From Gallionellales bacterium RIFCSPLOWO2_02_FULL_59_110 (GTDB taxonomy: Bacteria; Pseudomonadota; Gammaproteobacteria; Burkholderiales; Gallionellaceae), in the NCBI GenBank assembly GCA_001801215.1, contig MGXA01000067.1, positions 15,680 through 79,679 of the forward strand: 64,000 bases of DNA. The letters run 5' to 3'. Below the pieces are notes generated by a model that saw only the letters and a list, made by a program, of their open reading frames with translations, did no database searches and was not told the origin of the DNA. Position numbers and translations under genes: made by a program. Shown here in pieces: positions 1-64,000 of this stretch. The first letter of the stretch is position 1. Every line of letters begins with the position of its first letter.

Positions 1-2
1 TC

Positions 3-2501
3 TTCAATGCGGACGAATGGGCGCGCTTCATGTACCAGAAGGGCGTGCCGGTTTCCGGCGGAGACAATGCGAAGGTCGCCACCTATACCATCGACGTCCA
101 CAATGCGCAGCCGGACGCCGAGACAACCTCGCTGTACCTGAACATGGCCAAGTACGGCGGCGGAAAATATTTCAAGGCCGGCAACGAAGCGGCCATCGTC
201 GCCGCGCTGACCAAGATCCTGGCCGAGATCCAGTCGGTCAACTCCACCTTCGCTTCCGCCAGCCTGCCGGTGAACTCCACCAACCGCGCGCAGAACGCCA
301 ACCAGGTGTTCATCGGCATGTTCCGCCCCGATCCGAACGCCAACCCGCGCTGGTATGGCAACCTGAAGCAGTACCAGATCGGCAGCGACGGCGCCTCGCT
401 GGATTTGTACGACAACGCGACCCCGTCGAAACCGGCGATCAACATCCAGACCGGCTTTCTGGACGATTGCGCGCAAAGTTTCTGGACCACCGATTCGCCC
501 ACCACGGCCACAGCGAGCCTGCCATGGGTCGCCTCGTATTACTGGGGCAACATCGCCTCGAACTCGCCTGTCGGCACCTGCACGACCTCTGCCAGCAACA
601 TTTTCTCCGACATACCCGATGGCGCATTCGTCGAGAAAGGCGGTGTCGCCGAAGTGTTGCGCAAGGGCAACAACCCGTCTGCGTCTCCCACCTGGAGTTT
701 CAACCGCGCCATGCACACCCTGAGCGGCGGCGCGCTGGCGGCCTATAGCAGCGCCAATTCCGGGCTCGCCACCACCCGCGCTTTCAATTACACCCAGGGC
801 AAGGATGTAGCCACGGATACGGTCAACGACAGCTCGCTGTCCAACTGGAGCGAAAGCACCAACGTCATGCGCTCCTCGGTGCACGGCGATGTCGTCCATT
901 CGCGCCCCCTGCCCGTCAACTACGGCACCGCCGCCAACCCGAATGCCGGCGTGACCGTCTTTTACGGCTCCAACGACGGCACCTACCGCTCCGTAATCGC
1001 CTCGGGCAGCAATGCGGGCAAGGAACTGTGGGCCTTCGTCGCGCCGGAATTTTCCAGCATCTCCGCCAGCCGCAACACCACCAGCAGCTCCGACCCGCTG
1101 ACGCGCATGATGAACAACGACCCGCCGGTAAACTACCCGGTCGATCCTGCCGTGGCGGGCGGCATCCCGAAGGACTATTTCTTCGACGGCTCTACCGGCA
1201 TTTACCAGAACGCGGACAACACCCAGGTGTGGATTTATCCCGCCATGCGCCGGGGCGGCAGGATGATCTACGCTTTCGACGTGACCGAATCCAGCCCCGC
1301 TTCCACCGCCACGGACAGGTTCGCCTTCAAGTGGCGCGCGGGCTGCCCGAACCTGAAAAACGACACCGGCTGCGCCGATGGGGCAGGCACTACAACCGGC
1401 ATGTCGGACATGGGGCAAACCTGGTCGACGCCGGCGCCCGCATTTATTGAAGGTTACGAAGATGGCAGCGACCCGGTAATCATAGTGGGCGGCGGCTACG
1501 ACGATTGCGAGGATGACCACAACGACGGCCTCGGTTTAACTCCTACTAGCTGTGCATCAGGCAAGGGTCACGCGGTCTTCGTGTTCGACGCGAACACCGG
1601 CGCACTCGTCAAGAAGTTCGCCACCACGCGCAGCGTGGTAGCCGACGTCGCGCTCATCGACCCCAGCAACGACGGCAAGGTGGACCATGGCTATGTCGTC
1701 GATACCGGCGGCAATGTTTACCGCATCGATTTTGTCGACCCCGCCAACAACAATTCGCCCCGGGCAGCGGCAGACTGGACGATAAAACTGATAGCCTACA
1801 CCAGCGGCGGCGGACGGAAATTCCAGTGGACCCCGGGGCTGCTGCCCAGCGGCGGAAAGGTCTATGTGGCGCTTGCTTCGGGCGACCGCGAGCACCCGCT
1901 GGAGGCCGACTACCCATATAGCTACAATGACACGGGAGTCACCAACCGCCTGTATGTCTATCTGGACAATCCGTCCGACACGGAAGCGACCGCTACCAAT
2001 CTCGACGGCGACGACATGAGCAACTTTACGGATACGACTGCCTGCAACACGCCGGGCATCGTGTCTGGCTCATCCAATACCGACAAAGGCTGGTTCATGG
2101 CTTTCCCGGGACGGGGAGAACAGGCGGTGACCTCGGCGGTGATTGCCGCCGGCATGGTCACGGTCAGCACCAACCTTCCGATTCCGTCCGATGCAGGCGC
2201 ATGCTCCACGGCGCTGGGCGAGGCGCGCGGCTACTGGGTGAACCTGTTCAATGCATCCGGCGCCATGGGCGTGATAGGAACCTGCGGATCGAACGACAGA
2301 TATGGCGTCTTTGCCGGCGGAGGCCTGCCGCCCTCCCCGGTGTTCGGCACGGTGCCGATCGACGGGCACCCCACCACAGTGCTGATCGGCGCCATCCAGC
2401 GCAGCGGAGAAGCAAGCTCGCCGATCGCCCCGCAATTATTGAGGCCGGTCATCAGCCCGGTCCGCAAATCGCGCTACTGGAAATACTCCGGGGACAATTG
2501 A
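3..2501 (+). CDS. pilY1: Type IV pilus tip adhesin PilY1/PilC, 5'-truncated by window edge
   Basis: Frame open from the window edge (FNADEWARFMYQK...). Beta-propeller hallmarks SVHGDVVHSRP, VFYGSNDG, GKELWAF, GQTWSTP, Ca-binding loop DPSNDGKVD, GGGLPPSPV. Confidence 0.9.
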   Translation, partial: FNADEWARFMYQKGVPVSGGDNAKVATYTIDVHNAQPDAETTSLYLNMAKYGGGKYFKAGNEAAIVAALTKILAEIQSVNSTFASASLPVNSTNRAQNANQVFIGMFRPDPNANPRWYGNLKQYQIGSDGASLDLYDNATPSKPAINIQTGFLDDCAQSFWTTDSPTTATASLPWVASYYWGNIASNSPVGTCTTSASNIFSDIPDGAFVEKGGVAEVLRKGNNPSASPTWSFNRAMHTLSGGALAAYSSANSGLATTRAFNYTQGKDVATDTVNDSSLSNWSESTNVMRSSVHGDVVHSRPLPVNYGTAANPNAGVTVFYGSNDGTYRSVIASGSNAGKELWAFVAPEFSSISASRNTTSSSDPLTRMMNNDPPVNYPVDPAVAGGIPKDYFFDGSTGIYQNADNTQVWIYPAMRRGGRMIYAFDVTESSPASTATDRFAFKWRAGCPNLKNDTGCADGAGTTTGMSDMGQTWSTPAPAFIEGYEDGSDPVIIVGGGYDDCEDDHNDGLGLTPTSCASGKGHAVFVFDANTGALVKKFATTRSVVADVALIDPSNDGKVDHGYVVDTGGNVYRIDFVDPANNNSPRAAADWTIKLIAYTSGGGRKFQWTPGLLPSGGKVYVALASGDREHPLEADYPYSYNDTGVTNRLYVYLDNPSDTEATATNLDGDDMSNFTDTTACNTPGIVSGSSNTDKGWFMAFPGRGEQAVTSAVIAAGMVTVSTNLPIPSDAGACSTALGEARGYWVNLFNASGAMGVIGTCGSNDRYGVFAGGGLPPSPVFGTVPIDGHPTTVLIGAIQRSGEASSPIAPQLLRPVISPVRKSRYWKYSGDN

Positions 2502-2532
2502 CCGACCGCGCAAGAGCACAATATTGAAACCC

Positions 2533-2562
2533 TTGTAGGAGCGGCTTTAGCCGCTCCTACAA
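2533..2562. repeat. Perfect GTAG-footed palindrome (REP-like), probable bidirectional terminator between convergent pilY1 and uup
   Basis: ttgtaggagcggc-ttta-gccgctcctacaa, 13-bp stem with GTAG at both feet. Confidence 0.75.
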
Positions 2563-2652
2563 AAGACACATGCCTTGCGCGGAATCGCCAATGTTTTACA
2601 AAGAATTTTTCCGGTTCATGCATCATCCGGACACGACACGGTTCTTGGATTT

Positions 2653-2728
2653 GTAGCCCGGATGCAGCGCCAGCGGAATCCGGGGCATCTGCTCCCTCCC
2701 CGGATTACACTGCGTTTCTATCCGGGCT
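2653..2728. repeat. REP doublet (REPIN-like), GTAGCCCGGATG family
   Basis: gtagcccggatgcagcg...aatccggg plus inverted partner cccggattacactgcgtttctatccgggct. Related copies at 37391, 43677 and 47478. Confidence 0.8.
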
Positions 2729-2751
2729 GGTCTGGTTCCGGCTGGGCAGGG

Positions 2752-4692
2752 TTAGTTTGAACGCTTCTCCAGCTCTTCCCAGCGCTCCAGCGCCGCCGCT
2801 ATTTCCGTCTCGATTTCCTCGCTGCGCGCTTGCAGTTGCTTGGCGCGCTTCGGATCGCTGCGGAAGATGCTACCGTCGGCAAAATGCGCGGCAATATCGA
2901 CCTGCTCGCGTTCCAAAACCTCGATGCGCTTGGGCAGCTCTTCCAGTTCGCGCTGTTCCTTGTAGCCGAGTTTGCTCTTGCCACCCTCCCCCTGGTGCGC
3001 GGCTGTTGACGCTTCAGTGGTTTTACAAGCGCGGCCTATCCCCTGCGGTTGCGCTGAGGAAGGAACCTTGTTTGCCGCCACGCTCGCCTGATATTTTTTC
3101 ACCCGCACCCAGTCCTCGTAGCCGCCCGCGTACTCGACCAGCTTGCCGTCGCCCTCGAAGGCGATCACCTGCGTCACGACGTTGTCGAGGAAGGCGCGGT
3201 CGTGGCTGACCAGAAACAGCGTGCCGTCATATTGCGCGAGCAATTCTTCGAGCAGCTCCAGCGTCTCGATGTCGAGGTCGTTGGTCGGCTCGTCGAGCAC
3301 CAGCACGTTGGCGGGCTGGGTGAACAGCCGCGCCAGCAGCAGGCGGTTGCGCTCGCCGCCGGAGCAACTTTTGACCGGCGAGCGGGCGCGTTCCGGCGCG
3401 AATAGAAAATCGCCGAGGTAGCTGATGACATGCTTCTTCTGCCCGCCGATCTCGACAAAATCCGAGCCCTGGCTGATGGTGTCGGCGAGCGTCGCCTCGT
3501 CATTGAGTTGCTCGCGCAACTGGTCGAAATACGCGACCGATATTTTCGTGCCGAGCTTCACCTGCCCGCTGTCCGGCGGCAACTCGCCGAGGATGATCTT
3601 GAGCAGCGTGCTCTTGCCCGCGCCGTTCGGGCCGAGCAGGCCGATCTTGTCGCCGCGCTGGATACGGCAGGAAAAACTGTCGATGATTCTGCGCTCACCG
3701 TACGACTTGCTGACATTGTCCAGTTCCGCGACCAGCTTGCCGGAACGCTCGCCTGCATCCACGCTCATCTCGACCTTGCCGAGCTTCTCGCGCCGTGCCG
3801 CGCGGTCGCGGCGCAACTGTTCGAGGCGCAACACGCGCCCTTCGTTGCGCGTACGGCGCGCCTTGACCCCCTGGCGTATCCACACCTCTTCCTGCGCCAG
3901 CACTTTGTCGAACTTGGCGTTCACCACCGCCTCGTCGGCCAACATGCGTTCCTTGATCGCCAGATACGCGGAGAAATTGCCGGGAAAGCCCGCCAGCTTG
4001 CCGCGATCCAGCTCGACGATGCGCGTCGCAACGTTGTCCAGAAAACGCCGGTCGTGCGTGACGAACAGCACCGCGCCGCCAAAATTATTCAGCAATCCTT
4101 CCAGCCATTCGATGGAAGCGAAGTCGAGGTGATTGGTCGGTTCGTCGAGGATCAGCACGTCCGGCTCTGCCACCAAAGCCTGCGCCAATGCCACGCGCTT
4201 GCGCTGTCCGCCGGACAGTTCGCCGACGCGTTTGTCGGCATCCAGATCCAGCTTTGCAATGGTGGTCTCGATGCGCGCCTGGATGGACCAGCCGTCTTGC
4301 GCTTCGAGTAGCGTCTGCAAAGCCTGCATCTGTTCCAGTAATTTGTCCACGTCCGCATCCGGCTCGGCGATCTGGTGAGAGACATGATGATAATCGTGCA
4401 GCAGTTGCCGGATATCGCCCAAGCCCTGCGCCACCGCATCGAACACCGTGTCATCGGCTGCCAGCACCGGCTCCTGGCTGACGTAGCAGATACGCGCGGT
4501 CGGCGCGCGCCACACCTGTCCGTCATCGAGAGTTCCCTGGCCGGCAAGCACGCGCATCATGCTCGATTTGCCGCCGCCGTTGCGCCCGATCAGGCCGACG
4601 CGTTCGCCCTCGTCGAGCTGGAAATCGGCGTGGTCGAGCAGTGCGACGTGCCCGAAGGCGAGGCAGGCTTTGTCTAGCGTGATGAATGGCAT
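2752..4692 (-). CDS. uup: ABC-F family ATPase Uup
   Basis: Two ABC cassettes (GRNGGGKS/LSGGQ/LILDEPTNHLD and GPNGAGKS/CSGGE/VLDEPTNDLD), GVKARRTRNEGR linker, C-terminal coiled coil. Start set at MPFITL (ATG at 4692). Confidence 0.93.
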   Translation of the reverse strand: MPFITLDKACLAFGHVALLDHADFQLDEGERVGLIGRNGGGKSSMMRVLAGQGTLDDGQVWRAPTARICYVSQEPVLAADDTVFDAVAQGLGDIRQLLHDYHHVSHQIAEPDADVDKLLEQMQALQTLLEAQDGWSIQARIETTIAKLDLDADKRVGELSGGQRKRVALAQALVAEPDVLILDEPTNHLDFASIEWLEGLLNNFGGAVLFVTHDRRFLDNVATRIVELDRGKLAGFPGNFSAYLAIKERMLADEAVVNAKFDKVLAQEEVWIRQGVKARRTRNEGRVLRLEQLRRDRAARREKLGKVEMSVDAGERSGKLVAELDNVSKSYGERRIIDSFSCRIQRGDKIGLLGPNGAGKSTLLKIILGELPPDSGQVKLGTKISVAYFDQLREQLNDEATLADTISQGSDFVEIGGQKKHVISYLGDFLFAPERARSPVKSCSGGERNRLLLARLFTQPANVLVLDEPTNDLDIETLELLEELLAQYDGTLFLVSHDRAFLDNVVTQVIAFEGDGKLVEYAGGYEDWVRVKKYQASVAANKVPSSAQPQGIGRACKTTEASTAAHQGEGGKSKLGYKEQRELEELPKRIEVLEREQVDIAAHFADGSIFRSDPKRAKQLQARSEEIETEIAAALERWEELEKRSN

Positions 4693-4804
4693 GATCTGGA
4701 AACTGGCAGTTTCGCGCCCCTGGCGCAACAAGCGCGGCATCATACCAGCATTGAAGTTTTGATTGCGGCGCGTTTGACGTGAAATTCGCATAGCGATTCG
4801 TTCT

Positions 4805-4838
4805 CCCCCTCTCCCGCTGGGAGGGTTGGGGTGAGGGA
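4805..4838. repeat. CCCTCTCCC-type palindromic intergenic repeat
   Basis: ccccctctcccgctgggagggttggggtgaggg hairpin. Similar purine/pyrimidine-run hairpins at 7434, 10630, 18970, 21677 and 37520. Confidence 0.6.
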
Positions 4839-4893
4839 GCAGGCACGGCAGGTTTCATTCTCATGGGTAGTATCCTTGCCCTGCCCGTTCCGC

Positions 4894-4909
4894 TAGAATA
4901 CGCGCCGCT
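4894..4909 (+). promoter_or_regulatory. Probable -10 box (TAGAAT) with GC-rich discriminator for the tRNA
   Basis: TAGAAT at 4894-4899 followed by acgcgccgct just before the tRNA; no clear -35. Confidence 0.4.
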
Positions 4910-4984
4910 GTCCTCGTAGTTAAATGGATATAACCGGCCCCTCCTAAGGGTCAATTACAGGTTCGATTCCTGTCGGGGACGCCA
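4910..4984 (+). tRNA. tRNA-Arg(CCT)
   Basis: 75 nt. Acceptor stem GTCCTCG/CGGGGAC, anticodon arm GGCCC-CT-CCT-AA-GGGTC, T-loop GGTTCGATTCC, encoded 3' CCA. Confidence 0.95.
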
Positions 4985-5035
4985 CACAACATCGCCCATC
5001 TGCCCGCGCGGGTCAAATGGGATTAGTATGTCGCG

Positions 5036-6871
5036 ATGGACATTCTCTCCAAACCGCTGACGCGCATCGCCGCCCTGTTCTTCGTGCTGGCGGTGGCCGA
5101 AACCGTCTGGCTGCACGCGCTGCTGCCGCTGGAAAACCGCCTGTCCGATTTCTTCGTGCGCCAGCAAGCGCAAGCTCTTCAGCCCGACCCCGGCATCGTC
5201 ACCGTGGACATAGACGATGCCAGTCTCGCGCGCATGCAGGAGGTCGCCGGCAACTGGCCGTGGCCGCGCGCGGTGCATGGCGAACTGGTGCGCGGCATCG
5301 CGGCGCAACGCCCGGCGGCGATCGTGTTCGATATCCTGTTCAGCGAGCGCGACCAGTACCGCCCCGAGAGCGACCGGCTGTTCAACGAATCGCTCGAAAC
5401 GCTCGACAACATTTATTTTCCCATGGTGCGGCGCGATCCGGCGCTCGACGCTCAGGGCGCGCCGCTGATCCAGATTGCGCCATTGCTGGGATTGACGCGC
5501 ACCGGGCGCGCCGATCCCGAGGCGCGCGTCGCGCTGCTGCCGCCGCTCGCGATCGACCCGCGCCACTGGCGCAGCGGCACGATCAATTTCGAGGAAGACC
5601 GCGACGGCGTGGGGCGGCGCTACCGCCTCTACACCGAAGCGTATGGCTGGCTGATCCCATCGCTGCCCGCGCGGGTGGCTGCCGGTCTCGGCTATCCGGT
5701 GCCGCAACAGGATGACATGATTCTCGCGTGGCGCGGCAAGGCCCATTCCTTCAGTCACGTTTCCTATGCCGAGCTGTATGAAGACTTCGAGCGCGAACGT
5801 CCGCAGCGCCCTCGGGACGAATTCACCGGCAAGATCGTCATCGTCGGCGCGGACGCCACCGGCCTGCACGACATGCGCGTTACGCCGCTCGCCAGCCTGC
5901 ATCCCGGCGTGGAGATACTGGCGACCGCGCTGGACGACCTGAAGAACCGGCGCATGATGCAGGCCGCTCCGGCGTGGTTCGCCGCGCTGCTCGCGCTCGG
6001 CCTGCTTGCCGCGTTGGCAGCCGCGCTGCTGAGCGGGATCAACCTGCTACGCAGCGGCCTGGGGCTGGCGGTGGCCTCGGCGCTGTTGCTGGGCGGCAGT
6101 TACCTCGCGGTTGGCCGGCTCTGGCTGCTGCCGGTGCTGGCGCCGCTGCTGCTGGCCTGGGTGTTTTATTTCTGCTGCGCGCTGGCGGAATATCTGCGCG
6201 AGCGCCGCTCGCGCGAGCAGGCGGTGCAAATGTTCAGCCGTTTCGTCAACCCGCATGTGGTCAGGGAACTGATCGCGCACGGCGGCATCAACCGCGCCGG
6301 CGAGAGCCGCCAGATCACGGTGCTGTTCTCCGACATCCGCGGCTTTACCACCTTGTCGGAGCGCCACACGCCGCAGGAAATCGTGGCGCTGCTCAACCGT
6401 TATTTCAGCCTGCAAGTCGAGGTGATCTTCCGCCACGGCGGTTCGCTGGACAAATTCATCGGCGATGCCATCATGGCGTTCTGGGGCGCGCCGCTGGACG
6501 ACGACCAACACGCGCGCCACGCGGTGGCGGCGGCGCTGGAAATGGCCGAAGTGCTGCAACATTTCAAGCGGGAGATCGGTGCGGAAGGGCTCGCATTCGA
6601 CGTCGGCATCGGCATCCATTCCGGCCCCGCCGTGGTGGGGCTGATCGGCTCGGAACAGCGGCGCGAATACACCGCGATCGGCGACACGGTCAACCTCGCC
6701 AGCCGCATCGAAGGGCTGACCAAGGGCGTATCGCGCATCCTGGTGTCGCGCGAGACCATGGAACTGTGCGGCGATGCATTTGACTTCCGGCCGCACGGTT
6801 CGTATAAAGTCAAGGGGCGGGGGCGGGAAGTGGAGCTGTTTGCGCCGGCCAACAAGGGAGAAACGCCATGA
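5036..6871 (+). CDS. CHASE2-domain class III adenylate cyclase (membrane-bound)
   Basis: N-terminal TM, CHASE2 motifs (IVTVDIDD, WPWPR, VFDILF, GKIVIVG, PGVEI), 3 TMs, cyclase motifs FSDIRGFT, DKFIGDAIMA, YTAIGDTVNLASRIE. Confidence 0.92.
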   Translation: MDILSKPLTRIAALFFVLAVAETVWLHALLPLENRLSDFFVRQQAQALQPDPGIVTVDIDDASLARMQEVAGNWPWPRAVHGELVRGIAAQRPAAIVFDILFSERDQYRPESDRLFNESLETLDNIYFPMVRRDPALDAQGAPLIQIAPLLGLTRTGRADPEARVALLPPLAIDPRHWRSGTINFEEDRDGVGRRYRLYTEAYGWLIPSLPARVAAGLGYPVPQQDDMILAWRGKAHSFSHVSYAELYEDFERERPQRPRDEFTGKIVIVGADATGLHDMRVTPLASLHPGVEILATALDDLKNRRMMQAAPAWFAALLALGLLAALAAALLSGINLLRSGLGLAVASALLLGGSYLAVGRLWLLPVLAPLLLAWVFYFCCALAEYLRERRSREQAVQMFSRFVNPHVVRELIAHGGINRAGESRQITVLFSDIRGFTTLSERHTPQEIVALLNRYFSLQVEVIFRHGGSLDKFIGDAIMAFWGAPLDDDQHARHAVAAALEMAEVLQHFKREIGAEGLAFDVGIGIHSGPAVVGLIGSEQRREYTAIGDTVNLASRIEGLTKGVSRILVSRETMELCGDAFDFRPHGSYKVKGRGREVELFAPANKGETP

Positions 6872-7362
6872 AATGGCTGTTAGTGTTTTGTCTGGGATGG
6901 AGCGCGTTCGCGGTTCACGCGGGCGAAGCGCACACCGTGCGCCCCACCGAGGTGAAGGCCAAGCCTTTCGCCGATGCCGCCACGCTGTCCAGCCTGCCGG
7001 AAAACAGCCCGGTCGAAGTGCTTGCGCGGAAATCTGGCTGGATGCAGATCAGGCATGACAACACAAACGGCTGGGTGAAGATGCTCAACCTGCGTTTAGG
7101 CAATGCCGCCGCGCAGAAGAAATCCGGCGACAGCGGCCTGGGCAAGCTGTTCAACGTCGCCGCCACCGGCGCCAGCGGCAGCACCGTCTCCACCGGCGTA
7201 CGCGGCCTGTCCGAAGAAAACCTGAGAAACCCGAACCCCAACCCCCAGGCATTGGCGGAGTTGCAGCATTACGCGGCGAGCGAAGCGGAAGCGCAGAAGT
7301 TCGGCGAGTCGGGCAAACTGGCGACGCAGCGGATCGATTATCTGCCGGCCCCGGCGGAATAA
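6868..7362 (+). CDS. Secreted SH3b-domain protein
   Basis: Signal peptide, SH3-like VEVLARKSGWMQI...GWV, C-terminal GVRGLSEE motif. ATGA overlap with the cyclase stop. Confidence 0.75.
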   Translation: MKWLLVFCLGWSAFAVHAGEAHTVRPTEVKAKPFADAATLSSLPENSPVEVLARKSGWMQIRHDNTNGWVKMLNLRLGNAAAQKKSGDSGLGKLFNVAATGASGSTVSTGVRGLSEENLRNPNPNPQALAELQHYAASEAEAQKFGESGKLATQRIDYLPAPAE

Positions 7363-7433
7363 GGCGTTGTCCACAATTAACTTAAACAGTTTGCTGTCAT
7401 CGAGTAGATTAACAAAATGACATATAAATACCA

Positions 7434-7557
7434 AACCCCTCCCAACCTCCCCTTGTGCGAGCATCCGCTGCGCGGATTGCCTGCTTACCCCACTTCAGGG
7501 GAGGAGCTATCTGCCTCCCCCCTGATAAGGGGGGATTGAGGGGGGTTTGTTCTTGAA
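7434..7557. repeat. Palindromic element homologous to the in-frame insert in mfd, carrying an extra ~40-bp insert
   Basis: aacccctccc..cctcccctt...tcaggggaggag...ctccccctgataagggggga...gaggggggtttgttcttgaa aligns with 21677-21759. Confidence 0.75.
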
Positions 7558-7610
7558 GTTTCATTTTCAGTTGTTCAAGTTATTTACGGTCAAATACTAA
7601 GGGGAACGGA

Positions 7611-8477
7611 ATGAACGGCAAACTTATCTTCGTCTTGTTGCTGTGCTGCATCGCCGCCCCCGCGTCCGCCTTCAATTTCAACCTCGATCTGGGCAAGGCG
7701 CTGGATACCATAAAAAAAGCGCAGCAGGCGACCACCGAGATCGACGAGCCGAAAGAGATCGAACTCGGCGGCGGCATCGCCAGCAACCTGCTCGGCGCCG
7801 CACCGCTGTTGCAGAATCCGCAGGTGCAGAAATACGTGAACAATATCGGGCTGTGGCTCGCGCTGCAAACCGAGCGCCCCGGCCTGCCCTGGCATTTCGG
7901 CGTGCTCGACGATAACGATGTCAACGCCTTCGCCGCGCCAGGCGGATACGTCTTCGTCACCAAAGGGCTGCTGGCGCAGATGAGAAGTGAAGCGGAACTG
8001 GCCGGAGTGCTGGCGCACGAGATCGCCCATGTCCTGCGCAAGCATCATCTGCAAGCGATCAAGCAGGGTGCGCGCACCGGACTGCTTGCCGATTTCGCCG
8101 GGCATGCCCTGCAAAAAAAGGGCGCCGACCCGGCGCTTGCCAAACTGGTCAACGCGGGCACCGAGGTTTACGCGCGCGGCCTCGACAAGGGCGACGAATT
8201 CGAGGCGGATCGCATGGGCGTGGTGATCGCCGCCCGCGCAGGCTACGATCCCTACGGCCTGCCCGCCGTGTTGCAGGCCCTGCAAGGGATGAACGCGCAG
8301 GATTCCAGCCTGGCGCTGCTGTTCAAGACCCACCCGGCATTGGACGAGCGCCTGAATTTGCTCGACCGGCTGATGCCGGGGCAGTTCGACAACTTCGAGC
8401 AGCAACCCGGCCAAGAGCCGCGCTTCATGGCGGTGATGGGCAAGACCGGCATCCTGGTCGATCCTAACCGGCATTAA
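7611..8477 (+). CDS. Secreted M48 family zinc metallopeptidase
   Basis: Signal peptide, NAFAAPGGYVFV, HEIAH zinc motif, EFEADRMG, THP motif. Confidence 0.9.
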   Translation: MNGKLIFVLLLCCIAAPASAFNFNLDLGKALDTIKKAQQATTEIDEPKEIELGGGIASNLLGAAPLLQNPQVQKYVNNIGLWLALQTERPGLPWHFGVLDDNDVNAFAAPGGYVFVTKGLLAQMRSEAELAGVLAHEIAHVLRKHHLQAIKQGARTGLLADFAGHALQKKGADPALAKLVNAGTEVYARGLDKGDEFEADRMGVVIAARAGYDPYGLPAVLQALQGMNAQDSSLALLFKTHPALDERLNLLDRLMPGQFDNFEQQPGQEPRFMAVMGKTGILVDPNRH

Positions 8478-8526
8478 CGCCGCCAATTTCGCACCCCAAC
8501 CTGAACCTGAAACGAAGGGAGTCATC

Positions 8527-9507
8527 ATGAAAAAAACTTGGGCAATCGGCTTCGCAATGTTCTGGGGCGGACTCTCTGCCGCCTGCGCCGCGCCGGGCGA
8601 GTGGTGGGAAGTGACCGCCAAGATGGAAATGCCCGGCATGCCTTTCGCGATGCCGCAAACCACCACCAAGGTCTGCATCGCCAGGGACGCCGTGAACGAC
8701 CCGCGCCAGTCGATGCAGGACAAGGAATGCAAGATGACCGACATCAAAACTTCCGGCAACAAGACCACCTGGAAGATGCGCTGCGTGCGCGACGGCGAGA
8801 CGATGAACGGCACCGGCGAGATCACCAGCACGGCGGACAGCTACCACGGCAAGATGCATCTCTCCGGCAAATCGGACGGTGAAGACGTAAACATGACCAC
8901 CACTTACCGAGGCAAGCGCGTCGGCCCAGCCTGCGATTCATCGCAACCCAGCCCGGAGATGGCGGCGGCGCAAAAACAGATGGATCAGAGCTGCGATACC
9001 ACAGGACGTAAAACCAGGGAACTGATCGATATGGCCGACATGTTTCTCGCCAAGAATCCGCTCTGCCCCGGCAAATCCAAAGCGGTATGCGAGGCCATTC
9101 GCAAAGATTCCGGGCGCGATGCGGAGGTATATAGCGCGCTGACCATGCGCGAACGGCATATCCAGCCCAACCAAATCTCGGTCGCCAAGTCATGCGGGCT
9201 GGACATGGCCGCCACCACCAAATCCATCTGCAAGACGCTCGGCGGCAAGAACTACAACTCGCTCGCGCCGCATTGTCCGGCGGAAGCCAAGGCGCACCGC
9301 GCGGCGGCGCGCAAGAAGGAGTGCGAGGGCCGCAGCTTTACCGCGCGCGAAGACCTGTCGCGCTGCCTCGGCGCAGCGGATGGCGGCGATGAAAGCGACG
9401 CTGCTGCGCCCAAGCCGCCATCCGGCAAATCACCATCCGCCGCCGACAACCCGGCCGGGGCGGTAATCGACGGGGCGAAGAAGCTGAAGGGCATACTCGG
9501 TTTCTAG
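8527..9507 (+). CDS. DUF3617-family secreted/lipoprotein with Cys-rich C-terminal region
   Basis: Signal peptide, PGEWWEVTAKMEMPGMP...C...CKMTD...WKMRC, G..VG.C motif. Confidence 0.7.
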   Translation: MKKTWAIGFAMFWGGLSAACAAPGEWWEVTAKMEMPGMPFAMPQTTTKVCIARDAVNDPRQSMQDKECKMTDIKTSGNKTTWKMRCVRDGETMNGTGEITSTADSYHGKMHLSGKSDGEDVNMTTTYRGKRVGPACDSSQPSPEMAAAQKQMDQSCDTTGRKTRELIDMADMFLAKNPLCPGKSKAVCEAIRKDSGRDAEVYSALTMRERHIQPNQISVAKSCGLDMAATTKSICKTLGGKNYNSLAPHCPAEAKAHRAAARKKECEGRSFTAREDLSRCLGAADGGDESDAAAPKPPSGKSPSAADNPAGAVIDGAKKLKGILGF

Positions 9508-9510
9508 CCC

Positions 9511-10311
9511 ATGCGCCTGCTGCTCGGGCTGCTGCTGTCATGCCACGCCCTGCTGGCGCTGGCGCAGCCGCCCGACCCTTTTCCCGAAGCCGCCAGCGCC
9601 TACCGCATCGAGATTGACGGCAAGCCGGTATGGGAACGGCAGGCGAGCCGCCGCCTGCCGCCCGCCAGCCTGACCAAGCTGATGACCGCGCTGCTGGTGC
9701 TGGACGGCTACCGCCCGCAAGCGGTTGCCACCATCAGCCGCACGGCGGCAACCGCAACTGGCAGCCGCCTCGGCCTGCGCAGCGGCGACACTTTCCGCAT
9801 CGAAGACCTGCTCGCCGCAACACTGTTGCACTCCGCCAACGATGCCTGCCGCGCGCTGGCTGAGCACGTCGCGGGCGACGAGGCGCGCTTCGTGCGGCGC
9901 ATGAACCGTCGCGCCCGCGAACTCGGCATGAAGGACACCCGTTTCGCCAACGCCTGCGGGCACGATGCGCCCAACCATTATTCCAGCGCGCGCGACCTTG
10001 CGCTGCTGGCTGGGGAATTGCTCAAACAGCGCGCCCTGCTCGAACTGACCGCCAGGCAACATGGGAAAATCTCCGCGCTGAACGCGCCGCGCGAATATCG
10101 CTTCACCAACAAAAATGCGCTGATCGGCCGTTACCGTGGCGCGCTCGGCCTCAAGACCGGCTACACGTCGAAGGCCGGCAAATGTCTGATCGCCTATGCC
10201 GAGCGCGATCATGTCAGAGTGCTGCTGGTCATGCTGCATGGCGGCGAGCGCTGGTGGGATGCGGCGGACATCCTCGACATCGCGTTCGACCATGCGCGAC
10301 AATTGCGCTGA
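9511..10311 (+). CDS. D-alanyl-D-alanine carboxypeptidase (peptidase S11)
   Basis: SxxK (ASLTK), SxN (SAN) and KTG triad; signal peptide. Confidence 0.9.
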   Translation: MRLLLGLLLSCHALLALAQPPDPFPEAASAYRIEIDGKPVWERQASRRLPPASLTKLMTALLVLDGYRPQAVATISRTAATATGSRLGLRSGDTFRIEDLLAATLLHSANDACRALAEHVAGDEARFVRRMNRRARELGMKDTRFANACGHDAPNHYSSARDLALLAGELLKQRALLELTARQHGKISALNAPREYRFTNKNALIGRYRGALGLKTGYTSKAGKCLIAYAERDHVRVLLVMLHGGERWWDAADILDIAFDHARQLR

Positions 10312-11869
10312 CCCGGCGCGCCACCCGCTGCCCTGGCTGGCGCTGGCGGTGCTGCTTGCCTATCTCAACGCATTCTCCGGAAGTTTCCAGTTCGACGATT
10401 ACAAGGTCATTGTCGATAATCCCGCCGTCCATTCCTGGGATGCATGGTTTGCCGAACTCGGCCACGGCATCCGCCCGCTGCTGAAATTCAGCTACACCTT
10501 CGACTGGACGCTGGGGCTGGGTATCGCGGGCTTTCACCTCACCAACCTGCTCATCCACCTGACCAATGTCTGGCTGGTATTGCGCCTGTGCGAGACATTC
10601 ATCCCAAATAATCCATTGGCAAATTCAACCCGCCTCCCCCTTTGTAAAAGGGGGAGAGCTTGCGAGGGTGCCGAGGGAGATTTTTGTTTCCGTGCGACAT
10701 CCAAATCCCCCCTCACCCCCCTTTTTGCGAGTTGGGCAACAAACCGCCCATCCCTGCCTACCCCGATTCAAAGGGGGGAATACCCCGCCACGACCCAATT
10801 CATGGCTAATGGGCAATCTGGGTTCATCGAACAACAGCTGCTGCGCGAACGCCTGCGGGCGGTGCCGCTGTTTGCCGCGCTGCTGTTCGCCGTGCATCCT
10901 GCCCATACCGAAGCGGTCACCTACATCTGCGGGCGCTCCGCCTCGCTGATGACGCTGTTCTATCTGGGCGGCCTGCTCGCCTACGCCGAGGGGCGCACCC
11001 GCGAAAACAGCTTCATGCTCTACATGACCACGCCGCTGCTGTTCGTCCTCGCCTTGAGCGTGAAAGAGACCGCCGTGACTTTCCCGCTGGCGCTGCTGAT
11101 CTGGGAGCTTTGTCTCCGGAAACGGCGCGGCGCATGGAAGACGGCATTCAAAGCGCAATGGACAAGCTGGGCAGTGCTGCTGTGCGGCGCGTTGTACTTC
11201 CTGTTCAACGACAGCTACCTGTCGCAGATGGAACGCAGCGCGGAATTCAATGCCCCGCAGGGCAATCTCGCCACGCAACTCACCGCCTTCGCCTGGCTGA
11301 TGCGGCAATGGGCGCTGCCGCTATGGTTGAACATCGACCCCGATCTGCCCTTGCTGCGCGACTTGTCGGAAAGCCTGTTGCCGTTGGTATTTTTCGGATC
11401 GATTTTTGCGCTGATGCTGGCCTGCTGGCGCAAACGCCCGTGGCTGGGCTTCGCGCTGGCCTGGGCGATCCTCCACCTGTTGCCGCTGCACCTGTTTCTG
11501 CCGCGGCTGGACATCGCCAACGAACGCCAGCTCTATCTCGCCGGCTGGCCGCTGTTCCTCGCCCTCGCCGCCGAGCTGGCTCTGCGGCTGGATGCAAGAT
11601 CATTCAGGATTGCCTGCATCGCGTTGCTGTTCGCACTGGGCAGCCTGACGCTGCTGCGCAATCAGGTGTACGTTGATGAGATCGCGTTATGGGAAGACAC
11701 GGCGCGAAAATCGCCGCACAAAGCAAGGGTGCACAACAACCTGGGGTATGCCTACAAACTCGCCGGTCGCACCGGGGACGCGCGCCGCGAATTCATCCTG
11801 GCGTTGCGGCTCGACCCGAAACACGCCAAGGCACGCCACAACATCGATCAAATGGAAAAGGCGCCGTAA
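10292..11869 (+). CDS. TMTC-like GT-C membrane glycosyltransferase with C-terminal TPRs; carries a 75-aa in-frame mobile insert
   Basis: FQFDD acidic loop, FHLTNLLIH, HPAHTEAVTYICGR, KETAV, NIDPDL, ERQLYL, TPR ARVHNNLGYAY. Start at ATG 10292. Confidence 0.75.
   Translation: MRDNCADPARHPLPWLALAVLLAYLNAFSGSFQFDDYKVIVDNPAVHSWDAWFAELGHGIRPLLKFSYTFDWTLGLGIAGFHLTNLLIHLTNVWLVLRLCETFIPNNPLANSTRLPLCKRGRACEGAEGDFCFRATSKSPLTPLFASWATNRPSLPTPIQRGEYPATTQFMANGQSGFIEQQLLRERLRAVPLFAALLFAVHPAHTEAVTYICGRSASLMTLFYLGGLLAYAEGRTRENSFMLYMTTPLLFVLALSVKETAVTFPLALLIWELCLRKRRGAWKTAFKAQWTSWAVLLCGALYFLFNDSYLSQMERSAEFNAPQGNLATQLTAFAWLMRQWALPLWLNIDPDLPLLRDLSESLLPLVFFGSIFALMLACWRKRPWLGFALAWAILHLLPLHLFLPRLDIANERQLYLAGWPLFLALAAELALRLDARSFRIACIALLFALGSLTLLRNQVYVDEIALWEDTARKSPHKARVHNNLGYAYKLAGRTGDARREFILALRLDPKHAKARHNIDQMEKAP
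10603..10822. mobile_element. 220-bp MITE-like element inserted in-frame
   Basis: Imperfect 18-bp TIRs (cccaaataatccattggc vs gctaatgggcaatctggg, 13/18), TTCAT direct repeat at 10598-10602 and 10823-10827, internal ccccctt/aaggggg hairpins. Confidence 0.8.
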
Positions 11870-11894
11870 GTTCTGCGGCGCCCCCTGAGGAACC

Positions 11895-12083
11895 TTATCC
11901 GCGTGCGCCGACTTCTTCAAAACAATCATGGCGCCAGCCACACTCTTTGTTGTCACAATAGTTGATGGCGGAGGTGGCATAACAGGGCTTCTGTCCATCA
12001 TTGGCTTGAATCTGCCGGATAATTTCGGCCTGGATACTGGCTGGCCTAGTCTCTTCCGGTTTTGCGGTATTAGCAGTGTTCAC
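11895..12083 (-). CDS. Small Cys-rich protein (C-X8-C-X4-C-X5-C)
   Basis: GTG start behind a GGGAG RBS; AEIIRQIQ...CYATSAINYCDNKECGWRHDC resembles the C-terminal half of small SAP/Rho-N-like proteins. Confidence 0.5.
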   Translation of the reverse strand: MNTANTAKPEETRPASIQAEIIRQIQANDGQKPCYATSAINYCDNKECGWRHDCFEEVGARG

Positions 12084-12251
12084 GATAACTCCCGATTGAA
12101 AAATTTCGTATCGGGTAATCTATCACTGCCGCCAAGGAATACCTATATGCAGAAATACCTATATATTCCGGCATATTGACCGGAGCGATGGGATGTGCTG
12201 CGCAACAGTAACCGGTGTTGTATCCGGAACAACGCTTTCATCGAACCCCGT

Positions 12252-12701
12252 TCACTTGCAATGCGCCTTTATTTCCTGCTGCGCTTTCTCGATACGTTGT
12301 CGGCGCTGTTCATCTTCCAGGTAGGAGCGTTCTCCCTTGGCGTCGATTTCCACCACGCGCACCCCATCCTGCAACGCGCGTAAATTCTGTTGCAAGGTGG
12401 CGCAATAGGCTTTCTCTTCTTCTGCCCTGGCCTGCTCCTGCGCTGCCTTACCGGCTTCTTCCTTTTTCGATTGCTGCGCTTTTTTCAGCTCTGCTTCGCG
12501 TTCCGCGACGGTTTTCGGTGCGTCGGGCGCACTCGCGGGAGCGGCGGCCTCCGAAGGGATACGCAGCGTCTGCGTTTGCACATTGGGGGGAGGCTGCTGA
12601 TCCGAATAATGCACCTTGCCGTCCGCGTCCACCCACTTGTTGAGCCCGGCGAAAGCGTTTGCACTGTTCAGCATTAACAAAACCAGCAGAAATCTTTTCA
12701 T
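12252..12701 (-). CDS. DUF4124 domain secreted protein
   Basis: Signal peptide, KWVDADGKVHYSDQQPP motif, Glu/Lys-rich helix. RBS GGAGAGGTGA before ATG 12701. Confidence 0.85.
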   Translation of the reverse strand: MKRFLLVLLMLNSANAFAGLNKWVDADGKVHYSDQQPPPNVQTQTLRIPSEAAAPASAPDAPKTVAEREAELKKAQQSKKEEAGKAAQEQARAEEEKAYCATLQQNLRALQDGVRVVEIDAKGERSYLEDEQRRQRIEKAQQEIKAHCK

Positions 12702-12780
12702 GGCGATCACCTCTCCGGTTTAAATCACGGTTAAGTCTAGCACACGGAGGGCAGTGGCCGCACCGTGGAGCACGCCTTGT

Positions 12781-12968
12781 CCGGTTTCTCGCATCAAACC
12801 TCCCTCAAGCCAAGCAATGCTTCGCGGTATGAATCCGAAGCAACCCCGTGGTTATTGCACCCACATTTTTCTCCTGAAAAAAATGGGTTATCGGAAACAA
12901 TCCGTCAATCTATAGCGTCAGGTGCAATCATGCCTTTACTGCGCTTCGATTTTGATGCGATTGCCCTG
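12781..12968. mobile_element. ~190-bp MITE, left copy (inverted relative to 16610-16803)
   Basis: Reverse complement aligns along its length with 16610-16803; inner TIR tttgatgcgattgccctg intact, outer TIR degenerate. Confidence 0.8.
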
Positions 12969-13232
12969 GTCACGCAACATGAGCGATTACGCACAGAGTT
13001 AATAGCGGCAAATCCGTTCTCATGCGCCGCGTTGGAGTAATGATAAGAGCGTCTAACGTAATAATCACATACTGTCAATATGCCGAAAGGCCTAGCCGAA
13101 ATACATAGGCATTTCGGCATATTGTTTCTTATCCGGAACGTTGTAACACTGCGCAGCCGGAATAAATGGCAGCGACAAGCTCCGGTACCTTTTATCTTTG
13201 CTTTTCGGATCGAATAAAAAAGGGGGTTTGAA

Positions 13233-15319
13233 ATGAATACGGAATTCAGAAACAGCATCTGCGCACTCGTCGGTATCATAGCTCTCGGCGCCAGCCCGCA
13301 ATGGGCGATGGCATCCAGCGGCAATGGAAGTAAAGGACTAAGAGTGACCGTGCCGCCGGAAAGACGGGTCGAGAGACCGCAGGTGGATATGCCCGAAAAC
13401 GTGATGACAAGCGCAATTATACAAAGGATCGAGGACAATAAGCGCCAGCCCATCAAGGATAAGGCAGGAAAGATTCAATACATCATCACGTTCGCCGATG
13501 ATGCACCAAAGAACTATGCAGCCAAGGCAATCACGGATAGCCGTTTTGCCAATTGGCACGACAGCAAAGTCATCCAACTTTTGCACGACACCGAGACCGC
13601 TCACGGTTTTTCGGCAACGCACCTTTACAGTCAGACGATGCAGGGCCTCGCCGCTTTTCTGACTCCACAACAAGCTGACAATTTAGGCCGTGACAGACGT
13701 GTCAAGCGAATGAGTCCAAATATGCCGACCGAATTGAGTGGCGGAATTTGGAGCGACACGAATCCCACCTACTATGAGACTCTGCCTTGGGGTATCCAAG
13801 CGGTAGGCGGCAACAAGGCGAGCAATGGCGCTGCCACGGTTTATGTTGGTTGATACCGGGATCGGCTATAACAGCGATTTAAACATATCCAGCCGTTGGT
13901 CCGCATCTGGCTCGTGCCTGATCGGCAACTACGCACATTCAACATTTGTCGCCGGAATCATCGGCGCCATGAATAATGGTTCCGGCGTAATCGGGGGTCG
14001 ATTCGGGTGTCAATATTGTTTCTTTGGCTTATGGCGATAATACCTGTGCCTGGGGTAGCGAAAGCACGGCAAATATGATCTCGGCTTTTGAAGAGGCGAA
14101 GGTGCGGATCAGGGCAAGCGGGCGAGTGGGCGTGGTTAATTTCTCATCCAACCCTATTGATTATTATACGAACCAAATTCCCATAACGGCAAGAGATAGT
14201 ATAAGTGGCCTGATCGCTCCCAACCCATCAACGGGTTATCCCGGCGCTTTTTTTGTCCAGTCCGCCGGCAACCACAAGACTGACGCTTGCTATCGCAGTT
14301 TTAATGACCACCTGCCGTCAGATGGTGCGATGGTCATCGGAGCAATGGACAACAACGGTCAGCCGGTTCAACCCTTGAATGACGATAACGGCTTCAACCA
14401 GGGAGGCACCATTTTTTCTTTTCCTGAACCTGGATCAAATTTCGGTGCATGCGTCGATGCATGGGCGCCTGGCAAAAAAATAAAATCCACATGGAACGAT
14501 GGCAGTAACCCGACAGGTGACGGCACCTCATTCGCTGCGCCGCATATAGCGGGAGCGGCGGCATACCTGATCGAAACGAACCCGTCTTTACAGACGCCCG
14601 CCGCTGTTGAAAATGCCGTGCGCGCCCATATGGTTTATAACGGTGCTTCCGATCTCAGTAACCTCGCTGTTGGTGCCGTCAATCTCGATGGCACCGGCCA
14701 TGTCGCCCGCCCAACGGTCGAATTCAAGATTGGCTACGCGCCATCGGATCCCGCTCCCGCGCCGATCGACGTTTATAGCGATGCGTCATTTCTTCTACGC
14801 TACGATTCTGTCGGTGCGCAGAGCTGCGATCTGTATGGCTACGTCAATGGCAATCTGTGGTATTACGTTCTGAATTTTCAGCCGAGCTACAATTGGGGTT
14901 TTGTACAATTGAACCCCGACCATTACCGGTGGGAAGTCAGTTGCCGGTCGGTAAACGGCACCATCAATACCGCCAGTGCTTCCGTCACGGTCGCGGCCAT
15001 ACCGCCGGCACCAAGCGCTGGTTTCAGCGTCAATGGCATGGCGGTCGCCAATGGCGCAACGATGAGTTTTACATACCCCCAATCCTTTTCGCTCGCGTAC
15101 GATAGCACCAATACGACTTTATGCAATTTGTATGCGTATCGCGCCGCTACCGGTGGTTTCTTGGGATATTGGTATTCAATCGACAACTTTTATCCTTCCT
15201 TTAACTGGGGTATGGTCACGCTCGACCCCGGCAATTATCGATGGTACATCGATTGTATGAATGCGAATTTCCCGGACCGTCCACATGCCACTTCGATGCT
15301 CAACATAACCGTTTTATAG
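13233..15319 (+). pseudogene. Secreted subtilisin-like S8 protease (propeptide, catalytic domain, 2 C-terminal repeats) split by two +1 frameshifts
   Basis: Pieces 13233-13853, 13825-14040 and 14024-15319. Removing one G at 13848-49 and one G at 13993-97 gives a 694-aa ORF with VVDTG, HSTFVAG, SAGN and DGTSFAAPH. Confidence 0.8.
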
Positions 15320-15383
15320 CGCGTATCCAATCGATCGTGGGTGCGATGCACCCATGATCGGCAAGTTATACACGGAGAACCTC

Positions 15384-16604
15384 ATGATGAAAAAATTCTG
15401 TTCTGGCTTACTTTTCTTTTTTGCCATATCGTTCATTGCCGCAAAAGCGCAAGCGGCAACTACGCCGTTGGAACCCTATCTTGTCGTGTCCACTGCCACG
15501 CCGCCGATAGAGGTGAGTTTCAGGTATGTGCCTTCTTCTACGGCTGCAGATTATCCAACGTTGCGCCAAGCTACGGGAAAACTGTACACCAAGGTTATTT
15601 ATTCAGAACTTTTTTTGATCGCTTACGACAATGCTTATCCACATGGCGAGGCGGGCGGGTATATTGGTATCACTTATGATTTCTCTAAGGCATTTTACAC
15701 AGGCCCGAGGGAGGGATTACCACCACCCATCGCCAACTGCGATGTGCCGTTGATACCTATTCAAGGCGTCAGCGGAACGACTTTTCCCATTACACGCTCA
15801 GTATCCATTTTGTACGGATGTGGTGGAATCACCACGCCGCCCCCACACACGGTGCCCACCTTTTTGGTTTCCTACAACGCCCCCTCGATTGTGACGGTCG
15901 CCGACGGCAACCAGATCGAAAGCGTCAACATCTCGGTTTTCAGGGATGGATTGCCCTGGACTGACTACTATTTCGGCTACCGCATCGGCCTTTTCCAATT
16001 AGCGGCAGCGCCTGCAACGGCCTCGATATTTTATGTGCCGGCATTGAACGCGCTGACCCTGCCGCCGCCGGCGGTTGAAGGCGAGGTCGTCGAATACAAC
16101 AACACCGCAGATTTCCCTTTGGCTCCGGGCGGACACTTCTTCTACAGCAGCGATGCCTTCGAACAGCAGATTGTCGATAGCGGCCAGGCCGGTCGTTTCT
16201 TACGCACCGGGCGCAGCTTCAATGCGGGCGGTTATGTGCCGGTATGCCGGTTTTACGGTAGCCAAAGCCCCGGCCCGAATTCGCATTTCTTCAGCGCCGA
16301 CCAAAACGAGTGCGCATGGCTGAAAGCGCTGCAAAAATCGCCCACCCCCGCCGATGAACAGCAATGGAACAGCGAGGGTAACGGCTTCTATACGGTGGCC
16401 GCCGTGCCCGGCGCCAACGGCAACCGCACCTGCCTGGCCGGAACCGTGCCGGTGTATCGGGCCTATAACAATGCGTTTGCGCAAGACGGAAAACGTAACG
16501 CCTGGGATTCCAACCACCGCTTTTCCACCAGCCGCGCCGATATCGACCAGTTAATTAACATGGGATGGAGCGACGAAGGTGTTGCGTTTTGCGCGCCGAA
16601 TTAG
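15384..16604 (+). CDS. Secreted protein with C-terminal DUF5648-like repeat domain
   Basis: Signal peptide; VVEYNN...HFFYSS, VPVCRFYG...NSHFFSA, EG.GF, VPVYRAYNN...NHRFST repeats. Confidence 0.7.
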   Translation: MMKKFCSGLLFFFAISFIAAKAQAATTPLEPYLVVSTATPPIEVSFRYVPSSTAADYPTLRQATGKLYTKVIYSELFLIAYDNAYPHGEAGGYIGITYDFSKAFYTGPREGLPPPIANCDVPLIPIQGVSGTTFPITRSVSILYGCGGITTPPPHTVPTFLVSYNAPSIVTVADGNQIESVNISVFRDGLPWTDYYFGYRIGLFQLAAAPATASIFYVPALNALTLPPPAVEGEVVEYNNTADFPLAPGGHFFYSSDAFEQQIVDSGQAGRFLRTGRSFNAGGYVPVCRFYGSQSPGPNSHFFSADQNECAWLKALQKSPTPADEQQWNSEGNGFYTVAAVPGANGNRTCLAGTVPVYRAYNNAFAQDGKRNAWDSNHRFSTSRADIDQLINMGWSDEGVAFCAPN

Positions 16605-16609
16605 CCTAT

Positions 16610-16803
16610 CAGGACAATCGCATCAAAATCGAAGCGCAGTGAAGGCATGAATCGCATCTGACGCTATAAATTGACGGATTGTTTCCGATAACCCATTTTT
16701 TTCAGGAGAAAAATGTGGGTGCAATAACTACGTGGTTGCTTCGGATTCATATCGTGATGCGTTGCTTGGCTTGGCTTGGGAGAGATTTGATGCGATTGCC
16801 CTG
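16610..16803. mobile_element. 194-bp MITE, right copy, with own 18-bp TIRs
   Basis: caggacaatcgcatcaaa (16610-27) and tttgatgcgattgccctg (16786-803), 17/18 complementary. Confidence 0.82.
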
Positions 16804-16891
16804 ACGCCTTGTCCGGGGTTCTCGCCCGCCCGGGCCGCAAAGTTGTATGGTATCTTGCGCATATCCGTTTGTACGTTGCCTTCCCGATGCC

Positions 16892-17869
16892 ATGAGCCTG
16901 TTTGCCCTGATCGCCGCGCTGTTGCTGGAGCAGATCCAGCCTCTCTCTTCGCGCAAATACCTGCATGGCTGGCTGTCCGATTACGTCGGTTTCTTTCAGC
17001 ATCATTTCAATGCCGGACATCACAAACACGGCAAAATCGCCTGGCTGCTGGCGGTGATGCCGCTGCTGGCAGCCGTGGTGGCGCTGTACTGGCTGCTGTG
17101 CGGCGTACACCCGGTGTTTGCCTGGGCGTTCAACGTGCTGGTGCTGTATCTCACCATGGGCTTCCGCCAGTTCAGCCACTATTTCACCGACATTCACCAT
17201 GCGTTGCGCAACGGCAAACTGGACGAGGCGCGCGGGCTGCTGACCAGGTGGCGCGGCATTCCTTCGCACGAGCTGAATGCCGAAGAAGTGGCGCGCGTAT
17301 CCATCGAAGAGGCGCTGATCGCATCGCACCGCAACGTGTTCGGCGTGATCGTGTGGTTCGTGCTGTTCGGCGCGGTCGGCCTGGGCGGTGCGGCGGGCGC
17401 GCTGTTGTATCGCCTCGGGCAGTTCCTGCGCAAGCGCTGGGGCGACGAGGACGAGGCCGCCGAACCGGATTATTTGCCGAACAAGGATTGGGGCGGCGGA
17501 GAATTCGGCGGCTTCGCACGACAGGCGTTCTACGTGCTGGAATGGCTGCCGATCCGCATGACCGCGATGACCTTCGCCATCGTCGGCAACTTCGAGGATA
17601 CGGCATATTGCTGGCGCACCCAGGCGGCGAGCTGGCCCGATCCCGAAGCGGGAATCCTGCTGGCCAGCGGAGCGGGGGCGCTGGGCGTGCGTCTCGGCAT
17701 GCCGATCCCGCAAGGCGGCCTGCCGCTGGGCAGGCCCGAACTGGGCATCGGCATCGGCGACGATGCAGATGCCGACTTCATGCGCAGCACAATCGGGCTG
17801 GTGTGGCGCTCGGTGGTGTTCTGGCTGCTCCTCTTGTTGCTGCTGACGCTGGCGAGCCTGCTCGGCTAG
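16892..17869 (+). CDS. CobD/CbiB (AmpE-like) family membrane protein
   Basis: MSLFALIAALLLEQ, GFRQFSHYFTDI, RNVFGVIVWF, AIVGNFED, LVWRSVVFW. Confidence 0.8.
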   Translation: MSLFALIAALLLEQIQPLSSRKYLHGWLSDYVGFFQHHFNAGHHKHGKIAWLLAVMPLLAAVVALYWLLCGVHPVFAWAFNVLVLYLTMGFRQFSHYFTDIHHALRNGKLDEARGLLTRWRGIPSHELNAEEVARVSIEEALIASHRNVFGVIVWFVLFGAVGLGGAAGALLYRLGQFLRKRWGDEDEAAEPDYLPNKDWGGGEFGGFARQAFYVLEWLPIRMTAMTFAIVGNFEDTAYCWRTQAASWPDPEAGILLASGAGALGVRLGMPIPQGGLPLGRPELGIGIGDDADADFMRSTIGLVWRSVVFWLLLLLLLTLASLLG

Positions 17870-18269
17870 CCGCGATCCATCTCGGTCGGCCATGCAATGC
17901 CGACCACATTGGCGATATCTGCGGCAGTCCCGAGAAAAAAGATAAAGTTGAAACTGGCAGCGCATTTCTTATCCTCACTCTGCCGAAAAACGCTGCGCCC
18001 CTCGCGGCGCATGGCGGCGTTGCTCCTCCTCGGAATGGAACGACCATTCCTCGTCGCACCCTCAAGGGGCAGGCCGTGGCACATCATCGACTACTCTTTT
18101 CCCCTACCTTGCAGAGCAGGTGCAAACCTTATTGCAATGGAAATGCAATAGCCTGCATTATCCGACCTGGTCGCGCTCCAACAACCTGGCCGAAGGCGAG
18201 AAACGATTTACGCGGCAAGCGGGTTGGATTGCCATACCGGTTCATCGACTCACAACTAAGGAGATAAAA

Positions 18270-18692
18270 ATGAAAGAAGTTCACATTAATTATTCCGGCA
18301 CTGCTCTGGATTATAAAGTGGCAAGCCATCTTGCATCCTCCTTTGCCTCCAGCACTCTGGGTGTGGGAGAACCCGTCATGGTCGCCTGGCATGACAAGCA
18401 GGCGTCCAGAATGTCTCCTGTCATCGAGGGCGGAGATATCAACACGCGTTGGCATGACTATGGAGAAAGCCACGGCGGCAAGCTGGCAGTCGATATCAAC
18501 GGCGACTTCGATTTTATCTTTACGGATGCCAGCGGCTTTGACGTTCTCGGCCCCAGCCCCCTGATCAATCTGCACGATCAGGCGGGAAATGAATATCTAT
18601 GCCAGATCAACGCACTGCGCAACCCGAAGCAACCGAACGAAGAAGCCTGCGTCAAGCTGGAAGGCCTGAATACCAAGGGCGACATGCATTGA
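18270..18692 (+). CDS. Hypothetical protein, probably AF1514/DUF5619 family
   Basis: AAGGAG RBS; VAWHDK..SP...WHDYGESHGGKLAVDING.F.F pattern recalled from the AF1514 family. Confidence 0.55.
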   Translation: MKEVHINYSGTALDYKVASHLASSFASSTLGVGEPVMVAWHDKQASRMSPVIEGGDINTRWHDYGESHGGKLAVDINGDFDFIFTDASGFDVLGPSPLINLHDQAGNEYLCQINALRNPKQPNEEACVKLEGLNTKGDMH

Positions 18693-18797
18693 GCTGGATT
18701 TAAGCGGGCCGGGGCAGCACATGCCCCGTTTCATTGCGATGGTTACGCAGTCCAAGGGTATAGCTGTAGCCGGGTAGTTCATGCGGCAGATTACTTA

Positions 18798-18907
18798 AGG
18801 ACGCGCTGATTTATTCGGTTTCGTCGTTCCCGCGAAGGCGGGAACCCAGTTAAGTAAAGGCACTGGATCCCCGCCTTCGCGGGGATGACGAATAAATCAG
18901 CGCCTCC
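18798..18907. mobile_element. 110-bp MITE, copy 1
   Basis: TIRs (a/g)ggacgcgctgatttattcg and cgaataaatcagcgcctcc, flanked by TTA/TTA; identical to 37806 and 50141 copies except the first base. Confidence 0.88.
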
Positions 18908-18985
18908 TTAAAGGCTTGTAACTACTCAGGTCGAAATGACGATACTCACGGAAGCACCACAACACCAGTCCCCTCTCCCGCCTGC

Positions 18986-19141
18986 GCATAAGCGCTAACT
19001 TATCCTGTTCCTCCCCCTTCAAGGGGGAGGCTAGGTGGGGGATGGGGTCAATCTCCATGAAATTCAGCCCCATCCCCACCCCAGCCCTCCCCTTGAAGGG
19101 GAGGGAGACATGCCTTGGCGTGCTTAAGTTAGCGCATATGC
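18986..19141. mobile_element. 156-bp MITE with 8-bp target duplication
   Basis: 17-bp TIR gcata(a/t)gcgctaactta (16/17), CCGCCTGC at 18978-85 and 19142-49, internal ctcccccttcaagggggag hairpin pair. Confidence 0.82.
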
Positions 19142-19273
19142 CCGCCTGCGGGGGATAGCTTGCGAGGGGGTACGCCGTGCTCTTACCTTGGGCGATAACA
19201 AAAAGCTCGCACAAAACCGAGTAACAGACGAGCATTGCGCCGCATGTTTTATGAGGTATCGCACCCCTGCCGC

Positions 19274-22200
19274 TCACTTCAACTCCCCAAAGAAATTCCT
19301 GACCGCCAGCACGCGCTGATGCAGGTCGCCGTATTTCAACTCGATGCGCAGCCTGTCCTGCCCGGCCATCTTGATGTGCCGTTTGCTCTGGATCATCGTG
19401 ATGATTTTCAGCGGGTCTATCGGCGGTTCCGGCACGAACTGGATCACGATGGCCTCCGATGACGCGTCCACTTTACTGACGCCGAGCGGTTTGGCGAGGA
19501 TGCGCAGACGATGGCTGTCGAGCAGGGTCTGCGCGGGTTCGGGCAGCAGGCCGAAGCGGTCGATCAATTCCTGATGCATGTCGTCCAGGTCTTGCTGCGT
19601 GTTGCAGTTGGCGAGACGCTTGTAGATCACCAGGCGCTGGTGGATGTCGCCGCAATAGTCGCTGGGCAACAGCGCCGGGGTATGCAGGTTGATCTCGGTG
19701 GTCACGCCCAGCGGGTGCGCCATGTCCGGCTCTTTGCCCAGTCTTAGCGAGCTGATCGCGGCGTTGAGCATGTCGGTGTACAGCGAAAAACCGATCTCCT
19801 GCATCTCGCCGCTCTGCGATTCGCCGAGCACTTCGCCCGCACCGCGTATCTCCAGATCGTGCATCGCAAGGTAGAAACCCGAGCCCAACTGTTCCATGGA
19901 CTGGATCGCCTCAAGACGTTTTTTTGCCTGTGCGGTAAGCGCTTCGGTTTCCACCAGCAGATAGGCATAGGCCTGGTGATGCGAACGCCCGACGCGACCG
20001 CGCAGTTGATGGAGTTGCGCGAGGCCGAAGCGGTCGGCGCGATTGATCAGGATGGTGTTGGCGGTCGGCACGTCGATGCCGGTCTCGATGATGGTGGTGC
20101 ACAGCAGCACGTTGAAGCGCTGCTGGTAGAAGTCGCGCATCGCCTGTTCCAGATCGCGTTCGCCCATCTGGCCGTGCGCCACGCGGATGCGCGCCTCCGG
20201 CAGCAGGGTCTCCAGCTTCTCCGCCATGTTGGCGATGGTCTCCACCTCGTTGTGCAGGAAGTACACCTGTCCGCCGCGCTTGAGTTCGCGCAGCACCGCC
20301 TCGCGGATCACCCCCTGGCTGTACTGGCTGACGAAGGTCTTGATCGACAGGCGCCGCTGCGGCGCGGTGGCGATCACCGAGAAATCGCGCAGGCCTTCCA
20401 GCGACATCGCCAGCGTGCGCGGGATCGGCGTGGCGGTCAGCGTCAAGACATCCACTTCCGCACGCAACGCCTTGAGGCGCTCCTTTTGCTGCACGCCGAA
20501 GCGGTGTTCCTCGTCGATGATGACCAGCCCGAGGTTGTGGAACTTCACGCCCTTCTGGATCAGCTTGTGCGTGCCGATGATGATGTCGAGCCTGCCGTCA
20601 GCCATATCCTTCAGCGCCTGCGTCTGCTCCTTCGCGGAGCGGAAGCGCGACAGCTCGGCGATTCGCACCGGCAGGTCGGCAAAGCGATTGGAAAAGTTCT
20701 GGAAATGCTGCTCGGCGAGCAGCGTGGTCGGCACCAGCACCGCGACCTGCTTGCCGTCCAGCGCCGCGACAAACGCGGCGCGCAGCGCCACTTCGGTCTT
20801 GCCGAAGCCGACGTCGCCGCATACCAGCCGGTCCATCGGCTTGCCGGATTGCAGGTCGGCGATCACCGCCTCGATGGCGGCGGCCTGATCGGGTGTTTCC
20901 TCGAAGCCGAATCCGGCGGCGAACGCCTCGTAGTCGTGCGGCGCCAGCTTGAACGCATGGCCCTTGCGCAGCGCGCGCTGTGCGTACAAGTTGAGCAACT
21001 CGGCGGCGGTGTCGCGCACCTGCTGCATCGCGCGCCGTTTCGCCTTGTCCCACGCGCCGCTGCCCAGCTTGTGCAAGGGTGCAGCTTCCGGCGCGCCGCC
21101 GCTGTAGCGACTGATGAGGTGCAGTTGCGCCACCGGCACGTAGAGCTTGTCCTCCCCCGCGTATTCCAGCAGCAGGAATTCGTTCTCGCCCTCGCCGAGG
21201 TCGAGGTTGACCAGCCCGCGATAGCGCGCGATGCCGTGCTGCTCGTGCACCACCGGATCGCCGACCTTGAGTTCGGACAGGTCGCGCAACATGCCCTCGA
21301 CATTGCTCCTCTTCCCGGCGCGCGCGGCGCGGCTGCGCGGCTGCGCCGCATACAGCTCGCTTTCGGTAATGAGAGCGGTCTTTTCATCGGTCAGGATGAA
21401 GCCGTTTTGCAGCGGGGCTACGCACAGCATGAAGGCCGCGTCGTTTTGCAGAAATTCGGCATAGTTCTCGCACAGCGCCGGAGCGAGGCCGTATTCGTGC
21501 AAATAACCCGCCATGATTTCGCGCCGACCCAGGCTGTCGGCGAGCAGCAGCACGCGCCCTTTGTAATTTTGCAGAAAATCCTGGAAGGTCTGCGTGGGTA
21601 TGTCGGCGCGGCGGTTCACGGCGATGGGCGGGATGGCGGCCGTGTGGCAGGGGGTTAGGTTTTTTGAGTCAACAGCAACCCCTCCCGGCCTCCCCTTATC
21701 AGGGGAGGAGTCTGGTTCTCCCCCTGACAAGGGGGAGTTAGAGGGGGTTTGTTTTTGAACTACATCAATGCGCGCAAACTCTTTCGCCCTGATGAAAAAC
21801 CGCTCCGCATCCAGAAACAGCTCCTTCGGTTCCAGCAGCGGGCGCTGCGGATCGCCGCGCAGCAGGTTGTAGCGCGATGCGGCATCCTTGGCGAAGGTCG
21901 CAATGGCCTCGTCGATCCCGTGGTGCAGGCACAGCGTGGCGTGCTTCGGCAGGTAGTCGAACAGCGTGGCGGTCTGCTCGAAGAACAGCGGCAGGTAATA
22001 CTCTATGCCCGCCGGGGCGATGCCCTTGCTCACGCCCTTGTAGATAAATGATTTGGACGGGTCGCCCTCGAATCTATCCCTGAAGTTCTGGCGGAAAGTC
22101 GCCTGGCCTTTTTCGTCGAGCGGAAACTCGCGCGCGGGCAACAGGCGGATTTCCGGCACCGGGTACAGCGTGCGCTGCGTATCCACGTCGAAGCTGGCGA

Positions 22201-22753
22201 TGGTCTCGATCTCGTCGTCGAACAGGTCGATGCGGTACGGCAGCACGCTGCCCATCGCGAACAGGTCGATGATGCCGCCGCGCACGCAGTATTCGCCGGG
22301 GGCGAGCACCTGCTGCACATGGTTGTATCCGGCGAGGGTTAACTGTTCGCGCAGTTGCGCAACGTTCAATTTTTCGCCGCGCTTGAGGAAGAAGGTATAG
22401 GCGGCGAGATGCTCGACCGGCGGCAGCGGGTACAGCGCGGTAGTGAGCGGCACGATCACCACGTCGCAAACCTGGCTGCGGATGTGGTGCAGCGTCGCGA
22501 GGCGCTCGGAAATCAGGTCCTGATGCGGCGAAAAATGGTCGTATGGCAGCGTTTCCCAGTCGGGCAAGAGATGCACGCGCAGGCCGGGCGCAAAGAACGG
22601 GATCTCTTCCACCAGCCGCTGCGCCTCAAGCGCATTGGCGGCGATGATTGTCAGCGGAGAATGCTGCGCGGCATACTGTGCCAACGCCAGCGCGTCGGAC
22701 GAACCGTGCAGTTGCGTATAGCGGGGGAGTGAATGCTTTGAGCTGAACAACAT
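19274..22753 (-). CDS. mfd: Transcription-repair coupling factor Mfd
   Basis: UvrB-like N-terminus, RID (VVHEQHGIARY), helicase motifs GDVGFGKT, DEEHRFG, TATPIPRT, QLRGRVGR, TRG motif, C-terminal TRCF domain. Confidence 0.97.
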   Translation of the reverse strand: MLFSSKHSLPRYTQLHGSSDALALAQYAAQHSPLTIIAANALEAQRLVEEIPFFAPGLRVHLLPDWETLPYDHFSPHQDLISERLATLHHIRSQVCDVVIVPLTTALYPLPPVEHLAAYTFFLKRGEKLNVAQLREQLTLAGYNHVQQVLAPGEYCVRGGIIDLFAMGSVLPYRIDLFDDEIETIASFDVDTQRTLYPVPEIRLLPAREFPLDEKGQATFRQNFRDRFEGDPSKSFIYKGVSKGIAPAGIEYYLPLFFEQTATLFDYLPKHATLCLHHGIDEAIATFAKDAASRYNLLRGDPQRPLLEPKELFLDAERFFIRAKEFARIDVVQKQTPSNSPLSGGEPDSSPDKGRPGGVAVDSKNLTPCHTAAIPPIAVNRRADIPTQTFQDFLQNYKGRVLLLADSLGRREIMAGYLHEYGLAPALCENYAEFLQNDAAFMLCVAPLQNGFILTDEKTALITESELYAAQPRSRAARAGKRSNVEGMLRDLSELKVGDPVVHEQHGIARYRGLVNLDLGEGENEFLLLEYAGEDKLYVPVAQLHLISRYSGGAPEAAPLHKLGSGAWDKAKRRAMQQVRDTAAELLNLYAQRALRKGHAFKLAPHDYEAFAAGFGFEETPDQAAAIEAVIADLQSGKPMDRLVCGDVGFGKTEVALRAAFVAALDGKQVAVLVPTTLLAEQHFQNFSNRFADLPVRIAELSRFRSAKEQTQALKDMADGRLDIIIGTHKLIQKGVKFHNLGLVIIDEEHRFGVQQKERLKALRAEVDVLTLTATPIPRTLAMSLEGLRDFSVIATAPQRRLSIKTFVSQYSQGVIREAVLRELKRGGQVYFLHNEVETIANMAEKLETLLPEARIRVAHGQMGERDLEQAMRDFYQQRFNVLLCTTIIETGIDVPTANTILINRADRFGLAQLHQLRGRVGRSHHQAYAYLLVETEALTAQAKKRLEAIQSMEQLGSGFYLAMHDLEIRGAGEVLGESQSGEMQEIGFSLYTDMLNAAISSLRLGKEPDMAHPLGVTTEINLHTPALLPSDYCGDIHQRLVIYKRLANCNTQQDLDDMHQELIDRFGLLPEPAQTLLDSHRLRILAKPLGVSKVDASSEAIVIQFVPEPPIDPLKIITMIQSKRHIKMAGQDRLRIELKYGDLHQRVLAVRNFFGELK
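21677..21759. repeat. Palindromic element in-frame inside mfd
   Basis: Double hairpin homologous to intergenic 7434-7557; read as ..QTPSNSPLSGGEPDSSPDKGRPGGV.. on the minus strand. Confidence 0.75.
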
Positions 22754-22889
22754 GAACGGTTCGATGCAAATCCGGGTAGTGCGTTCACTCTTCGATACAT
22801 CAGGGTAAACGCAAAGGGAGCGATGGCTGGTACAAATGGGCGCATTATAAGCCATGCGCGCGAACAGTTTTTTAATTTACAATCGCGCC

Positions 22890-23573
22890 ATGCCCGAATT
22901 CCACGCCCTCGTCCCTGCCGCCGGTTACGGTGCGCGCATGGGACACGAATTGCCCAAGCAATACCTGCCGCTGGCTGGGCAGCCGCTGATTTTCCACGCG
23001 TTGAACACGCTGTGCGCCAGCCCCGAGATCGCCACGGTGTTCGTGGTGCTGGCGCCCGACGATGCGCTGTTCCACACTTACGAATGGCCGCATTTCGGGG
23101 ACAAGCTGCAACCCTTGTATTGCGGCGGAGCGACGCGCGCCGAGAGCGTGGCTAACGGTTTGCTGGCTTCAGAACTGGAACCCGACGACTGGGTACTGGT
23201 GCACGATGCGGCGCGCCCCTGCCTGACCCAGGCGCATGTCGCCAGGCTGATCGCCGAGCTGCGCGACGATGAGGTCGGCGGCATCCTCGCCGTGCCGGTG
23301 GCGGACACGCTGAAGCGCGCTGATGACCAAGGGCGTATCGCCCGCACCGAGGATCGCGCCGGGTTGTGGCAGGCGCAGACGCCGCAGATGTTCCGCGCCG
23401 GGCTGCTGGCGCAGGCGTTGCGGCAGTGCGGCAATGTTACCGATGAGGCTTCTGCTATTGAGGCATTGGGTTTGCGACCCAGACTGGTGTTGGGCGAATC
23501 GACTAATTTCAAGGTGACCTATCCGCAGGATTTGCTGCTGGCGGAGTTGTTGTTGGGTCAAAAAGGCAAATAG
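22890..23573 (+). CDS. ispD: 2-C-methyl-D-erythritol 4-phosphate cytidylyltransferase
   Basis: [11 protein letters not shown]...[42 protein letters not shown]. Confidence 0.96.
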
Positions 23574-23632
23574 CCACAGAGAACACAGAGAAACCAGCTG
23601 CCCTCTCTGTGTCCTCTGTGGTCTCTGTGGCT
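23572..23632. repeat. CACAGAG-type inverted repeat
   Basis: agccacagagaacacagaga...tctctgtgtcctctgtggtctctgtggct; related pieces near 47295, 47431 and 53243. Confidence 0.65.
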
Positions 23633-23659
23633 TGTTCTAGGTTTTGATTGGGGAAAAGT

Positions 23660-24133
23660 ATGAGGATAGGACAAGGTTTCGACGTCCACCAACTGGTGGA
23701 GGGGCGCAAGCTGATCGTCGGCGGCGTGGAAATTCCCCATGACCGGGGGCTGCTCGGCCATTCCGATGCCGATGTGCTGCTGCATGCGATCAGCGACGCG
23801 CTGCTCGGTGCGGCGGCGCTGGGGGACATCGGCAGGCATTTCGCCGACACCGACGCGAAGTTCAAGGACATCGACAGCCGCATCCTGCTGCGCGAGACGC
23901 TGCATCTGGTGCGCGAACAGGGCTGGCGCGTCGGCAACGTCGATGCGACCATCATCGCGCAGGCGCCGAAGATGGCGCCGCATATCCCACAGATGGTGGC
24001 GCATATCGCCGCCGACCTGCGTGTCGAGAAGAGTGCGGTCAACGTGAAGGCGACCACCACCGAGCAGTTAGGCTTCAGCGGGCGCGGCGAAGGGATCGCG
24101 GCGCAGGCGGTAGTGTTGTTGTTGGCGGATTGA
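23660..24133 (+). CDS. ispF: 2-C-methyl-D-erythritol 2,4-cyclodiphosphate synthase
   Basis: [36 protein letters not shown]. Confidence 0.97.
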
Positions 24134-24266
24134 TGATAATCACTATTTGTTGCAGGGCGGGCTGTGCGTGTGTTGTTGGGGCTTCAGCCCCTTACAACCA
24201 CGGCCTACCTCTTGCGGGTGTTGCCCGCCGGATAAAGATGTCGGGCGGAGCCCGACCTACCTGCTA

Positions 24267-24956
24267 ATGCGCGTTCTTGCTTTGGATACCTCCACCGAAT
24301 ACTGCTCGGTCGCGCTGTGGCAGGACGGCGCAATCGTCGAGCGTTGCGATCTGGCCGTGCAGAAGCATTCCGAAATGCTGATCGCGATGATCGACGACCT
24401 GCTGCAAGCTACATGCTGCAAGCTACAGGCTATGGACGGCATCGCGTTCGGCATGGGGCCCGGCTCGTTCACCGGAGTACGCATCGCCTGCGGTGCGGCG
24501 CAGGGTCTGGCGTTCGGCGCGAACTTGCCGGTGGCCGGTGTATGCACCCTGCAAGCGCTGGCGGAAGCTTCGGGCAAAGAGAAAGTCATCGCGGCGCTGG
24601 ATGCGCGCATGGGCGAGATATACCATGCCGCGTACGAAAAGCGCGATGGCGCATGGGTGGCAACGAGCGAACCGCGCCTGTGCAAACCGGAAGATGCGCC
24701 GCCGCTGCCGGGCGATGGCTGGTTCGGTGCGGGCAGCGGCTTTGCCGTATACGGTGAGGCATTGGGCGAGCGCTATGCCGGGCAGTTGTTCGGCACGGAT
24801 GGTTCGGTCGTGCCGCAGGCCGCCGCGATCGCCGCGCTGGGCGCGGCGCAGTTCGCCCAGGGTCTCGGCAAGGATGCGGCAGAAGCCTTGCCGCTGTACC
24901 TGCGCGACAAGGTGGCGCTGAAGACTTCCGAGCGCGAAGTCCCCCGCCCATCATGA
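24267..24956 (+). CDS. tsaB: tRNA threonylcarbamoyladenosine biosynthesis protein TsaB
   Basis: MRVLALDTST, GPGSFTGVRI, DARMGEIY, PLYLR. Confidence 0.94.
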   Translation: MRVLALDTSTEYCSVALWQDGAIVERCDLAVQKHSEMLIAMIDDLLQATCCKLQAMDGIAFGMGPGSFTGVRIACGAAQGLAFGANLPVAGVCTLQALAEASGKEKVIAALDARMGEIYHAAYEKRDGAWVATSEPRLCKPEDAPPLPGDGWFGAGSGFAVYGEALGERYAGQLFGTDGSVVPQAAAIAALGAAQFAQGLGKDAAEALPLYLRDKVALKTSEREVPRPS

Positions 24957-25411
24957 CGATGCGCGCGATGGCGCGGGATGATGTGGATGCGGTGCTCGCC
25001 ATCGAGCAGGCGGTGCAGCGCTTCCCGTGGACGCGCGGCAATTTTGCCGATGCGCTGAACTGCGGCTATGACTGCCGCGTGGATGAAGTGGATAACGGCG
25101 CGATTCGCGGTTATGCGATTTTGATGCCGGTGGCGGACGAGGCGGAACTGCTGGCCATCGGCGTGGCGCAGGCCGAGCAGCGCAAAGGGTTGGGGAGCGC
25201 GATGCTGGCCGGGATGCTGGACATGGCGCGCGAAAAAAACCTGCGCCGCGTGTTTCTCGAGGTGCGCGCATCCAATGATGCCGCGATTGCGCTATACCGC
25301 CGCGCGGGTTTCGGCGAGATCGGACTTCGGCGCGATTATTATCAAAATGCGAGCGGCAGCGAGGATGCGCTGGTGATGGCGTGCGAATTGACGGGTGAAG
25401 TGAATGGATAG
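24953..25411 (+). CDS. rimI: Ribosomal protein S18 alanine N-acetyltransferase
   Basis: GNAT: PWTRGNF, QRKGLG, FLEVRASN..A..LY...GF...G.RRDYY...EDA. Confidence 0.92.
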   Translation: MTMRAMARDDVDAVLAIEQAVQRFPWTRGNFADALNCGYDCRVDEVDNGAIRGYAILMPVADEAELLAIGVAQAEQRKGLGSAMLAGMLDMAREKNLRRVFLEVRASNDAAIALYRRAGFGEIGLRRDYYQNASGSEDALVMACELTGEVNG

Positions 25412-26219
25412 GAACGAAGCGGTATTGCGCGAGTTGAAACTGTATCCGCTGTGGCAGCGGCGCGGCGAGCCTGCGCCCGTTGCGGCGGCGCAAACCGTGC
25501 AGGCGCCTGGCTACGCTGCGCTAACCCGACCTGCGCAGCTACCCGCGCAGCCTGTTTCTGGCATAACGGTTGACGGGCCAGTCGCGCTTCCGGCGGCACC
25601 CGCAACAGCCGACGACAAGAGCCGCGAACAGCGCATCGGTGAACTCGGCTGGCCACAATTGAAGGCGATGGTGCGCGACTGCGCCGCCTGCAAACTGCGC
25701 GCCGGTTGCGCGCAGACAGTGTTTGGCGTCGGCGACGAGCAGGCCGAATGGCTGTTTGTCGGCGAAGGGCCAGGCGCGGACGAGGACGCGCAAGGTGAGC
25801 CGTTCGTCGGGCAGGCAGGCAAGCTGCTCGACAACATGCTGCTGGCGATCAAACTCAGGCGCGGGCAAAATGTGTACATCGCCAATATCGTGAAATGCCG
25901 TCCACCTGTTGATGTATCGGATAAGCAGTTACCGCCCAAGCCGGACGAGATCGCAACCTGCCTGCCCTACCTGCAACGCCAGATCGGATTGATAAAACCC
26001 AAGATCATCGTCGCGCTGGGCAAGACCGCCGCCACCGCCCTGCTGGGCAAGGACGCGGCGCTGGGCTCGCTGCGCGGCACGGTGCACGATTACTGCGGCA
26101 TCCCGTTAATCGTGACCTACCATCCCGCCTATTTGCTGCGCAGCCCGCCGGAAAAAGCCAAGGCGTGGCAGGATTTGTGTTTCGCGGTGCAGGCGCATCA
26201 ACCGCAGGGCCGGGCATGA
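25404..26219 (+). CDS. Family 4 uracil-DNA glycosylase ([4Fe-4S])
   Basis: [42 protein letters not shown]. Confidence 0.93.
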
Positions 26220-26297
26220 GACAGCCGGACATGAAGCGGCAAAAAGCGCGGATTATGTTGCCAACATCAGAACTTGCCGCTTATTCGTAATGCAAAG

Positions 26298-27422
26298 ATG
26301 AATAACCATCTCCGATCGGAAAATGATTTTCTGCGCCAGCGTCTGGAAGCCTTGCTGTGCGAAGCGCGGCAAAATGAAAGCAAGATGCGCCGGTTCGATC
26401 AGCTCCAGCACCGGCTGATCGGCGCCGATTCGCTGCCGGAATTAATTCACCTGCTGCTTTTCGAGTACCGGGTGGTATTCGAGGTAGAGTTTGTCACCCT
26501 CGCGCTGGTTGACCGGGAATATGAGGTTACCCGGGCTATGGAAAACGTGCCTGGCGATGATGCGGCAGAAAGCGGGCTGACCCTGCTCCAATCACCTGAT
26601 GCGCTTTTGGCGCTGTATGACGGAAAACGTGGGCCGCATTTGGGCGCATTCGACCCCATCCATCACCGGGCGCTCTTCAACGCCCCGCCGGGCGCCATTG
26701 CGTCGGTTGCCCTCCTGCCGCTTACGCGCCATGGCGAACTGATCGGCAGCCTTCATTCGGGAAGCGCCAATCCGGAGCGTTACATCGCCGGCTGCGGAAC
26801 GGACTTCCTTGAGCGGCTGGCCGAAATCATCGCAATTTGCCTGGAAAACACTCTCGCGCAGGAACGCTTGAAAATGCTGGGGCTGACCGATGCATTGACC
26901 GGGGTGCAGAACCGCCGTTGCTTCGACCACCGTTGCCTGGTTGAAATCAGCCAGGCTCGCCGGCACGACCAACCGCTGGCCTGCATGTTTCTCGACATAG
27001 ATAAATTCAAGCACATCAACGACACCTATGGCCATCCGACGGGCGATGAAGTGCTGATGAGCGTTGCCAGCTTCATTCAGTCCCAGTTGAGGGTGGGCGA
27101 TACGATTGCCCGGTATGGCGGCGAGGAATTTGTCGTGCTCCTGCCGCAGACCGATCTGCGCCATGCCGGCCAGATCGCAGAACGGATTCGCACCTGCATT
27201 GCGGAAAAACAGCTATCTGCAATTTCCGGCCAACCGATCAATCTCACCATCTCGATCGGAATATCCATGCTGCCAGTCGAAGGCCCCGCCGCGGAAAATC
27301 GCCACCTGGCCGACCGCATGGTCGCAGCCGCAGACAAGGCACTTTATCGGGCCAAAAATGGTGGCCGCAACCGTGTGGTTTGCGAGCATGATGCCTCAAT
27401 AAAGCAGCAAAACTGCCCATGA
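26298..27422 (+). CDS. DUF484/GAF-like diguanylate cyclase
   Basis: DUF484-like N-terminus (SVALLPL...GS.NPERY..G.GTDFL), then TDALTG, DIDKFK, ARYGGEEF. Confidence 0.85.
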   Translation: MNNHLRSENDFLRQRLEALLCEARQNESKMRRFDQLQHRLIGADSLPELIHLLLFEYRVVFEVEFVTLALVDREYEVTRAMENVPGDDAAESGLTLLQSPDALLALYDGKRGPHLGAFDPIHHRALFNAPPGAIASVALLPLTRHGELIGSLHSGSANPERYIAGCGTDFLERLAEIIAICLENTLAQERLKMLGLTDALTGVQNRRCFDHRCLVEISQARRHDQPLACMFLDIDKFKHINDTYGHPTGDEVLMSVASFIQSQLRVGDTIARYGGEEFVVLLPQTDLRHAGQIAERIRTCIAEKQLSAISGQPINLTISIGISMLPVEGPAAENRHLADRMVAAADKALYRAKNGGRNRVVCEHDASIKQQNCP

Positions 27423-27586
27423 AACCTGGGGCACACCAGCCGCAAGCTCGCAGAGCTTGACAGGCCCGCGCAGCGGTGGGCGACTACGGGGTTTTCCGGG
27501 GGGCTATAGGGTAAATTACCTATATTCTAAAAGCAGTCGCATTGCCAGAATGGCACTCCCCAACAACCACACGCCAGGAGCCGACC

Positions 27587-28132
27587 ATGAATATGTATGC
27601 TGATCCGGAAAAGGGTATTTTACGTGAAGCGGAAGCTGCCAGAACCGCACATTTATCTGCCCAGGGGGGCACATTCTCGCTCAGGCGCGCCCACTATTTC
27701 ACCAAAACCGGGAAACCGCTGTTAACTTCTGATCAGCTGTCCGCCGAGCAACAGCAGGAACTTATCAGGCTTATCAGAGATGACAATGCCGACGCGAGAC
27801 GAAAAATGATCGCCCACAACATACATCTGGTAATTGATTTTGCCAAACACTATGCCAATTGCGGCCTGACACCTCTCGAACTGGTCAGGGAAGGCAATCA
27901 TGGTCTCATCCAGTCGGTAGAAAGATTCGAGCCGGAGGGCGGCATCAGTTTCCCCGCCTACGCCACCTGGTGCATACGCCAGCACATCGAGCGCGCCATC
28001 ATGAAGAAGAACTCCCCGATCCAGCATGTTGCCAAACCTCCGTTTGCTCCCCACGGCGCCCCATCGATACTGCCCGCTGTTCTGTCCAACAAATCGGCAA
28101 CTATCGGGAGCTGCCATGGCTTTCATGCATAA
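27587..28132 (+). CDS. Truncated sigma70/RpoS-like protein (regions 1.2-2 only)
   Basis: AGGAG RBS; PLLT, ARRKMIAHNIHLV, LELVREGNHGL, RFEPEGG..F..YATWCIRQHIERAI; stop before regions 3-4. Confidence 0.72.
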   Translation: MNMYADPEKGILREAEAARTAHLSAQGGTFSLRRAHYFTKTGKPLLTSDQLSAEQQQELIRLIRDDNADARRKMIAHNIHLVIDFAKHYANCGLTPLELVREGNHGLIQSVERFEPEGGISFPAYATWCIRQHIERAIMKKNSPIQHVAKPPFAPHGAPSILPAVLSNKSATIGSCHGFHA

Positions 28133-29000
28133 CCGGAATCAGAACCATCTTCTTGCCGCCCTGCCCAAGGCCGAACTGGAGCGCCTGTCCCCCCATCTGG
28201 AACCGGTAGCCATGCCGCTCGGCGAGGTGCTGTACGAACCCGGTGGCCGGTTACAGCACGTCTACTTTCCCGTAACCTCGATCATATCCATGCACTACGT
28301 CATGGAAAACGGCGCATCGTCGGAAATCGCCGGTGTGGGCAATGAGGGCATGCTCGGCATTTCGTTGTTCATGGGCGGCAATACCACACCCAGCCGCGCC
28401 TTCGTGCGCACGGACGGCTACGGTTACAAGCTGAAAGCGCGGCTGCTGATGGAGGAATTCGACCGCGCCGGGCCGCTGCAACGTTTGCTGCTGCGCTATG
28501 CCCAGGCGCTGATTACGCAGACGGCGCAGACGGCGGTATGCAACCGGCATCATTCGTTGATGCAGCAACTGTGCCGCTGGCTGCTTCTGACCCTGGATCG
28601 CGCGCCCTCGAACGAATTGGTCATAACACATGAACTGGTCGCCAGCTTGCTCGGCGTCCGCCGCGAAAGCATCACAGAAAGCGCCGGGAAATTGCAGCAG
28701 GCCGGTTTCATCCACATCCGCCGTGGCCATATCACGGTGCTTGACCGCTCCGGCCTGGAGGATCACGCCTGCGAATGCTATGGCGTGGTCAGGGCGGAAC
28801 TCGAACGTTTGCTCAAACGGGACCTGAAGCCGGTTTCTGCGTCAATTACAGGTGCAGAAAGAGGTGCCGTGGCGCGGCTCGGAAAAAATTCAGACGCCTG
28901 CGACCAGCATGATGGCAGCCCAGACGGCGCTAAAATTTATGAAAGTAGATTATCATATCAAGCATGGAGAAGGCAGGCGGCAGCGGCGGCAATAAATTAA
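28116..29000 (+). CDS. Crp/Fnr family transcriptional regulator
   Basis: QNHLLAALP, cNMP-fold VGNEG, QTAVCNRHH, HTH THELVASLLGVRRESITE, CECY; overlaps the sigma gene by 17 nt. Confidence 0.92.
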   Translation: MAFMHNRNQNHLLAALPKAELERLSPHLEPVAMPLGEVLYEPGGRLQHVYFPVTSIISMHYVMENGASSEIAGVGNEGMLGISLFMGGNTTPSRAFVRTDGYGYKLKARLLMEEFDRAGPLQRLLLRYAQALITQTAQTAVCNRHHSLMQQLCRWLLLTLDRAPSNELVITHELVASLLGVRRESITESAGKLQQAGFIHIRRGHITVLDRSGLEDHACECYGVVRAELERLLKRDLKPVSASITGAERGAVARLGKNSDACDQHDGSPDGAKIYESRLSYQAWRRQAAAAAIN

Positions 29001-32000
29001 TACCAGCATTCTTTGCGCCCGCCGTGGCGCTGATGGGCCGCCTGGGTATCGCCAGAAAATTCGCGCTGCTCGGCCTGATGTCGCTGGCCGCGATGGCGGT
29101 TGTCACGTACAGCCTGTTCGCCAGCTTGGATCAGGTCATCAGCTTCTCGCAACGCGAGTTGAAGGGCTTCGAACTGATCGGGCCTATCCCCCGGGTCGTG
29201 CAGACCATGCAGCAACATCGCGGCCTTTCTGCCGGTTTTCTCGGCGGCGACAAGGCCATGGACGCCGACCGCAACATGATGGAAAAAACCGTAACCGGGG
29301 CGCTCCGGGCGATGGAGGCAGGGCTGCCTCCGGACCTGGCGTCGGGCGAGGCTCTGCGGCGCATCAAGGATGACTGGGCGCGCCTGCGCGAGGAAAGACT
29401 TGGCTTGACGGTGGCGGAGAGCTTTGCCGCGCATACCGGCCTGATTGATCGCGTGCAGTCGTTCGAGGTGATGATCGCCGATGAATATGCGCTGATTCTG
29501 GATCCCGAGATCAACACGTATTACCTGATCGACACCATCGTCAACAAGCTGCCGCACGTGATCGAACATCTCGGCCAGTTGCGCGCATTCGGCACCGGCA
29601 TTCTGGCCGGAAAACATGCCTCCCCGCAGCAACAGGCCGAGATCAGTGCCCTGATGGCGAAACTCGACGATGCGATCGCCGACCTCAATGTCAATCTTGA
29701 CAAGGCAACGCACCACAATCCGGCGTTGCGGCACAGGATTTCGGGCGCATCCGGGGATTTTGCCAACGCGGCGCAGCAGGTGGCCGGCCTTGTGGTGTCT
29801 GACATCTTCGGCGGACGTTTTGCCACCCCTCCCGCCGATTTCTTCAAGCTGTTCACCGCGGTGATCGACAAGGGCTATACGCAGTTGCATGAAGCGCTGC
29901 TGCCGGCAGCCGAATCGCTCCTCAAGGCGCGCATCCGGCGGGCGCAAAGTACGCTGTACTCCAGCATCGGCATCGCCATCCTGTTATTCCTCCTTGTGGC
30001 CTATTTTGCCGCCGGCATCAGCCGCAAGGTGGTCGGCAATATCCGCCAGCTGGTGCGCTCGGCGCAGGTCGTTGCCGACGGCAAACTGGACGAGCGGGTC
30101 TATTTCGAGACGAACGACGAGCTCGACCGGATAGGCAACAGCTTCAACCAGATGGCTTTCGGGTTCGGCCTTTTGCTGGAAGCCTCGCGCAAAAATGAAG
30201 CGCGCCTGCAAGATATGTCGGCACATCTCGAAGAACGGGTGAACGAGCGCACCGCCGAACTGGAACGTGCACAACATGCAACCCAGTCCTTGCTGAGCCG
30301 CTACCAGGCACTGATGCATACTTCCATGGACGGCATCCACATCATGGACATGCGCGGCAATCTCGTGGATGCGAACGACGCCTTTTGCAGGATGCTGGGC
30401 TATACGCACGAAGAAGCGGCGCAACTGAAAGTGACCGATTGGAACGCGCAATGGACGGAAGAGGAAGTCCTCAAACAGTTCGACGAGCTGGCCGGCACGA
30501 GCGCCATGTTCGAGACCCTGCACCGACGCAAAGACGGCGCGCTGATCGATGTCGAAATCAGCGCATCAGGCGTGGAGATCGAAGGGCAGCGTTTCGTTAT
30601 CGCATCGAGCCGCGACATCACCCTGCGCAAGCAGGCCGAAGCGGCGCTGAAGCGGCACAAGGTGGTGATCGACACCGCCATAGACGGTTTCTGGATGACC
30701 GACATGCAGGGTTATCTGCTGGAGGCCAACGAGGCCTACGCAAGAATGTCCGGCTATGCGGTCGGCGAACTGGTCGGGATGCACATCAGCCAGCTGGAGG
30801 CGCTGGAGCAGTCGCAGGACGTTCGGGCGCATATCGAAAAAATCATGGCGCAGGGCCACGACCGCTTCGAGACGCGCCACCGCCGCAAGGATGGGCAGGA
30901 GATCGATATCGAGATTTCCGTGACCCACATGCCGGAGTTGCGGCAACTGTTCGTTTTTTGCCGCGACATCACCGAACGCAAGCGGGCCGAGGAAGAAATC
31001 CACAATCTGGCGTTCTACGACGTGTTGACCAAACTGCCCAACCGCCGCCTGTTCCTCGACCGCTTCGGCGCGGCGTTGATCGCTTCGGTGCGGCACAACA
31101 ATTTTGGCGCGGTGCTGTTCATCGACCTGGACCGTTTCAAGCTGCTCAACGACACGCTCGGGCACGACTACGGCGATCTGCTGTTGATCGAGGTGGCGGC
31201 GCGCATCAAGTCCTGCGTGCGCGAAATGGACACAGTGGCAAGGCTGGGCGGGGACGAATTCGTCGTGCTGATCGAGGGCGTCAGCGACGACCAGGAAGAG
31301 GCTTCTTACAAAGTCGGCCTGGTGGCCGAAAAAATCCGCGAAACGCTGGCGCGCCCCTACCGGCTCAACGAACATGAACACCTGAGCTCGCCCAGCATCG
31401 GCGTCAGCCTGTATCGCGGTAATGAAGAAACGGTAGATGAGTTGCTCCAACATGCCGACATGGCGATGTACCAGGCCAAGGATGCCGGGCGCAACGCGGT
31501 ACGCTTCTTCGATCCGGTCATGCAGAATAACGTGGCGGAACGCGCCACCCTGGTGAGCGATCTGCGCGGCGCCATCGCCCAGCGGCAGTTGCATCTGCAC
31601 TACCAGTTGCAGGTGGATAACGACAACCGCCCGGTAGGCGCCGAGGCGCTGCTGCGCTGGATGCATCCGCAGCGCGGTGTCGTCATGCCGGAGCAATTCC
31701 TGCCGGTCGCGGAGGAGAGCGCGCTGATTCTCGATATCGGCGACTGGGTGCTGGAACAGGCCTGCCGCCAGCTTGCCCTGTGGGGCGAAAACGAAAAAAT
31801 GCGCGAACTGGTGCTGACCGTCAACGTCAGCGCCCGGCAATTCGCCTTGCCGGATTTCGCGGACAAGATAGCCGGCGCCCTGCGGGCGCACCGGATCGAA
31901 CCGGCACGCCTGAAACTGGAGCTGACCGAAAGCATGGCCATCGACGACCTGGCTGGCGCAATAGAGAAGATGCACGCATTGAAAGCGCTTGGCATCAGCC

Positions 32001-32302
32001 TGTCGATGGACGATTTAGGCACCCGCTATGCGTCGCTATCCAGCCTGAAGCTGCTGCCGCTCGACCAGATCAAGCTCGGCAGGAACTTTGTGCGGGATGT
32101 AGCGAACGACGGCAATGTCGCGCTGCTGGTGCAAAGCATCATCGACATGTCGGGCAGACACCACATCACCGTGATCGCCGAGGGCGTTGAGAACGAGGCG
32201 CAACTGGCCAGCCTCAAGGATCGCGACTGCGTGGCCTACCAGGGCTTCCTGTTCAGCAAGGCCGTGCCGGTCGAAGAGTTCGAGAAGCTGCTGGGATTGT
32301 AG
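28964..32302 (+). CDS. Membrane sensor HAMP-PAS-PAS-GGDEF-EAL c-di-GMP enzyme
   Basis: 2 TMs around a helical sensor (QQHRGLS, NIT-like), HAMP, two PAS, RLGGDEF, AEALLRW, AEGVE; exact start uncertain. Confidence 0.88.
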   Translation: MEKAGGSGGNKLIPAFFAPAVALMGRLGIARKFALLGLMSLAAMAVVTYSLFASLDQVISFSQRELKGFELIGPIPRVVQTMQQHRGLSAGFLGGDKAMDADRNMMEKTVTGALRAMEAGLPPDLASGEALRRIKDDWARLREERLGLTVAESFAAHTGLIDRVQSFEVMIADEYALILDPEINTYYLIDTIVNKLPHVIEHLGQLRAFGTGILAGKHASPQQQAEISALMAKLDDAIADLNVNLDKATHHNPALRHRISGASGDFANAAQQVAGLVVSDIFGGRFATPPADFFKLFTAVIDKGYTQLHEALLPAAESLLKARIRRAQSTLYSSIGIAILLFLLVAYFAAGISRKVVGNIRQLVRSAQVVADGKLDERVYFETNDELDRIGNSFNQMAFGFGLLLEASRKNEARLQDMSAHLEERVNERTAELERAQHATQSLLSRYQALMHTSMDGIHIMDMRGNLVDANDAFCRMLGYTHEEAAQLKVTDWNAQWTEEEVLKQFDELAGTSAMFETLHRRKDGALIDVEISASGVEIEGQRFVIASSRDITLRKQAEAALKRHKVVIDTAIDGFWMTDMQGYLLEANEAYARMSGYAVGELVGMHISQLEALEQSQDVRAHIEKIMAQGHDRFETRHRRKDGQEIDIEISVTHMPELRQLFVFCRDITERKRAEEEIHNLAFYDVLTKLPNRRLFLDRFGAALIASVRHNNFGAVLFIDLDRFKLLNDTLGHDYGDLLLIEVAARIKSCVREMDTVARLGGDEFVVLIEGVSDDQEEASYKVGLVAEKIRETLARPYRLNEHEHLSSPSIGVSLYRGNEETVDELLQHADMAMYQAKDAGRNAVRFFDPVMQNNVAERATLVSDLRGAIAQRQLHLHYQLQVDNDNRPVGAEALLRWMHPQRGVVMPEQFLPVAEESALILDIGDWVLEQACRQLALWGENEKMRELVLTVNVSARQFALPDFADKIAGALRAHRIEPARLKLELTESMAIDDLAGAIEKMHALKALGISLSMDDLGTRYASLSSLKLLPLDQIKLGRNFVRDVANDGNVALLVQSIIDMSGRHHITVIAEGVENEAQLASLKDRDCVAYQGFLFSKAVPVEEFEKLLGL

Positions 32303-32341
32303 CGGCAGCGAGCGCCATCGGCGGAGGGCGCAGGTTCTCCG

Positions 32342-34312
32342 CTACCCCCCTGCCCATACCGCATTGAGCACCCGGTCGCGCTTGTCCTGCGGCACGCGCT
32401 GCATGAACGCGCAATCCTGCCGGTGGATGGTGATGCCGCGCTCGCGCGTGACGTAGCCGATGATGGCATGCGGTTTTTCCGGTTTGCAGCACTTCGCCAT
32501 TTTGATCATCAGGTTATCCACGCCTTCGATCAGCACTCCGGTCGATGAGGTGCGCTGTGCGGCAGGTTTGTGGGAAACGGGCCGGGGGATGGCGGCCGGT
32601 TTCGCGGGGACTTCCTGCTGGATGGCGAGGCCGGCGCGGCGCGAAGTGATTTCGCCGCGCCCGAGGGCGGCAAGCAACTCTTCGAGCTTGTGGAAATGCA
32701 GGCGCTGCGCGACCTTTTCCTGATTGACCGAGGTCACGCCGAGGCGCTGCAACTCGCGGTCGAGCAATAGCCTGCCCTGCGCGATGCTGTCGTCCAAATT
32801 CTGCGTCTTGAACCAGTGCCGCACCTTGGCGCGCGCACGTGGGCTTTTGAGATAGCCTTGCTGCGGCGAAAGCCAGTCACGGCTTGGCGCGCCCTGCTTT
32901 GCGGTGAGGATTTCCACGCGCTGACCGTTCTGCAATTTGTATTTGAGCGGCACGATGTTGCCGTCCACCTTGGCGCCGCGCGTGCGGTGGCCGAGATCGG
33001 TGTGCAGGCTGTAGGCGAAATCCACCGGCGTCGCGCCCTTGGGCAGATCCATGACCTTGCCCTGCGGCGTGAACACGTAGACGCGGTCCTGCAACAACTC
33101 GTTCCTGAATTGCTCCTGCAAATTTCCGCTGTCGGCCAGTTCCGCTTTCCACGCGAGTATCTGGCGTAGCCAGGCAAGCTTGTCGTCGAACACGGCGTCG
33201 GACTTCTTGTTTTCCTTGTAGCGCCAGTGCGCGGCGACGCCGAGTTCGGAATCGTGGTGCATATCGTGGGTGCGTATCTGCACTTCCAGCGCCAGCTGGC
33301 GCGGCCCGCTCACGGCAGTGTGCAGCGAACGGTAACCGTTGCCCTTGGGGTTGGCGATGTAATCGTCGAACTCGCCGGCGATGGGCGACCACAGCTCGTG
33401 CGCCACGGACAGCGCCGCGTAACAGTTCTGGACGCTGCTCACGAGAATGCGCACGGCGCGCACATCGTACACTTCGCCGAACTCGACGCGCTTGCGCTTC
33501 ATCTTGTTGATGATGCTGTGGATGTGCTTGGGGCGGCCGGTTACCTCGGCAGGGATACCGGCAGCGTCCAGCTTTTGTTTGAGTTGCGCGATCACCTCTT
33601 CGATGTAGCGCTCCCGGTCCATGCGGCGCTCGTCGAGCAGCCCTGCCACTTTCTTGTACAGCGCCGGTTCCAGATAGCGCAGCGACAGGTCTTCCAGTTC
33701 CCACTTGATCTGCCACACGCCGAGCCGGTTCGCCAGCGGGGCGAAAATGCTTTGCGTCTCCCGCGCGATCTGCTTCTGCTGCTCCGTGCTCGCGCCGGAC
33801 AGGTTGCGCAGGGTCTGGGTGCGCTCGGCGAGCTTGATCAGGACGACGCGGATGTCTTCCACCATCGCCAGCAGCATCTTGCGCAGGCTCTCGATCTGCT
33901 GCGCGGCCTCGTCCTTGTCTTGCGTGCCGCGCATCTCGCTGAACAAACGTATCCGCTCCACGCGCGAGATGCCTTCTACCAGCGCCGTCACGTTGCGGCC
34001 GAAACGCCCGCCCAGCGCCTCTGCCCAGCCCTCCAGATAATCCGGCACGGCATGCAGCACGGTGGCCGCAACGGTTTCGTGATCCAGGTGCATGCCGATC
34101 AGGATGGATGCCGCACCGAGCGCGTGCCGCAGCAACGGCGTGCCGGTGGCTTCGGCCTGCCCGTGATAGAGCGGCGCGGCGAATTCGCACGCCGCGCGGA
34201 TCAGCGCAATCTCGGCGGGCGGATAAACGGCGGATAGCGCAGCCAGCCATTGCTGGATGTCCGCGCTGTCCTCGCCCGCGAGCGGCGGAAAGTCATGCTG
34301 AATGGAAACCAT
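32342..34312 (-). CDS. relA: RelA-type (p)ppGpp synthetase lacking the ACT domain
   Basis: Degenerate HD (LHAVPD), synthetase EFDDYIANPKGNGYRSLH, LEVQIRT, TGS (VFTPQG), CCKP zinc finger, then stop. Confidence 0.88.
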   Translation of the reverse strand: MVSIQHDFPPLAGEDSADIQQWLAALSAVYPPAEIALIRAACEFAAPLYHGQAEATGTPLLRHALGAASILIGMHLDHETVAATVLHAVPDYLEGWAEALGGRFGRNVTALVEGISRVERIRLFSEMRGTQDKDEAAQQIESLRKMLLAMVEDIRVVLIKLAERTQTLRNLSGASTEQQKQIARETQSIFAPLANRLGVWQIKWELEDLSLRYLEPALYKKVAGLLDERRMDRERYIEEVIAQLKQKLDAAGIPAEVTGRPKHIHSIINKMKRKRVEFGEVYDVRAVRILVSSVQNCYAALSVAHELWSPIAGEFDDYIANPKGNGYRSLHTAVSGPRQLALEVQIRTHDMHHDSELGVAAHWRYKENKKSDAVFDDKLAWLRQILAWKAELADSGNLQEQFRNELLQDRVYVFTPQGKVMDLPKGATPVDFAYSLHTDLGHRTRGAKVDGNIVPLKYKLQNGQRVEILTAKQGAPSRDWLSPQQGYLKSPRARAKVRHWFKTQNLDDSIAQGRLLLDRELQRLGVTSVNQEKVAQRLHFHKLEELLAALGRGEITSRRAGLAIQQEVPAKPAAIPRPVSHKPAAQRTSSTGVLIEGVDNLMIKMAKCCKPEKPHAIIGYVTRERGITIHRQDCAFMQRVPQDKRDRVLNAVWAGG

Positions 34313-34403
34313 GCGCTAGCCCGGTTAGAGAATCCTGATACGCAGGTTACACGGATTCGGCGTCTCCTGCCAAAGCCGGTGGGTGTTTATGTGCGATACC
34401 GTT

Positions 34404-35860
34404 TCAGGAAATCTTGCCGATCTTCACGCGCCATTCCGCCGGGCCGGTCTCGTGCACCGAGGCGCCCTTGCTGTCCACCGCCACGGTGACCGGCATGTCC
34501 TGCACGGTGAATTCGTAGATCGCCTCCATGCCCAGCTCGGCGAAGGCCAACACCTTCGAGGCCTTGATCGCCTTGGACACGAGGTAGGCCGCTCCGCCGA
34601 CGGCCATCAGGTACACGGCCTTGTGTTTCTTGATCGCCTCGATCGCTTCCGGGCCACGCTCGGATTTGCCCACCATGCCGATCAGGCCGGTCTGCGCCAG
34701 CATGGTCTCGGTGAACTTGTCCATGCGCGTCGCGGTGGTGGGGCCGGCGGGGCCGACCACTTCGTCGCGCACCGGGTCCACCGGGCCGACGTAGTAGATG
34801 AAGCGATGCGCTTGTGCGCGGCATCGCGCCCGGTGAGCAGCTTGCCGTTCAGCAGCAGCGTCTCGCCCGGCTTCCAGCTCGCCAGTTCCTCGCGCGTGAC
34901 AGTGTCGAGGTTGACGCGGCGCGATTCGGCGGAAGCCTTCCATTCGATCTTCGGCCAGTCGTCGAGCGAGGGCGGCGTCAATACCGCCGGGCCGTTGCCG
35001 TCGAGCGTGAAGTGGATATGGCGCGTTGCGGCGCAGTTCGGGATCATCGCCACCGGCAGGCTCGCGGCGTGCGTCGGGTAGTCCTTGATTTTCACGTCCA
35101 CCACCGTGGTGAGGCCGCCCAGCCCCTGCGCGCCGATGCCCAGCGCGTTGACCTTCTCGAACAGCTCCAGGCGCAATTCCTCGACGCGATTTTTCGCACC
35201 GCGCGCTTGCAGTACCTGGATGTCCACCGGCTCCATCAGCGCCTCCTTGGCAAGCAGCATCGCCTTCTCCGCCGTGCCGCCGATGCCGATGCCGAGGATG
35301 CCCGGCGGGCACCAGCCCGCGCCCATCTCAGGCACGGTCTCCAGCACCCAGTCCACGATGCTGTCGGAAGGATTGAGCGCGGCGAACTTGGACTTGTTCT
35401 CCGAGCCGCCGCCCTTCGCCGCGAGGATCACCTCGACCTCGCCGCCCGCGACGATCTCGTAATTGATCACGGCGGGCGTGTTGTCGCGCGTATTCTTGCG
35501 CGCGCCGGCCGGATCGGCCAGCACCGAGGCGCGCAGCATGTTGTCCGGGTTCAGGTAGGCGCGGCGCACGCCTTCGTTAACCATGTCGGCAACGCTCATC
35601 TTCGCATCCCAGCGCACGTCCATGCCCACCTTGACGAAGGCCGTCACGATGCCGGTGTCCTGGCAGATCGGGCGGTGCCCCTGCGCGCTCATGCGCGAGT
35701 TGGTGAGAATCTGCGCGATGGCGTCACGCGCGGCAGGCGACTGCTCGCGCTCGTAGGCCTTGCCCAGCGCCTGGATGTAATCGAGCGGATGGTAATAGGA
35801 AATGTATTGCAATGCGTCGGCGACGCTGGCGATGAGGTCTTCCTGGCGGATAGTTGTCAT
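34404..35860 (-). pseudogene. Class I (Fe-S) fumarate hydratase with internal frameshifting deletion
   Basis: RPICQDTG and GCPPG in frame 1 up to GRDAAHKRIA; RFIYYVGPVDP...TTATRMDK...GKSERG in frame 2; junction near 34803. Confidence 0.8.
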
Positions 35861-36011
35861 GTGATTGGATTATGGATTGATAGGAGTGTAAGAATTCAAG
35901 GGGGTGATTTTAACGGAACAGCAGTTTCATTCAAGCTAAAGTACGAACGTGTTTTTGATTTAACCAGTTTTTGATTTAACCATAGCCAACCAGCAAGCTT
36001 TGCGCTAAACT

Positions 36012-36028
36012 CTGGCCAGACTGGACAG
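36012..36028. promoter_or_regulatory. Candidate TA operator: two adjacent 8-bp palindromes
   Basis: CTGGCCAG-a-CTGGACAG 17 bp upstream of the antitoxin ATG. Confidence 0.5.
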
Positions 36029-36045
36029 AATTAACGGGGGCTATC

Positions 36046-36297
36046 ATGCGCAGCGAATGGCAACTGCAAGAAGCGAAGGGCAACTTCAGCCAACTTATCA
36101 AGCGGGCTGCGGGTGGCGATGCCCAAACGGTCACCGTGCATGGCAAGCCCACGGCAGTGGTAGTTTCGGCGGAAGAATACATCCGGCTCACCCGCCACCG
36201 GACCAAGCTCTCCAGCGCGCTATTGCGTCCAGACCTCGCAGCAGAAGACTTGGATATTTCCCGTAGCCACGACACCGGGCGCGACATTGAGCTATGA
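36046..36297 (+). CDS. Phd/YefM family antitoxin
   Basis: WQLQEAKGNFSQLIKRA...VTVHGKPTAVVVSAEEY. Confidence 0.9.
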   Translation: MRSEWQLQEAKGNFSQLIKRAAGGDAQTVTVHGKPTAVVVSAEEYIRLTRHRTKLSSALLRPDLAAEDLDISRSHDTGRDIEL

Positions 36298-36716
36298 GCT
36301 GGCTGCTGGATACCTGCGCCCTTTCCGAATACGCCAAAAAATCTCCTGCGCCAAAAGTGATCGCATGGCTGGACGAACAGGACGAAGCCAGTCTGTTCAT
36401 CAGTGTCATCACCTTGGGCGAGATCGAAAAAGGCATCCTCAAACTGCGCAAAGCCGACCCGCGCCGCAGCCAGAAACTCACCGCATGGCTTGGCAAGGTG
36501 GAACAACGCTTCGCCGGGCGCATCCTGCCGCTCGATGCCGCCGCCCTCCACGTCTGGGCACAAATCGCCGCACATACCGAACTGTCCGGACTATCCATGC
36601 CGGTAATGGACGGCCTGCTCATGGCCACCGCCCAATGCCACGGCCTCACCGTGGTCACCCGCAATGTTCAGGATTTTGCACCGTACCCGCAAGTCTTCAA
36701 CCCTTGGGCGCTGTAA
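36294..36716 (+). CDS. vapC: VapC PIN-domain toxin
   Basis: WLLDTCALSE, ITLGEI, DGLLMATA, VVTRNVQDF; ATGA overlap with antitoxin. Confidence 0.9.
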   Translation: MSWLLDTCALSEYAKKSPAPKVIAWLDEQDEASLFISVITLGEIEKGILKLRKADPRRSQKLTAWLGKVEQRFAGRILPLDAAALHVWAQIAAHTELSGLSMPVMDGLLMATAQCHGLTVVTRNVQDFAPYPQVFNPWAL

Positions 36717-36865
36717 ACCTGCCGTATGGAATGCACCTTTGGAAATGCGTCTGAAGAAGGCGGCGTAATCTGCAAATATCCCGGAAATTTTTTAAGTCAA
36801 ACTATTTTCCGAAAACAAGCCCAATTGGGCCGTTTTAGCTCCCCACATTTATCCAAAGGCTCACG

Positions 36866-37360
36866 ATGTACCCAGTCCACGATGTTGATGCAATCCTGTT
36901 ACTAGCCATGTCGCTCGCTGCCAAGCGGCGTCCGGCAGAACTGGTCGAGATCATCGCTGCGGCCGATCTGGCCCAGGGCGCCATTCCTCCCGAAACGAAA
37001 TTATCCGATTCGTTTTACCGGCTCTCCGAATACGGCTTGATCTGCGCGCAGGATGGCGGCTACACGCTGACGCCCGATGCGCAGCAGATACTGTCCGGTC
37101 ATGCGAAAAAAGCCAAAACCCCGGAGCGCATCCACGATATTAAAGAGAACCTCGCCGATTTCCACCTCAATGGCGAACACGCGATCATCCTGCTGACGGT
37201 GGAACAAATCGCCGCAGCCATTGCCGCACATCAGGCCGGCAAAAGAATCATCGGCAAGAACCTGCTGATGCCCAAACCCAAACCGGTAGAGGACAGCAAA
37301 CGTCCGGGACAGCACAGACCTTTCAAGTCTTTCGCAACACGCCGGCGCAAGGAAAAATAA
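36866..37360 (+). CDS. Hypothetical protein (possible winged-helix)
   Basis: 164-aa ORF with host-like codon usage and basic C-terminus; family not recognised. Confidence 0.6.
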   Translation: MYPVHDVDAILLLAMSLAAKRRPAELVEIIAAADLAQGAIPPETKLSDSFYRLSEYGLICAQDGGYTLTPDAQQILSGHAKKAKTPERIHDIKENLADFHLNGEHAIILLTVEQIAAAIAAHQAGKRIIGKNLLMPKPKPVEDSKRPGQHRPFKSFATRRRKEK

Positions 37361-37390
37361 ACCTAAGCCGGACAAGCCGGAACCAAACGG

Positions 37391-37469
37391 GTAGCCCGGA
37401 TGGAGCAACGCGTAATCCGGGAATTCGGCGCTCCGGCCGTCCCGGATTCCACTGCGTTTTATCCGGGCT
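37391..37469. repeat. REP doublet, GTAGCCCGGATG family
   Basis: gtagcccggatggagcaacgcgtaatccggg ... cccggattccactgcgttttatccgggct. Confidence 0.78.
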
Positions 37470-37593
37470 TGCTGCGCTTATTGCACCCTACCGAGCTGTA
37501 AAAATGCCACGTTTCCACCCTCTCCCCAACTCCCCCTTGCAAGGGGGAGAGATATTTTGACTAATGGGTTATTTGGCTTTAAGCTGGGCGAAG

Positions 37594-37786
37594 CGTAACT
37601 ACTCGGGCGGAAGTAGCATGCTCGAAAATCGCCACAACGCCAGCCCCTTCCCATGAAAGGGGGAAGTTAAAATGGGGGGAGTGTGGAATCATCGCAAAGC
37701 ATTTTTCCACCCCGCCTTTCTACCCCCATCCCGGCCTGTCCCCTGCAATGGGGAAGGAGAAAAACGGCAGCACCTGAGTAGCTACG
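37594..37786. mobile_element. ~193-bp TIR-bounded miniature element
   Basis: cgtaactactcggg and cctgagtagctacg (12/14 inverted) enclosing ccccttccc..aaaggggg hairpins. Confidence 0.6.
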
Positions 37787-37805
37787 ATGAAACGTAATAT
37801 CCTGA

Positions 37806-37915
37806 GGGACGCGCTGATTTATTCGGTTTCGTCGTTCCCGCGAAGGCGGGAACCCAGTTAAGTAAAGGCACTGGATCCCCGCCTTCGCGGGGATGACGAA
37901 TAAATCAGCGCCTCC
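37806..37915. mobile_element. 110-bp MITE, copy 2
   Basis: Same sequence as 18798-18907; flanked by TGA/TGA. Confidence 0.88.
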
Positions 37916-38006
37916 TGAGACGTTCGGCCATAACCTGAGGTTGCTCCATGAGGCAGATGGAGCATGGAACTATCCTGCGGGAAACCACATAAATGATGCG
38001 ATGGCA

Positions 38007-40577
38007 ATGAAATTCAAATTCAGTTCGATAGAAACGCGCCTCATCGGGGTGATGCTGCTGCTGACGGTTTTGCCTGTCATAGCAGTCGCCTGGATAGCCG
38101 GCAGCATGACGTTTTCTTACATCAGGTCAGACCGGATACACGATGTGGGACAGGTCGCCAACATGAAGCACACCCAGTTGGTCTTGGTACTGGCCCGTGC
38201 AAACGACAGGGCGCTTTCCTTTCTTTCGGGCCTGATTATCCAGTGTCGCGGCAATGCCGCCAGGCTGGATCATGTTTGCGCTGACGGCAAAATCAGGCAG
38301 TATCTGGGCGTGGAAGGCGCCATAGGCGCGATGCTGCGCGGGGGAGGGAGCGAAAGCCTGGCTGTCGGAACTCCCGTGGTGCGGGATGGGGAAAAAATTG
38401 CGTTTCAGGCCGGGCAACTGGCGCAGTTTTCCGGAACCGGCCCCGGAAACAATCGCTCCTATTTCATTTCTGTAGCGGAAAAATCCACCGGGTTCCGGCT
38501 GGAAATAACCTATCCATCGTCGATGCTCGATCCCGTTTTCGACGCTCCCGCAGTCCTCGGTAAATCGGGCGAGACCTTTCTTGCGGATGGCGAAGGTTAT
38601 TTCGTCACCAAGCCAAGATACCCTTCGACGCAGGGGCATAGTCACCCGATTTCCGCGCGGCCGATGCAATCCTGCCTGAGCGCGCAGAATCGTGAAGTTC
38701 TTGACCAGGATTACCGGGATGTGGCGATCATTCATGGGTTCCGCTTTATCCCGGAATTCGGCGCGGCTTGCATCATGGCTCACGTTGACCAGAAAGAAGC
38801 CTTTGCTCCGCTGGAATCGCTCCGGCAGCGGCTGCTCATTTTGATGGCTATTTTTTGCATTACTCTTGTCGTCGTAATCGCCTCTGTCGCCAGAAACATC
38901 GTGCGGCCGGTCACCAAACTAACGGACGTAGCCCGCGCCATCGCAACGGGAGATTACACGGTCCAGGCGGAGGCGAAGGGGAAAGATGAAATTGCGGAAC
39001 TGGCCGCGTCGTTCAATTTTATGACCAGCAGGTTGTTCGAGCAGTCGGCGCACCTCGAAGATATGGTAAGGGAGCGCACCAAAAAACTGGAGCAGGCCCA
39101 GCAGGAAACTGCGGCGCTGCTGCGCCGCAATCAGTCATTGATGCAGAACTCCATGGACGGCATCGCCATCATGGACGCACAGGGCAATTTAGTGGAGGCC
39201 AATGATGCCTTCCGCAGCAAGCTGGGTTATACCCGGCAAGAGATGGCCGGCCTTAATGTGACCGCTTGGGAAATGCAGTGGTCGGCAGAAGAGTCGCGGG
39301 TGCGATTCAAGGAGCTTATAGGCAAAAGCGCCACATACGAGACTCTGTACCGCCGCAAGGACGGCCCGCCGGTCAATGTGGAGGTCAGCGCCTCCGGCGT
39401 GGAGATAGACGGGCATCAGTATGTTTTCGCTTCAATTCGCGACATCACCGTACGCAAACGGGACGAAGAACGGATTCGCGCCAGCGAAGCGTTGCTGCGC
39501 CAGGCGCAATCCCTGGCCTCAATCGGCAGCTGGCGGATCAATGTACCGCGAAACGAACTGGTGTGGTCCGCCGAAACTTACCGCATCTTCGACATACCTG
39601 CCGACGCGCCCCTCACCTATGAGTCTTTCCTCGTCAATGTGCACCCGGACGACAAGGGGCTGGTTGATTCCGCCTGGAAGGCCGCGCTCAAGGGCGCGCC
39701 TTACCAGATACAGCATCGCATCGTCGTGCATGGCGAGACGCGCTGGGTGGAAGAGCGCGCCGAACTGGACTTCGATGAACAGGGCAACCTGAGCTCGGGG
39801 ATGGGGTCGGTGCAGGACATCACCGAGCGCAAGCGGGCCGAAGCGCAGATAGCGGAATCCATGGCATCGCTGCGGGCCGTCAACCAGTCGCTGGACGAAT
39901 TCACCTATATCGCCGCGCACGATCTCAAGGAACCGCTGCGCGGCATCCACAACTACACCAGCTTTCTCAAGGAAGACTACGGCGAGCGGCTGGACGGGGA
40001 GGCGCAGCAATATATCGGCAGCATCCAGCGGCTGGCCGAACGGCTATCCGCCCTGATCGACCGCCTGCTGGCCTACTCCCGCCTCGGCAGCACGGAGCTT
40101 GCCAGGAGCCCGGTCGATGTCGATGCGGCCGTCGACGCCGTGGCGAAAGACCTGAGCAGCTTATGGCGGGATCGCGCGCAGGGCGGAATGGGCGTCGAGC
40201 TGCGCCGCAACGGCCCGCTGGGTGCGGTGCAGGGCGATGCCACCCGCATCGGCGAGGTGTTCCAGAACCTTCTTGCCAATGCGGCAAAATACAACGACAA
40301 ACCGTTGAAATGGATAGAAATCGGCTGCGACCGCAGCGGCGCGAACCCGGTTTTTTATGTGCGCGACAACGGCATCGGCATCCAGCCGCATCATCAGGCG
40401 AGCGTGTTCCGCATCTTCAAGCGGCTGCACGAGCAAAACAAGTATGGCGGCGGAACCGGTGCCGGCCTTACAATTACCAAAAAGATTATCGAACTTCACG
40501 GTGGCCGCATCTGGCTGGAATCCACTCCCGGAGAAGGAACCACGTTTTATTTTACTTTGAGCGAGGATGCAACATGA
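38007..40577 (+). CDS. Membrane sensor histidine kinase (periplasmic sensor-HAMP-PAS-PAS-HisKA-HATPase)
   Basis: 2 TMs, HAMP, PAS, H-box YIAAHDLKEPLR, N-box NLLANAAKY, DNGIGI, GTGAGL. Upstream in-frame extension in the ORF track derives from the MITE. Confidence 0.9.
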   Translation: MKFKFSSIETRLIGVMLLLTVLPVIAVAWIAGSMTFSYIRSDRIHDVGQVANMKHTQLVLVLARANDRALSFLSGLIIQCRGNAARLDHVCADGKIRQYLGVEGAIGAMLRGGGSESLAVGTPVVRDGEKIAFQAGQLAQFSGTGPGNNRSYFISVAEKSTGFRLEITYPSSMLDPVFDAPAVLGKSGETFLADGEGYFVTKPRYPSTQGHSHPISARPMQSCLSAQNREVLDQDYRDVAIIHGFRFIPEFGAACIMAHVDQKEAFAPLESLRQRLLILMAIFCITLVVVIASVARNIVRPVTKLTDVARAIATGDYTVQAEAKGKDEIAELAASFNFMTSRLFEQSAHLEDMVRERTKKLEQAQQETAALLRRNQSLMQNSMDGIAIMDAQGNLVEANDAFRSKLGYTRQEMAGLNVTAWEMQWSAEESRVRFKELIGKSATYETLYRRKDGPPVNVEVSASGVEIDGHQYVFASIRDITVRKRDEERIRASEALLRQAQSLASIGSWRINVPRNELVWSAETYRIFDIPADAPLTYESFLVNVHPDDKGLVDSAWKAALKGAPYQIQHRIVVHGETRWVEERAELDFDEQGNLSSGMGSVQDITERKRAEAQIAESMASLRAVNQSLDEFTYIAAHDLKEPLRGIHNYTSFLKEDYGERLDGEAQQYIGSIQRLAERLSALIDRLLAYSRLGSTELARSPVDVDAAVDAVAKDLSSLWRDRAQGGMGVELRRNGPLGAVQGDATRIGEVFQNLLANAAKYNDKPLKWIEIGCDRSGANPVFYVRDNGIGIQPHHQASVFRIFKRLHEQNKYGGGTGAGLTITKKIIELHGGRIWLESTPGEGTTFYFTLSEDAT

Positions 40578-41026
40578 CAGGAAACATGTCTCAAACCATA
40601 CTGATCGTCGAGGACAGCGACGACGATTACCTGGCGACGGTGCGCGCCTTCAAGAAGGCCAATTTGCTCAACCCGGTCAAGCGCTGCACCAACGGCGACC
40701 AGGCGCTCGATTATCTGTTGCGGCGCGGAGAATTTTCCGATCCCGAGAAAGCGCCCCGCCCCAACATCATCCTGCTCGACCTGAACCTGCCGGGCACCGA
40801 CGGCAAGGAAGTGCTGCGCGCCATCAAGACCGACCCGGATCTGCGGAAAATCCCCGTCATCGTCCTGACGACATCCAGCGCCGAGAAGGACATCGAACAG
40901 TGCTATGCCGCCGGCGCGAATTCCTACGTGCAGAAGCCCGTGGACCTGGTCGGGTTCATCCAGTCGGTCGCGCGGCTCACCGACTACTGGTTCAACGTTT
41001 CCGTGTTGCCCAAGAACATCAAATGA
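40574..41026 (+). CDS. Single-domain response regulator (Rcp1-like)
   Basis: ILIVEDSDDD, LLDLNLPG, IPVIVLTTS, GANSYVQKP. Confidence 0.92.
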   Translation: MTGNMSQTILIVEDSDDDYLATVRAFKKANLLNPVKRCTNGDQALDYLLRRGEFSDPEKAPRPNIILLDLNLPGTDGKEVLRAIKTDPDLRKIPVIVLTTSSAEKDIEQCYAAGANSYVQKPVDLVGFIQSVARLTDYWFNVSVLPKNIK

Positions 41027-41066
41027 AACAGCACATCATACGAGAAACTTTTGTCCGGGCACCCGA

Positions 41067-43670
41067 ATGACCGCAACCATCCTCGTCATCGACGACAGCG
41101 AAGACGACCGGCACCTCTACCGGCGCGCCCTCAAGGATGTCGACTGTCACCTGGTGATGGCGTCATCGGCGAAAGAGGGCCTCATATGCATGGCCGATCC
41201 GATGCCGGACGCGATCCTGCTCGATTACAACCTGCCGGATATGGACGGGCTCAGCCTTGTCAGGGTGCTTGCCGAATGCTCGGGCACGCACCCTCCGGTC
41301 ATCATGCTCACCGGGGAAGGCAGCGAGCAGGTGGCCGTCGAGGTGATGAAGAGCGGCGCAGACGATTACCTGGTCAAGGACACGGCGGGACAATACCTGC
41401 GGCTGCTGCCGGGCGTGATCAAGCGGGCCATGACAGCGCATGCGCAGCGCGAGCAGAACCGGCGGCTGCAGCAGGAAACGGCAAGGCTGCTGCACCGCAA
41501 CCGGATATTGATGCAGAACTCCGCGGACGGCATCCACGTGGTGGACAGCCAGGGCAACCTCATCGAGGCCAACGACACCTTCTGCCGCATGCTGGGCTAC
41601 ACCCAGGCAGAAGTGGCCGGCCTCAATGTCGCCGACTGGGATGCGCAATTTCCGCCCGATGAGTTGCGGGCGTGCTTGGCCGGGTACATCGGCAAAAACG
41701 GCGTGTTCGAGACCGTGCACCGCCGCAAGGACGGCGCGCTGATCGATGTCGAGGTCAGCGCCTCCGGCGTGGAGATGGAAGGGCAGAACGTTATCATCGC
41801 CTCGAGCCGCGACATCACCGCGCGCAAGCTGGCCGAAGTGACGTTGAAACTGAGCAAGACCATTATCGAGACGACCTATGACGGGTTCTGGCTGTTCGAC
41901 ACTGACGGTTATCTGCTCGACGTGAACCAGGCCTACGCGGATATGGTTGGCTATACGTGCCAGGAACTGACCGGCATGCACATCTCCCGATTATCGGTGC
42001 TCTCCAACACGCCGGAATTAGTCCGGGCGCGGATCGGGAATGCCATGTCTCATGGGCTTAACCATTTTGAAACGCAGCATCGCCATAAGGACGGGCATGT
42101 GGTGGACTTCGAGGCGTCCGCTGCCTACGTACCCGAAGCGAATTGTTTATTTTCTTTCATTCGCGACATCACCGAGCGCAAGCAAAACGAAGCGATGCTG
42201 AAGCAGCACAAGCTGGTGCTCGATACCTCGATAGACGGCTTCTGGGTGGTCGATATGCGGGGTGATTTGCTGGAAGCCAACCAGGCGTACGCGAAAATGT
42301 CCGGCTACACGGTCGAGGAACTGGTGAACATGCACATCAGCCAACTGGAGGCGATAGAGCTGACAGTGGAAGAGGTTCTGGCGCATATCGCAAAAATCAG
42401 GGCGCGAGGGTATGGCCGGTTCGAGACGCGCCATCGCCGCAAGGACGGGCATGAGATCGACATCGAAGTGTCCGCCACCTCTATGGAGGAAACGCAGCGC
42501 CTCTACGTTTTCTGTCGCGACATCACCGAACGCAAGCGGGCCGAAAAAACGTTGCGCGAGGCCGACCGGCACAAGGACGAGTTTCTCGCCATGCTGGCCC
42601 ACGAGCTGCGCAACCCGCTGGCGCCGATCCGCAATGTCGCCCATATCCTCGGACGGCTGGGGTCGGCGGAGCCCAAGATCAAGTGGGCGCAGAAGATTAT
42701 AGAAGAACAGGTGAGCCACCTCACCCGCATGGTGGACGACCTGCTGGACGTCTCGCGCATCGCCCGCAGCAAGATCGCGCTCAGGAAGGAGACCATCGAG
42801 TTTAGTGTGCTGGCCGAACAGATCATCGAGTCTGCCCGGATGCTGGCGGAGAACAAGGGGCACCATCTTGCGGTGCGGATGCCGGATCAGGCGGTGCAAC
42901 TCGAAGGCGACCCGGTGCGCCTGTCCCAGTTGCTGCTCAACCTGCTGGACAATGCCGCCAAATACACCCCGGACGGCGGACGGATCGAATTTGCCGCGCG
43001 CCTGGACGGGACGGAAATCGAAATCAGCGTGCGCGATAACGGCATGGGCATCGCGGCGGAACTGCTGCCGCAAGTGTTCGACCTGTTCCAGCAGGGCGAG
43101 CGCACCCTGGATCGCGCCCAGGGCGGGCTGGGCATCGGCCTCACGCTGGTGCAGCAACTGGCCGGGATGCACGGCGGGCGGGTAGATGCTCACAGCGCAG
43201 GGCCGGGGCAGGGCTCGACCTTTACCGTCCGGCTGCCGGCCAGGGCCATGACTGTACAGCCCTCCATGCACGAGGTCGGAAGCCGGAGCCGCTCCGTTCC
43301 CGGCATGCGCGTGCTGGTCGTGGAAGACGATCATGCCGTGGCCGACAGCACCGCAGTATTGCTGGAGATGGAGGGGTATCAGGCGCGCGTCGCCGAGAGC
43401 GGCCAAGCCGCGCTGGAGCAGGTTCCCGAGTTCCGCCCGCAGGTGGTGCTGCTCGACATCGGCCTGAAGGGCATGGACGGCTTCGAGACCGCGCAACGGC
43501 TGCGGCAGCTGCCGGAAGGGCGCGACCTGCTCCTGGTTGCGGTAACCGGTTATGCCGACAGCGCAATCAGGGAGCAGGCGCTGGCATCCGGTTGCGATCA
43601 TTTCCTGGTCAAGCCGGTGAAGTTCAATGTTCTCAGCGACTTGCTCGACAAGCTGGCTGCGCCGGATTGA
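41067..43670 (+). CDS. Hybrid kinase REC-PAS-PAS-PAS-HisKA-HATPase-REC
   Basis: N-terminal REC (VIDDSEDD, LLDY), three PAS, LAHELRNPL, NAAKYT, GLGIGL, C-terminal REC (VVEDD, LLDI, KP). Confidence 0.92.
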   Translation: MTATILVIDDSEDDRHLYRRALKDVDCHLVMASSAKEGLICMADPMPDAILLDYNLPDMDGLSLVRVLAECSGTHPPVIMLTGEGSEQVAVEVMKSGADDYLVKDTAGQYLRLLPGVIKRAMTAHAQREQNRRLQQETARLLHRNRILMQNSADGIHVVDSQGNLIEANDTFCRMLGYTQAEVAGLNVADWDAQFPPDELRACLAGYIGKNGVFETVHRRKDGALIDVEVSASGVEMEGQNVIIASSRDITARKLAEVTLKLSKTIIETTYDGFWLFDTDGYLLDVNQAYADMVGYTCQELTGMHISRLSVLSNTPELVRARIGNAMSHGLNHFETQHRHKDGHVVDFEASAAYVPEANCLFSFIRDITERKQNEAMLKQHKLVLDTSIDGFWVVDMRGDLLEANQAYAKMSGYTVEELVNMHISQLEAIELTVEEVLAHIAKIRARGYGRFETRHRRKDGHEIDIEVSATSMEETQRLYVFCRDITERKRAEKTLREADRHKDEFLAMLAHELRNPLAPIRNVAHILGRLGSAEPKIKWAQKIIEEQVSHLTRMVDDLLDVSRIARSKIALRKETIEFSVLAEQIIESARMLAENKGHHLAVRMPDQAVQLEGDPVRLSQLLLNLLDNAAKYTPDGGRIEFAARLDGTEIEISVRDNGMGIAAELLPQVFDLFQQGERTLDRAQGGLGIGLTLVQQLAGMHGGRVDAHSAGPGQGSTFTVRLPARAMTVQPSMHEVGSRSRSVPGMRVLVVEDDHAVADSTAVLLEMEGYQARVAESGQAALEQVPEFRPQVVLLDIGLKGMDGFETAQRLRQLPEGRDLLLVAVTGYADSAIREQALASGCDHFLVKPVKFNVLSDLLDKLAAPD

Positions 43671-43676
43671 CCAGTT

Positions 43677-43780
43677 AGCCCGGATGAAACGCAGTGAAAT
43701 CAGGGAACGGGTATGATGCCCCCGGATTCCGCTATCGCTGCATCCGGGCTACAAAACCCGCAAGGCTCACCTTCGTTCAA
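43677..43780. repeat. 104-bp repeat (REP doublet plus flank), inverted partner at 47450-47553
   Basis: Reverse complement of 47450-47553 with 3 mismatches. Confidence 0.88.
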
Positions 43781-43847
43781 ACCCTTGCCAATGCCAGATA
43801 AATGCAAAACTCTTGTCATGTTTTGACATCATTTGACCGGTAAGAGA

Positions 43848-44054
43848 CTAATAATGCGGCGGCCTTTCGTTCGCGGGCATTCCCTCATTCCTTGCTTCAG
43901 CCAGCGATTGGATGTGTCTTGTGAGTGATGCGCAAACCGCTTCAAGGCGATCCAGCTTTTGTTGCTGCTGATAGACCGTTTTGTTAAGTTCTTCGATCAG
44001 GTCTTCCTGGAAGGTGATTTTTGCTTCGATGTTTATTAAACGTTCTTCGTTCAT
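43848..44054 (-). CDS. slyX: SlyX family protein
   Basis: RLINIEAKITFQEDLIEELNKTVYQQQ...ERPPHY. Confidence 0.92.
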   Translation of the reverse strand: MNEERLINIEAKITFQEDLIEELNKTVYQQQQKLDRLEAVCASLTRHIQSLAEARNEGMPANERPPHY

Positions 44055-44167
44055 GAGGCGACCCTGAAAGTTCGGCGACTGGCCGAGTGATGGCGGGAGT
44101 TCTAGCGCGGGATCGAGATTCGTGCCCGCGCCGTTGTTAATAGAGCCGGGTTTATGCAACTTCCCGG

Positions 44168-44884
44168 CTAAAACCGCTCGTGTGGCATCAAGTAACGCCA
44201 CTGCCCGGGCGGCAATCTGGACATCGATACTCGACCGATGCGGAGGCGTTTCACGGACAGCACTTGCAGCCCGACGCTCTGGCACATGTGCGCAATCTGG
44301 CCGGGTTGCACTCCCTTGAGGGCGAAGCGCAAGCGAGTTTCGTTTTGCCAGCTGACCTTGATCGGTGGCAGTGCGCGACCGTTGAAGCTGAGTCCGTGGT
44401 CGAGCAGCTTGAGCCCCTCGGCGGGCAATTCACCGGCGACTTCCACGACATATTCCTGCTCGAGCGTTGCGGCATCTTCTTTCAGCTTGCGCGCCACGCG
44501 CCAGTTCTGGGTGAACACCAGCAGGCCGCTGGCATTGCGTTCCAGCGGGATGCCTTGCGTCAGCCGGAGGAAGTGCTGCTTGAGCAGGCGGATGCCGGAA
44601 GGGTCGTCGGCAGCGCGCGTGTCGGCGCATATCAACTGTTGTGGGGTGTTGGTAGCGATGTCCGAGTCGGGCGGCAGATGAAACAGTATGGTCGCCGGCT
44701 CGACAGGAGCGAGGCTGGCCTCGGGGTGCAGCTCGATCTTCTGCTGCGACACCATGAACTGCGGCTCTTCCACCACTTGCCCATCCACCATCACCCAGCC
44801 GCCCGAGATATAAAGTTCGGCCTCACGGCGCGAGCAGGGGAGCGATTCGGCGAGGCGTTTTGCGAGACGGACGGGGGCGGTCAT
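44168..44884 (-). CDS. S4-domain RsuA/RluF-like pseudouridine synthase homologue (catalytic Asp absent)
   Basis: S4 (RLAKRL..CSRREAELYI..G.V.VDG), PLERNASGLLVFT, QEYVVEV, RLRIG. Confidence 0.82.
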   Translation of the reverse strand: MTAPVRLAKRLAESLPCSRREAELYISGGWVMVDGQVVEEPQFMVSQQKIELHPEASLAPVEPATILFHLPPDSDIATNTPQQLICADTRAADDPSGIRLLKQHFLRLTQGIPLERNASGLLVFTQNWRVARKLKEDAATLEQEYVVEVAGELPAEGLKLLDHGLSFNGRALPPIKVSWQNETRLRFALKGVQPGQIAHMCQSVGLQVLSVKRLRIGRVSMSRLPPGQWRYLMPHERF

Positions 44885-44957
44885 GAATGGCTCATTCCAA
44901 AATCTGAGTGGCGTATTGTAAATGCTTGGGTACGGCTATCCGCTGTAAAATGAAAAC

Positions 44958-45182
44958 ATGAACGCAGATAAAACGCCCAGCCTGGACGGCATCACCCTCG
45001 AAACCATCGTCACGCAGCTATCCGAAAGCATGGGCTGGGAAGCGATGGCCGCTGCCGTGCCGGTGCGCTGCTTTACGCACGACCCCAGCATCAAATCCAG
45101 CCTGAAATTCCTGCGCAGGACGCCGTGGGCGCGCGCGAAAGTGGAGCAGTTGTATCTGCAACACCTTAGAACAGCGCGTTAA
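44958..45182 (+). CDS. VF530/DUF2132 family DNA-binding protein
   Basis: LDGITLE.IV..L...GW, CF..DPSIKSSLKFLRRTPWARAKVE.LY. Confidence 0.88.
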   Translation: MNADKTPSLDGITLETIVTQLSESMGWEAMAAAVPVRCFTHDPSIKSSLKFLRRTPWARAKVEQLYLQHLRTAR

Positions 45183-45229
45183 ATCAGATTTTGCTTGCCC
45201 AGAAAACTCGCCTTCCGCCACTCGCCGCC

Positions 45230-45775
45230 ATGCGTCCAAAACCGCCGCCGAATTACCTTGCTGGATACCCTGTAGCCTTGGCAGAGCAGGTGCAGCGATT
45301 GATCGAACAAGGCCGCTTGGCGGAGATGCTGCTGAAGAAGTATCCGCTCGCGCACGCGGTGCGCACCGATAAGGCTCTATATGACTACGTGCTGGAATCC
45401 AAGGGGGCGTTTCTGCGCAACGCCGGACAACTGAGCAAGGTTGCGTTCGACGGCAAGCTGCATGTCATCCGCAACGCGCTGGGCATGCACACCAGTATCT
45501 CGCGGGTGCAGGGCTCGAAGCTCAAGGCCAAGCGCTAGATTCGCATCGCGGCGGTATTCAAGGAGATGCCGCCGGAATTCCTGCGCATGATCGTGGTTCA
45601 CGAGTTGGCGCACCTCAAGGAGAGCGAGCACAACAAGGCTTTCTACCAGCTGTGCCTGCATATGGAACCCGACTATCACCAGCTGGAGTTCGACCTGCGT
45701 GCCTACCTCTGCTATCTGGATGTGGATGGGGTGCCGCTCTGGTCTGCTGCGATGCCCTCGGACGAGTCTTTGTAG
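45230..45775 (+). pseudogene. YgjP/SprT-like (DUF45) metallopeptidase with internal amber stop
   Basis: NYLAGYP..L...LKAKR-TAG(45536-38)-IRIA...VVHELAHLKE..HNKAFY in one frame. Confidence 0.75.
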
Positions 45776-45853
45776 TCTGCCCACGCGGTTTGGAATCAGC
45801 GTGGGCACACCCTTCCGGTGCGAGAACCTCTGCGAGGCAGAAACGTGCCCACC

Positions 45854-47263
45854 CTACAGCGCTCGCACCTTCACCGCCTTGCCCTTCACCTTGCCTGCCG
45901 ACAATTTGCGCACGGCGTCGCTGGCGATGTTGCGCGCGACGGCGACATAGGTGGATTGGTCGGTCACGGTGATCTTGCCGACCTGCTCGCGCGTGAAACC
46001 GGCTTCGCCGGTGAGCGCGCCCAGCACATCGCCGGGGCGGATCTTCTCCTTGCGCCCACCAAGAATTTGCAGCGTCACCATCGGTGGCACCAGCGGAGAT
46101 TCGTCGTCGTTTTGCAGTTCGGCAAGCTCGTGCCACTCCGGTTCGATGCGCATCATTTTGGCGATACCGATGATGCGATTCCGCTCGGACGGGCTGCACA
46201 GGCTCAGCGCCCAGCCGTTCTCGTCGGCGCGGCCGGTGCGTCCGATGCGGTGGATGTGGACTTCCGGGTCGGGCGTGACATCGACGTTGATGACCGCTTC
46301 GAGTTGCGCGATGTCCAGGCCGCGCGCGGCGACATCGGTGGCCACCAGCACCGGGCAGCTGCGGTTGGCGAACTGGATCAGCACCTGGTCGCGTTCGCGT
46401 TGTTCCATGTCGCCATTCATGGTCAGTGCCTTGATGCCCTGCGCGTGCAGCGCTTCCAGCAGCGAGCGGCATTGCTGCTTGGTGTTGCAGAACGCCAGCG
46501 TGCTGACCGGGCGGTAGTGCCTGAGCAACTGGCCGACGGCCTGCAAACGCAGCTCGTTTTCCACCTTGTAGAAGCGCTGACGTATTTTGGTTTCCTCATG
46601 CTGTTCCAGCAGCTTCACTTCCTGCGGTGCGCGCATGAACTGGCGCGCCAGCCGCGCGATGCCGTCGGGATAGGTCGCCGAGAACAGCAGCGTCTGGCGC
46701 TCGGACGGGCAACGCTTTGCGACAAACGCGATCTGTTCGTAAAAGCCCATGTCCAGCATGCGATCCGCTTCGTCGAGCACCAGCGTGTTGAGTGCTTCCA
46801 GGTTCAGCGTGCCGCGCTCCATGTGATCCATGATGCGTCCCGGCGTGCCGACGACGATGTGCGCGCCGTGCTCCAGGCTGGAGGTCTGCGCGCGCATGAT
46901 GCTGCCGCCGCACAGCGTCAGTATCTTGATATTGTCGGCGGAGCGCGCCAGACGGCGGATCTCTTGCGTCACCTGATCCGCCAGCTCGCGCGTCGGGCAC
47001 AGCACCATCGCCTGCACCGCAAAGCGGCGCGGGTTCAGCTTGGTCAACAGCGCCAGCGCGAACGCTGCGGTCTTGCCGCTGCCGGTCTTCGCCTGCGCGA
47101 TCAGGTCGTGTCCGGCGAGCGCGACCGGCAGGCTGGCCGCCTGTATCGGCGTCATCGTCAGATAGCCGAGCTGCTGCAAGGTCGCCTGCATGCCGGGCGA
47201 CAGCGGTAGTTCGTTGAAGGAGCGGCCGGCAGCAGCAGGGGAAGGCGGGTTGGTATTGGTCAT
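45854..47263 (-). CDS. dbpA: DEAD-box RNA helicase DbpA
   Basis: Q motif, AKTGSGKT, PTRELA, DEAD, SAT, HRIGRTGR, C-terminal GGRKEKIRPGDVLGALT domain. Confidence 0.95.
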   Translation of the reverse strand: MTNTNPPSPAAAGRSFNELPLSPGMQATLQQLGYLTMTPIQAASLPVALAGHDLIAQAKTGSGKTAAFALALLTKLNPRRFAVQAMVLCPTRELADQVTQEIRRLARSADNIKILTLCGGSIMRAQTSSLEHGAHIVVGTPGRIMDHMERGTLNLEALNTLVLDEADRMLDMGFYEQIAFVAKRCPSERQTLLFSATYPDGIARLARQFMRAPQEVKLLEQHEETKIRQRFYKVENELRLQAVGQLLRHYRPVSTLAFCNTKQQCRSLLEALHAQGIKALTMNGDMEQRERDQVLIQFANRSCPVLVATDVAARGLDIAQLEAVINVDVTPDPEVHIHRIGRTGRADENGWALSLCSPSERNRIIGIAKMMRIEPEWHELAELQNDDESPLVPPMVTLQILGGRKEKIRPGDVLGALTGEAGFTREQVGKITVTDQSTYVAVARNIASDAVRKLSAGKVKGKAVKVRAL

Positions 47264-47449
47264 GCGTTTCCTCGAAAAGCAGTTAGACATCAGAGAACAC
47301 GGAGATCACAGAGGAAGCGTTGTAAGCAGGGATGGGCGACTTGTCGCACAACTCGCAATAACAAAAGCTTGCAACTCGGAAGCGCTTCACCTTTTCGGTG
47401 AAACTAAATAATTTGGTGAAACCACGTCTTTCTCTGTGTTCTCTGTGGC

Positions 47450-47553
47450 TTGAACTAAGGTGAGCCTTGCGGGGTTTGTAGCCCGGATGCAGCGATAGCG
47501 GAATCCGGGGGCATCATACCCGTTCCCGGATTTCACTGCGTTTCATCCGGGCT
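47450..47553. repeat. 104-bp repeat, inverted copy of 43677-43780
   Basis: See the partner at 43677. Confidence 0.88.
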
Positions 47554-47586
47554 TGTTTGGCTCCTGCTTGCACGGCTCGGGTTGAT

Positions 47587-48918
47587 TTATGGCGCTCCCG
47601 AAACGATGAATTCTGGCGCCGGGCCGGGCTGGGGCAGGACGTGATGCCCGACCATCGCCGGGGCAGGTGCCGCGATTGGCCGGCCTGTCGCAGGGCGGCA
47701 TCCGGCGGCGGCCCAGTGTATCCCCATGGCAGACGCCACGATGGGCAGGCGCTTGTAGAAACTGCCGTTCAATTGCGTATAGCGCAGCAGATAGCTCTGG
47801 AAACACTCGAACAAATGCCGATCCGGCCTGGCGTGCTGCGCCTCCTGCCAGAAATCGGCCAGCAGCCCGCCAAAAGTCAACCCCTTCATGTCATAGATGG
47901 CGCTGCCGCAAACCTTGACCGGCGCTCCGTGAAAAAGGGCCGACAAGCCGACTGTGCTGTTGACCACCACCACCCCGCAGGCGAGCTTCAACAAGGTGGG
48001 GAGATGCTGGTCATGAATATAGAAACATCTATCCTCCAGCCCGAGCCGCACGATCCGCTCGGCAATAAACTTTGTGTAGTCGCAATAACCGCGATCCATC
48101 GGGTGGTGCTTGATGACCAGTGCGGTATTTTTGGGCGCATGGGCAGCAAAAGATGTCATCGCTTCGTCGATAAACTGGGCCACCGAATTGAAGCCGGAAT
48201 GCGTATGAATCTGCGCGTCGTTATGCACTTGCAGCGGCACCAGGAAGAAACGTCCGGCAAGCTTGCCGGTCAACCGCGCGGAGACTCCCCGCTCTTTGAA
48301 CGCGTAATATCCCTTGCGCCACAGGGAGCGCAACCAGGGCAATCCTTCCAGCCACGACAAGGGCCGGTGATGCCGGTAATGCGGGAAAAGCGGCTTCAGC
48401 AGGCCTGCCGCAAAGTAATACAGCATCGCCCAGAGCATGGCAAACCAGAAGGTGCTGCCGACCTGTTGCGGCTGTTCGACGGGGGGCATCGGGTTGTTCA
48501 GGTAAAAAATCGGGTTGCGCGGAATCAGCGAATTGCCGTTGGCGCCGAACCGTTCGAGCGTGATGTGGTTCGGCCTGGTATAGCCTTCCTCGAACACGCC
48601 GATTTCCAGCCCGCGCCGCAGGGCGACTTCATGCGCCAGGCGGTGAACCGGGCGGCAATCGCCGAACAGCAGCACCGCGTCGACGTTCAACCGGTCGAGC
48701 AGCACTTCCAGGTACGCCGACCATTCCTCCATGCCGCCGCAGAAGCTGAATGCGTTTGACGGGTAGAAGAGCCAGTCGCCGCCGTTGAAATTCACCTTGA
48801 ACACCTGCGCCCCGGCTTGTTCCAGATCCTTGGCGAACCTCCAGAAGAAAGGCCCGACCGGACCTTGCAGCAGCAATATCCGCTTGCCTCTGAACTGGTT
48901 CAGGCTCGACGTCAGCAT
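47587..48918 (-). CDS. kpsS: Capsule beta-Kdo transferase KpsS
   Basis: ILLLQGPVGPFF, FEEGYTRP..ITLE..G.NGNS, VPLQVHNDAQI, IKHHPMDRG, NSTVGLSAL. Confidence 0.9.
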   Translation of the reverse strand: MLTSSLNQFRGKRILLLQGPVGPFFWRFAKDLEQAGAQVFKVNFNGGDWLFYPSNAFSFCGGMEEWSAYLEVLLDRLNVDAVLLFGDCRPVHRLAHEVALRRGLEIGVFEEGYTRPNHITLERFGANGNSLIPRNPIFYLNNPMPPVEQPQQVGSTFWFAMLWAMLYYFAAGLLKPLFPHYRHHRPLSWLEGLPWLRSLWRKGYYAFKERGVSARLTGKLAGRFFLVPLQVHNDAQIHTHSGFNSVAQFIDEAMTSFAAHAPKNTALVIKHHPMDRGYCDYTKFIAERIVRLGLEDRCFYIHDQHLPTLLKLACGVVVVNSTVGLSALFHGAPVKVCGSAIYDMKGLTFGGLLADFWQEAQHARPDRHLFECFQSYLLRYTQLNGSFYKRLPIVASAMGIHWAAAGCRPATGRPIAAPAPAMVGHHVLPQPGPAPEFIVSGAP

Positions 48919-48936
48919 GGCCGTTGCATGTCCGGG

Positions 48937-49329
48937 TTAAAACTGGCGTTCCAGACGAACGTTGATGCGCGGCATCAGCGCCTGCTCGCGCCCGGAAAAC
49001 AGTTGCGAGCTGCGCTCGAAAAGCACTTGCATGAGCCTGCCGGAATCGTCCCTGTCGCTCAACCCCATCACCAGCTTGTGCCCGGCCCGGAACCTCCATA
49101 CCAGTTTCTTCTCGTTCTCCATCAGGCCCGGCGCGAACGGCCCGGCGGAATCCTCCTCCGCAAGCAGCCGGTAGCTGGGAGCGCGCAACCCGTCCGTGGC
49201 GGTCTCGCCGAAACCGGCCGCCGCCGCATATGGCGAGCACGACGCGCAGGGCAGGAGTAATGCGAGAACCAGGCATACCCTTTTCCGCAACGCCAGCCTT
49301 CCAAAGTTTTTCCTGTCAGCGGTTTTCAT
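48937..49329 (-). CDS. Hypothetical exported protein
   Basis: Basic N-terminus followed by a hydrophobic stretch; in line with kpsS. Family not recognised. Confidence 0.4.
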   Translation of the reverse strand: MKTADRKNFGRLALRKRVCLVLALLLPCASCSPYAAAAGFGETATDGLRAPSYRLLAEEDSAGPFAPGLMENEKKLVWRFRAGHKLVMGLSDRDDSGRLMQVLFERSSQLFSGREQALMPRINVRLERQF

Positions 49330-49866
49330 AATGCCCTCCGTTCGTGAATCGGCGCGCGCCGGTCAGGTCGGGATTGCCAAAAGAGCTCGCCGTTCGTGCC
49401 GCGCTAAACCTTGGCGCAAGTATCTGCAAAAGGCACGCGGAATACAGCGAGGCGAAATGCGTATTTCGCCGCGTCTGAAACTTCAATCGGGTAGTGTGTT
49501 TTACTGAAGAAAAAAAATGCGCCGTAGGCGGCGTCTACATAGATGCGACAAGCGCGGCCTGCGCCGGTTTGCGACGATATTTATGTTGCGCTTTGCGGTT
49601 GCTTATAACTTATCGGATTAGGTGATTTTACCTATTTAAAATCCGGAGAATTCGTTACAAGATAGCGGCGCATTGTCATGGAAATGCACTGCGGGTGGCG
49701 GACGGTCCGGCAGCATGGGTATACGGGTCCCGCGCTACGAACACTGCCTGATCCGCCCATGCATTGCGCTATGAGAAAAGTGCAAAGAGCGCGGCCATGT
49801 ATCGATTTCAATGGCCGAAATTATTTCGCGGGGTCGCCCGCTTTGTTAATGCAAGGAGATATTCAA

Positions 49867-50070
49867 ATGGCAACAGGTACAGTTAAATGGTTCAACGACT
49901 CGAAGGGTTTCGGTTTTATCTCTTCCGACGACGGCAGTGGCGATCTGTTCGCGCACTTTTCCGCAATCAGCGCGAGCGGTTTCAAGTCCCTCCAGGAAGG
50001 CCAGAAGGTCGTCTTTGAAGTGGTGCAAGGCATGAAGGGCAAGCAGGCTTCCAACATCAGGCCTTGCTGA
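49867..50070 (+). CDS. Cold-shock (CspA family) protein
   Basis: [38 protein letters not shown]. Confidence 0.95.
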
Positions 50071-50140
50071 CGTCGCAAATCGCAAATCTCAAAGCATCGT
50101 TCCCATGCTCCGCGTGGGAACGCTGGCCGTGCCGCTCTAA

Positions 50141-50250
50141 GGAGGCGCTGATTTATTCGTCATCCCCGCGAAGGCGGGGATCCAGTGCCTTTACTTAACT
50201 GGGTTCCCGCCTTCGCGGGAACGACGAAACCGAATAAATCAGCGCGTCCC
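50141..50250. mobile_element. 110-bp MITE, copy 3 (reverse orientation)
   Basis: Reverse complement of 37806-37915; flanks TAA/TCA. Confidence 0.88.
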
Positions 50251-50383
50251 TCAGGAAACGCAGTTTTTTGTAGGGCGCAATAACCAACGGGCATTGCGCC
50301 GCATGTAGATCATTCCGGTGCAATGCGCTACGCTTATTGCACCCTGCCGAGCTTGTGCATATCCGCATGAATTATGCAGCGGC

Positions 50384-52453
50384 TCATAATTTCAATCTCA
50401 TCATGGTCGAAGCTATCAAGCCCAAGTTGGGATCGGACAGGCGCAGCACCCGGCGCATCGCTTTCCGCCACCACGGCAATCCGTTCCCACACTGCGCCCG
50501 CCATGCCAGCATTTCGTCCAGCGCCCGCTCCGGCGTGGTGAAACAGCCCGTCTCCCGGCTCACGTAAGCGGGATAGAGAATCAATGCTCCCGCCGCCAGT
50601 TCGTCCAGCGACAGGCGGCGCGTACGGCGGGCAACCGGCAGGACATCTGCGGTCAGCCCCCAGCCCGCGTAAAAGGGCTGGCCGTAGCACACCACTCTCT
50701 TGCCGCGCAGCAATGCCTCGAACCCGGTCAGCGATGTCAGCGTGTGGACTTCGTCCACCTGCGGCAACAGTTCTCCCATCGGAACATCCTGCACCACTTC
50801 GTCGCACCAGCGAACGGCGTCCTCCTCGCGCTGCCCCTTGCGGCGCAATCCGGCTATCACATCCGGGTGCGGTTTGTAGATCAGGTACGCTTCCGGGTTG
50901 TCCGCGCGCACCGCGCGCAGCAGATCGAGATTGCGGCGGATGCCGGGCGCTCCGCAAGCCAGCGAGGCATCCGATTCCACCTGCCCCGGCACCAGGATCA
51001 CCCTGCGCATGGTTCCAGGCTCCCGGAGTGGCGGACAGGATGAAGGCCGCTGCCAGCTCGCCACTCCCACGTTGTACTTGGTCAGCCCTTGCGCGACCAT
51101 ACGCTCCCGCAATACCCGCGCACGGTCGAGCAGCGCCGCATCGAAAACCGTCGTTTGCAGGAGATGTTCCAGATCGGATGGCCCGGTTGCATCGTAGTAG
51201 ATGCCGCGCCCGTCCATGACCCACGACAAGGGGCGCACCAGATCCGCCCCCAATCCTACCGAGCGGATGAACCCGTCTTCCAGCCGGATGATGTCTGCCG
51301 CGCAATTTGAAGCAGGCTCTCTCCGCCCCCACACCGCCAGCGTGGCACCCTGCGGCACTGCGGCAACCTTGCGCACAAAGCGCACGGTGCTGCCCTGAAA
51401 GAAACTGCGCACGATAGGTTTTTTGTACATCGAAAATCCCAGAGCATAGATGTCGGCGGGAAACCGCTCGCGCATCCGCCGCTGCATTCCCATCCATTCG
51501 ACCACGCGCTCCGCCTCGCAGCGCCGGCCGGTTTCCGGGTCGATATAACGCGGGTATTCCAGCAGCGTCGCATGCACCAGGTTTTCCAGCGGCGCAGGGC
51601 GGCGGCGCTCCGGCGCCAGCAGGTTGTCCTGCGTAAGCCCCCAGCCGGCATAGAACGGCATACCGAAACAGCGCACCCGCCTGCCCCACAGTAATGCCTC
51701 GAAACCCATTTGCGAGGTGACCGTATAGACCGCCTCGGCATGTTCGATCAGCGACACCGGGTGCGCATCTTCTCCGAGCACCAGCACGCGCGGGTTTTGC
51801 GCAAGCGCGGCGAGGTCGAAATGGCCGCGCTTATGGCCGGCCATCACCTCCGGATGGATTTTGAGCAGCACCGTGCATTCCGGGTTTTCCGCCAGCGCCG
51901 CATCCAGCATACGCTGAAAGCTGGGCGCATCTGCCAGGCCATGGCGGATCGACGCGTCGCCCAGCGTCTGGTCAGCCACCAGCACATAGCGCGCCGGCAG
52001 CCTGCCCGCATATTCGCGCGCATGGTTGTATTTGGACACCCGCGCCGCGCGCCATACGCAGATCAACGCCATAGCGCGGGCGCGCTGCGCTTCCGTGAGC
52101 GGGCGGGCGATCAGCATTTCGAGACGCGAAGGTACGGAGGCGTCGTAGTAGATGCCCCGATCGTCCACCACGACGGAAAGCGGCGGCGACTGCCCGCCCA
52201 TCTCCACCGAGCGGAGAAAGCCGTCTTCGAGGCGCAGCAGGGCCAACCCATGCCGGCTGGCGAAGGCCGAAGCCTCGGCGGCGCTGGGTTTGCGCCCCCA
52301 GGCAATCACTCCCGCGCAGGCGGCCATATCCCGCACTGCGCGGCGGTGTACCGGCGGCGCCCCGAGCAGTTCGCCGAGATTCGGCAGGTTCGCCAACGCG
52401 CGCGAGGTCGCGATCAGCGGAGCCGTTCCGGCCGGAAGAAATAATTCCCGCAA
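50384..52453 (-). CDS. kpsC: Capsule beta-Kdo transferase KpsC
   Basis: Duplicated domain: RLEDGFLRS/RLEDGFIRS, GIYYDA, KIHPE/KPHPD, TSQMGFEAL/TSLTGFEAL, PFYAGWGLT twice. Confidence 0.92.
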   Translation of the reverse strand: MRELFLPAGTAPLIATSRALANLPNLGELLGAPPVHRRAVRDMAACAGVIAWGRKPSAAEASAFASRHGLALLRLEDGFLRSVEMGGQSPPLSVVVDDRGIYYDASVPSRLEMLIARPLTEAQRARAMALICVWRAARVSKYNHAREYAGRLPARYVLVADQTLGDASIRHGLADAPSFQRMLDAALAENPECTVLLKIHPEVMAGHKRGHFDLAALAQNPRVLVLGEDAHPVSLIEHAEAVYTVTSQMGFEALLWGRRVRCFGMPFYAGWGLTQDNLLAPERRRPAPLENLVHATLLEYPRYIDPETGRRCEAERVVEWMGMQRRMRERFPADIYALGFSMYKKPIVRSFFQGSTVRFVRKVAAVPQGATLAVWGRREPASNCAADIIRLEDGFIRSVGLGADLVRPLSWVMDGRGIYYDATGPSDLEHLLQTTVFDAALLDRARVLRERMVAQGLTKYNVGVASWQRPSSCPPLREPGTMRRVILVPGQVESDASLACGAPGIRRNLDLLRAVRADNPEAYLIYKPHPDVIAGLRRKGQREEDAVRWCDEVVQDVPMGELLPQVDEVHTLTSLTGFEALLRGKRVVCYGQPFYAGWGLTADVLPVARRTRRLSLDELAAGALILYPAYVSRETGCFTTPERALDEMLAWRAQCGNGLPWWRKAMRRVLRLSDPNLGLIASTMMRLKL

Positions 52454-52483
52454 GGTTTCCTCGTCCGCAAATCGGGCCGCGCT

Positions 52484-53152
52484 TCAGGCGGTAGCCCCGG
52501 CCAGCGCCGACCAGTTGAGCTGGAGCCTGTTGTCAGCCTTGTCCGGCCCGATAACACCGTACTCGCACAACAGGTCGATGACCATGGCCACGGATTCCTC
52601 CACGGACTGGCTGCCGGTATCCACCACCAGTTCCGCTCCCTCAGGTTCCTCATAGGGTGAAGAGATGCCGGTGAACTCCTTGATTTCTCCTGCCCGCGCC
52701 CGTTTATACAGCCCCTTCACATCCCGTTGTTCGCACACTTCCAGCGGGCAGCGGCAATAGATTTCGAGGAATTCGCCGTACGGCACCAGCGAGCGCACCC
52801 GCGCGCGATCAGAGCGGAACGGAGAAATAAAGGCGGTCAGCGCGATGACGCCCGCATCCAGGTACAGTTTGGCCAGTTCTCCCGCGCGGCGGATATTCTC
52901 GACGCGGTCTTCGTCGGAAAACCCCAGATCGGAACAAAGCCCGTGGCGCACGTTGTCGCCATCGAAAGTAAAGGTGCGGCAGCCCATCTTGTGCAGATTC
53001 TCCTCGACAGCATGCGCCAGCGTGGATTTTCCCGCGCCGGAAAGCCCGGTGAACCATAAAATCACGCTGCGATGGCCATTCAACTTTTCGCGCGCCGCGC
53101 GGGTCACGGTGGCACGATGCCAGACGATGTTATTAGGTTTAATCGGTTTCAT
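52484..53152 (-). CDS. cysC: Adenylyl-sulfate kinase
   Basis: [50 protein letters not shown]. Confidence 0.95.
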
Positions 53153-53473
53153 TGCATCTCCTTTCGTGAAAATACTTCCTTGCCCATCCGCCGCCAAAGC
53201 ACGGCAGAACCAAACCGCCATGATTCTAAAAAAACAAATTCAGGCCACAGAGCTCACAGAGAACGTCAGTGTTCTTCTCGTTCCCACGGTCTGATGAAAC
53301 TACTAGCCATCTGACCAGGCTGTCCAAAAACGACAGCCTGGTCGCTGGTTATCCGTGAGAACGCATCAAGGGGCGCTCCGCGCCCCGTACCGCAGAGCGG
53401 CACGGCCAGCATTCCCACGCTGAGCTTGGGAACGATGCAACTGCTTTTTCCTGTGATTCTTCATACGCCGCCG

Positions 53474-54469
53474 CTACATCAATTCCGCATAACCGCGCTG
53501 CGCCCTGTCGGCCAACCCGGTCATTTTTTTTTCCGCATTGCCGAACATGGCGCTCCGCTGAGGCTCATCCTGTGCCAGATGCAGGATGGCTTCCACCCAG
53601 GCTTCCGGTTCCTGCGCCACCACCAGCCCATCCACACCGTGGCGGATCACATCCGCGCAGGCGCTGTCCGGCGCATAGATCCCCACCGCGCCGCAGCGGG
53701 TGATGTCGAAAAATTTCGTGTAAGAGCGCGCCCGGTTGAATGGCATATCCAGCAGCGGAACCAGCCCCACGTGCCGCCACGGCATGTCCAGAAACGCCCG
53801 GTAGGCGGGCCACTTCATCGGATGCACCACCGTCGCGCGCTGTACGCCGCGGTACAGGCGATGCACATCCCGGCCACCGGCGACCTCGAAGGCGAGCCGC
53901 TCGTCGCGGCGCAAGGCTTCTTCCACCACCGGACGCAGCCAGCGGATTTCTGCCGCGTGTGAGGCCGTGCCGTGGTAAAAAATCCGGCGCACGTCCGTGC
54001 AACCCGGCGCAGGCGAGGGCAGCACCAGCCGCGGCCGCCAACCGGAATATTTCAGTTGCAGATAAGGCGTCGAAACCCATAGTTCGGCAGCCTGCCGTTG
54101 CAGCCAGCTCGACCGCCAGGTGGCCAGCCGCGCCAGCTTGAAGCGGTAGCGCCACGGCAGCCCGGCGGACGCGCCCACTTCCAGCACATCGTCGTCCATG
54201 AAGAATGCCAGCCTGCGCAGCCGGGGGCGCACCGCCTCCACCAGTTTTGCCCAGGCCGGCGGCACATAGCGCACGAACACCACCGCCGCGCCATCCAGGT
54301 CGGCGGAAGGCGGCAAATCGGCAAAGCCGCAGCGCACCACCCGATGCCTCCCGGCGGAAACTGCCGGAAGCACGAAATAATCCGTGGACGGGTTGCATTG
54401 CTCTTCGACCAGGTAAACGGTGCCCGGAACGCCTTTCTGATGCGAACCTTGCGGGATCAGGTCAGCCAT
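53474..54469 (-). CDS. Putative GT-B glycosyltransferase
   Basis: FVRY, FFMDDD, LVPLLDMPFNRARSYTKFFD..GAVGIY, HGVDGLVV. Start at 54469. Confidence 0.65.
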   Translation of the reverse strand: MADLIPQGSHQKGVPGTVYLVEEQCNPSTDYFVLPAVSAGRHRVVRCGFADLPPSADLDGAAVVFVRYVPPAWAKLVEAVRPRLRRLAFFMDDDVLEVGASAGLPWRYRFKLARLATWRSSWLQRQAAELWVSTPYLQLKYSGWRPRLVLPSPAPGCTDVRRIFYHGTASHAAEIRWLRPVVEEALRRDERLAFEVAGGRDVHRLYRGVQRATVVHPMKWPAYRAFLDMPWRHVGLVPLLDMPFNRARSYTKFFDITRCGAVGIYAPDSACADVIRHGVDGLVVAQEPEAWVEAILHLAQDEPQRSAMFGNAEKKMTGLADRAQRGYAELM

Positions 54470-56751
54470 GATCCCTCCACCAGCGGTGCATTGCTCAGGG
54501 AAAAGTCGGGCCGCTCCTGGCTCAGATTCGGGTTGTAGAACGGGTCGCGCCGCAGCGCGTGCTTCCAGCGCTTGCGCATGTACGCGGCCTCGCGCTTGGC
54601 CAGCCGCACTTTCTCGGCGCTGCGGTTCTTGCCGCGCGACGCAGACTCGCGGTGATACAGCTCGGCATGCGGCGTCCATACCACCCGGTAGCCTGCCTCG
54701 CGCACCCGCAGGCAGAAATCCACGTCGTTGAAAGACACCGGGAGGTAGCGCTCGTCCAGCCCGCCCAATTCTTCATACAGCGCTTTCCGCACCATCAGGC
54801 ATGCTCCGGTGACCGCCGACATATCCTGCGCCAGCAGGGCGCGCCCCTGATAGCCCGGATCGTCGCGCCGCAGGAAGGCATGGGCATGGTTCGCCACGCC
54901 GCCCACGCCGACCAGGTCGCCGCCATGCTGCACCTTGCCGTCCGGATAAAGCAGCTTCGCGCCGACCACGCCGACATCTTTCTGATGCAGCAGGCCGAGC
55001 ATTTCTTCCATCCACTCCGGCGTGATGACTTCGGTGTCGTTATTGAGCAGGCAGAGCACCTGGCCGCGCGCATAGCGCACCGCAAAATTGTTGATTGCCG
55101 GGTAATTGAATGGCCGGTCATGGCGCAGGACTGTCGCGATCTTCCCTGCGGCAAGCGCGTCCAGATAGGCGAGCGTGACCGGATCGGCGGACTGGTTATC
55201 GACCACGATGATTTCATAATGCGGATAACTGCCGAGCCCGCGCAGGCTTTCGATGCAGCGCCGCAGCAAATCCAGCCTGTCGCGGGTCGGGATGATGATG
55301 CTCACCAGCGGCATGTCGGCGGGAATCGCGTAGCGGATGCGGTAACCGCCTGCGCCAGGCACGCCGATAACCTCGCCGCAAATTCCGTTGCGAGCCAGAT
55401 AGGCTTCCCGCATTTGCTTTCCGGCCGCGCAAGGCGTGTTGCCTGCCCATTCCGGCGCGGCTCCGTCCCGGTACGTGCGGCAATGGTAAAGCACTTGGGG
55501 AATGTGGCGGATTTGCCGGACATTTGCCGCCTCGCTCACGCGCAGCGCCAGCTCGCAACTCGCGCCGGTATCCAGCCTGTCTGGAAAACCGCCTGCGGCT
55601 CCAATCGCGTCGGCCCGGAAAACGCACAGGCCGCCGAGGTAATTCTGCGAAAGCAGCAACTGCGGGTTCCAGTCCGGCTTGAAATTGGGCGCGGTGCGCG
55701 CCCCCGCCTCATCGATGCTGTCTTCGTCGGTGTACAGCAGCACCGCATCGGGATATGCCGCCGCCTCCGCCGCGATGCAATACAAGGCACGTTGCGCGAG
55801 CAAGTCGTGTTCGCCCAGTATCCCCAGGTAATCGCCGCTTCTCCGTGCTGCATCCATCGCGGTAGCGCCAACCTGATCCGCTTGCAGGAATCCGGCGCTG
55901 ATCCGCGCGTCGCTCCGGGTAAATTCCCCGAGAACCTCCCTGATGGCGGGATCGCAGTCAGGGGCTGCCGCGATGTGCAGTTCCCAATGCGGATAAATCT
56001 GGGCGCGGACCGACTCGACAGTTGCCGCAAGATATTGGGCATGACCTGCCTGCACGTTCAGCAACAGGGTAATCTTGGGCTGCACCGCCATCTCCGGAAT
56101 ATGCCTTTCCAGTTGCCGGTGCCCGCGTATTCCCGGCGTATCGAAATAGCCGATCCAGCCCTGGTAGTGCGGAGCGCTGGCATGGGCGCGCAACTTGCGC
56201 GCAGCCTGATAGCTGCCCGGCAAATCAATCAGCATGCGGAAAAACCCCAGATCGACAAACTTCCGCTTCCTGGCCGGATGCAGAAAAATCATCGACATGA
56301 CACGCTGCACCATAAGCCAGTACCGCTCCAATACGTTTACCCTGGACAGGGAAAGCAGAGACAGTTCGAATTCTCCCGTTGCACCCACCGGCGACCATTT
56401 CATGCGTTTGACCCCGGCAGGCAGGCAAATCAGTTCGTTGATCTCGCCCCTGCCCGAGGCAGGGATCTCGAAAGACTGCGCTTCGGTAAAACCGGCGCCA
56501 AGGTCGTAATCGAGACGCGCACAACAATTTCCGCCGCGCCGGATCAGCGCACCCCGCAGCAATACCCAGCCGCTGGGGTATCCCTCACCCGGCACCGCGA
56601 CATCAATACAAGCCTTGCCGAATGCCGGCTTCCCGTGGTCGTCAGGCATGCCGGCTTCCGGGAAATCGCCATCCGGGAGCAAACGGGCAGCCAGACCTGG
56701 TGTTTTTCCGCCTCGGATCATTGATCGCTCCATGTTTGACTCGTTCATCAT
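54457..56751 (-). CDS. GT2 glycosyltransferase (two GT-A domains)
   Basis: LYTDED, NFKPDW, VSIIIPTRD, VVDNQS, LLNNDTEV, VGAKLLY, SAVTGACL, NDVDFCL. Confidence 0.88.
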   Translation of the reverse strand: MMNESNMERSMIRGGKTPGLAARLLPDGDFPEAGMPDDHGKPAFGKACIDVAVPGEGYPSGWVLLRGALIRRGGNCCARLDYDLGAGFTEAQSFEIPASGRGEINELICLPAGVKRMKWSPVGATGEFELSLLSLSRVNVLERYWLMVQRVMSMIFLHPARKRKFVDLGFFRMLIDLPGSYQAARKLRAHASAPHYQGWIGYFDTPGIRGHRQLERHIPEMAVQPKITLLLNVQAGHAQYLAATVESVRAQIYPHWELHIAAAPDCDPAIREVLGEFTRSDARISAGFLQADQVGATAMDAARRSGDYLGILGEHDLLAQRALYCIAAEAAAYPDAVLLYTDEDSIDEAGARTAPNFKPDWNPQLLLSQNYLGGLCVFRADAIGAAGGFPDRLDTGASCELALRVSEAANVRQIRHIPQVLYHCRTYRDGAAPEWAGNTPCAAGKQMREAYLARNGICGEVIGVPGAGGYRIRYAIPADMPLVSIIIPTRDRLDLLRRCIESLRGLGSYPHYEIIVVDNQSADPVTLAYLDALAAGKIATVLRHDRPFNYPAINNFAVRYARGQVLCLLNNDTEVITPEWMEEMLGLLHQKDVGVVGAKLLYPDGKVQHGGDLVGVGGVANHAHAFLRRDDPGYQGRALLAQDMSAVTGACLMVRKALYEELGGLDERYLPVSFNDVDFCLRVREAGYRVVWTPHAELYHRESASRGKNRSAEKVRLAKREAAYMRKRWKHALRRDPFYNPNLSQERPDFSLSNAPLVEGSWLT

Positions 56752-57767
56752 TTGCGGCCGAAAACCAGGACTGCGTAAAACTCGTTGCTGTTTTTCACCG
56801 TCTGGTACAGCCTCGCGATGCGCAGGCGGGTCAACCTCAGGGAAAACAGGTCGTCGAACAATGTCTTGAAAGTTGCCGGAGTAAATTTCCAGGCATGCAC
56901 ATCCGTGTACTCGGTCGAAGAGCGCAGCCTTTCGAGTTCGGCCATGAACGAAACATTCTGCCTGTCATCGAGCTGCAATAACCCCCGGTTCGTGCCATGA
57001 TCCCCGCGCCAATGCCGGGCCGGTTCGTTGTGCGCGGCGAAAAACCGGTGCTCCAGAATATCCTTGAGGCGATGCCGATTTTTTCCCTCCGCCCACGCCT
57101 CGACAATGTCCGCCAGATTCGTCTCGGGAAAAAAATGATCGAAACAGTAGCGCTTGTCCGGGACGGCGAAAAAAACCGCGCCCTCCTTCTCCAATACCGA
57201 TTCGATGTCGTGCAGGTGCGTTAACAGACAGGGTTGATGTTCGATGTTGTGCGATGAATAGATAGCCATAAACTTTCGCCCGATGAGCTCGGCATAACGC
57301 TGCCCAGACCAGACATAATCTATCTCGGGGATATTTTCGATGGCCGCGCCCTTTAATTTCGCCGCCCTTTCTTTCATCGCTTTGGCAGAAAGGCAGTCGA
57401 GATAAGATACATTCGCCTCCGGTCGCCGGAACGCCGGGGAGAAGAATGGGCCGATTTCGAGTATGGGCAGCGCGGCGGGAACCAGGCCGATGAATTGTTT
57501 CCTGCCCTGCACCTCGCTGCATATCCGCCCTTCGGCCATGCCATGATTCTTGTAGTGAAGCCGCGCCGCCGTTTCGCCAAGCCGGGCAATATCCTTGTTT
57601 CCGGCGTGATTCACATAGACTTCATGATCGAATTCCAGGGGAAGCCGGTTTCTCCAATCTGCCGAATGAGCGACATCCGCCGCAGCCACGCCCGCTTGCC
57701 GGCCGACAACGATTCCGGAAGATCTGATCTCCCCCGCCCCCGTATGGAAACCCGGCATTGTTGTCAC
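56748..57767 (-). CDS. Class I SAM-dependent methyltransferase-domain protein
   Basis: ILEIGP motif I, SSHNIEH, FAVPDKRYCFD, DVHAW.FTP. Confidence 0.75.
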   Translation of the reverse strand: MTTMPGFHTGAGEIRSSGIVVGRQAGVAAADVAHSADWRNRLPLEFDHEVYVNHAGNKDIARLGETAARLHYKNHGMAEGRICSEVQGRKQFIGLVPAALPILEIGPFFSPAFRRPEANVSYLDCLSAKAMKERAAKLKGAAIENIPEIDYVWSGQRYAELIGRKFMAIYSSHNIEHQPCLLTHLHDIESVLEKEGAVFFAVPDKRYCFDHFFPETNLADIVEAWAEGKNRHRLKDILEHRFFAAHNEPARHWRGDHGTNRGLLQLDDRQNVSFMAELERLRSSTEYTDVHAWKFTPATFKTLFDDLFSLRLTRLRIARLYQTVKNSNEFYAVLVFGRK

Positions 57768-57770
57768 GGC

Positions 57771-58733
57771 TCACTGCTCCCAATCTATGTTCAATGTCCT
57801 GGCAAACTCGGGCGCCCCGAATACCCCCACGGTCACCCTGTCGCCTTTTTCGGCGCCAATCAGCGCAAGCGGATAGCTGAACCCGCACAGCGGGTTATCG
57901 GACAATCCCATGTCGTAAATATCGTCCCGGTTCTGATCCAGCGAAATGACGGCCCGCCTTTCGCCGTTCACACCGATCGTCACGAAGTAACAATCCGTCG
58001 CGGCGCAGGATATCCAGCCAACGATTTTTTTCCTCCCGGCGAGCAGGCAATTCCAGTTGGTATCCTCCGTCGGGACGGTGTTGTAGCCCGCATCCTTGAC
58101 CAGCTCGGAAAAAATGCGCACTTGCTCGAAGAAAAAATCCATGTCCCGCTTGTTATTGAGAAAGGCTGACTTTATTTCGCCCGGCGGAATATTGGCTCTG
58201 CTCTCGGCATCGGAGTCGGGCGCTTTATTTTTCGCTACCGGCTCTATCGGCAATCCGAGCCTGTCTACAAACGCTTCGACAAAATATTTGTAATGGCTCG
58301 TCAAACCGATCAGTGCGCCGGTCTTCCGATCCAGCCCCCTGAGCATCTTCCACTGCTTGTTCTGCTGGAGCGGATCCGAAGAAAAATCCGCAAAACTGCG
58401 ATGGCACCCTTCATGTCTCCTGAGGTGCTGATACTCGGAAACCACCCGTTCTACCGGGTTCCTGACGATAGACACCACCGCATCCGGCGGAACGCAACGC
58501 AAATATTTTTCATAAGGGACATGCCCGCAGATGAAATTGAATTTATCGGCATCGAATATTTCGCTCTCCGGAGCCAATTCCGTGGGGGTTACCCCGACCA
58601 GTCCGGGAGTAGATTCAGGGCTTTCTTTTCCGTAGTCATAGAGCATGCGAACCGATTTGTGCTTCTGAAGCACGGAACGAAAGCTGGTTCCGGCCGTTTT
58701 GGGGATATGGACAACAAAATTTATTTTTTTCAT
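57771..58733 (-). CDS. Sulfotransferase family protein
   Basis: 5'-PSB HIPKTAGTS and 3'-PB VRNPVERVVSEY; AAGGA RBS before ATG 58733. Confidence 0.85.
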   Translation of the reverse strand: MKKINFVVHIPKTAGTSFRSVLQKHKSVRMLYDYGKESPESTPGLVGVTPTELAPESEIFDADKFNFICGHVPYEKYLRCVPPDAVVSIVRNPVERVVSEYQHLRRHEGCHRSFADFSSDPLQQNKQWKMLRGLDRKTGALIGLTSHYKYFVEAFVDRLGLPIEPVAKNKAPDSDAESRANIPPGEIKSAFLNNKRDMDFFFEQVRIFSELVKDAGYNTVPTEDTNWNCLLAGRKKIVGWISCAATDCYFVTIGVNGERRAVISLDQNRDDIYDMGLSDNPLCGFSYPLALIGAEKGDRVTVGVFGAPEFARTLNIDWEQ

Positions 58734-58796
58734 GGCGGTTTTCCTTGAAATCATCTGCTTCAGGCAGTTCGCTAAATTCATGGCTTATTCGACAGG

Positions 58797-59825
58797 CTAT
58801 TGCGTGGTGCACAGGGCGCGCCAACTTTGCTGGTCTATAGCCTGCTCACCCATTTTTCCAATACGGACAAGTTGGCGGCCAAACTCCAATACCGTGCGCA
58901 TCGCCGGATAATCATTGCCAGTAGCGGTTTCGGGAATAGTCGCCTGCGGGTTAGGAAACCAGCTTGCGATGATAAAATCGCCCGGTGTGCCTTGCGCACC
59001 TAGATAACACTGTTGCGCCAGCAGAACCCGTTCATGGAACGCCTTGCTGGAAATTCTGCCCCCTTTGCTCGAGGTGGTCAGCAGGCCAAACCTCAGTCCC
59101 AGAATATCTTCCACATAAGATTCGACATCCCTGATGTGTTGCCATGTGACGCCGAGCGACTGCTCCTTGAGAATATCGAAGGGTATGTCCAGATGGATAT
59201 ACGAAAGCTCCATCTTTTCTGCGGCCATGGCATCCCTGAGCATAAGGTAAGGTTGCCGGTAGTCTTTGCCATGCGACGGAAGGGCATCGATAATGCCGAT
59301 TTGAACCTGCGGATAAATTGCGCGGACAGCCTTGGCGTAGGCGACGACATCTTCAACTCTCCAGCTCACGGGATAATCCACCGTTTCGCCATTGATCACC
59401 AAAGGTTTCGATAGCACGCTTTGCAGGCTGATGTAGTCGACCTGGATATCCAGGCGCTTGAGGCGCTTGAGCAAGCTGATTTCCCTGGAAGAAATTTTTT
59501 CCTGCCCTTCCAGCTGCGTCCAGGTTGCACCCGCTGCATCTATCGCCAGTTTGATGCGATTTCTGTCGAGATAGGGGCGCAATAAATTAGCCAGAAATTC
59601 TTCATCCATTGTGCCCAGCACATTGGCCCTTACCATATAGACCCGAATGTAACGGCTTGCCTGGCTGAACGCTTCCGGCTGATGAAATTTCTCGACAAAA
59701 TCCGGCGGCATGCCGCCGGGCCTGCCGAGGTTGTTGTCTTCGTACCAGATATCCGTAGCCGCAGCGGTTGCGGAGATGACCGCGAACATCAGGGCGATCA
59801 GGATTTTCGCTTGAGCACGCATCAT
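58797..59825 (-). CDS. Hypothetical secreted protein in the capsule locus
   Basis: Signal peptide (ILIALMFAVISATAAA); family not recognised. Confidence 0.65.
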   Translation of the reverse strand: MMRAQAKILIALMFAVISATAAATDIWYEDNNLGRPGGMPPDFVEKFHQPEAFSQASRYIRVYMVRANVLGTMDEEFLANLLRPYLDRNRIKLAIDAAGATWTQLEGQEKISSREISLLKRLKRLDIQVDYISLQSVLSKPLVINGETVDYPVSWRVEDVVAYAKAVRAIYPQVQIGIIDALPSHGKDYRQPYLMLRDAMAAEKMELSYIHLDIPFDILKEQSLGVTWQHIRDVESYVEDILGLRFGLLTTSSKGGRISSKAFHERVLLAQQCYLGAQGTPGDFIIASWFPNPQATIPETATGNDYPAMRTVLEFGRQLVRIGKMGEQAIDQQSWRALCTTQ

Positions 59826-62800
59826 ATTCCCTCCAAAGAAAAATCTTCCCTAGCCAGCGTCAGATTCGGGCTGTAGCATGGATCGCGCCGCAACAGTTCG
59901 CCCCATTTGGCCTTCACGAACTCGACTTCCTTGTTGAACCGCTTGACCTTTTCCGGCGTATCCTCTTCTCCGCGCGACTTCGATTCGTAATGGAATAGTT
60001 CCGCGTAGGGAGTCCAGAGGTTGCGGTACCCCGCCTGGCATACCTTGAGACAGAAATCCACGTCGTTGAAGGCGATGCGCAGGCCGTCTTCCTCCAATCC
60101 GCCCACCTCTTCATAGATTGACTTGCGCACAACCAGACAGGCGGCCGTCACCGCCGACAGGTTCTGGATCACTTTCAGGCGGTGGAAGTATCCGGACGAT
60201 TCGCGCGGGAAGTATTTATGCGAATGCCCAGCCACGCCGCCCAGCCCGACGATCACTCCGGCATGCTGGATGGTTTCGTCTTCGTAATACAGCTTGGCGC
60301 CCACGCAGCCGATCTCGGGACGCAAGGCGTGGCTGACCAACTCGCTCAGCCATTCGGGGCTGATGACTTCGATGTCGTTGTTGACCAGGCCGATCAGTTC
60401 GCCTCTGGCTTGCTGCACGCCAAAATTGTTGATGGCGGAGTAGTTGAAAGGCTGGTGATAGGCCAGCACCCTCACCCGGCTGTCCTCTGCCTGGATGCGC
60501 TTGAAAAAATCCAGCGTCGCGGGCTCGCTGCTTTCGTTATCCAGGATGATGATTTCGCAATTCCGGTAGGTGGTTTTGTCGAGAATGCTGCGCATGCAAG
60601 GCTCGATCAGCTCGACCTTGTCGCGGGTCGGGATGAGCAAACTGACCAGCGGCTCCGGTTGCGGAATGGAATAGCGAACCCGGTAGGTATTGGGCACCAG
60701 CCCGTTTTCCACCTTCACGCCCTCCCGGCCTTGCGCGCTGAAATAGTCCTGCAAAACTTTGATGCCAGCTTCGGTGGTGTAGCTTTTTTCCCCGCAGGCG
60801 CGCGCGGTGGACCCTTCCACGATGCGCCAGTGGTAAAGCACCTTGGGGATATGCACGATATCGGCGGGGCTCACATGGGGCAGGCAACGCAACAGCAGGT
60901 CCTGATCCTGGCTACCCTCAACTCCGGTGCGGAAACCGCCGATGCGTTGCAGCAACTCGCGGCGATAAATGCCCAGATGCGAAATATAGTTCTGCGAGAA
61001 GAACAGGTCGGGGTTCCAGTCCGGCTTGAAATGCGGGTCTTTGCGGTTGCCCTGCTCGTCGATCTTGTCTTCGTCGCTGTAGAGAATCTGCGCGGAAGGG
61101 TTTTGATTGATCGCTTCCACCGCGAAATACAGGGCGTGGCGCGCCAGTTCGTCGTCGTGATCCAGCAACGCCACATACTCGCCGGTTGCCAGCGCCAGGG
61201 CGCTGTTGCTGGCCGCGGAAATGTGGCCGTTCTCCTCGCGGAAGGCCACCTTGATGCGCGGGTCGCGCTGCATGTATTCTTCGAGCACCGCCCGCACATG
61301 CGGCGCGGTCGAGGCGTCGTCGGCGATACACAGCTCCCAGTGAGGATAGCCCTGCACCAGCACCGATTCGATCGCCTGCCGCAGAAGATTCTCTGCGGTG
61401 TTGTACACCGGCATGGCCACTGAAACCGTCGGTCTAAGCTTGAACGACTCCGGCAGCGCCGCGAGCGCGTCCAGACTGAAAAACTCCGGTGCTTCGACCC
61501 GGGATATCCACTCTTCGTAGCCGATGCCGATGCCGGCCTGCCCGCTATCGACACGGAAAGTGTGGCTGTAATATTGGGAAAGCAACTCTTTGGCGGCAAC
61601 TTTCTTGGTCTTCTCCTGCGCCTGCAAGTCCCGCCAAATCATGCGGAGAGGCATATCCTGGTAATGCGCATAACGGTTGCGCAGGCGCTGCAGCATGCGG
61701 TGATATGCAAAAATCGGCAGCACCGGCGCAAAGTTGAGAAGTTTCACGGAAAATCTGGCCGTCCCTTCAAGAGGGTCGAAGCGGATTTGTTTGGGAACGC
61801 TGGGCAGATGGCATAAGCGCTTGGATTCCTTGCCATCCCGAAACGGCAAGATCACCGAAGCCCACTCGCTGTAACCCTCGCCATAATCGAAATACAGCTT
61901 CGCGTTGCCGCGCGCGGCGTCCGAACATATCTGCAATTCGATCATGTACCAGCCGGGGCGCAGCTTCCGGTTGATATCCCGCAACACGAACCACGGGTCT
62001 TCTCCCTCCGAGCGCCAGCAGTAAGCGCCCTCGCCTTGGCGCTGCACGCCGTTTACCGGTTCGAGCGCGGTAGCGTTGCCTTGCCGCCCGCCGAGAGCCT
62101 CGTATGCGCCGTACTGAGCAAGGAACTCCGCCGGCAACTCCGGCGCCCCTGCCAATTTTTTCAGGCCCTGTACGGATAAGCGGAATTTTGCCGGCACATC
62201 GAACAGATCGAGGCGGATGGCGCGGCATCCGGGCGGGACAAAAAGAGGAATCCGCTGCGCGCCGTTACCGGAAAATTGCAGGCCGATGGCCGGCAAAAGG
62301 TTGAACCCATCGCCGGTGTCGAAGAGCATTTGAGCCGCCAATGGTCGCTCTGCCACCATCTCCACGTCCAGCCAGTACCAGCCGGTCAGGCCATGCCAGG
62401 CGCGTTCGGCCATCAGCAGGAATTGGGCATCGCCCCCGGCCGCCAACCATTCCTGCCCGTCGCGTTGCAACAAGTCGAGCGGCGCCAGGCCGATGCCGTG
62501 CTTGCGGGTAAGTCTGGGTAATAAACCTTTGACCATCCGCGCCGGTTTGAAAAGTTTCCATCCCACGGAAGCACGCGCCTGCGTAAGGCGATGCTCGTGC
62601 TGAATTGTGCCGGCACGCAATTGCTGGATGGCGGTATTTTGCCTGGCGCCGTTTTGCAGCAGCGCTTCGATCCGGCCATCCCGCTCGGCGATTCCCTGAT
62701 TGAGCACTGCCATCTGCGCCTCGCGCTCGGCCATGCTCTGGCTTAGCACAGCTATCTGCGCCTCGCGCTGGGCCACGCTCTGGCTTAGCACAGCTATCTG

Positions 62801-64000
62801 CGCCTCGCGTTCTTCGGAGGTTTGCATCATGGCCTCGATCCATGCATCGCGCTCATTCATGCCCTGGCTGAGCGCCGTTAACTGCGCCTCGTATTCTCCG
62901 GCCATTTGCGTCAACGCTTTAATTTTGCCGTCGCGCTCGGCCATGCCCTGATCGAACGCGGCCATGCGCGCCTCGCACTCCCCTGCCGTTTGGGCCAGCA
63001 TTGCAATCCGGTCGTCCCGCTCCGCAATACCCAGAACGAGCGCGGCCACCCCGGCTTTATGCTCTTCAAGCATTTGTGCCTGCGTTTCAATCCGGTCATC
63101 GCGTTCGGCCATGCCCTGGGTGAACACAGCCATTTTGGCTTTGTATTCGCTTATGGTTTTCGTCAGCGTCTCTATAATGCCGTCGCGCTCGGCGATGCCC
63201 AGGTTCAGCGCTTCGACGCTGCCATTCCGCCCGGCCACCCCAGCTTTATGCTCTTCAACCATTTGTGACAGCATTTCAATCCGGTCATCGCGTTCGGCCA
63301 TGCCCTGGGTGAGCGTAGCCATCTGTGCTCTGCGCTCCCTTGCCGCTTCCGTCAGCACCTCAATCTTGTCATCGCGCTCGGCGACGCCCAGGCTCAGCGC
63401 TTCGACGCTGCCATTCCGCTCGGACAGGGAATGGCTCATGGCGAGAATGATGTTATCCAGCCGCAGCATGTAATCCATGGCCTGCGCCATCCCTGCCACC
63501 TGTTCGGCAAGATTCAGGAAAACTCCGTAAACCTTTTCCGAATCCAGGCTCAGCCGGTCTGCCGCAACCTCGGCCAACAGCATGACCGCCGACCTGACGG
63601 GGTTGGGAACCAGCGGGGATTCGAGGACATCTTCGGGTTTGTAATTGGCGTGGCGCAGATTGGCGTCCAGAAAGTCCCGGCTGAATTCGGCCAGCCGGAT
63701 AGGATCCAGTTTGCAATCCAGCCCCAATGCCATGGCCATCCTGGCAATCTGTTGTTGCGGGTTGTCCATCAGCAGGTCGTAATCTACCAGCACCCGGCGC
63801 GCCCCTTGCGTGAGAAGCACGCTGGGCAGGACATGCTGTAGCCAGAGATAGTGGCTCTTTTCGGCAGGAATCCTGTCCCTTGCTTCCAGGGACTTGGCCA
63901 CGCTGAGCGGATTCCTGGCCGCTATGACATAAAACACCCTGATTTGCAGATGCTCGAAAACTCTTTGCCAGAATGGCAAGAGGCGGCACATGCGCGGATC
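59822..64000 (-). CDS. Multidomain polysaccharide protein: P-loop/sulfotransferase-like domain, long coiled coil, beta-sandwich-like domains, two GT2 domains (5' end outside window)
   Basis: Frame open to the edge (DPRMCRLLPFW...RNPLSVAKSL); heptad repeats; GT2 motifs VAMPVYNT, IADDAS, LLDHDDEL, YSDEDKI, LLIPTRD, LVNNDIEV, NDVDFCL. Confidence 0.88.
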   Translation of the reverse strand, partial: DPRMCRLLPFWQRVFEHLQIRVFYVIAARNPLSVAKSLEARDRIPAEKSHYLWLQHVLPSVLLTQGARRVLVDYDLLMDNPQQQIARMAMALGLDCKLDPIRLAEFSRDFLDANLRHANYKPEDVLESPLVPNPVRSAVMLLAEVAADRLSLDSEKVYGVFLNLAEQVAGMAQAMDYMLRLDNIILAMSHSLSERNGSVEALSLGVAERDDKIEVLTEAARERRAQMATLTQGMAERDDRIEMLSQMVEEHKAGVAGRNGSVEALNLGIAERDGIIETLTKTISEYKAKMAVFTQGMAERDDRIETQAQMLEEHKAGVAALVLGIAERDDRIAMLAQTAGECEARMAAFDQGMAERDGKIKALTQMAGEYEAQLTALSQGMNERDAWIEAMMQTSEEREAQIAVLSQSVAQREAQIAVLSQSMAEREAQMAVLNQGIAERDGRIEALLQNGARQNTAIQQLRAGTIQHEHRLTQARASVGWKLFKPARMVKGLLPRLTRKHGIGLAPLDLLQRDGQEWLAAGGDAQFLLMAERAWHGLTGWYWLDVEMVAERPLAAQMLFDTGDGFNLLPAIGLQFSGNGAQRIPLFVPPGCRAIRLDLFDVPAKFRLSVQGLKKLAGAPELPAEFLAQYGAYEALGGRQGNATALEPVNGVQRQGEGAYCWRSEGEDPWFVLRDINRKLRPGWYMIELQICSDAARGNAKLYFDYGEGYSEWASVILPFRDGKESKRLCHLPSVPKQIRFDPLEGTARFSVKLLNFAPVLPIFAYHRMLQRLRNRYAHYQDMPLRMIWRDLQAQEKTKKVAAKELLSQYYSHTFRVDSGQAGIGIGYEEWISRVEAPEFFSLDALAALPESFKLRPTVSVAMPVYNTAENLLRQAIESVLVQGYPHWELCIADDASTAPHVRAVLEEYMQRDPRIKVAFREENGHISAASNSALALATGEYVALLDHDDELARHALYFAVEAINQNPSAQILYSDEDKIDEQGNRKDPHFKPDWNPDLFFSQNYISHLGIYRRELLQRIGGFRTGVEGSQDQDLLLRCLPHVSPADIVHIPKVLYHWRIVEGSTARACGEKSYTTEAGIKVLQDYFSAQGREGVKVENGLVPNTYRVRYSIPQPEPLVSLLIPTRDKVELIEPCMRSILDKTTYRNCEIIILDNESSEPATLDFFKRIQAEDSRVRVLAYHQPFNYSAINNFGVQQARGELIGLVNNDIEVISPEWLSELVSHALRPEIGCVGAKLYYEDETIQHAGVIVGLGGVAGHSHKYFPRESSGYFHRLKVIQNLSAVTAACLVVRKSIYEEVGGLEEDGLRIAFNDVDFCLKVCQAGYRNLWTPYAELFHYESKSRGEEDTPEKVKRFNKEVEFVKAKWGELLRRDPCYSPNLTLAREDFSLEGI
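62590..63440 (-). repeat. Coding tandem repeats (14-aa units, 63-aa super-repeat) forming a coiled coil
   Basis: 42-bp unit ctggcttagcacagctatctgcgcctcgcg repeated near 62738-62810; cgcttcgacgctgccattccgc recurs 189 bp apart (~63210 and ~63399). Confidence 0.8.

Follow-up and report, generated by a model that had tools for sequence, protein, structure and literature searches.

The DNA that we analysed (hereafter the window) is a stretch of 64,000 nt from a Gallionella (Gallionellaceae) draft genome. Four small elements, a to d, lie in it at the positions given by an earlier reading made from the sequence alone (the sequence-only reading), and each proved to be a member of a genome-wide repeat family. 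As that reading had proposed, palindromic doublets are enclosed by unrelated shells of TIRs and TSDs, with duplications of 4, 10, 5 and 8 bp for a, b, c and d, respectively. Rfam contained no family matching any of these repeats.

Element a, which we call MITE-a, is present in the window in three copies. Copy 1 (18799..18907, + strand) consists of 19-bp IS5-type TIRs (GGACGCGCTGATTTATTCG and GGAGGCGCTGATTTATTCG) around a CGTC-REP heterodimer, lies between TTAA duplications at 18795-18798 and 18908-18911, and folds into a single long hairpin (-42 kcal/mol, z -10). Copy 2 (37807..37915, + strand) has the TSD TGAG on both sides, and copy 3 (50141..50249, - strand) has flanks that, read in the direction of the element, are TGAG and TTAG and differ at one position. 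Genome-wide, we identified 30 complete copies, with a median pairwise identity of 0.99. The 19-bp TIRs were present in all (30 out of 30) and a perfect 4-bp flanking duplication in most (24 out of 30) of these copies, the duplicated sequence being CTAG in ten, CTAA in five, TTAA in four, TTAG in three, and CTAT and TGAG in one each. This tally of identical flanks indicates that the TSD is the 4-bp sequence YTAR. The element had previously been described as 110 bp long with a TNA duplication; the element itself is real, but its length is 109 bp and TNA represents the inner 3 bp of YTAR. With TIRs in the 15-30-bp range, a TSD of fixed length, small size, no coding capacity and multiple copies, MITE-a has the properties of a MITE.

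Comparison with the IS copies of the same genome, as suggested in the sequence-only reading, showed that the ends of MITE-a match those of an IS5-family element (C94:369-1609) with a transposase recognised by NF033581 (330 bits; cut-off, 140). The TIR of this element, GGAAACGCAGATTTATTC, is identical (18/18 positions) to that of a minor MITE-a subfamily. Against the major subfamily, 15/18 positions agree and 3 differ; we found no IS bearing the exact TIR of this abundant subfamily. The IS is flanked by CTAG/ATAG at C94 and by CTAG/CTAG in genome G006, and MITE-a uses YTAR. MITE-a thus has TIRs homologous to those of the IS and agrees with it in target and duplication, as would an IS5-family derivative, from which we infer that it could be mobilised in trans by an IS5-type transposase recognising its TIRs. 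CGTC hairpins were absent from all 20 IS5-family elements compared in the genus (the genome's own and 19 from relatives); the hairpins of element a are therefore not IS remnants, an origin that the sequence-only reading had named as refuting its proposal. A search of 104 junction-selected loci for a parent IS bearing the hairpins yielded none, the long TIR pairs there being merely adjacent MITEs.

We found no empty a-shell in the genome itself or in the 104 loci of relatives. Three MITE-a sites were compared with other assemblies, namely those of the same population and of one 97%-identity strain; no empty site was detected, with each assembly either occupied or breaking inside the MITE, and every assembly that reached the element (97-100% identity) contained it. 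In other Gallionellaceae, we counted 74 standard MITE-a copies, 54 of which had a perfect 4-bp TSD; the core was conserved and the TIR tips were variable. The TIR-CGTC junction that marks the composite occurred in 43 out of 151 Gallionellaceae genomes and in 10 out of 18 genera, with a bursty distribution of 21-33 copies per burst.

The interior of MITE-a is a dimer of CGTC-tagged REPs of the Neisseria dRS3 type. The genome contains 89 CGTC units, of which 65 (73%) were located in MITE-a and 24 were free, the latter forming nine dimers and six singles without a shell. The free unit, CGTC-ATTCCCGC-GCAG-GCGGGAAT-CCAG, has all the features that define CGTC-1 REPs, namely a CGTC tag, an 8-bp stem opening with A-T pairs, a 4-nt loop and a CCA tail. 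Like CGTC-1 REPs, the units occur mostly as inverted dimers, and every MITE-a contains one. In the stems carried by MITE-a (GTTCCCGC and ATCCCCGC), pairing is kept by compensatory changes and one arm opens with G-C. The free dimers have sharp CGTC...GACG borders and long, variable spacers (45-130 bp, versus 13 bp in MITE-a), and we observed no convincing TIR remnants or YTAR flanks beside any of the nine. In the literature, CGTC-tagged REPs, including Neisseria dRS3, have no known dedicated transposase, and CGTC-1 REPs are much more widely distributed than the TIR-CGTC composite. Near a CGTC cluster on contig C101 we found no REP-specific enzyme, the surroundings consisting of riboflavin genes and a small island.

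Element b had been assigned 156 bp and an 8-bp TSD, both of which required correction. The element, b-ext (18987..19140, + strand), spans 154 bp, has an IS4-like TIR (CATAWGCGCTAACTTA) and is bordered by a 10-bp TSD, CCCGCCTGCG, at 18977-18986 and 19141-19150. The insertion lies in the hairpin of a second d-type element, whose left arm (GTAACTACTCAGG...) occupies 18917..18976 (+ strand) and whose putative right end lies near 19220-19232. The 10-bp TSD fits the 9-13 bp of the IS4 family, and the TIR resembles that of an IS4 element on contig C27 (...CACTTAAC) only partly; no full-length IS with the b TIR was found in 61 genus genomes. The cargo, b-core (19008..19107), is a palindromic doublet of about 100 bp arranged as hairpin, G-tract, loop, C-tract and hairpin, with a fold z of -4.7. 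Genome-wide, b-core occurs in 17 full and 24 partial copies, and ten of the full ones are shell-less. Among the six known b-ext insertions, four split the loop of a CGTC hairpin (C33:4977, G052 twice and G058), the copy in the window interrupts a hairpin of similar form that lacks the tag and one copy gave no clear assignment; b-ext thus occurs inside REP hairpins, and three tiny elements are likewise inserted in CGTC loops. Part of the nested appearance noted earlier is thus due to the opposite relation, with an IS4-like MITE inserting into REP hairpin loops.

MITE-c (10603..10822, + strand) is contained in an ORF at 10196-11869 and agrees with its earlier description: it is 220 bp long, with TIRs CCCAAATAATCCATTGGC and CCCAGATTGCCCATTAGC, and is flanked by TTCAT at 10598-10602 and 10823-10827. 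The family comprises about ten copies, with 5-bp TSDs such as ATCAA, TTCAA, TTAAA, ATAAA and ATGAA. The interior of the window copy is b-core-like with an extra insert of about 45 bp. A solo c-type end (37560..37577, - strand; GCCAAATAACCCATTAGT) adjoins a CCCCC hairpin. The c shell was found in 38 out of 61 genus genomes, with a cargo that varied between none, hairpin pairs, b-core or a CGTC hairpin; on contig C87, the cargo was closest to free cores (0.80), not to other c interiors. The separated forms that the sequence-only reading had named therefore both occur: hairpins without a shell as CGTC REP dimers and b-core, and a shell without hairpins in one case, for c, in the relative G010. 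As candidate parents of c, we considered two pairs of c-type ends separated by about 5 kb (G016 and G056), the G016 pair enclosing ordinary genes, and an IS1380-like element on contig C40, which has different ends. This IS1380-like element carries b-core halves in its leader.

MITE-d (37594..37786, + strand) was confirmed as a member of a real shell family; it is 193 bp long, with TIRs CGTAACTACTC and GAGTAGCTACG and a diverged b-core doublet as cargo. The window copy has no clean duplication (5/8 positions). Two of the seven copies, at C83:28182 (CATTTTGC) and C17:1345 (AGAAAAAC), have a perfect 8-bp TSD, and the cargo varies within the family. We detected no IS66 transposase, a possible d parent, in the genome.

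The window also contains GTAG-tagged REPINs. One (37391..37469, + strand) consists of two inverted REPs without a shell and belongs to the family that flanks the RAYT gene on contig C54. Another (43674..43752, + strand) is part of a high-identity unit of about 205 bp and has an inverted partner at 47478..47554 (- strand), and a REPIN of a second GTAG family (50270..50347, + strand; GTAGGGCGCAATAAC...) immediately adjoins MITE-a copy 3. The RAYT gene on C54 (NF047646, 188 bits), flanked by GTAGCCCG... GTAG REPINs, was the only one found in the genome, which has about 75 GTAG units; no GTAG REPIN of the RAYT system lay inside a TIR/TSD shell. The cargos of a to d have neither GTAG nor an associated RAYT. 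Taken literally, the description of all four cargos as REP-type hairpins held only for a; the cargo of b to d has neither a GTAG nor a CGTC tag and so does not qualify as REP as understood for RAYT systems.

We consider it likely from these comparisons that the elements are composite MITEs, in which the TIRs of DDE-type IS enclose a resident palindromic doublet and the whole unit moves with the doublet as a passenger. The shells would be of an IS5-group type (a), an IS4-like type (b), a 5-bp-TSD family (c) and an 8-bp-TSD family (d), each with an interior that would be a resident palindromic repeat doublet, not IS-derived sequence. A transposase acting in trans would bind the TIRs, move the unit and leave the family-specific target duplication, amplifying the CGTC REP dimer in a and, in b to d, the b-core doublet with its G/C tracts. 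Composites may arise and be reshuffled through hairpin loops acting as insertion hot-spots, and hairpin recombination or deletion may also reshuffle them. For a, there is good support for the earlier proposal that REP hairpins hitch-hike on elements of the DDE type, whereas the b to d cargo is not RAYT-type REP. Because hairpins occur inside several MITE families and the same hairpins occur free in the genome, hairpin repeats without their own enzyme most likely owe their spread to the transposases of ordinary insertion sequences. The composites also show that a resident repeat family can provide the interior of a MITE. A broader proposal, which we put forward only tentatively and regard as doubtful, is that IS5-family DDE transposases are the missing mobiliser of CGTC REPs, which would be mainly shell cargo in Gallionellaceae and perhaps in Halothiobacillus or elsewhere, and that loop-targeted nesting would generate combinatorial, self-renewing non-coding mobile DNA.

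The elements could instead be ordinary deletion-derivative MITEs, whose hairpins are subterminal parts of a parental IS and whose free counterparts are look-alikes or decayed MITEs. The b-core halves in the leader of the IS1380-like element are consistent with such an origin, and with no parent IS found for the b, c and d shells (among the 61 genus genomes for b), their interiors have nothing to be compared with and may be of IS origin. We nevertheless regard this origin as unlikely, given that the genome's IS5 element and its 19 relatives are free of CGTC hairpins and that the free CGTC dimers have sharp borders and variable spacers with no TIR remnant. The identity of the CGTC unit with the Neisseria dRS3 repeat, and the occurrence of different cargos in one shell and of one cargo in different shells, also argue against it.

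If the shell were the target and not the vehicle, REP dimers would have entered pre-existing short palindromes by a REP-specific mechanism that leaves no TSD. Small elements clearly insert preferentially in hairpin loops here, no duplication marks the core-shell junctions, and there is precedent for dimers 'inserted within' palindromes (Di Nocera et al. 2013, PMC3733652). However, the TSD flanks the shell, whole MITE-a units are 99% identical, the ends of the a shell equal IS5 ends and no empty a-shells were found in the genome or the 104 loci of relatives; such insertion is improbable as a general explanation and could account for a single founding event only. The direction might also be reversed, with free CGTC dimers and b-cores being MITEs that have lost their TIRs and DDE transposition being the sole source of the repeats. 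Although 73% of the CGTC units lie within MITE-a and CGTC REPs have no known transposase, the lack of TIR remnants or YTAR flanks at the free dimers (0/9), their longer spacers and the far wider spread of CGTC-1 REPs make this reversal very unlikely. We therefore retain the composite reading as the probable one.

REPs are classed apart from MITEs, the former being attributed to HUH/RAYT enzymes without TSDs and the latter to DDE enzymes with TSDs. Here, three-quarters of the genome's CGTC units lie within an IS5-type shell that bears all the marks of recent transposition, and this shell provides 'orphan' REPs with a concrete way of spreading that can be tested. Conversely, MITEs are drawn to REP hairpin loops. 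Pipelines for repeat annotation that use TIRs alone, or hairpins alone, as the sorting criterion will assign such composites wrongly.

Di Nocera et al. (2013, PMC3733652) have already described REP dimers inside palindromes in two species, with CGTC-1 dimers in Halothiobacillus neapolitanus and GTAG-15 dimers in Anabaena variabilis. They took the palindrome to be the target of insertion and reported no TSD, IS-family link or transposase. In those species, as in MITE-a, an inverted-repeat pair regularly borders the REP dimers, which in H. neapolitanus are heterodimers, and empty palindromes were found in neither case. By contrast, the MITE-a shell has YTAR duplications and IS5-family ends, there are four different shells here and the composite extends across a bacterial family. 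The CGTC-1 unit, which is the same as dRS3, resembles Neisseria dRS3/NIMEs and Escherichia coli BIMEs in its inverted pairs, variable spacers and mixing with other small repeats; NIMEs and BIMEs, however, are arrays without TIR and TSD borders, whereas the elements described here are discrete units bounded by transposon ends. REPINs, as inverted REP doublets, likewise resemble the cargos here, but unlike elements a to d they have no TIR shell or TSD.

The elements also resemble IS-derived bacterial MITEs (Correia/NEMIS, RUP, MITEAba12 and others) in having a length of 100-220 bp, TIRs, a family-specific TSD, multiple copies and no ORF of their own, with transposase supplied in trans (a prediction in our case). 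The interiors of those MITEs are IS-derived or anonymous, whereas here they consist of a palindromic repeat family in its own right, which also lives free of any shell. REP-targeting IS have been described, including ISRm22 (IS4 family), IS1397, IS621 and ISPpu9/10 (Tobes and Pareja 2006, PMC1525189). Like these, b-ext, with its IS4-like ends, occupies REP hairpin loops in several species; unlike them, it is only 154 bp long, non-autonomous and itself a carrier of another palindromic repeat.

The '194-bp cassette MITE with a REP-like foot' of the sequence-only reading corresponds to an inverted pair with a left arm at 12781..12968 (+ strand) and a right arm at 16610..16803 (- strand). It is not a dispersed MITE family: only this local pair and one related pair, on contig C79, were found, and we therefore did not count it as a shell family. 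Its foot consists of a degenerate GTAG-type REP half in the left arm.

The window (C67:15680-79679) belongs to a draft genome of 2.81 Mb in 112 contigs (GC 59%), whose small-repeat load is unusually rich: self-comparison returned 674 repeated stretches. In this genome, four unrelated transposon-type shells hold palindromic doublets that are also found free. One of the four shells matches a resident IS5 element, shells and cargoes occur in several combinations, and small elements are attracted by hairpin loops.

Using BLAST and pattern scans of the genome, we identified 30 complete copies of MITE-a, a 109-bp element with the sequence GGACGCGCTGATTTATTCG...CGAATAAATCAGCGCCTCC, and further copies truncated by contig ends. 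The complete copies had a median pairwise identity of 0.99; the window copies lie at 18799-18907, 37807-37915 and 50141-50249. The same 4 bp, almost always YTAR, flanked both sides in 24 out of 30 copies. Because the first flank base covaries between left and right, the duplication is 4 bp; the sequence-only reading had proposed TNA, which is the core of YTAR. The interior consists of two inverted hairpins, CGTC-GTTCCCGC-GAAG-GCGGGAAC-CCAG and a partner with the stem ATCCCCGC, and the entire unit folds into a single hairpin (-42 kcal/mol, z -10). A small hairpin repeat of the GTTCCCATGCTCCGCGTGGGAAC type (about 8 copies; window 50094-50138 and 53394-53438) adjoins the third MITE-a copy.

A structural scan detected 89 CGTC-type hairpin units in the genome: 58 in complete MITE-a copies, 7 in copies truncated at contig ends and 24 free, the last comprising nine inverted dimers and six singles. 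Free units read CGTC-ATTCCCGC-GCAG-GCGGGAAT-CCAG, and their dimers have sharp outer borders and spacers of 45-130 bp. CGTC units have the tag, a stem of 8 bp, a loop of 4 nt and a CCA tail, and so fit the published definition of the CGTC-1 REP, which is Neisseria dRS3 according to Di Nocera et al. (PMC3733652). Those authors had noted REP dimers enclosed by palindromes in two species and did not connect them with a TSD, an IS or a transposase.

A single unpaired TIR match led to a 1241-bp IS at C94:369-1609, with the TIR GGAAACGCAGATTTATTC and the flanks CTAG/ATAG. Its 333-aa product contains DUF772 and DDE_Tnp_1 domains and scored 330 bits against the NCBIfam IS5 model NF033581. This TIR is the same as that of a minor MITE-a subfamily (on C96, C8 and C6; 87% to the major subfamily) and agrees with the major subfamily in 15 out of 18 positions. 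We found no CGTC hairpin between the TIRs of this IS or in 19 IS5 loci related to it from other species of Gallionella, which argues against the MITE-a hairpins being internal remnants of the parental IS, the outcome named beforehand as contradicting hitch-hiking. The most interesting consequence is a candidate mobiliser for orphan CGTC REPs that can be tested.

An exact scan placed the TIR-CGTC junction on more than 104 contigs from Gallionella, Sideroxydans and other Gallionellaceae MAGs. Among 151 family genomes, 43 contained the junction, representing 10 out of 18 genera. Its bursty distribution (31 in the source genome, and 33, 22 and 21 in G085, G031 and G038, respectively) is the pattern expected for a transposable element. 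In homologues from other species the layout is conserved: a CGTC dimer lies between two TIRs flanked by YTAR duplications, the core being almost invariant and the TIR tips variable; among junction-selected loci, 54 of the 74 standard copies had a perfect 4-bp duplication. No unoccupied MITE-a site was found, as the three tested sites were filled in every other assembly reaching the element. Variants in relatives include single-hairpin forms (62-72 bp) and copies whose CGTC loop is split by a 20-bp palindrome, a ~38-bp TTGCGAGCAGCCGC... unit or a ~58-bp AACCAGCGACTT...CATCAG unit. At L064, L079 and L152 in relatives, MITE-a pairs flank 0.2-1.9 kb of other DNA and could function as composite transposons.

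The second shell, b-ext (18987-19140), is 154 bp long, with the TIR CATAWGCGCTAACTTA and the 10-bp duplication CCCGCCTGCG; the TIR pair and duplication had been recognized earlier, but at 156 bp and 8 bp. The interior, b-core, comprises ~100 bp arranged as a palindromic doublet (hairpin, G-tract, loop, C-tract, hairpin). By iterating nhmmer, we recovered 17 full and 24 partial b-cores, and 10 of the full ones had no surrounding inverted repeat or duplication. The shell has three copies in the source genome, plus two old one-sided ones, and also occurs in G052 and G058. In the C33 copy, and in each of the three from relatives, the insertion interrupts a CGTC hairpin loop and has 10-bp duplications; in the window, b-ext interrupts a similar hairpin that belongs to a d-type element. 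A parallel is ISRm22 of the IS4 family, every copy of which is located in a REP. We found no autonomous b-ext partner; the ends of an IS4 element on C27 are only partly similar. At L163 (G058:C4:1660-2050), a four-level nest was seen: a ~117-bp MITE with the C27 element's ends lies inside the right TIR of a b-ext that carries b-core and is itself seated in a CGTC hairpin. Another b-core (C110:188-284) seems to lie within coding sequence whose flanks read as an RND/CzcA-type transporter.

Shell c, with CCCARATWRTCCATTRGC ends and the 5-bp duplications already noted by the sequence-only reading, has ~10 copies in the source genome and occurs in 38 out of 61 genus genomes. Its standard local cargo is a b-core-like interior; on C87 it is b-core, with free cores as nearest relatives (0.80), and on C33 and in G052 it is one CGTC hairpin, itself struck by b-ext. 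G069 carries two hairpins, and G010 has 173 bp and no hairpins. The window copy (10598-10827 with its duplication) lies inside a long ORF (10196-11869) whose frame stays open. Shell d, with (C)GTAACTACTCAGG ends, has seven copies in the source genome, two of them (C83:28182 and C17:1345) with perfect duplications of 8 bp, and cargo ranging from a single hairpin to differing doublets. No parent elements were found for shells c and d.

The genome's one RAYT (C54; NF047646, 188 bits) has GTAGCCCG... REPINs on both sides. About 75 units of this type occur in the genome, with four REPINs in the window, and no GTAG REPIN was found within a TIR/TSD shell. The proposed hitch-hiking on DDE-type elements has good support for MITE-a; the cargo of the other three shells is not REP of the RAYT type. 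DDE enzymes would transpose the shells in trans with the doublets as passengers, and composites may originate where elements nest or recombine at hairpins. IS families, IS4 and IS5 among them, are already known to target REPs (Tobes and Pareja 2006, PMC1525189); given this and the Di Nocera et al. precedent, the composites vary known kinds and are not a separate new category.

Other small repeats were also observed. A ~58-bp element (AACCAGCGACTT...hairpin...CTTAGTCGAATGGCTAGTTGTTTCATCAG; C33:10883-11035, C40:1700-1790 and C104:28129-28233, and in relatives L077, L094, L096, L111 and L130) sits in the b-core G-tract in the source genome and in CGTC hairpin loops in other Gallionellaceae, and looks like a loop-targeting micro-element. 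It also occurs, with b-core halves, in the 5' leader of an IS1380-like element (C40:1594-3584; 140 bits, under the 180 cut-off) that is bounded by CTAGTGTCGCGTCACG inverted repeats and has a second copy near C18:190 and C104. A palindromic repeat of the TTGCGAGC-AGCCGC...GCGGCT-TGCCTGCT type (about 8 copies; window 21676-21749, within the large ORF 19274-22855, and 7433-7547) sits in CGTC hairpin loops of MITE-a in relatives. A ~205-bp unit embedding a GTAG REPIN occurs at window 43650-43855 and ten other loci (C41, C23, C26, C71 and others), the 11 copies being 95-99% identical, with CTAAGCCGGACAAGCCGGAACCAAAC on the left and on the right a ~100-bp tail, ending ...TTGACATCATTTGACCGGTAAGAGACTAA, that resembles a promoter. 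CTAAGCCGGACAAGCCGGAACCAAAC was also seen in another assembly, where it precedes a different REPIN type. Inverted ~190-bp arms (window 12781-12968 and 16610-16803), each with the beginning of a short ORF (MPLLRFDFDAIAL...) at its end, enclose a 3.6-kb gene block, and a related inverted pair on C79 (25228 and 34788) lies 9.5 kb apart. Finally, at least ten tandem 84-bp (28-codon) repeats lie at window 62661-63421 inside a 1389-aa ORF on the minus strand.

Follow-up and report, generated by a model that had tools for sequence, protein, structure and literature searches.

An inverted MITE pair bracketing a 3.6-kb lower-GC segment in a groundwater Gallionellaceae chromosome

Genes and repeats between the DUF4124 gene and cobD

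In the chromosome of a groundwater Gallionellaceae, an inverted pair of MITEs brackets a 3.6-kb segment of lower GC content. Within the window, that is the whole 64-kb stretch of DNA that was analysed, the GC content of this cargo ranges from 0.47 to 0.55, against 0.58-0.70 in the flanks, in agreement with the earlier note, which had described it as AT-richer and as sitting between two divergent host-like genes. Both neighbours were confirmed with Pfam. On the left, a DUF4124 gene (12252..12710, minus strand; PF13511, E 8e-11) is divergent from the cassette and encodes a product bearing a signal peptide, whose homologs are Gallionellaceae proteins. On the right lies a gene of the CobD/CbiB family (16892..17869, plus strand; NCBIfam NF005792, 403 bits), referred to as cobD, with a conserved upstream box, TGGTATCTT, at about 16846-16856, downstream of the right direct repeat described below; relatives align to the cobD region from about 16881 onward. 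The site is not syntenic in the closest cobD and DUF4124 relatives, and relatives carry cysDN-cobD without MITE or cargo. The only tRNA of the window is found at 4910, 8 kb from the cassette.

The right MITE (16610..16803, plus strand) is a complete copy of 194 bp, the transposase sense of which points toward cobD, i.e. outward. It starts with an IRL-type terminal repeat, CAGGACAATCGCATCAAA (16610-16627), and ends with an IRR-type terminal repeat, TTTGATGCGATTGCCCTG (16786-16803), the two differing by one mismatch, which confirms the 18-bp terminal repeats previously ascribed to this copy. Between them lie a block kept in every family member seen (16664-16696), the RBS AGGAGA (16704-16709), the transposase ATG (16713-16715), the junction of an internal deletion (16740/16741) and transposase C-terminal codons up to 16785. 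The 18-mer terminal repeat occurs three times in the window, for 0.08 occurrences expected. The left MITE, delineated by repeat search and alignment, is a 180-nt copy (12789..12968) with its transposase sense on the minus strand; its inner, IRL-type terminal repeat is intact (12951-12968), and the alignment shows that its outer, IRR-type end is devoid of the 8-nt tip CAGGGCAA. The repeat search of the window detected three pairs of arms, 12806-12928/16651-16773 (123 nt, 93%), 12928-12968/16610-16650 (41 nt, 95%) and 12789-12825/16759-16795 (81%). In pairwise alignment the two MITEs are ~90% identical (~10% differences) and share an exact core of 59 nt, 12851-12909 being the reverse complement of 16670-16728. 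An inverted pair had been proposed at 12781-12968/16610-16803: the pair itself stands, with its exact core, and its left start has to be moved, since homology begins at 12789, with TCGC, and bases 12781-12788 are part of the direct repeat, outside the left MITE homology. Both copies have terminal repeats, contain no ORF and have a single internal-deletion junction in common; these repeats are true MITEs.

The pair is itself flanked by a direct repeat, ACGCCTTGTCCGGTTTCTCGC on the left (21 nt, 12772..12792) and ACGCCTTGTCCGGGGTTCTCGC on the right (22 nt, 16804..16825, flush with the right MITE tip), with T versus GG as sole difference. The direct repeat of ~21 bp reported earlier outside the pair was thus recovered, as was its overlap with the left MITE end through TCGC (12789-12792), the last 4 nt of the left repeat. 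It is unique in the 64 kb, where 0.01 chance matches are expected, and absent from all other fetched loci; its left copy is identical in three other assemblies (L001, L135 and L136) and present in Logan unitigs too, with a loose end CGCACCGTGGAGCACGCCTTGTCCGGTTTC. In the family of these terminal repeats, the target duplication measures 9-10 bp and is perfect in 22 of 60 elements, with at most two mismatches in 40 of 60. No such family-typical duplication surrounds the right MITE, whose own flanks, ATTAGCCTAT and ACGCCTTGTC, differ at 9 of 10 positions, and the outer flank of the left MITE is unscorable in this respect because its tip is missing. The first 10 nt of the left repeat are as long as a canonical target duplication of the family, and in the right repeat 8 of the 12 bases at 16814-16825, CGGGGTTCTCGC, agree with the terminal-repeat tip CAGGGCAATCGC. 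The entire 21/22-bp repeat was also considered as a canonical target duplication and rejected, since the family uses 9-10 bp.

The cargo opens with a non-coding leader (12969..13232, plus strand) holding a strong hairpin (13077-13124; folding energy -27 kcal/mol, z -5.1), which other loci share ahead of their S8 gene, as seen from homology to L126 2212-2315 and L132 5224-5251; the unitig depth of the leader is 461, for a baseline of 72. The following subtilase (S8) gene (13233..15319, plus strand) was identified with Pfam, and both tblastn and nucleotide alignment to an intact homolog of 701 aa (locus L126) indicate that it is a pseudogene. Frame 1 encodes the signal peptide and the I9 propeptide (13233-13853), an extra T (13846/13847) leads to frame 2, which contains the catalytic Asp (DTG) and His (HSTFVAG) and extends to about 13997, and an extra G in a G-run (13993-13997) leads to frame 3, where the catalytic Ser (GTSFAAPH) lies, together with two repeat domains at the C-terminus, up to 15319. 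A single ORF joining signal peptide, I9 propeptide and Asp-His-Ser domain is absent, the two +1 insertions distributing them over three frames, and all four assemblies, like the metagenome unitigs, contain both frameshifts. The second gene (15384..16604, plus strand) is intact and encodes a secreted protein of 406 aa, composed of an all-beta N-terminal part and a C-terminal DUF5648 domain (PF18885); structure comparison of its AlphaFold model (pLDDT 83.7) gave no PDB neighbour. Its homologs, 60-76% identical, invariably adjoin an S8 gene. As for the gene content announced by the earlier note, a secreted S8 protease (Inhibitor_I9 and Peptidase_S8) and a DUF5648-like protein, it is correct except that the protease is not intact, and the "extracellular proteolysis module" is dead, two frameshifts splitting the propeptide, Asp/His and Ser segments. 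The S8 and DUF5648 pair was found in three unrelated contexts of related bacteria, at 69-77% nucleotide identity, and none of these three contexts has ISAs1 terminal repeats or MITEs. The lower GC content and the occurrence of the same two-gene module in these MITE-free contexts show that the cargo is foreign and patchily distributed.

ISAs1 ancestry of the MITEs

The MITE family, left unrecognised by the earlier note, is recognisable as ISAs1, from which both the terminal repeat and the interior derive. The exact 18-mer CAGGNCAATCGCATCAAA forms the ends of 1.2-1.3 kb elements carrying DDE_Tnp_1_assoc and DDE_Tnp_1 transposases (loci L009, L027 and L071). At L009, the element so bounded measures 1298 bp and has an ORF of 383 aa, the product of which scores 387 bits against NF033564 (ISAs1 family transposase; cutoff 70), and in a 1.2-kb copy with the same boundaries (L006) the transposase is broken. 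Concerning the interior, the B-half of the MITE (leader and first codons) is common to L093 and L144, where it continues into transposase N-terminal codons, and the A-half is common to L028, where it runs on into the transposase C-terminus (68% aa). The interior is made of the transposase 5' leader and first 9 codons, to which the last ~27 codons are joined; the deletion junction, GTTGCT/TCGGAT, is identical in both copies of the window, which therefore descend from one MITE. These data show that the MITEs have an ISAs1-family IS as ancestor. A tblastn search with an ISAs1 transposase as query returned a weak C-terminal remnant in the left MITE (~28 aa, E 0.33, at 12877-12803) and nothing else, so that the transposase gene that it had been proposed to look for is not encoded in the 64-kb window. 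In the CAGGNCAATCGCATCAAA-type terminal-repeat family, 51 of 60 paired ends are MITE-sized, and MITEs of this family are common as solitary elements.

Fixation of the cassette and searches for other alleles

The whole cassette and both its junctions are base-for-base identical in the three other assemblies and were also found in Logan unitigs of several metagenome runs, where the S8 region is contained in unitigs of 3.2-3.4 kb with 0 differences. The cassette is therefore not an assembly artefact, and it is fixed in all available samples. The unitig depth of a 57-nt MITE core is 148 for a genome depth of 64-72, which corresponds to about two copies, probably just the two at the cassette locus. 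An empty DUF4124-cobD junction, proposed earlier as a check, was found neither in relatives nor by an exact-pattern scan (0 matches), and the unitigs of 12 metagenome runs contained no joint skipping the cassette. An allele with an intact left end and a second copy of the composite were likewise not found in relatives, pattern scans and unitigs. The search for other copies and cargos of the MITE, also suggested at that time, yielded no other cargo: a scan of JGI metagenomes with a 25-nt core returned two other loci only, both cargo-free remnants; of these, L143 and the GTDB locus L093 are a single contig. Both L093 and L144 are remnants of the MITE family, and no canonical insertion of this MITE was seen. 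In four runs, unitigs extend past the MITE A-half into transposase coding sequence with a depth similar to that of the genome (152.8, 15.2, 14.3 and 3.9), and two additional complete A-ends with different flanks were found in unitigs, which suggests that a longer ISAs1 copy is present in the same community. This copy is a possible source of transposase in trans, its assignment to the same genome being judged from unitig depth alone.

Origin of the cassette

Movement of the pair as a single unit would leave the right MITE without a duplication of its own, as observed, and the direct repeat outside the pair is flush with the right tip and fits a duplication in its first 10 nt; it is therefore most likely that the pair and its cargo were inserted together as one MITE-bounded composite. 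This repeat nevertheless has a length of 21/22 nt and takes the place of the left tip. With a left outer end that is not intact, part of the canonical signature is missing, and a further event must be postulated. The non-autonomous composite element put forward by the earlier note is thus retained for its signature of unit insertion and not for its ends, which are not canonical. Taken together, we consider, with a probability of roughly 0.6, that what remains in this region is a relic composite transposon bounded by MITEs. The MITEs, ~10% diverged, differ more than is usual for a recently formed composite, and their family is very low-copy with no transposase in the window, two observations that count against a composite. 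The negative results of the searches for an empty site, an allele with an intact left end and a second copy count against it as well.

Whole-unit transposition, the order of events and the mode of the left-end change are what we infer, as follows. In a Gallionellales IS of the ISAs1 family, one internal deletion would have removed nearly all of the transposase gene and reduced the element to a 194-bp MITE, with IRL, the RBS- and ATG-bearing 5' leader, 9 codons, the last ~27 codons and IRR. Two descendants of this MITE would have come to flank a mobile subtilase and DUF5648 module, inverted and with their IRR ends outward, and an ISAs1 transposase acting in trans on both outer ends would have placed the unit, 4.0 kb long, in the DUF4124-cobD intergenic region, duplicating the target ACGCCTTGTC. 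Afterwards, 7 nt copied from the sequence after the right-hand duplication would have taken the place of the 8-nt tip at the left outer end, a change that would have extended the direct repeat to 21/22 bp and crippled the left end. The mechanism may have been a short patch of conversion or templated repair between two homeologous stretches of ~22 bp, or else a joint formed at the TCGC microhomology. The protease gene would subsequently have gained its two +1 frameshifts. As its left outer terminal repeat has no tip, mobilisation of the unit by way of its outer ends is probably no longer possible. With this lost tip, a 21/22-bp repeat, a broken protease and about two MITE core copies per genome, the cassette is now a fossil.

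Another explanation, which we hold to be unlikely, could be an import by homology-facilitated illegitimate recombination from a donor with MITE, cargo and MITE directly upstream of cobD. Recombination would have been homologous in cobD, on the right, and illegitimate at the TCGC microhomology between the recipient intergenic sequence and the donor left MITE, the 21 bp from the donor MITE insertion point to the joint being duplicated and the tip clipped in the same event. Such a single event would account at once for the overlap through TCGC, the loss of the tip and the T versus GG of the repeat copies (recipient versus donor allele); moreover, cobD, of which the unitigs contain many strain variants, is the sole gene of the neighbourhood shared with 88-90% relatives, and Gallionellaceae populations occur together in the same groundwater samples. 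However, the donor configuration was not found, the cysDN-cobD of relatives being free of MITE and cargo, an earlier insertion of the composite or MITE in the donor would still be required, and the patch is nearly length-preserving (7 nt for 8), flank and terminal repeat having TCGC in one and the same register, so that a local patch is a better fit than a joint at an arbitrary place. Two independent MITE insertions, beside a gene pair already resident or otherwise arrived and with an unrelated direct repeat, would agree with the ~10% divergence of the copies, as expected for different insertion times, and with the frequently solitary state of the family MITEs (51 of the 60 paired ends being MITE-sized). 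This scenario nevertheless appears quite improbable: the right MITE, with 9 of 10 flank positions mismatched, lacks the duplication kept by two thirds of the family, a flank swap of the inversion type (GTCACGCAAC / ATTAGCCTAT versus ACGCCTTGTC) shows no match by eye, and the repeat, unique for 0.01 chance matches expected, begins at the very base after the right tip and extends into the left MITE.

Direct repeats of ~20 bp at the borders are typical of att sites, and in one other lineage (L129/L130) the cargo adjoins a recombinase fragment, as would suit an integrative island of small size, brought in by a site-specific recombinase in trans, with the 21/22-bp repeat as att core and the MITEs as passengers. 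We regard this as very unlikely since there is no integrase or recombinase in the cassette, the site is neither a tRNA nor a tmRNA (the tRNA at 4910 being the only one), the repeat was not found elsewhere by pattern scan and in the fetched loci, and the borders correspond to the base to the outer ends of the MITEs, a coincidence under this model. It is equally hard to believe that the inverted pair is now invertible, recombination at the 59-nt core flipping the cargo, or regulatory, with outward leaders driving the DUF4124 gene and cobD. An exact core within copies diverged by ~10% could indeed reflect ongoing exchange, the transposase-sense leaders of both MITEs (conserved block, RBS and ATG) face the flanking genes, and functional outward promoters have been reported on TIMEs (PMC4133298). 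Yet the 33-nt block at 16664-16696, which makes up most of the core, is equally conserved in L093 and L144, so that an IS-leader constraint explains that part of it; no sigma-70-like promoter was detected in either MITE by a consensus scan, the cassette has one orientation in 4 of 4 assemblies (unitigs are blind to inversion), and cobD retains its own conserved upstream box. Finally, and this is rather unlikely, the cassette might be the first described composite of ISAs1-derived MITEs, its tip overwritten by a templated patch from the other flank and its outward leaders perhaps kept as extra promoters of the DUF4124 gene and cobD. If true, insertion beside a tip-like target (8/12) followed by a patch would represent a specific immobilisation route, by which a 10-bp duplication becomes a 21/22-bp repeat and the cargo is locked in place.

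The MITE-bounded composite transposon that we favour belongs to an element type already known from TIME-COMPs and MITE-flanked integrons; the cassette does not represent a new mobile element but a fossilised one of this type. TIME-COMPs are composite transposase-free transposons between two Tn3-derived MITEs (Szuplewska et al. 2014, PMC4133298; PMC13367494), and transposition of TIME-COMP1 and 2 was obtained experimentally (PMC4133298; PMC13367494), whereas the cassette is known from its sequence alone. Both consist of two copies of one MITE, direct or inverted in TIME-COMPs and possibly non-identical, around a cargo without transposition genes, with a GC content below that of the surroundings and mobilisation in trans by the transposase of the parent element, as we infer for the cassette. 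They differ by the parent, Tn3 (5-bp duplication) versus ISAs1 (DDE, 10-bp duplication), by the truncated left outer end and 21/22-bp direct repeat of the cassette, and by the cargo, a resolvase, replication or resistance module in TIME-COMPs and a decaying secreted-protein module here. MITE pairs also flank integrons: in Acinetobacter, pairs of 439 bp surround class 1 integrons (PMC3934969; reviewed in PMC10969869), with identical or similar copies at both ends of the mobilised segment and an outside direct repeat taken as evidence of unit insertion. In that case the cargo is a resistance integron, the hosts are clinical bacteria, and the pairs, plasmid-borne or chromosomal, recur across several loci and species, while the cassette is a single fixed chromosomal locus of an environmental iron-oxidiser lineage with a non-canonical repeat.

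The terminal repeats of ISAs1-family insertion sequences (NCBIfam NF033564), of which ISPmar4 is an example (PMC3281130), start like those of the MITEs with CAGGG. The parents are elements of 1.2-1.3 kb with one DDE transposase (DDE_Tnp_1_assoc and DDE_Tnp_1) and a 9-10 bp target duplication, whereas the copies of the window, at about two per genome, are without transposase and have 9 N-terminal and about 27 C-terminal codons left. As in IS composites of the Tn5/Tn10 type, the terminal modules are inverted, the outer ends would be those used for transposition, and one putative duplication lies outside the pair with none around the individual modules. In contrast to Tn5/Tn10, the terminal modules of the cassette encode no transposase, so that the element would be wholly dependent on a copy elsewhere in the cell.

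The MITE pair and its two-gene cargo

The earlier note had described a protease cassette bracketed by two inverted MITEs and an outer direct repeat. This inverted pair and its outer repeat were confirmed by reading the sequence from 12500 to 17100, by a repeat finder and by pairwise alignment. The repeat finder gave three pairs of inverted arms, 12806-12928/16651-16773 (93%), 12928-12968/16610-16650 (95%) and 12789-12825/16759-16795 (81%), while the alignment gave an exact 59-nt core common to both MITEs (12851-12909 vs 16670-16728). The right MITE (16610-16803) is complete, with a length of 194 bp and 18-bp terminal inverted repeats CAGGACAATCGCATCAAA and TTTGATGCGATTGCCCTG, and the terminal-repeat 18-mer occurs 3 times in the window vs 0.08 expected. 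The left MITE starts later than had been proposed, since its homology opens only at 12789 (TCGC), the outermost 8 bases of the terminal repeat (CAGGGCAA) being absent. Outside the pair, ACGCCTTGTCCGGTTTCTCGC (12772-12792) recurs as ACGCCTTGTCCGGGGTTCTCGC (16804-16825), a direct repeat that is unique within the 64 kb, where 0.01 chance matches are expected. GC content is 0.47-0.55 between the MITEs vs 0.58-0.70 outside. The cargo, flanked by the DUF4124 gene (12252-12710, minus strand) and cobD (16892-17869, plus strand), consists of an I9 and S8 subtilase in three fragments (13233-15319) and of the gene of a DUF5648 protein (15384-16604).

The window comes from a groundwater Gallionellaceae population, and the same locus was found in three more assemblies, GCA_036779215.1 (L001), GCA_001801255.1 (L135) and GCA_001802325.1 (L136). 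The L135 cassette shows zero differences from that of the window, and Logan unitigs from several metagenome runs are identical to the cargo over 3.2-3.4 kb and reproduce both junctions. The cassette sequence and its frameshifts are real. Against the intact 701-aa homolog of L126, the window subtilase shows two +1 insertions, a T at 13846/13847 and a G within the G-run 13993-13997. Three different frames result, one with the signal peptide and the I9 propeptide, one with the Asp/His segment and one with the Ser segment. Thus, the S8 and DUF5648 gene content proposed earlier was upheld but not an intact protease: judged by its reading frames, the window protease is a pseudogene.

Subtilase homologs are 701-718 aa long and comprise a signal peptide, an I9 propeptide, an S8 domain and two C-terminal repeats. 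In L132 (5862-7937), and also in L133 and L134, which are loci from related bacteria, an in-frame stop takes the place of the Trp in GGIW, within the stretch that separates the propeptide from the catalytic domain. At the sequence level, the subtilase is inactivated independently in two lineages, that of the window and that of L132-134. The DUF5648 gene is intact in the window and remains open in both lineages. Its product carries a signal peptide and is modelled by AlphaFold with confidence (pLDDT 83.7, pTM 0.83); despite this, the assignment of a function from structure was dropped, no structural neighbour being found in the PDB (best Foldseek match E 0.1, TM <0.2). In homologs, the DUF5648 domain is fused to a range of secreted enzymes, lysyl endopeptidase and S41 peptidase among them.

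A hairpin upstream of the S8 gene (13077-13124) has 13-bp perfect arms, CAATATGCCGAAA and TTTCGGCATATTG, with -27 kcal/mol and a z of -5.1. It is kept upstream of the module at L126 (2212-2315) and L132 (5224-5251), a half-copy lies at 12149-12178, and its unitig depth is 461 vs 72, about 6x that of the genome. This hairpin could represent a dispersed palindromic element or serve as an operator/terminator.

ISAs1 ancestry of the MITEs

The terminal repeat was scanned in one genome per species, and the exact 18-nt ISAs1-type end CAGGNCAATCGCATCAAA was found unchanged at 120 loci at least. The matches listed, among them L006-L125, come from Chloroflexota, Bacteroidota, several proteobacterial classes, Cyanobacteria, Planctomycetota, Firmicutes and others. 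Among these matches, 60 pairs of facing ends were obtained, 9 separated by 1.2-1.8 kb and 51 by 145-750 bp, so that mostly MITE-sized elements are represented. Certain MITE sizes recur among the matches listed, for example 193 bp and 256-267 bp. These data suggest that ISAs1-derived MITE families are widespread and largely undescribed.

The earlier note had not recognised the MITE family, a view overturned by the element that this 18-bp end bounds in L009 (Aromatoleum) and by the IS-derived interior of the MITE. The 1298-bp element of L009 encodes a 383-aa protein with DDE_Tnp_1_assoc and DDE_Tnp_1 domains, which matches the ISAs1 family transposase model NCBIfam NF033564 with 387 bits. In the window, the MITE half by 16610 contains a leader with a conserved block (16664-16696), the RBS AGGAGA, an ATG at 16713 and about 9 codons. 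The same leader half is present in L093, a Gallionellales MAG, and in L144, a metagenome contig, where it continues into the N-terminal codons of a transposase. The other half is found in L028, a Nitrosomonadales MAG, where it reaches the transposase C-terminus with 68% aa identity. Both window MITEs carry the identical deletion junction GTTGCT/TCGGAT (16740/16741), indicating that they come from one ancestral MITE. Judged by its terminal repeat and its IS-derived interior, the window MITE is an ISAs1 derivative. The odd end of L093 (CAGCGCATCAAA) was considered as a conserved alternative end and rejected, as it reflects the loss of 6 nt from a degenerate remnant. Rfam at gathering thresholds gave no match in the MITEs or the cassette, its sole match in the window being a tRNA at 4910.

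The earlier note had also proposed a search for other MITE copies and cargos. A 25-nt MITE core retrieved two other loci from JGI metagenomes, L143, whose contig is that of the GTDB locus L093, and L144, and each of the two is a remnant devoid of cargo.

Probable insertion as a unit and the left junction

The S8 and DUF5648 pair occurs in three unrelated contexts with 69-77% nucleotide identity: it adjoins comF-like and msh-type pilus genes in L126-128, Tim44-like and HD-domain genes in L132-134, and a DDE_Tnp_1_4 transposase with a recombinase fragment in L129-131. No ISAs1 end is present in these three contexts. Among 60 elements of the matches listed, the family target duplication is 9-10 bp long and never longer, exact in 22/60 and with at most 2 mismatches in 40/60. 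The complete right MITE has no such duplication of its own, ATTAGCCTAT and ACGCCTTGTC differing at 9/10 positions. An inversion swapping the duplications was rejected, as the reverse complements of the inner flanks show no match to the outer ones. The outer direct repeat begins exactly at the tip of the right MITE. Together, the lack of individual duplications, the common outer repeat, the foreign composition and the patchy cargo form the classical signature of a composite inserted as one unit. The composite interpretation of the earlier note is thus partly supported, its one-unit insertion being retained while the unrecognised family and the intact protease are not: the pair and its cargo would have been inserted as one MITE-bounded unit relying on a transposase in trans.

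A canonical insertion should give a left junction in which ACGCCTTGTC is followed directly by CAGGGCAATCGCATCAAA, whereas the observed one is ACGCCTTGTC-CGGTTTC-TCGCATCAAA. The 8-nt tip of the left terminal repeat is thus swapped for 7 nt that copy the sequence after the right-hand duplication (CGGGGTTC). Past its first 10 nt, the right flank (CGGGGTTCTCGC) matches the tip (CAGGGCAATCGC) at 8/12 positions, and TCGC occupies the same register in both; at least 8 matches have a background probability of 0.0056. Target mimicry as a trait of the family was rejected, since the flanks of 29 well-duplicated family insertions resemble the tip at background level; the match is at most a local facilitator here. 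In the reading that we favour over other origins, the unit was inserted canonically, and the two homeologous stretches of about 22 bp then underwent a short conversion or a templated-repair patch that would disable the left end of the composite. Alternatively, homology-facilitated illegitimate recombination could have brought the cassette in from a donor, the joint then being at TCGC. The direct repeat is unlikely to be an att-type site, as the limits of the cassette are exactly those of the MITE pair and no recombinase is found.

An empty DUF4124-cobD junction, which the earlier note had proposed to look for, was found neither in relatives, nor in the JGI scan, nor in 12 metagenome runs. The cobD relatives P0003 and P0004 (88-90% nucleotide identity) are not syntenic: their cobD lies between cysDN and an ABC transporter, with homology only from about 16881. 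DUF4124 homologs (76-77% aa identity) lie in a different neighbourhood. The empty site would read GAGC-ACGCCTTGTCCGG[T/GG]TTCTCGC-CCGCCC. The predicted junction had 0 exact matches in JGI metagenomes, and no joint skipping the cassette was seen in the 12 runs. Runs X8-X10, X13 and X16 contain diverged flanks only, with the cargo absent; since their contigs part from the window just past the start of DUF4124, they are uninformative on the junction. An allele with an intact left end was found neither among the cobD and DUF4124 relatives nor in the JGI metagenomes or the 12 runs.

MITE-bounded composites have been described before and their movement demonstrated, with TIME-COMP1/2 (PMC4133298; PMC13367494) and MITE pairs around integrons (PMC3934969; PMC10969869) as examples. 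The window locus shares with them the architecture of a MITE-bounded unit. The cassette thus belongs to a known kind of element, and its value is descriptive, bringing neither a new mechanism nor an answer to an open question. It is an environmental, non-resistance addition to a short list, and it connects this architecture with the little-studied ISAs1 family.

Present state of the cassette and its surroundings

The unitig depth of a 57-nt core is 148 vs 64-72 for the genome, indicating two copies at the window locus and essentially no others. No ISAs1 transposase is encoded within the 64-kb window, where the earlier note had left one to be sought, and longer ISAs1 unitigs occur in the same metagenomes. 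Some run from the A-half, the MITE half with transposase C-terminal codons, into transposase coding sequence, with depths (152.8, 15.2, 14.3 and 3.9) roughly tracking the genome. Comparison of Logan runs X1, X3, X4, X6 and X16 with window 16540-16880 and L028 4400-4656 gave two more complete ISAs1 ends with other flanks and genome-like depth, GCGGGGAAATACGCAAGGATGGGGGCGGGC/CAG... and ...CCCTG/ACATTGGCCCTTTGGG (ACATTGGCCCTTTGGGCCCC), one of these unitigs entering the transposase C-terminal coding sequence. The same genome, or one that co-varies with it, probably contains a longer ISAs1 copy, which may be autonomous.

Cargo orientation is identical in all four assemblies. The cassette is best described as a fixed fossil: one outer end is clipped, the protease is dead and the sequence is the same in every sample. 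A two-gene secreted module moved patchily among Gallionellaceae and relatives and then decayed. For annotation, the protease here should be read as a pseudogene and the cassette as probably fixed and immobile. In both MITEs, the transposase leader (conserved block, RBS AGGAGA and ATG) reads outward, toward DUF4124 (minus) and cobD (plus). A scan with sigma-70 and terminator consensus found no promoter-like site in either MITE, overall counts being at shuffle level, and cobD retains its own conserved upstream box.

cobD is the sole gene near the cassette that the 88-90% relatives also have. It differs between the window and L001 by a 21-bp in-frame indel, and in metagenome unitigs it has many strain variants as well as joints of variable length; this variation concerns especially 17067-17087 and 17190-17580. 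Finally, the window contains three identical copies (about 18795-18910, 37807-37916 and, on the minus strand, 50135-50249) of another MITE-like family, which is unrelated to the first, measures about 113 bp and has terminal inverted repeats of approximately GGAGGCGCTGATTTATTCG and internal GC-rich hairpins (CCCGCGAAGGCGGG). This family is also found with 80% identity in a 90%-cobD relative (L005, 4378-4448), and it looks recently active.

What the first reader, a model, noticed from the sequence alone, without database searches (positions are those of the whole stretch)
59822..64000. One-polypeptide polymerase-ruler-terminator candidate with a sulfotransferase-like cap domain
Seen: an N-terminal DPRxCRLLPFW...RNPLSVA.SL domain, ~280 residues of heptad repeats (about 40 nm at ~0.15 nm per residue), beta-rich modules, then two GT2 domains. 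Known: E. coli O9a WbdD and Raoultella WbbB use a coiled coil as a molecular ruler between polymerase and a chain-terminating enzyme (phosphate/methyl or Kdo). Inference: chain length set by a ruler and terminated by sulfation (or phosphorylation), in a Kdo-linked capsule where length control is poorly understood.
Basis: partly seen in the sequence, partly recalled or inferred. Interest (0 to 1): 0.66.

Follow-up and report, generated by a model that had tools for sequence, protein, structure and literature searches.

The report
Sulfotransferase-tipped coiled-coil capsule polymerase

Summary
The ORF (minus strand, stop at 59822) runs past the window end. The full protein has 1,509 aa.

Its parts, in order:
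- A PAPS-type sulfotransferase (ST) domain. The missing N-terminus carries GMHRSGTS, and R146-x7-S154 is present. The AF2 model has pLDDT 93, and its best fold matches are all PAPS sulfotransferases.
- An uninterrupted 43-heptad coiled coil of 301 aa (about 45 nm).
- A cationic amphipathic segment.
- Two homologous beta-sandwiches.
- Two GT2 domains resembling the capsule polymerases K4CP and PmHS2.

The locus is Kps-type (KpsMTED, KpsC, KpsS). It also holds an APS kinase and a second, stand-alone ST.

Comparative evidence favours the ruler-terminator reading:
- Orthologues differ only in coil length (63-406 aa).
- In 52 of 69 family members the coil spacing is a whole number of heptads.
- The same scaffold occurs with a methyltransferase cap instead of the ST.
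- In 20 of 38 related loci that hold an exporter ATPase, it is a Wzt with a C-terminal extension. This was Wzt_C, the cap-reading module, in 6 of 6 tested.
- The Aeromonas salmonicida "WbbB" carries this ST domain, yet its published O-antigen repeat has no sulfate.

Here KpsT has no such module, and no sulfate terminator has been shown experimentally. Verdict: a new variant of a known kind, and its function is untested.

The parts
63473..64000 (-). Sulfotransferase domain (protein residues 1-293). Only residues 118-293 lie in the window. Residues 1-117 lie beyond the window end, at window-equivalent 64001-64351 (contig C67 79680-80030).
   Evidence: GMHRSGTS (residues 20-27) and R146-x7-S154 are invariant in 84 homologues. 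AF2 pLDDT is 93.3. Top Foldseek PDB hits are PAPS sulfotransferases at probability 1.0. Pfam Sulfotransfer_3 is only sub-threshold (E 0.039, full profile length).
62570..63472 (-). Coiled coil of 43 uninterrupted heptads (residues 294-594, about 45 nm if fully extended).
   Evidence: No proline. One register holds throughout, with position a 86% I/V/M/L and position d alternating L and R. DNA tandem repeats have periods of 42 and 189 nt, both multiples of 21. Coil length varies from 63 to 406 aa among orthologues while the flanking domains stay constant.
62501..62569 (-). Conserved S-x-G-W-K motif and cationic amphipathic segment (residues 595-617), a candidate in-plane membrane anchor or docking site at the polymerase end of the coil.
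   Evidence: The motif S-x-S/G-W-R/K-x-x-x-P-x-R is conserved across the family. KLFKPARMVKGLLPRLTR has the highest helical hydrophobic moment in the protein (z = 3.4) and a net charge of +6. AF2 confidence is low here. The function is inferred.
62156..62494 (-). Beta-sandwich domain 1 (residues about 620-732).
   Evidence: AF2 strands, pLDDT about 80-90. Homologous to domain 2 (hhalign probability 99.1%, E 8.7e-19). No relation to Wzt_C was detected.
61721..62065 (-). Beta-sandwich domain 2 (residues about 763-877).
   Evidence: No Pfam family. Found in only 42 proteins, always together with the dual-GT2 module.
61445..61717 (-). Helical linker (residues about 879-969).
   Evidence: AF2 helices.
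60800..61426 (-). GT2 domain 1 (residues about 976-1184), with DHDD and DEDK motifs.
   Evidence: Pfam PF00535 at 977-1137. PDB sequence hit to chondroitin polymerase K4CP, E 1.5e-21. The acidic motifs are invariant in 48 sequences.
59885..60646 (-). GT2 domain 2 (residues about 1236-1489).
   Evidence: Second PF00535 stretch. PDB sequence hit to heparosan synthase at residues 1232-1335. Foldseek top hits are K4CP and PmHS2.
57771..58781 (-). Stand-alone carbohydrate sulfotransferase (336 aa) in the same operon.
   Evidence: HIPKTAGTS and RNPVERVVS motifs. Pfam Sulfotransfer_2 E 3.6e-4.
52484..53221 (-). APS kinase (PAPS supply).
   Evidence: Pfam PF01583 E 3.9e-66. It is one of two copies in the genome.
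50384..52453 (-). KpsC (beta-Kdo linker transferase).
   Evidence: Pfam Capsule_synth E 2.3e-88.
47587..48918 (-). KpsS.
   Evidence: Pfam Capsule_synth E 1.4e-84.
54457..56751 (-). 764-aa paralogue of the polymerase module: a beta-sandwich-like N-terminus, a first GT2 that looks degenerate, and an intact second GT2.
   Evidence: 42.6% identity to the C-terminal 538 aa of the 1,509-aa protein. Pfam GT2. Sequence inspected.

Best explanation
The gene encodes a single-polypeptide capsule assembly enzyme of the WbbB / K. pneumoniae O7-ORF6 type.

Proposed mechanism:
- The two C-terminal GT2 domains polymerise the backbone on the KpsS/KpsC-made Kdo-lipid primer at the membrane. They are probably held there by the cationic amphipathic segment at the base of the coil.
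- A continuous 43-heptad coiled coil projects the N-terminal PAPS-dependent sulfotransferase about 45 nm into the cytoplasm.
- When the growing non-reducing end becomes long enough to reach that domain, it is sulfated on the hydroxyl needed for further extension. Elongation then stops, so coil length sets the modal chain length.

Shown here: the domain identities, intact PAPS motifs, a continuous heptad register, coil-only and heptad-quantised length variation, the Kps context, and PAPS supply.

Inferred: sulfation occurs at the chain terminus, sulfation blocks extension, the base of the coil is membrane-anchored, and the coil oligomerises.
For: (1) Sulfotransferase identity.
- H22, R23, G25, T26, S27, K117, P119, R146 and S154 are invariant in 84 homologues.
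- AF2 pLDDT is 93.3.
- All top PDB fold hits are PAPS sulfotransferases.
- APS kinase lies in the locus and near many relatives.

(2) Rigid spacer.
- 43 heptads run in one register.
- Among orthologues the N-terminal domain (297-312 aa) and the C-terminal part (905-915 aa) are constant, while the coil ranges from 57 to 400 aa between the anchors (63-406 with the anchors).
- Across 69 diverse family members the anchor-to-anchor distance is a multiple of 7 in 52 (about 10 expected by chance). By distinct values, 28 of 45 lengths are multiples of 7.
- DNA repeat periods of 42 and 189 nt preserve the heptad phase.

(3) Cap-module swapping.
- The same coil, beta-sandwich and dual-GT2 scaffold, also in a Kps locus, carries a CmcI/Methyltransf_24-like O-methyltransferase in place of the sulfotransferase (P0123).
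- Methyl is an established terminator chemistry (PMC11231755).

(4) Association of the family with cap-reading exporters.
- In 20 of 38 related loci that hold an exporter ATPase, that protein has a C-terminal extension of 200 aa or more. In 14 of these it lies directly upstream on the same strand.
- The extension was Wzt_C in 6 of 6 tested.

(5) Aeromonas salmonicida.
- Its 'WbbB' (1,122 aa) has this sulfotransferase domain, a coil, a GT4 and a GT2, and sits next to Wzt-Wzt_C.
- It is required for O-antigen, and no sulfate is seen in the repeat unit (PMC4483657). This fits a substoichiometric terminal cap.

(6) Polymerase end.
- The dual GT2 resembles the bifunctional Kps-capsule polymerases K4CP and PmHS2.
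- The strongest amphipathic cationic segment of the protein sits exactly at the polymerase end of the coil.
Against: - No experiment in any organism shows sulfate acting as a chain terminator.
- KpsT here is 221 aa with no CBM, so the quality-control half of the prototype mechanism is absent.
- The locus has a second, stand-alone sulfotransferase and its own APS kinase. Both would also fit bulk in-chain sulfation, as in the sulfated Kps capsules of Cobetia and Vibrio (PMC11766843, PMC11641403).
- Oligomeric state and membrane anchoring are not established. AF2 confidence at residues 585-615 is low.
- 17 of 69 family members do not fit the heptad rule with my anchors.
- The Pfam sulfotransferase model is matched only below threshold.
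Confidence: 0.6

Rival explanations
1. The N-terminal sulfotransferase decorates the polymer in-chain, on each or many repeats. The coiled coil serves only to oligomerise or scaffold the synthase complex, and chain length is set, as assumed for other Kps capsules, by the balance of synthesis and export.
For: - Sulfated capsules with in-chain sulfate are known from Kps-type loci (PMC11766843, PMC11641403).
- The locus has a dedicated APS kinase and a second sulfotransferase.
- KpsT has no cap-reading module.
Against: - A 45-nm rigid rod places the sulfotransferase far from the polymerase active sites.
- A scaffold role does not explain a 6-fold variation in coil length in strict heptad steps with both ends conserved.
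- It does not explain the swap to a methyltransferase cap, or the frequent pairing of the family with Wzt_C exporters.
- A. salmonicida has the domain but no in-chain sulfate is reported (PMC4483657).
Confidence: 0.25
2. The sulfotransferase domain modifies something other than the polymer's growing end, for example the Kdo linker or primer, a side branch, or another molecule. Alternatively it is catalytically silent here and retained for structure.
For: - Some orthologues have degenerate PAPS loops but keep the coil: P0017 (GAHASGAE), P0022 (GMYRSGVG), and P0143/P0144.
- Acceptor specificity cannot be read from the sequence.
Against: - In this protein all invariant PAPS-site residues are intact.
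- The Kdo primer is at the membrane, at the opposite end of the rod from the sulfotransferase.
Confidence: 0.1
3. The N-terminal domain is a P-loop kinase or another nucleotide-dependent enzyme, and the cap is phosphate. This is the alternative the first reader left open.
For: - A few P-loop kinases (PFKFB, adenylate kinase) appear far down the fold-search list.
- The Pfam sulfotransferase match is sub-threshold.
Against: - The loop is GMHRSGTS without the Walker A lysine.
- The R-x7-S 3'-phosphate motif is invariant.
- The top 21 fold hits are all sulfotransferases.
- APS kinase genes co-occur in many loci.
Confidence: 0.03

Closest known systems
WbbB of Klebsiella pneumoniae O12 / Raoultella terrigena (single-protein terminator, coiled-coil ruler and polymerase; as summarised in PMC11231755)
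   Same: One polypeptide with an N-terminal terminating enzyme, an extended coiled coil and two C-terminal polymerising GT modules, in an ABC-transporter-dependent pathway.
   Different: - The cap enzyme is a PAPS sulfotransferase, not a GT99 beta-Kdo transferase.
- The GT modules are two GT2 domains preceded by two beta-sandwiches.
- The acceptor is a KpsS/KpsC Kdo-lipid, not Und-PP.
- The exporter is KpsMT without a CBM.
ORF6 of K. pneumoniae O7 (methyltransferase-kinase, Ig-like domain, coiled coil, two GT2 modules; PMC11231755)
   Same: An N-terminal small-group-transfer terminator, a coil and two C-terminal GT2 modules, with further GTs supplied by separate proteins. A beta-sandwich domain is present in the protein.
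   Different: - The cap is methyl-phosphate, not sulfate.
- The O7 Ig-like domain lies on the terminator side of the coil, whereas the two beta-sandwiches here lie on the polymerase side.
- O7 is an O-antigen system whose export requires the terminal cap, and the paper describes a Wzt CBM as common to all terminated OPS examples.
WbdD of E. coli O9a/O8 (kinase-methyltransferase on a coiled-coil ruler that recruits the polymerase WbdA)
   Same: The catalytic cap domain is distal, the coiled coil acts as a ruler, and a membrane-associated amphipathic region lies at the far end of the coil.
   Different: The polymerase is a separate protein in that system. Stand-alone sulfotransferase-coil proteins of about 390-400 aa next to Wzt with a long C-terminal extension (L026, L061, L067) are the closer analogues of WbdD than the window's fused protein.
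K4CP chondroitin polymerase and PmHS2 heparosan synthase (bifunctional dual-GT2 polymerases of Kps-type capsules)
   Same: Two GT-A/GT2 domains in tandem in a Kps capsule locus. They are the best structural matches to the C-terminal half.
   Different: They have no coiled coil, no cap enzyme and no known length-control element.
Aeromonas salmonicida 'WbbB' (ORF20 of the wbsalmo cluster, PMC4483657)
   Same: It carries the same sulfotransferase domain (GMHRSGTS, KDPR, R-x7-S) followed by a coil and GT modules.
   Different: Its modules are GT4 plus GT2, it belongs to an O-antigen Wzm/Wzt-Wzt_C system, and the paper did not recognise its N-terminal domain as a sulfotransferase.

Membership tests
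Coiled-coil ruler / chain-terminator systems of ABC-transporter-dependent glycans (WbdD, WbbB, O7-ORF6) | An extended coiled coil in the protein that carries the terminator. | tested here: met
   43 uninterrupted heptads at residues 294-594. AF2 shows the helix starting at residue 289.
Coiled-coil ruler / chain-terminator systems of ABC-transporter-dependent glycans (WbdD, WbbB, O7-ORF6) | A terminating enzyme at the end of the coil distal to the polymerase. | tested here: inconclusive
   A sulfotransferase with an intact PAPS site sits at the distal end. Whether it terminates chains was not testable.
Coiled-coil ruler / chain-terminator systems of ABC-transporter-dependent glycans (WbdD, WbbB, O7-ORF6) | Polymerising GT modules at, or recruited to, the other end of the coil. 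| tested here: met
   Two GT2 domains are C-terminal to the coil.
Coiled-coil ruler / chain-terminator systems of ABC-transporter-dependent glycans (WbdD, WbbB, O7-ORF6) | An ABC transporter ATPase with a C-terminal CBM (Wzt_C) that reads the cap. | tested here: not met
   KpsT is 221 aa and consists only of the nucleotide-binding domain. In relatives, 20 of 38 loci with an ATPase show a long C-terminal extension, and it was Wzt_C in 6 of 6 tested.
Coiled-coil ruler / chain-terminator systems of ABC-transporter-dependent glycans (WbdD, WbbB, O7-ORF6) | Chain length depends on coil length. | not testable with these tools
   Only indirect evidence is available: natural coil lengths of 63-406 aa in heptad steps, with constant ends.
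WbbB family proper | An N-terminal GT99 beta-Kdo transferase. | tested here: not met
   The N-terminal domain has a sulfotransferase fold. No GT99 or Kdo-transferase match was found.
PAPS-dependent sulfotransferase superfamily | A 5'-phosphosulfate-binding loop and a 3'-phosphate-binding R-x7-S motif on the sulfotransferase fold. | tested here: met
   GMHRSGTS and R146...S154 are invariant. Foldseek matches OLS/CurM ST, TPST2, SULTs and 3-OST at probability 1.0.
PAPS-dependent sulfotransferase superfamily | A match to a curated family model above threshold (Pfam Sulfotransfer_1, _2 or _3). | tested here: not met
   Sulfotransfer_3 scores 14.7 bits against a cut-off of 27, although the match covers positions 3-213 of the 216-position profile.
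Group 2-like (Kps) ABC-transporter-dependent capsule system | KpsM, KpsT, KpsE (PCP-3), KpsD (OPX), and the KpsC and KpsS Kdo transferases. | tested here: met
   Pfam gives ABC2_membrane, ABC_tran, Poly_export/SLBB, and Capsule_synth twice. The KpsE assignment rests only on position and size. The orthologous locus L004 is syntenic.
Bifunctional dual-GT2 capsule polymerases (K4CP / PmHS2 type) | Two GT-A domains in tandem, each with conserved acidic motifs. | tested here: met
   Pfam finds two stretches. D480, H481, D482, D483 and N740, N741, D742 (fragment numbering) are invariant in 48 sequences. Top fold hits are K4CP and PmHS2.

The most novel reading that the evidence does not exclude
Kps-type (group 2-like) capsules, for which no chain-length determinant is known, can use a heptad-quantised coiled-coil ruler with a sulfate cap or, in sister loci, a methyl cap. 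This would work without any cap-reading CBM on the exporter. Natural length variation would arise by gain and loss of heptad-phase DNA repeats, making capsule thickness an evolvable, genetically 'dialled' trait.
Probability: 0.45. Interest if true: 0.75.

Novelty: new variant of a known kind. Interest (0 to 1): 0.6.

Why it matters
A 2025 review (PMC12220298) states that chain length in ABC-transporter-dependent capsules is only 'presumed' to result from the balance of synthesis and export, and that a controlling factor is 'yet to be identified'. This protein gives a concrete, testable candidate: change the number of heptads, or inactivate the PAPS loop, and read the chain length.

It would also add sulfate to the short list of proven chain-terminating caps (methyl, methyl-phosphate, Kdo).

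The cap domain belongs to a very large, uncharacterised family:
- 13,427 clusters at 50% identity have E <= 1e-10.
- Pfam does not capture it above threshold.
- It is usually annotated simply as 'glycosyltransferase'.

For glycoengineering, a cap plus a swappable rod would offer a way to set polymer length.

Tried and rejected
- **Sequence search of PDB with the N-terminal domain alone:** no hits, even at E <= 10. The fold search was needed.
- **Are the two beta-sandwiches an in-cis equivalent of the Wzt_C cap reader?** Profile-profile comparison gave no relation (probability 0.1% and 0.7%), so I make no CBM claim. Foldseek on the 925-aa model is dominated by GT2 hits and could not address the beta domains.
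- **Literature:** four searches found no paper describing a sulfotransferase terminator or a ruler in Kps capsules; a fifth found none either but surfaced the 2025 review PMC12220298. The census by Mann, Kimber and Whitfield (Glycobiology 2019), which by my recollection predicted 'new chemistries', is not held. I cannot say whether it lists sulfotransferases.
- **A. salmonicida heptad rule:** with my anchors the spacing is 141 aa (1 mod 7) and the anchor alignment is uncertain, so I left it out of the statistic.
- **Organism identity:** not pursued. The nearest named relatives of the locus are Ramlibacter MAGs.
- **ORF length as a proxy for a Wzt CBM:** rejected, because high-GC ORFs over-extend upstream (for example L039). 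I used the C-terminal extension beyond the nucleotide-binding-domain alignment instead.
Full report
**1. What is there**

The finding lies on the minus strand. The frame is open from the stop at 59822 to the window end. The window is C67:15680-79679 of a 2.8-Mb, 112-contig genome, and the contig continues. The complete ORF occupies contig positions 75501-80030 (window-equivalent 59822-64351) and encodes 1,509 aa starting MNADKLQNPAGEKSIFVVLGMHRSGTS. Orthologues start at the same place. Its stop overlaps the start of the next gene at 59825.

**2. Domain anatomy**

*(a) Residues 1-293, sulfotransferase domain.*
- Pfam gives only a sub-threshold Sulfotransfer_3 match over the whole profile (E 0.039). 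PDB sequence search gives nothing.
- An alignment of 84 homologues shows H22, R23, G25, T26, S27, K117, P119, R146 and S154 to be invariant. These form the 5'-phosphosulfate loop and the R-x7-S 3'-phosphate motif of PAPS sulfotransferases. That reading rests on my own knowledge of the SULT and TPST families.
- AF2 with that alignment gives pLDDT 93.3 and pTM 0.90.
- The top 21 Foldseek PDB hits are all PAPS sulfotransferases at probability 1.0: the olefin-synthase and CurM ST domains, TPST2, cytosolic SULTs and HS 3-OST.

*(b) Residues 294-594, coiled coil.*
- The region is 301 residues, exactly 43 heptads, in one register.
- Position a is 86% I/V/M/L, position d alternates Leu and Arg, and there is no proline.
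- At 0.1485 nm per residue this is about 45 nm.
- The DNA holds tandem repeats of 42 and 189 nt, which are 2 and 9 heptads.

*(c) Residues 595-617, motif at the base of the coil.*
- The conserved S-x-G-W-K-L-F-K-P-x-R motif is followed by KLFKPARMVKGLLPRLTR.
- That segment has the largest helical hydrophobic moment in the protein (z = 3.4) and a net charge of +6.
- I infer an in-plane membrane anchor or docking site. AF2 confidence is low there.

*(d) Residues about 620-732 and 763-877, beta-sandwiches.*
- AF2 shows two beta-sandwiches.
- They are homologous to each other (hhalign 99.1%) and show no detectable relation to Wzt_C.

*(e) Residues about 976-1184 and 1236-1489, GT2 domains.*
- Two GT2 domains are found.
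- The best sequence and fold matches are the dual-GT2 capsule polymerases K4CP and PmHS2.
- The acidic motifs are invariant in 48 sequences.

**3. Context**

The operon, in order, holds:
- KpsM, KpsT (221 aa), a KpsE-sized protein and KpsD
- an RmlA-like nucleotidyltransferase
- the 1,509-aa gene
- a 342-aa protein with a signal peptide
- a 336-aa stand-alone sulfotransferase (HIPKTAGTS, RNPVERVVS)
- a 339-aa protein
- a 764-aa paralogue of the polymerase module (42.6% identity)
- a GT1
- APS kinase
- KpsC

KpsS follows further on. This is a Kdo-linked Kps capsule locus with its own PAPS supply. The sulfotransferase domain is single-copy in the genome. A second APS kinase lies on another contig. 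A 79%-identical orthologue sits in a syntenic locus (L004).

**4. Comparative tests of the ruler-terminator idea**

*(i) Length variation lies only in the coil.* Among orthologues the N-terminal domain is 297-312 aa and the part from the SxGWK motif to the end is 905-915 aa. The coil between them ranges from 57 to 400 aa.

*(ii) The spacing is quantised in heptads.*
- I measured from a conserved Tyr at the end of the sulfotransferase domain to the S-x-S/G-W-R/K motif.
- The distance is a multiple of 7 in 52 of 69 diverse family members. These proteins share 42-82% identity in the sulfotransferase domain and carry quite different GT sets. Lengths range from 42 to 406 aa.
- By distinct values, 28 of 45 lengths are multiples of 7, against about 6 expected.
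- Both ends are therefore held in a fixed angular phase across a rod of very variable length. A rigid measuring spacer should behave this way, and a flexible linker should not.

*(iii) The cap domain is exchangeable.*
- The same coil, beta-sandwich and dual-GT2 scaffold occurs with an N-terminal CmcI/Methyltransf_24-like methyltransferase (P0123). It sits directly after KpsT, KpsE and KpsD.
- It also occurs with a coil alone, again in a Kps locus.
- Methylation is a proven terminator chemistry (PMC11231755).

*(iv) The sulfotransferase family is large and usually N-terminal.*
- 13,427 clusters at 50% identity have E <= 1e-10.
- At least 576 loci were found among GTDB species representatives.
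- The domain is fused to GT2, GT4, RgpF and WbsX modules in many combinations.

*(v) Relatives pair with cap-reading exporters.*
- In the 80 fetched loci, 38 hold a Wzt/KpsT-type ATPase within 10 kb.
- In 20 of these the ATPase has a C-terminal extension of 200 aa or more. In 14 it lies directly upstream on the same strand.
- The extension is Wzt_C in 6 of 6 tested.
- According to PMC11231755, a coiled-coil terminator together with a CBM-bearing Wzt is the hallmark of capped glycans.
- Some loci carry only a sulfotransferase plus a coil (about 390-400 aa: L026, L061, L067), which resembles WbdD.

*(vi) Aeromonas salmonicida.*
- The published A. salmonicida 'WbbB' (1,122 aa) begins with this same sulfotransferase domain, followed by a coil, a GT4 and a GT2, and lies next to Wzt-Wzt_C.
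- The paper shows the gene is required for O-antigen and remarks that no sulfate is found in the O-antigen structure (PMC4483657).
- A substoichiometric terminal cap would explain both observations. The paper did not recognise the N-terminal domain as a sulfotransferase.

**5. What remains against it**
- KpsT in this locus has no CBM, so termination, if real, is not coupled to export in the prototype way. A minority of relatives are likewise Kps-type (L032-L035, L039) or have CBM-less Wzt.
- The second sulfotransferase and the APS kinase would also suit in-chain sulfation, which is known in the Kps capsules of Cobetia and Vibrio.
- No sulfate terminator has been demonstrated anywhere in the literature I could search. 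The 2019 census by Mann et al. could not be read.
- Some orthologues have degenerate PAPS loops.

**6. Known versus new**

The mechanism class is known (WbdD, WbbB, O7-ORF6; PMC11231755). It differs here in three ways: the cap enzyme is a sulfotransferase, the context is a KpsMT/KpsCS capsule without a CBM, and a tandem beta-sandwich module lies between the coil and the polymerase.

A 2025 review says the length determinant of ABC-transporter-dependent capsules is unknown (PMC12220298).

Earlier notes of this scan list about 60 sightings of the same sulfotransferase-coil-GT class in other genomes, all read as an 'untested sulfate cap'. They are leads and not evidence, but they agree that the class is widespread and uncharacterised.

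**7. Verdict**

I rate it a new variant of a known kind, with confidence in the terminator-ruler mechanism of about 0.6 and interest of 0.6.

Noticed in passing
window 57771-58781 (-): A stand-alone 336-aa carbohydrate sulfotransferase with clear HIPKTAGTS and RNPVERVVS motifs, matched only weakly by Pfam. It is a second sulfation activity in the operon and a candidate for in-chain sulfation. A. salmonicida also pairs a stand-alone sulfotransferase (L071:3202-3960) with its ST-coil protein.
   Followed up: partly
window 54457-56751 (-): A 764-aa paralogue of the polymerase half (42.6% identity). Its N-terminus resembles the beta-sandwich module. Its first GT2 appears degenerate (HIAAAPD for CIADDAS, GEHDL for DHDD) and its second GT2 is intact.
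   Followed up: partly
window 58797-59825 (-): A 342-aa protein with an N-terminal signal peptide and no family match. Its start overlaps the stop of the 1,509-aa gene. It is conserved in the orthologous locus (341 aa in L004).
   Followed up: no
window 62501-62569 (-); also family-wide: The motif S-x-S/G-W-R/K-x-T-x-P-L-R marks the C-terminal end of the coil in very different ST-coil-GT proteins. In most of them it lies a whole number of heptads from a conserved Tyr. Its role (membrane anchor or docking site) is unknown.
   Followed up: partly
L071:4047-7415 (Aeromonas salmonicida ATCC 33658): The published 'WbbB' N-terminal domain, described as a 'capsule polysaccharide biosynthesis' domain, is in fact this PAPS-type sulfotransferase domain (GMHRSGTS, KDPRLCRLLPFW, R-x7-S).
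   Followed up: partly
proteins P0017, P0022, P0143, P0144 (orthologues): Some orthologues keep the coil and polymerase but have degenerate PAPS loops (GAHASGAE, GMYRSGVG, GTGGIGSK). These may be inactive cap domains.
   Followed up: no
genome contig C16:4902-5354 (-): A second APS kinase gene lies outside the capsule locus. Its context was not examined.
   Followed up: no
window 53474-54679 (-): The 401-aa GT1 ORF overlaps the end of the 764-aa gene by about 220 nt, and its first 70 or so residues look non-coding (rich in Arg, Ala and Pro). The true start is probably further downstream, since the orthologue has 334 aa.
   Followed up: no
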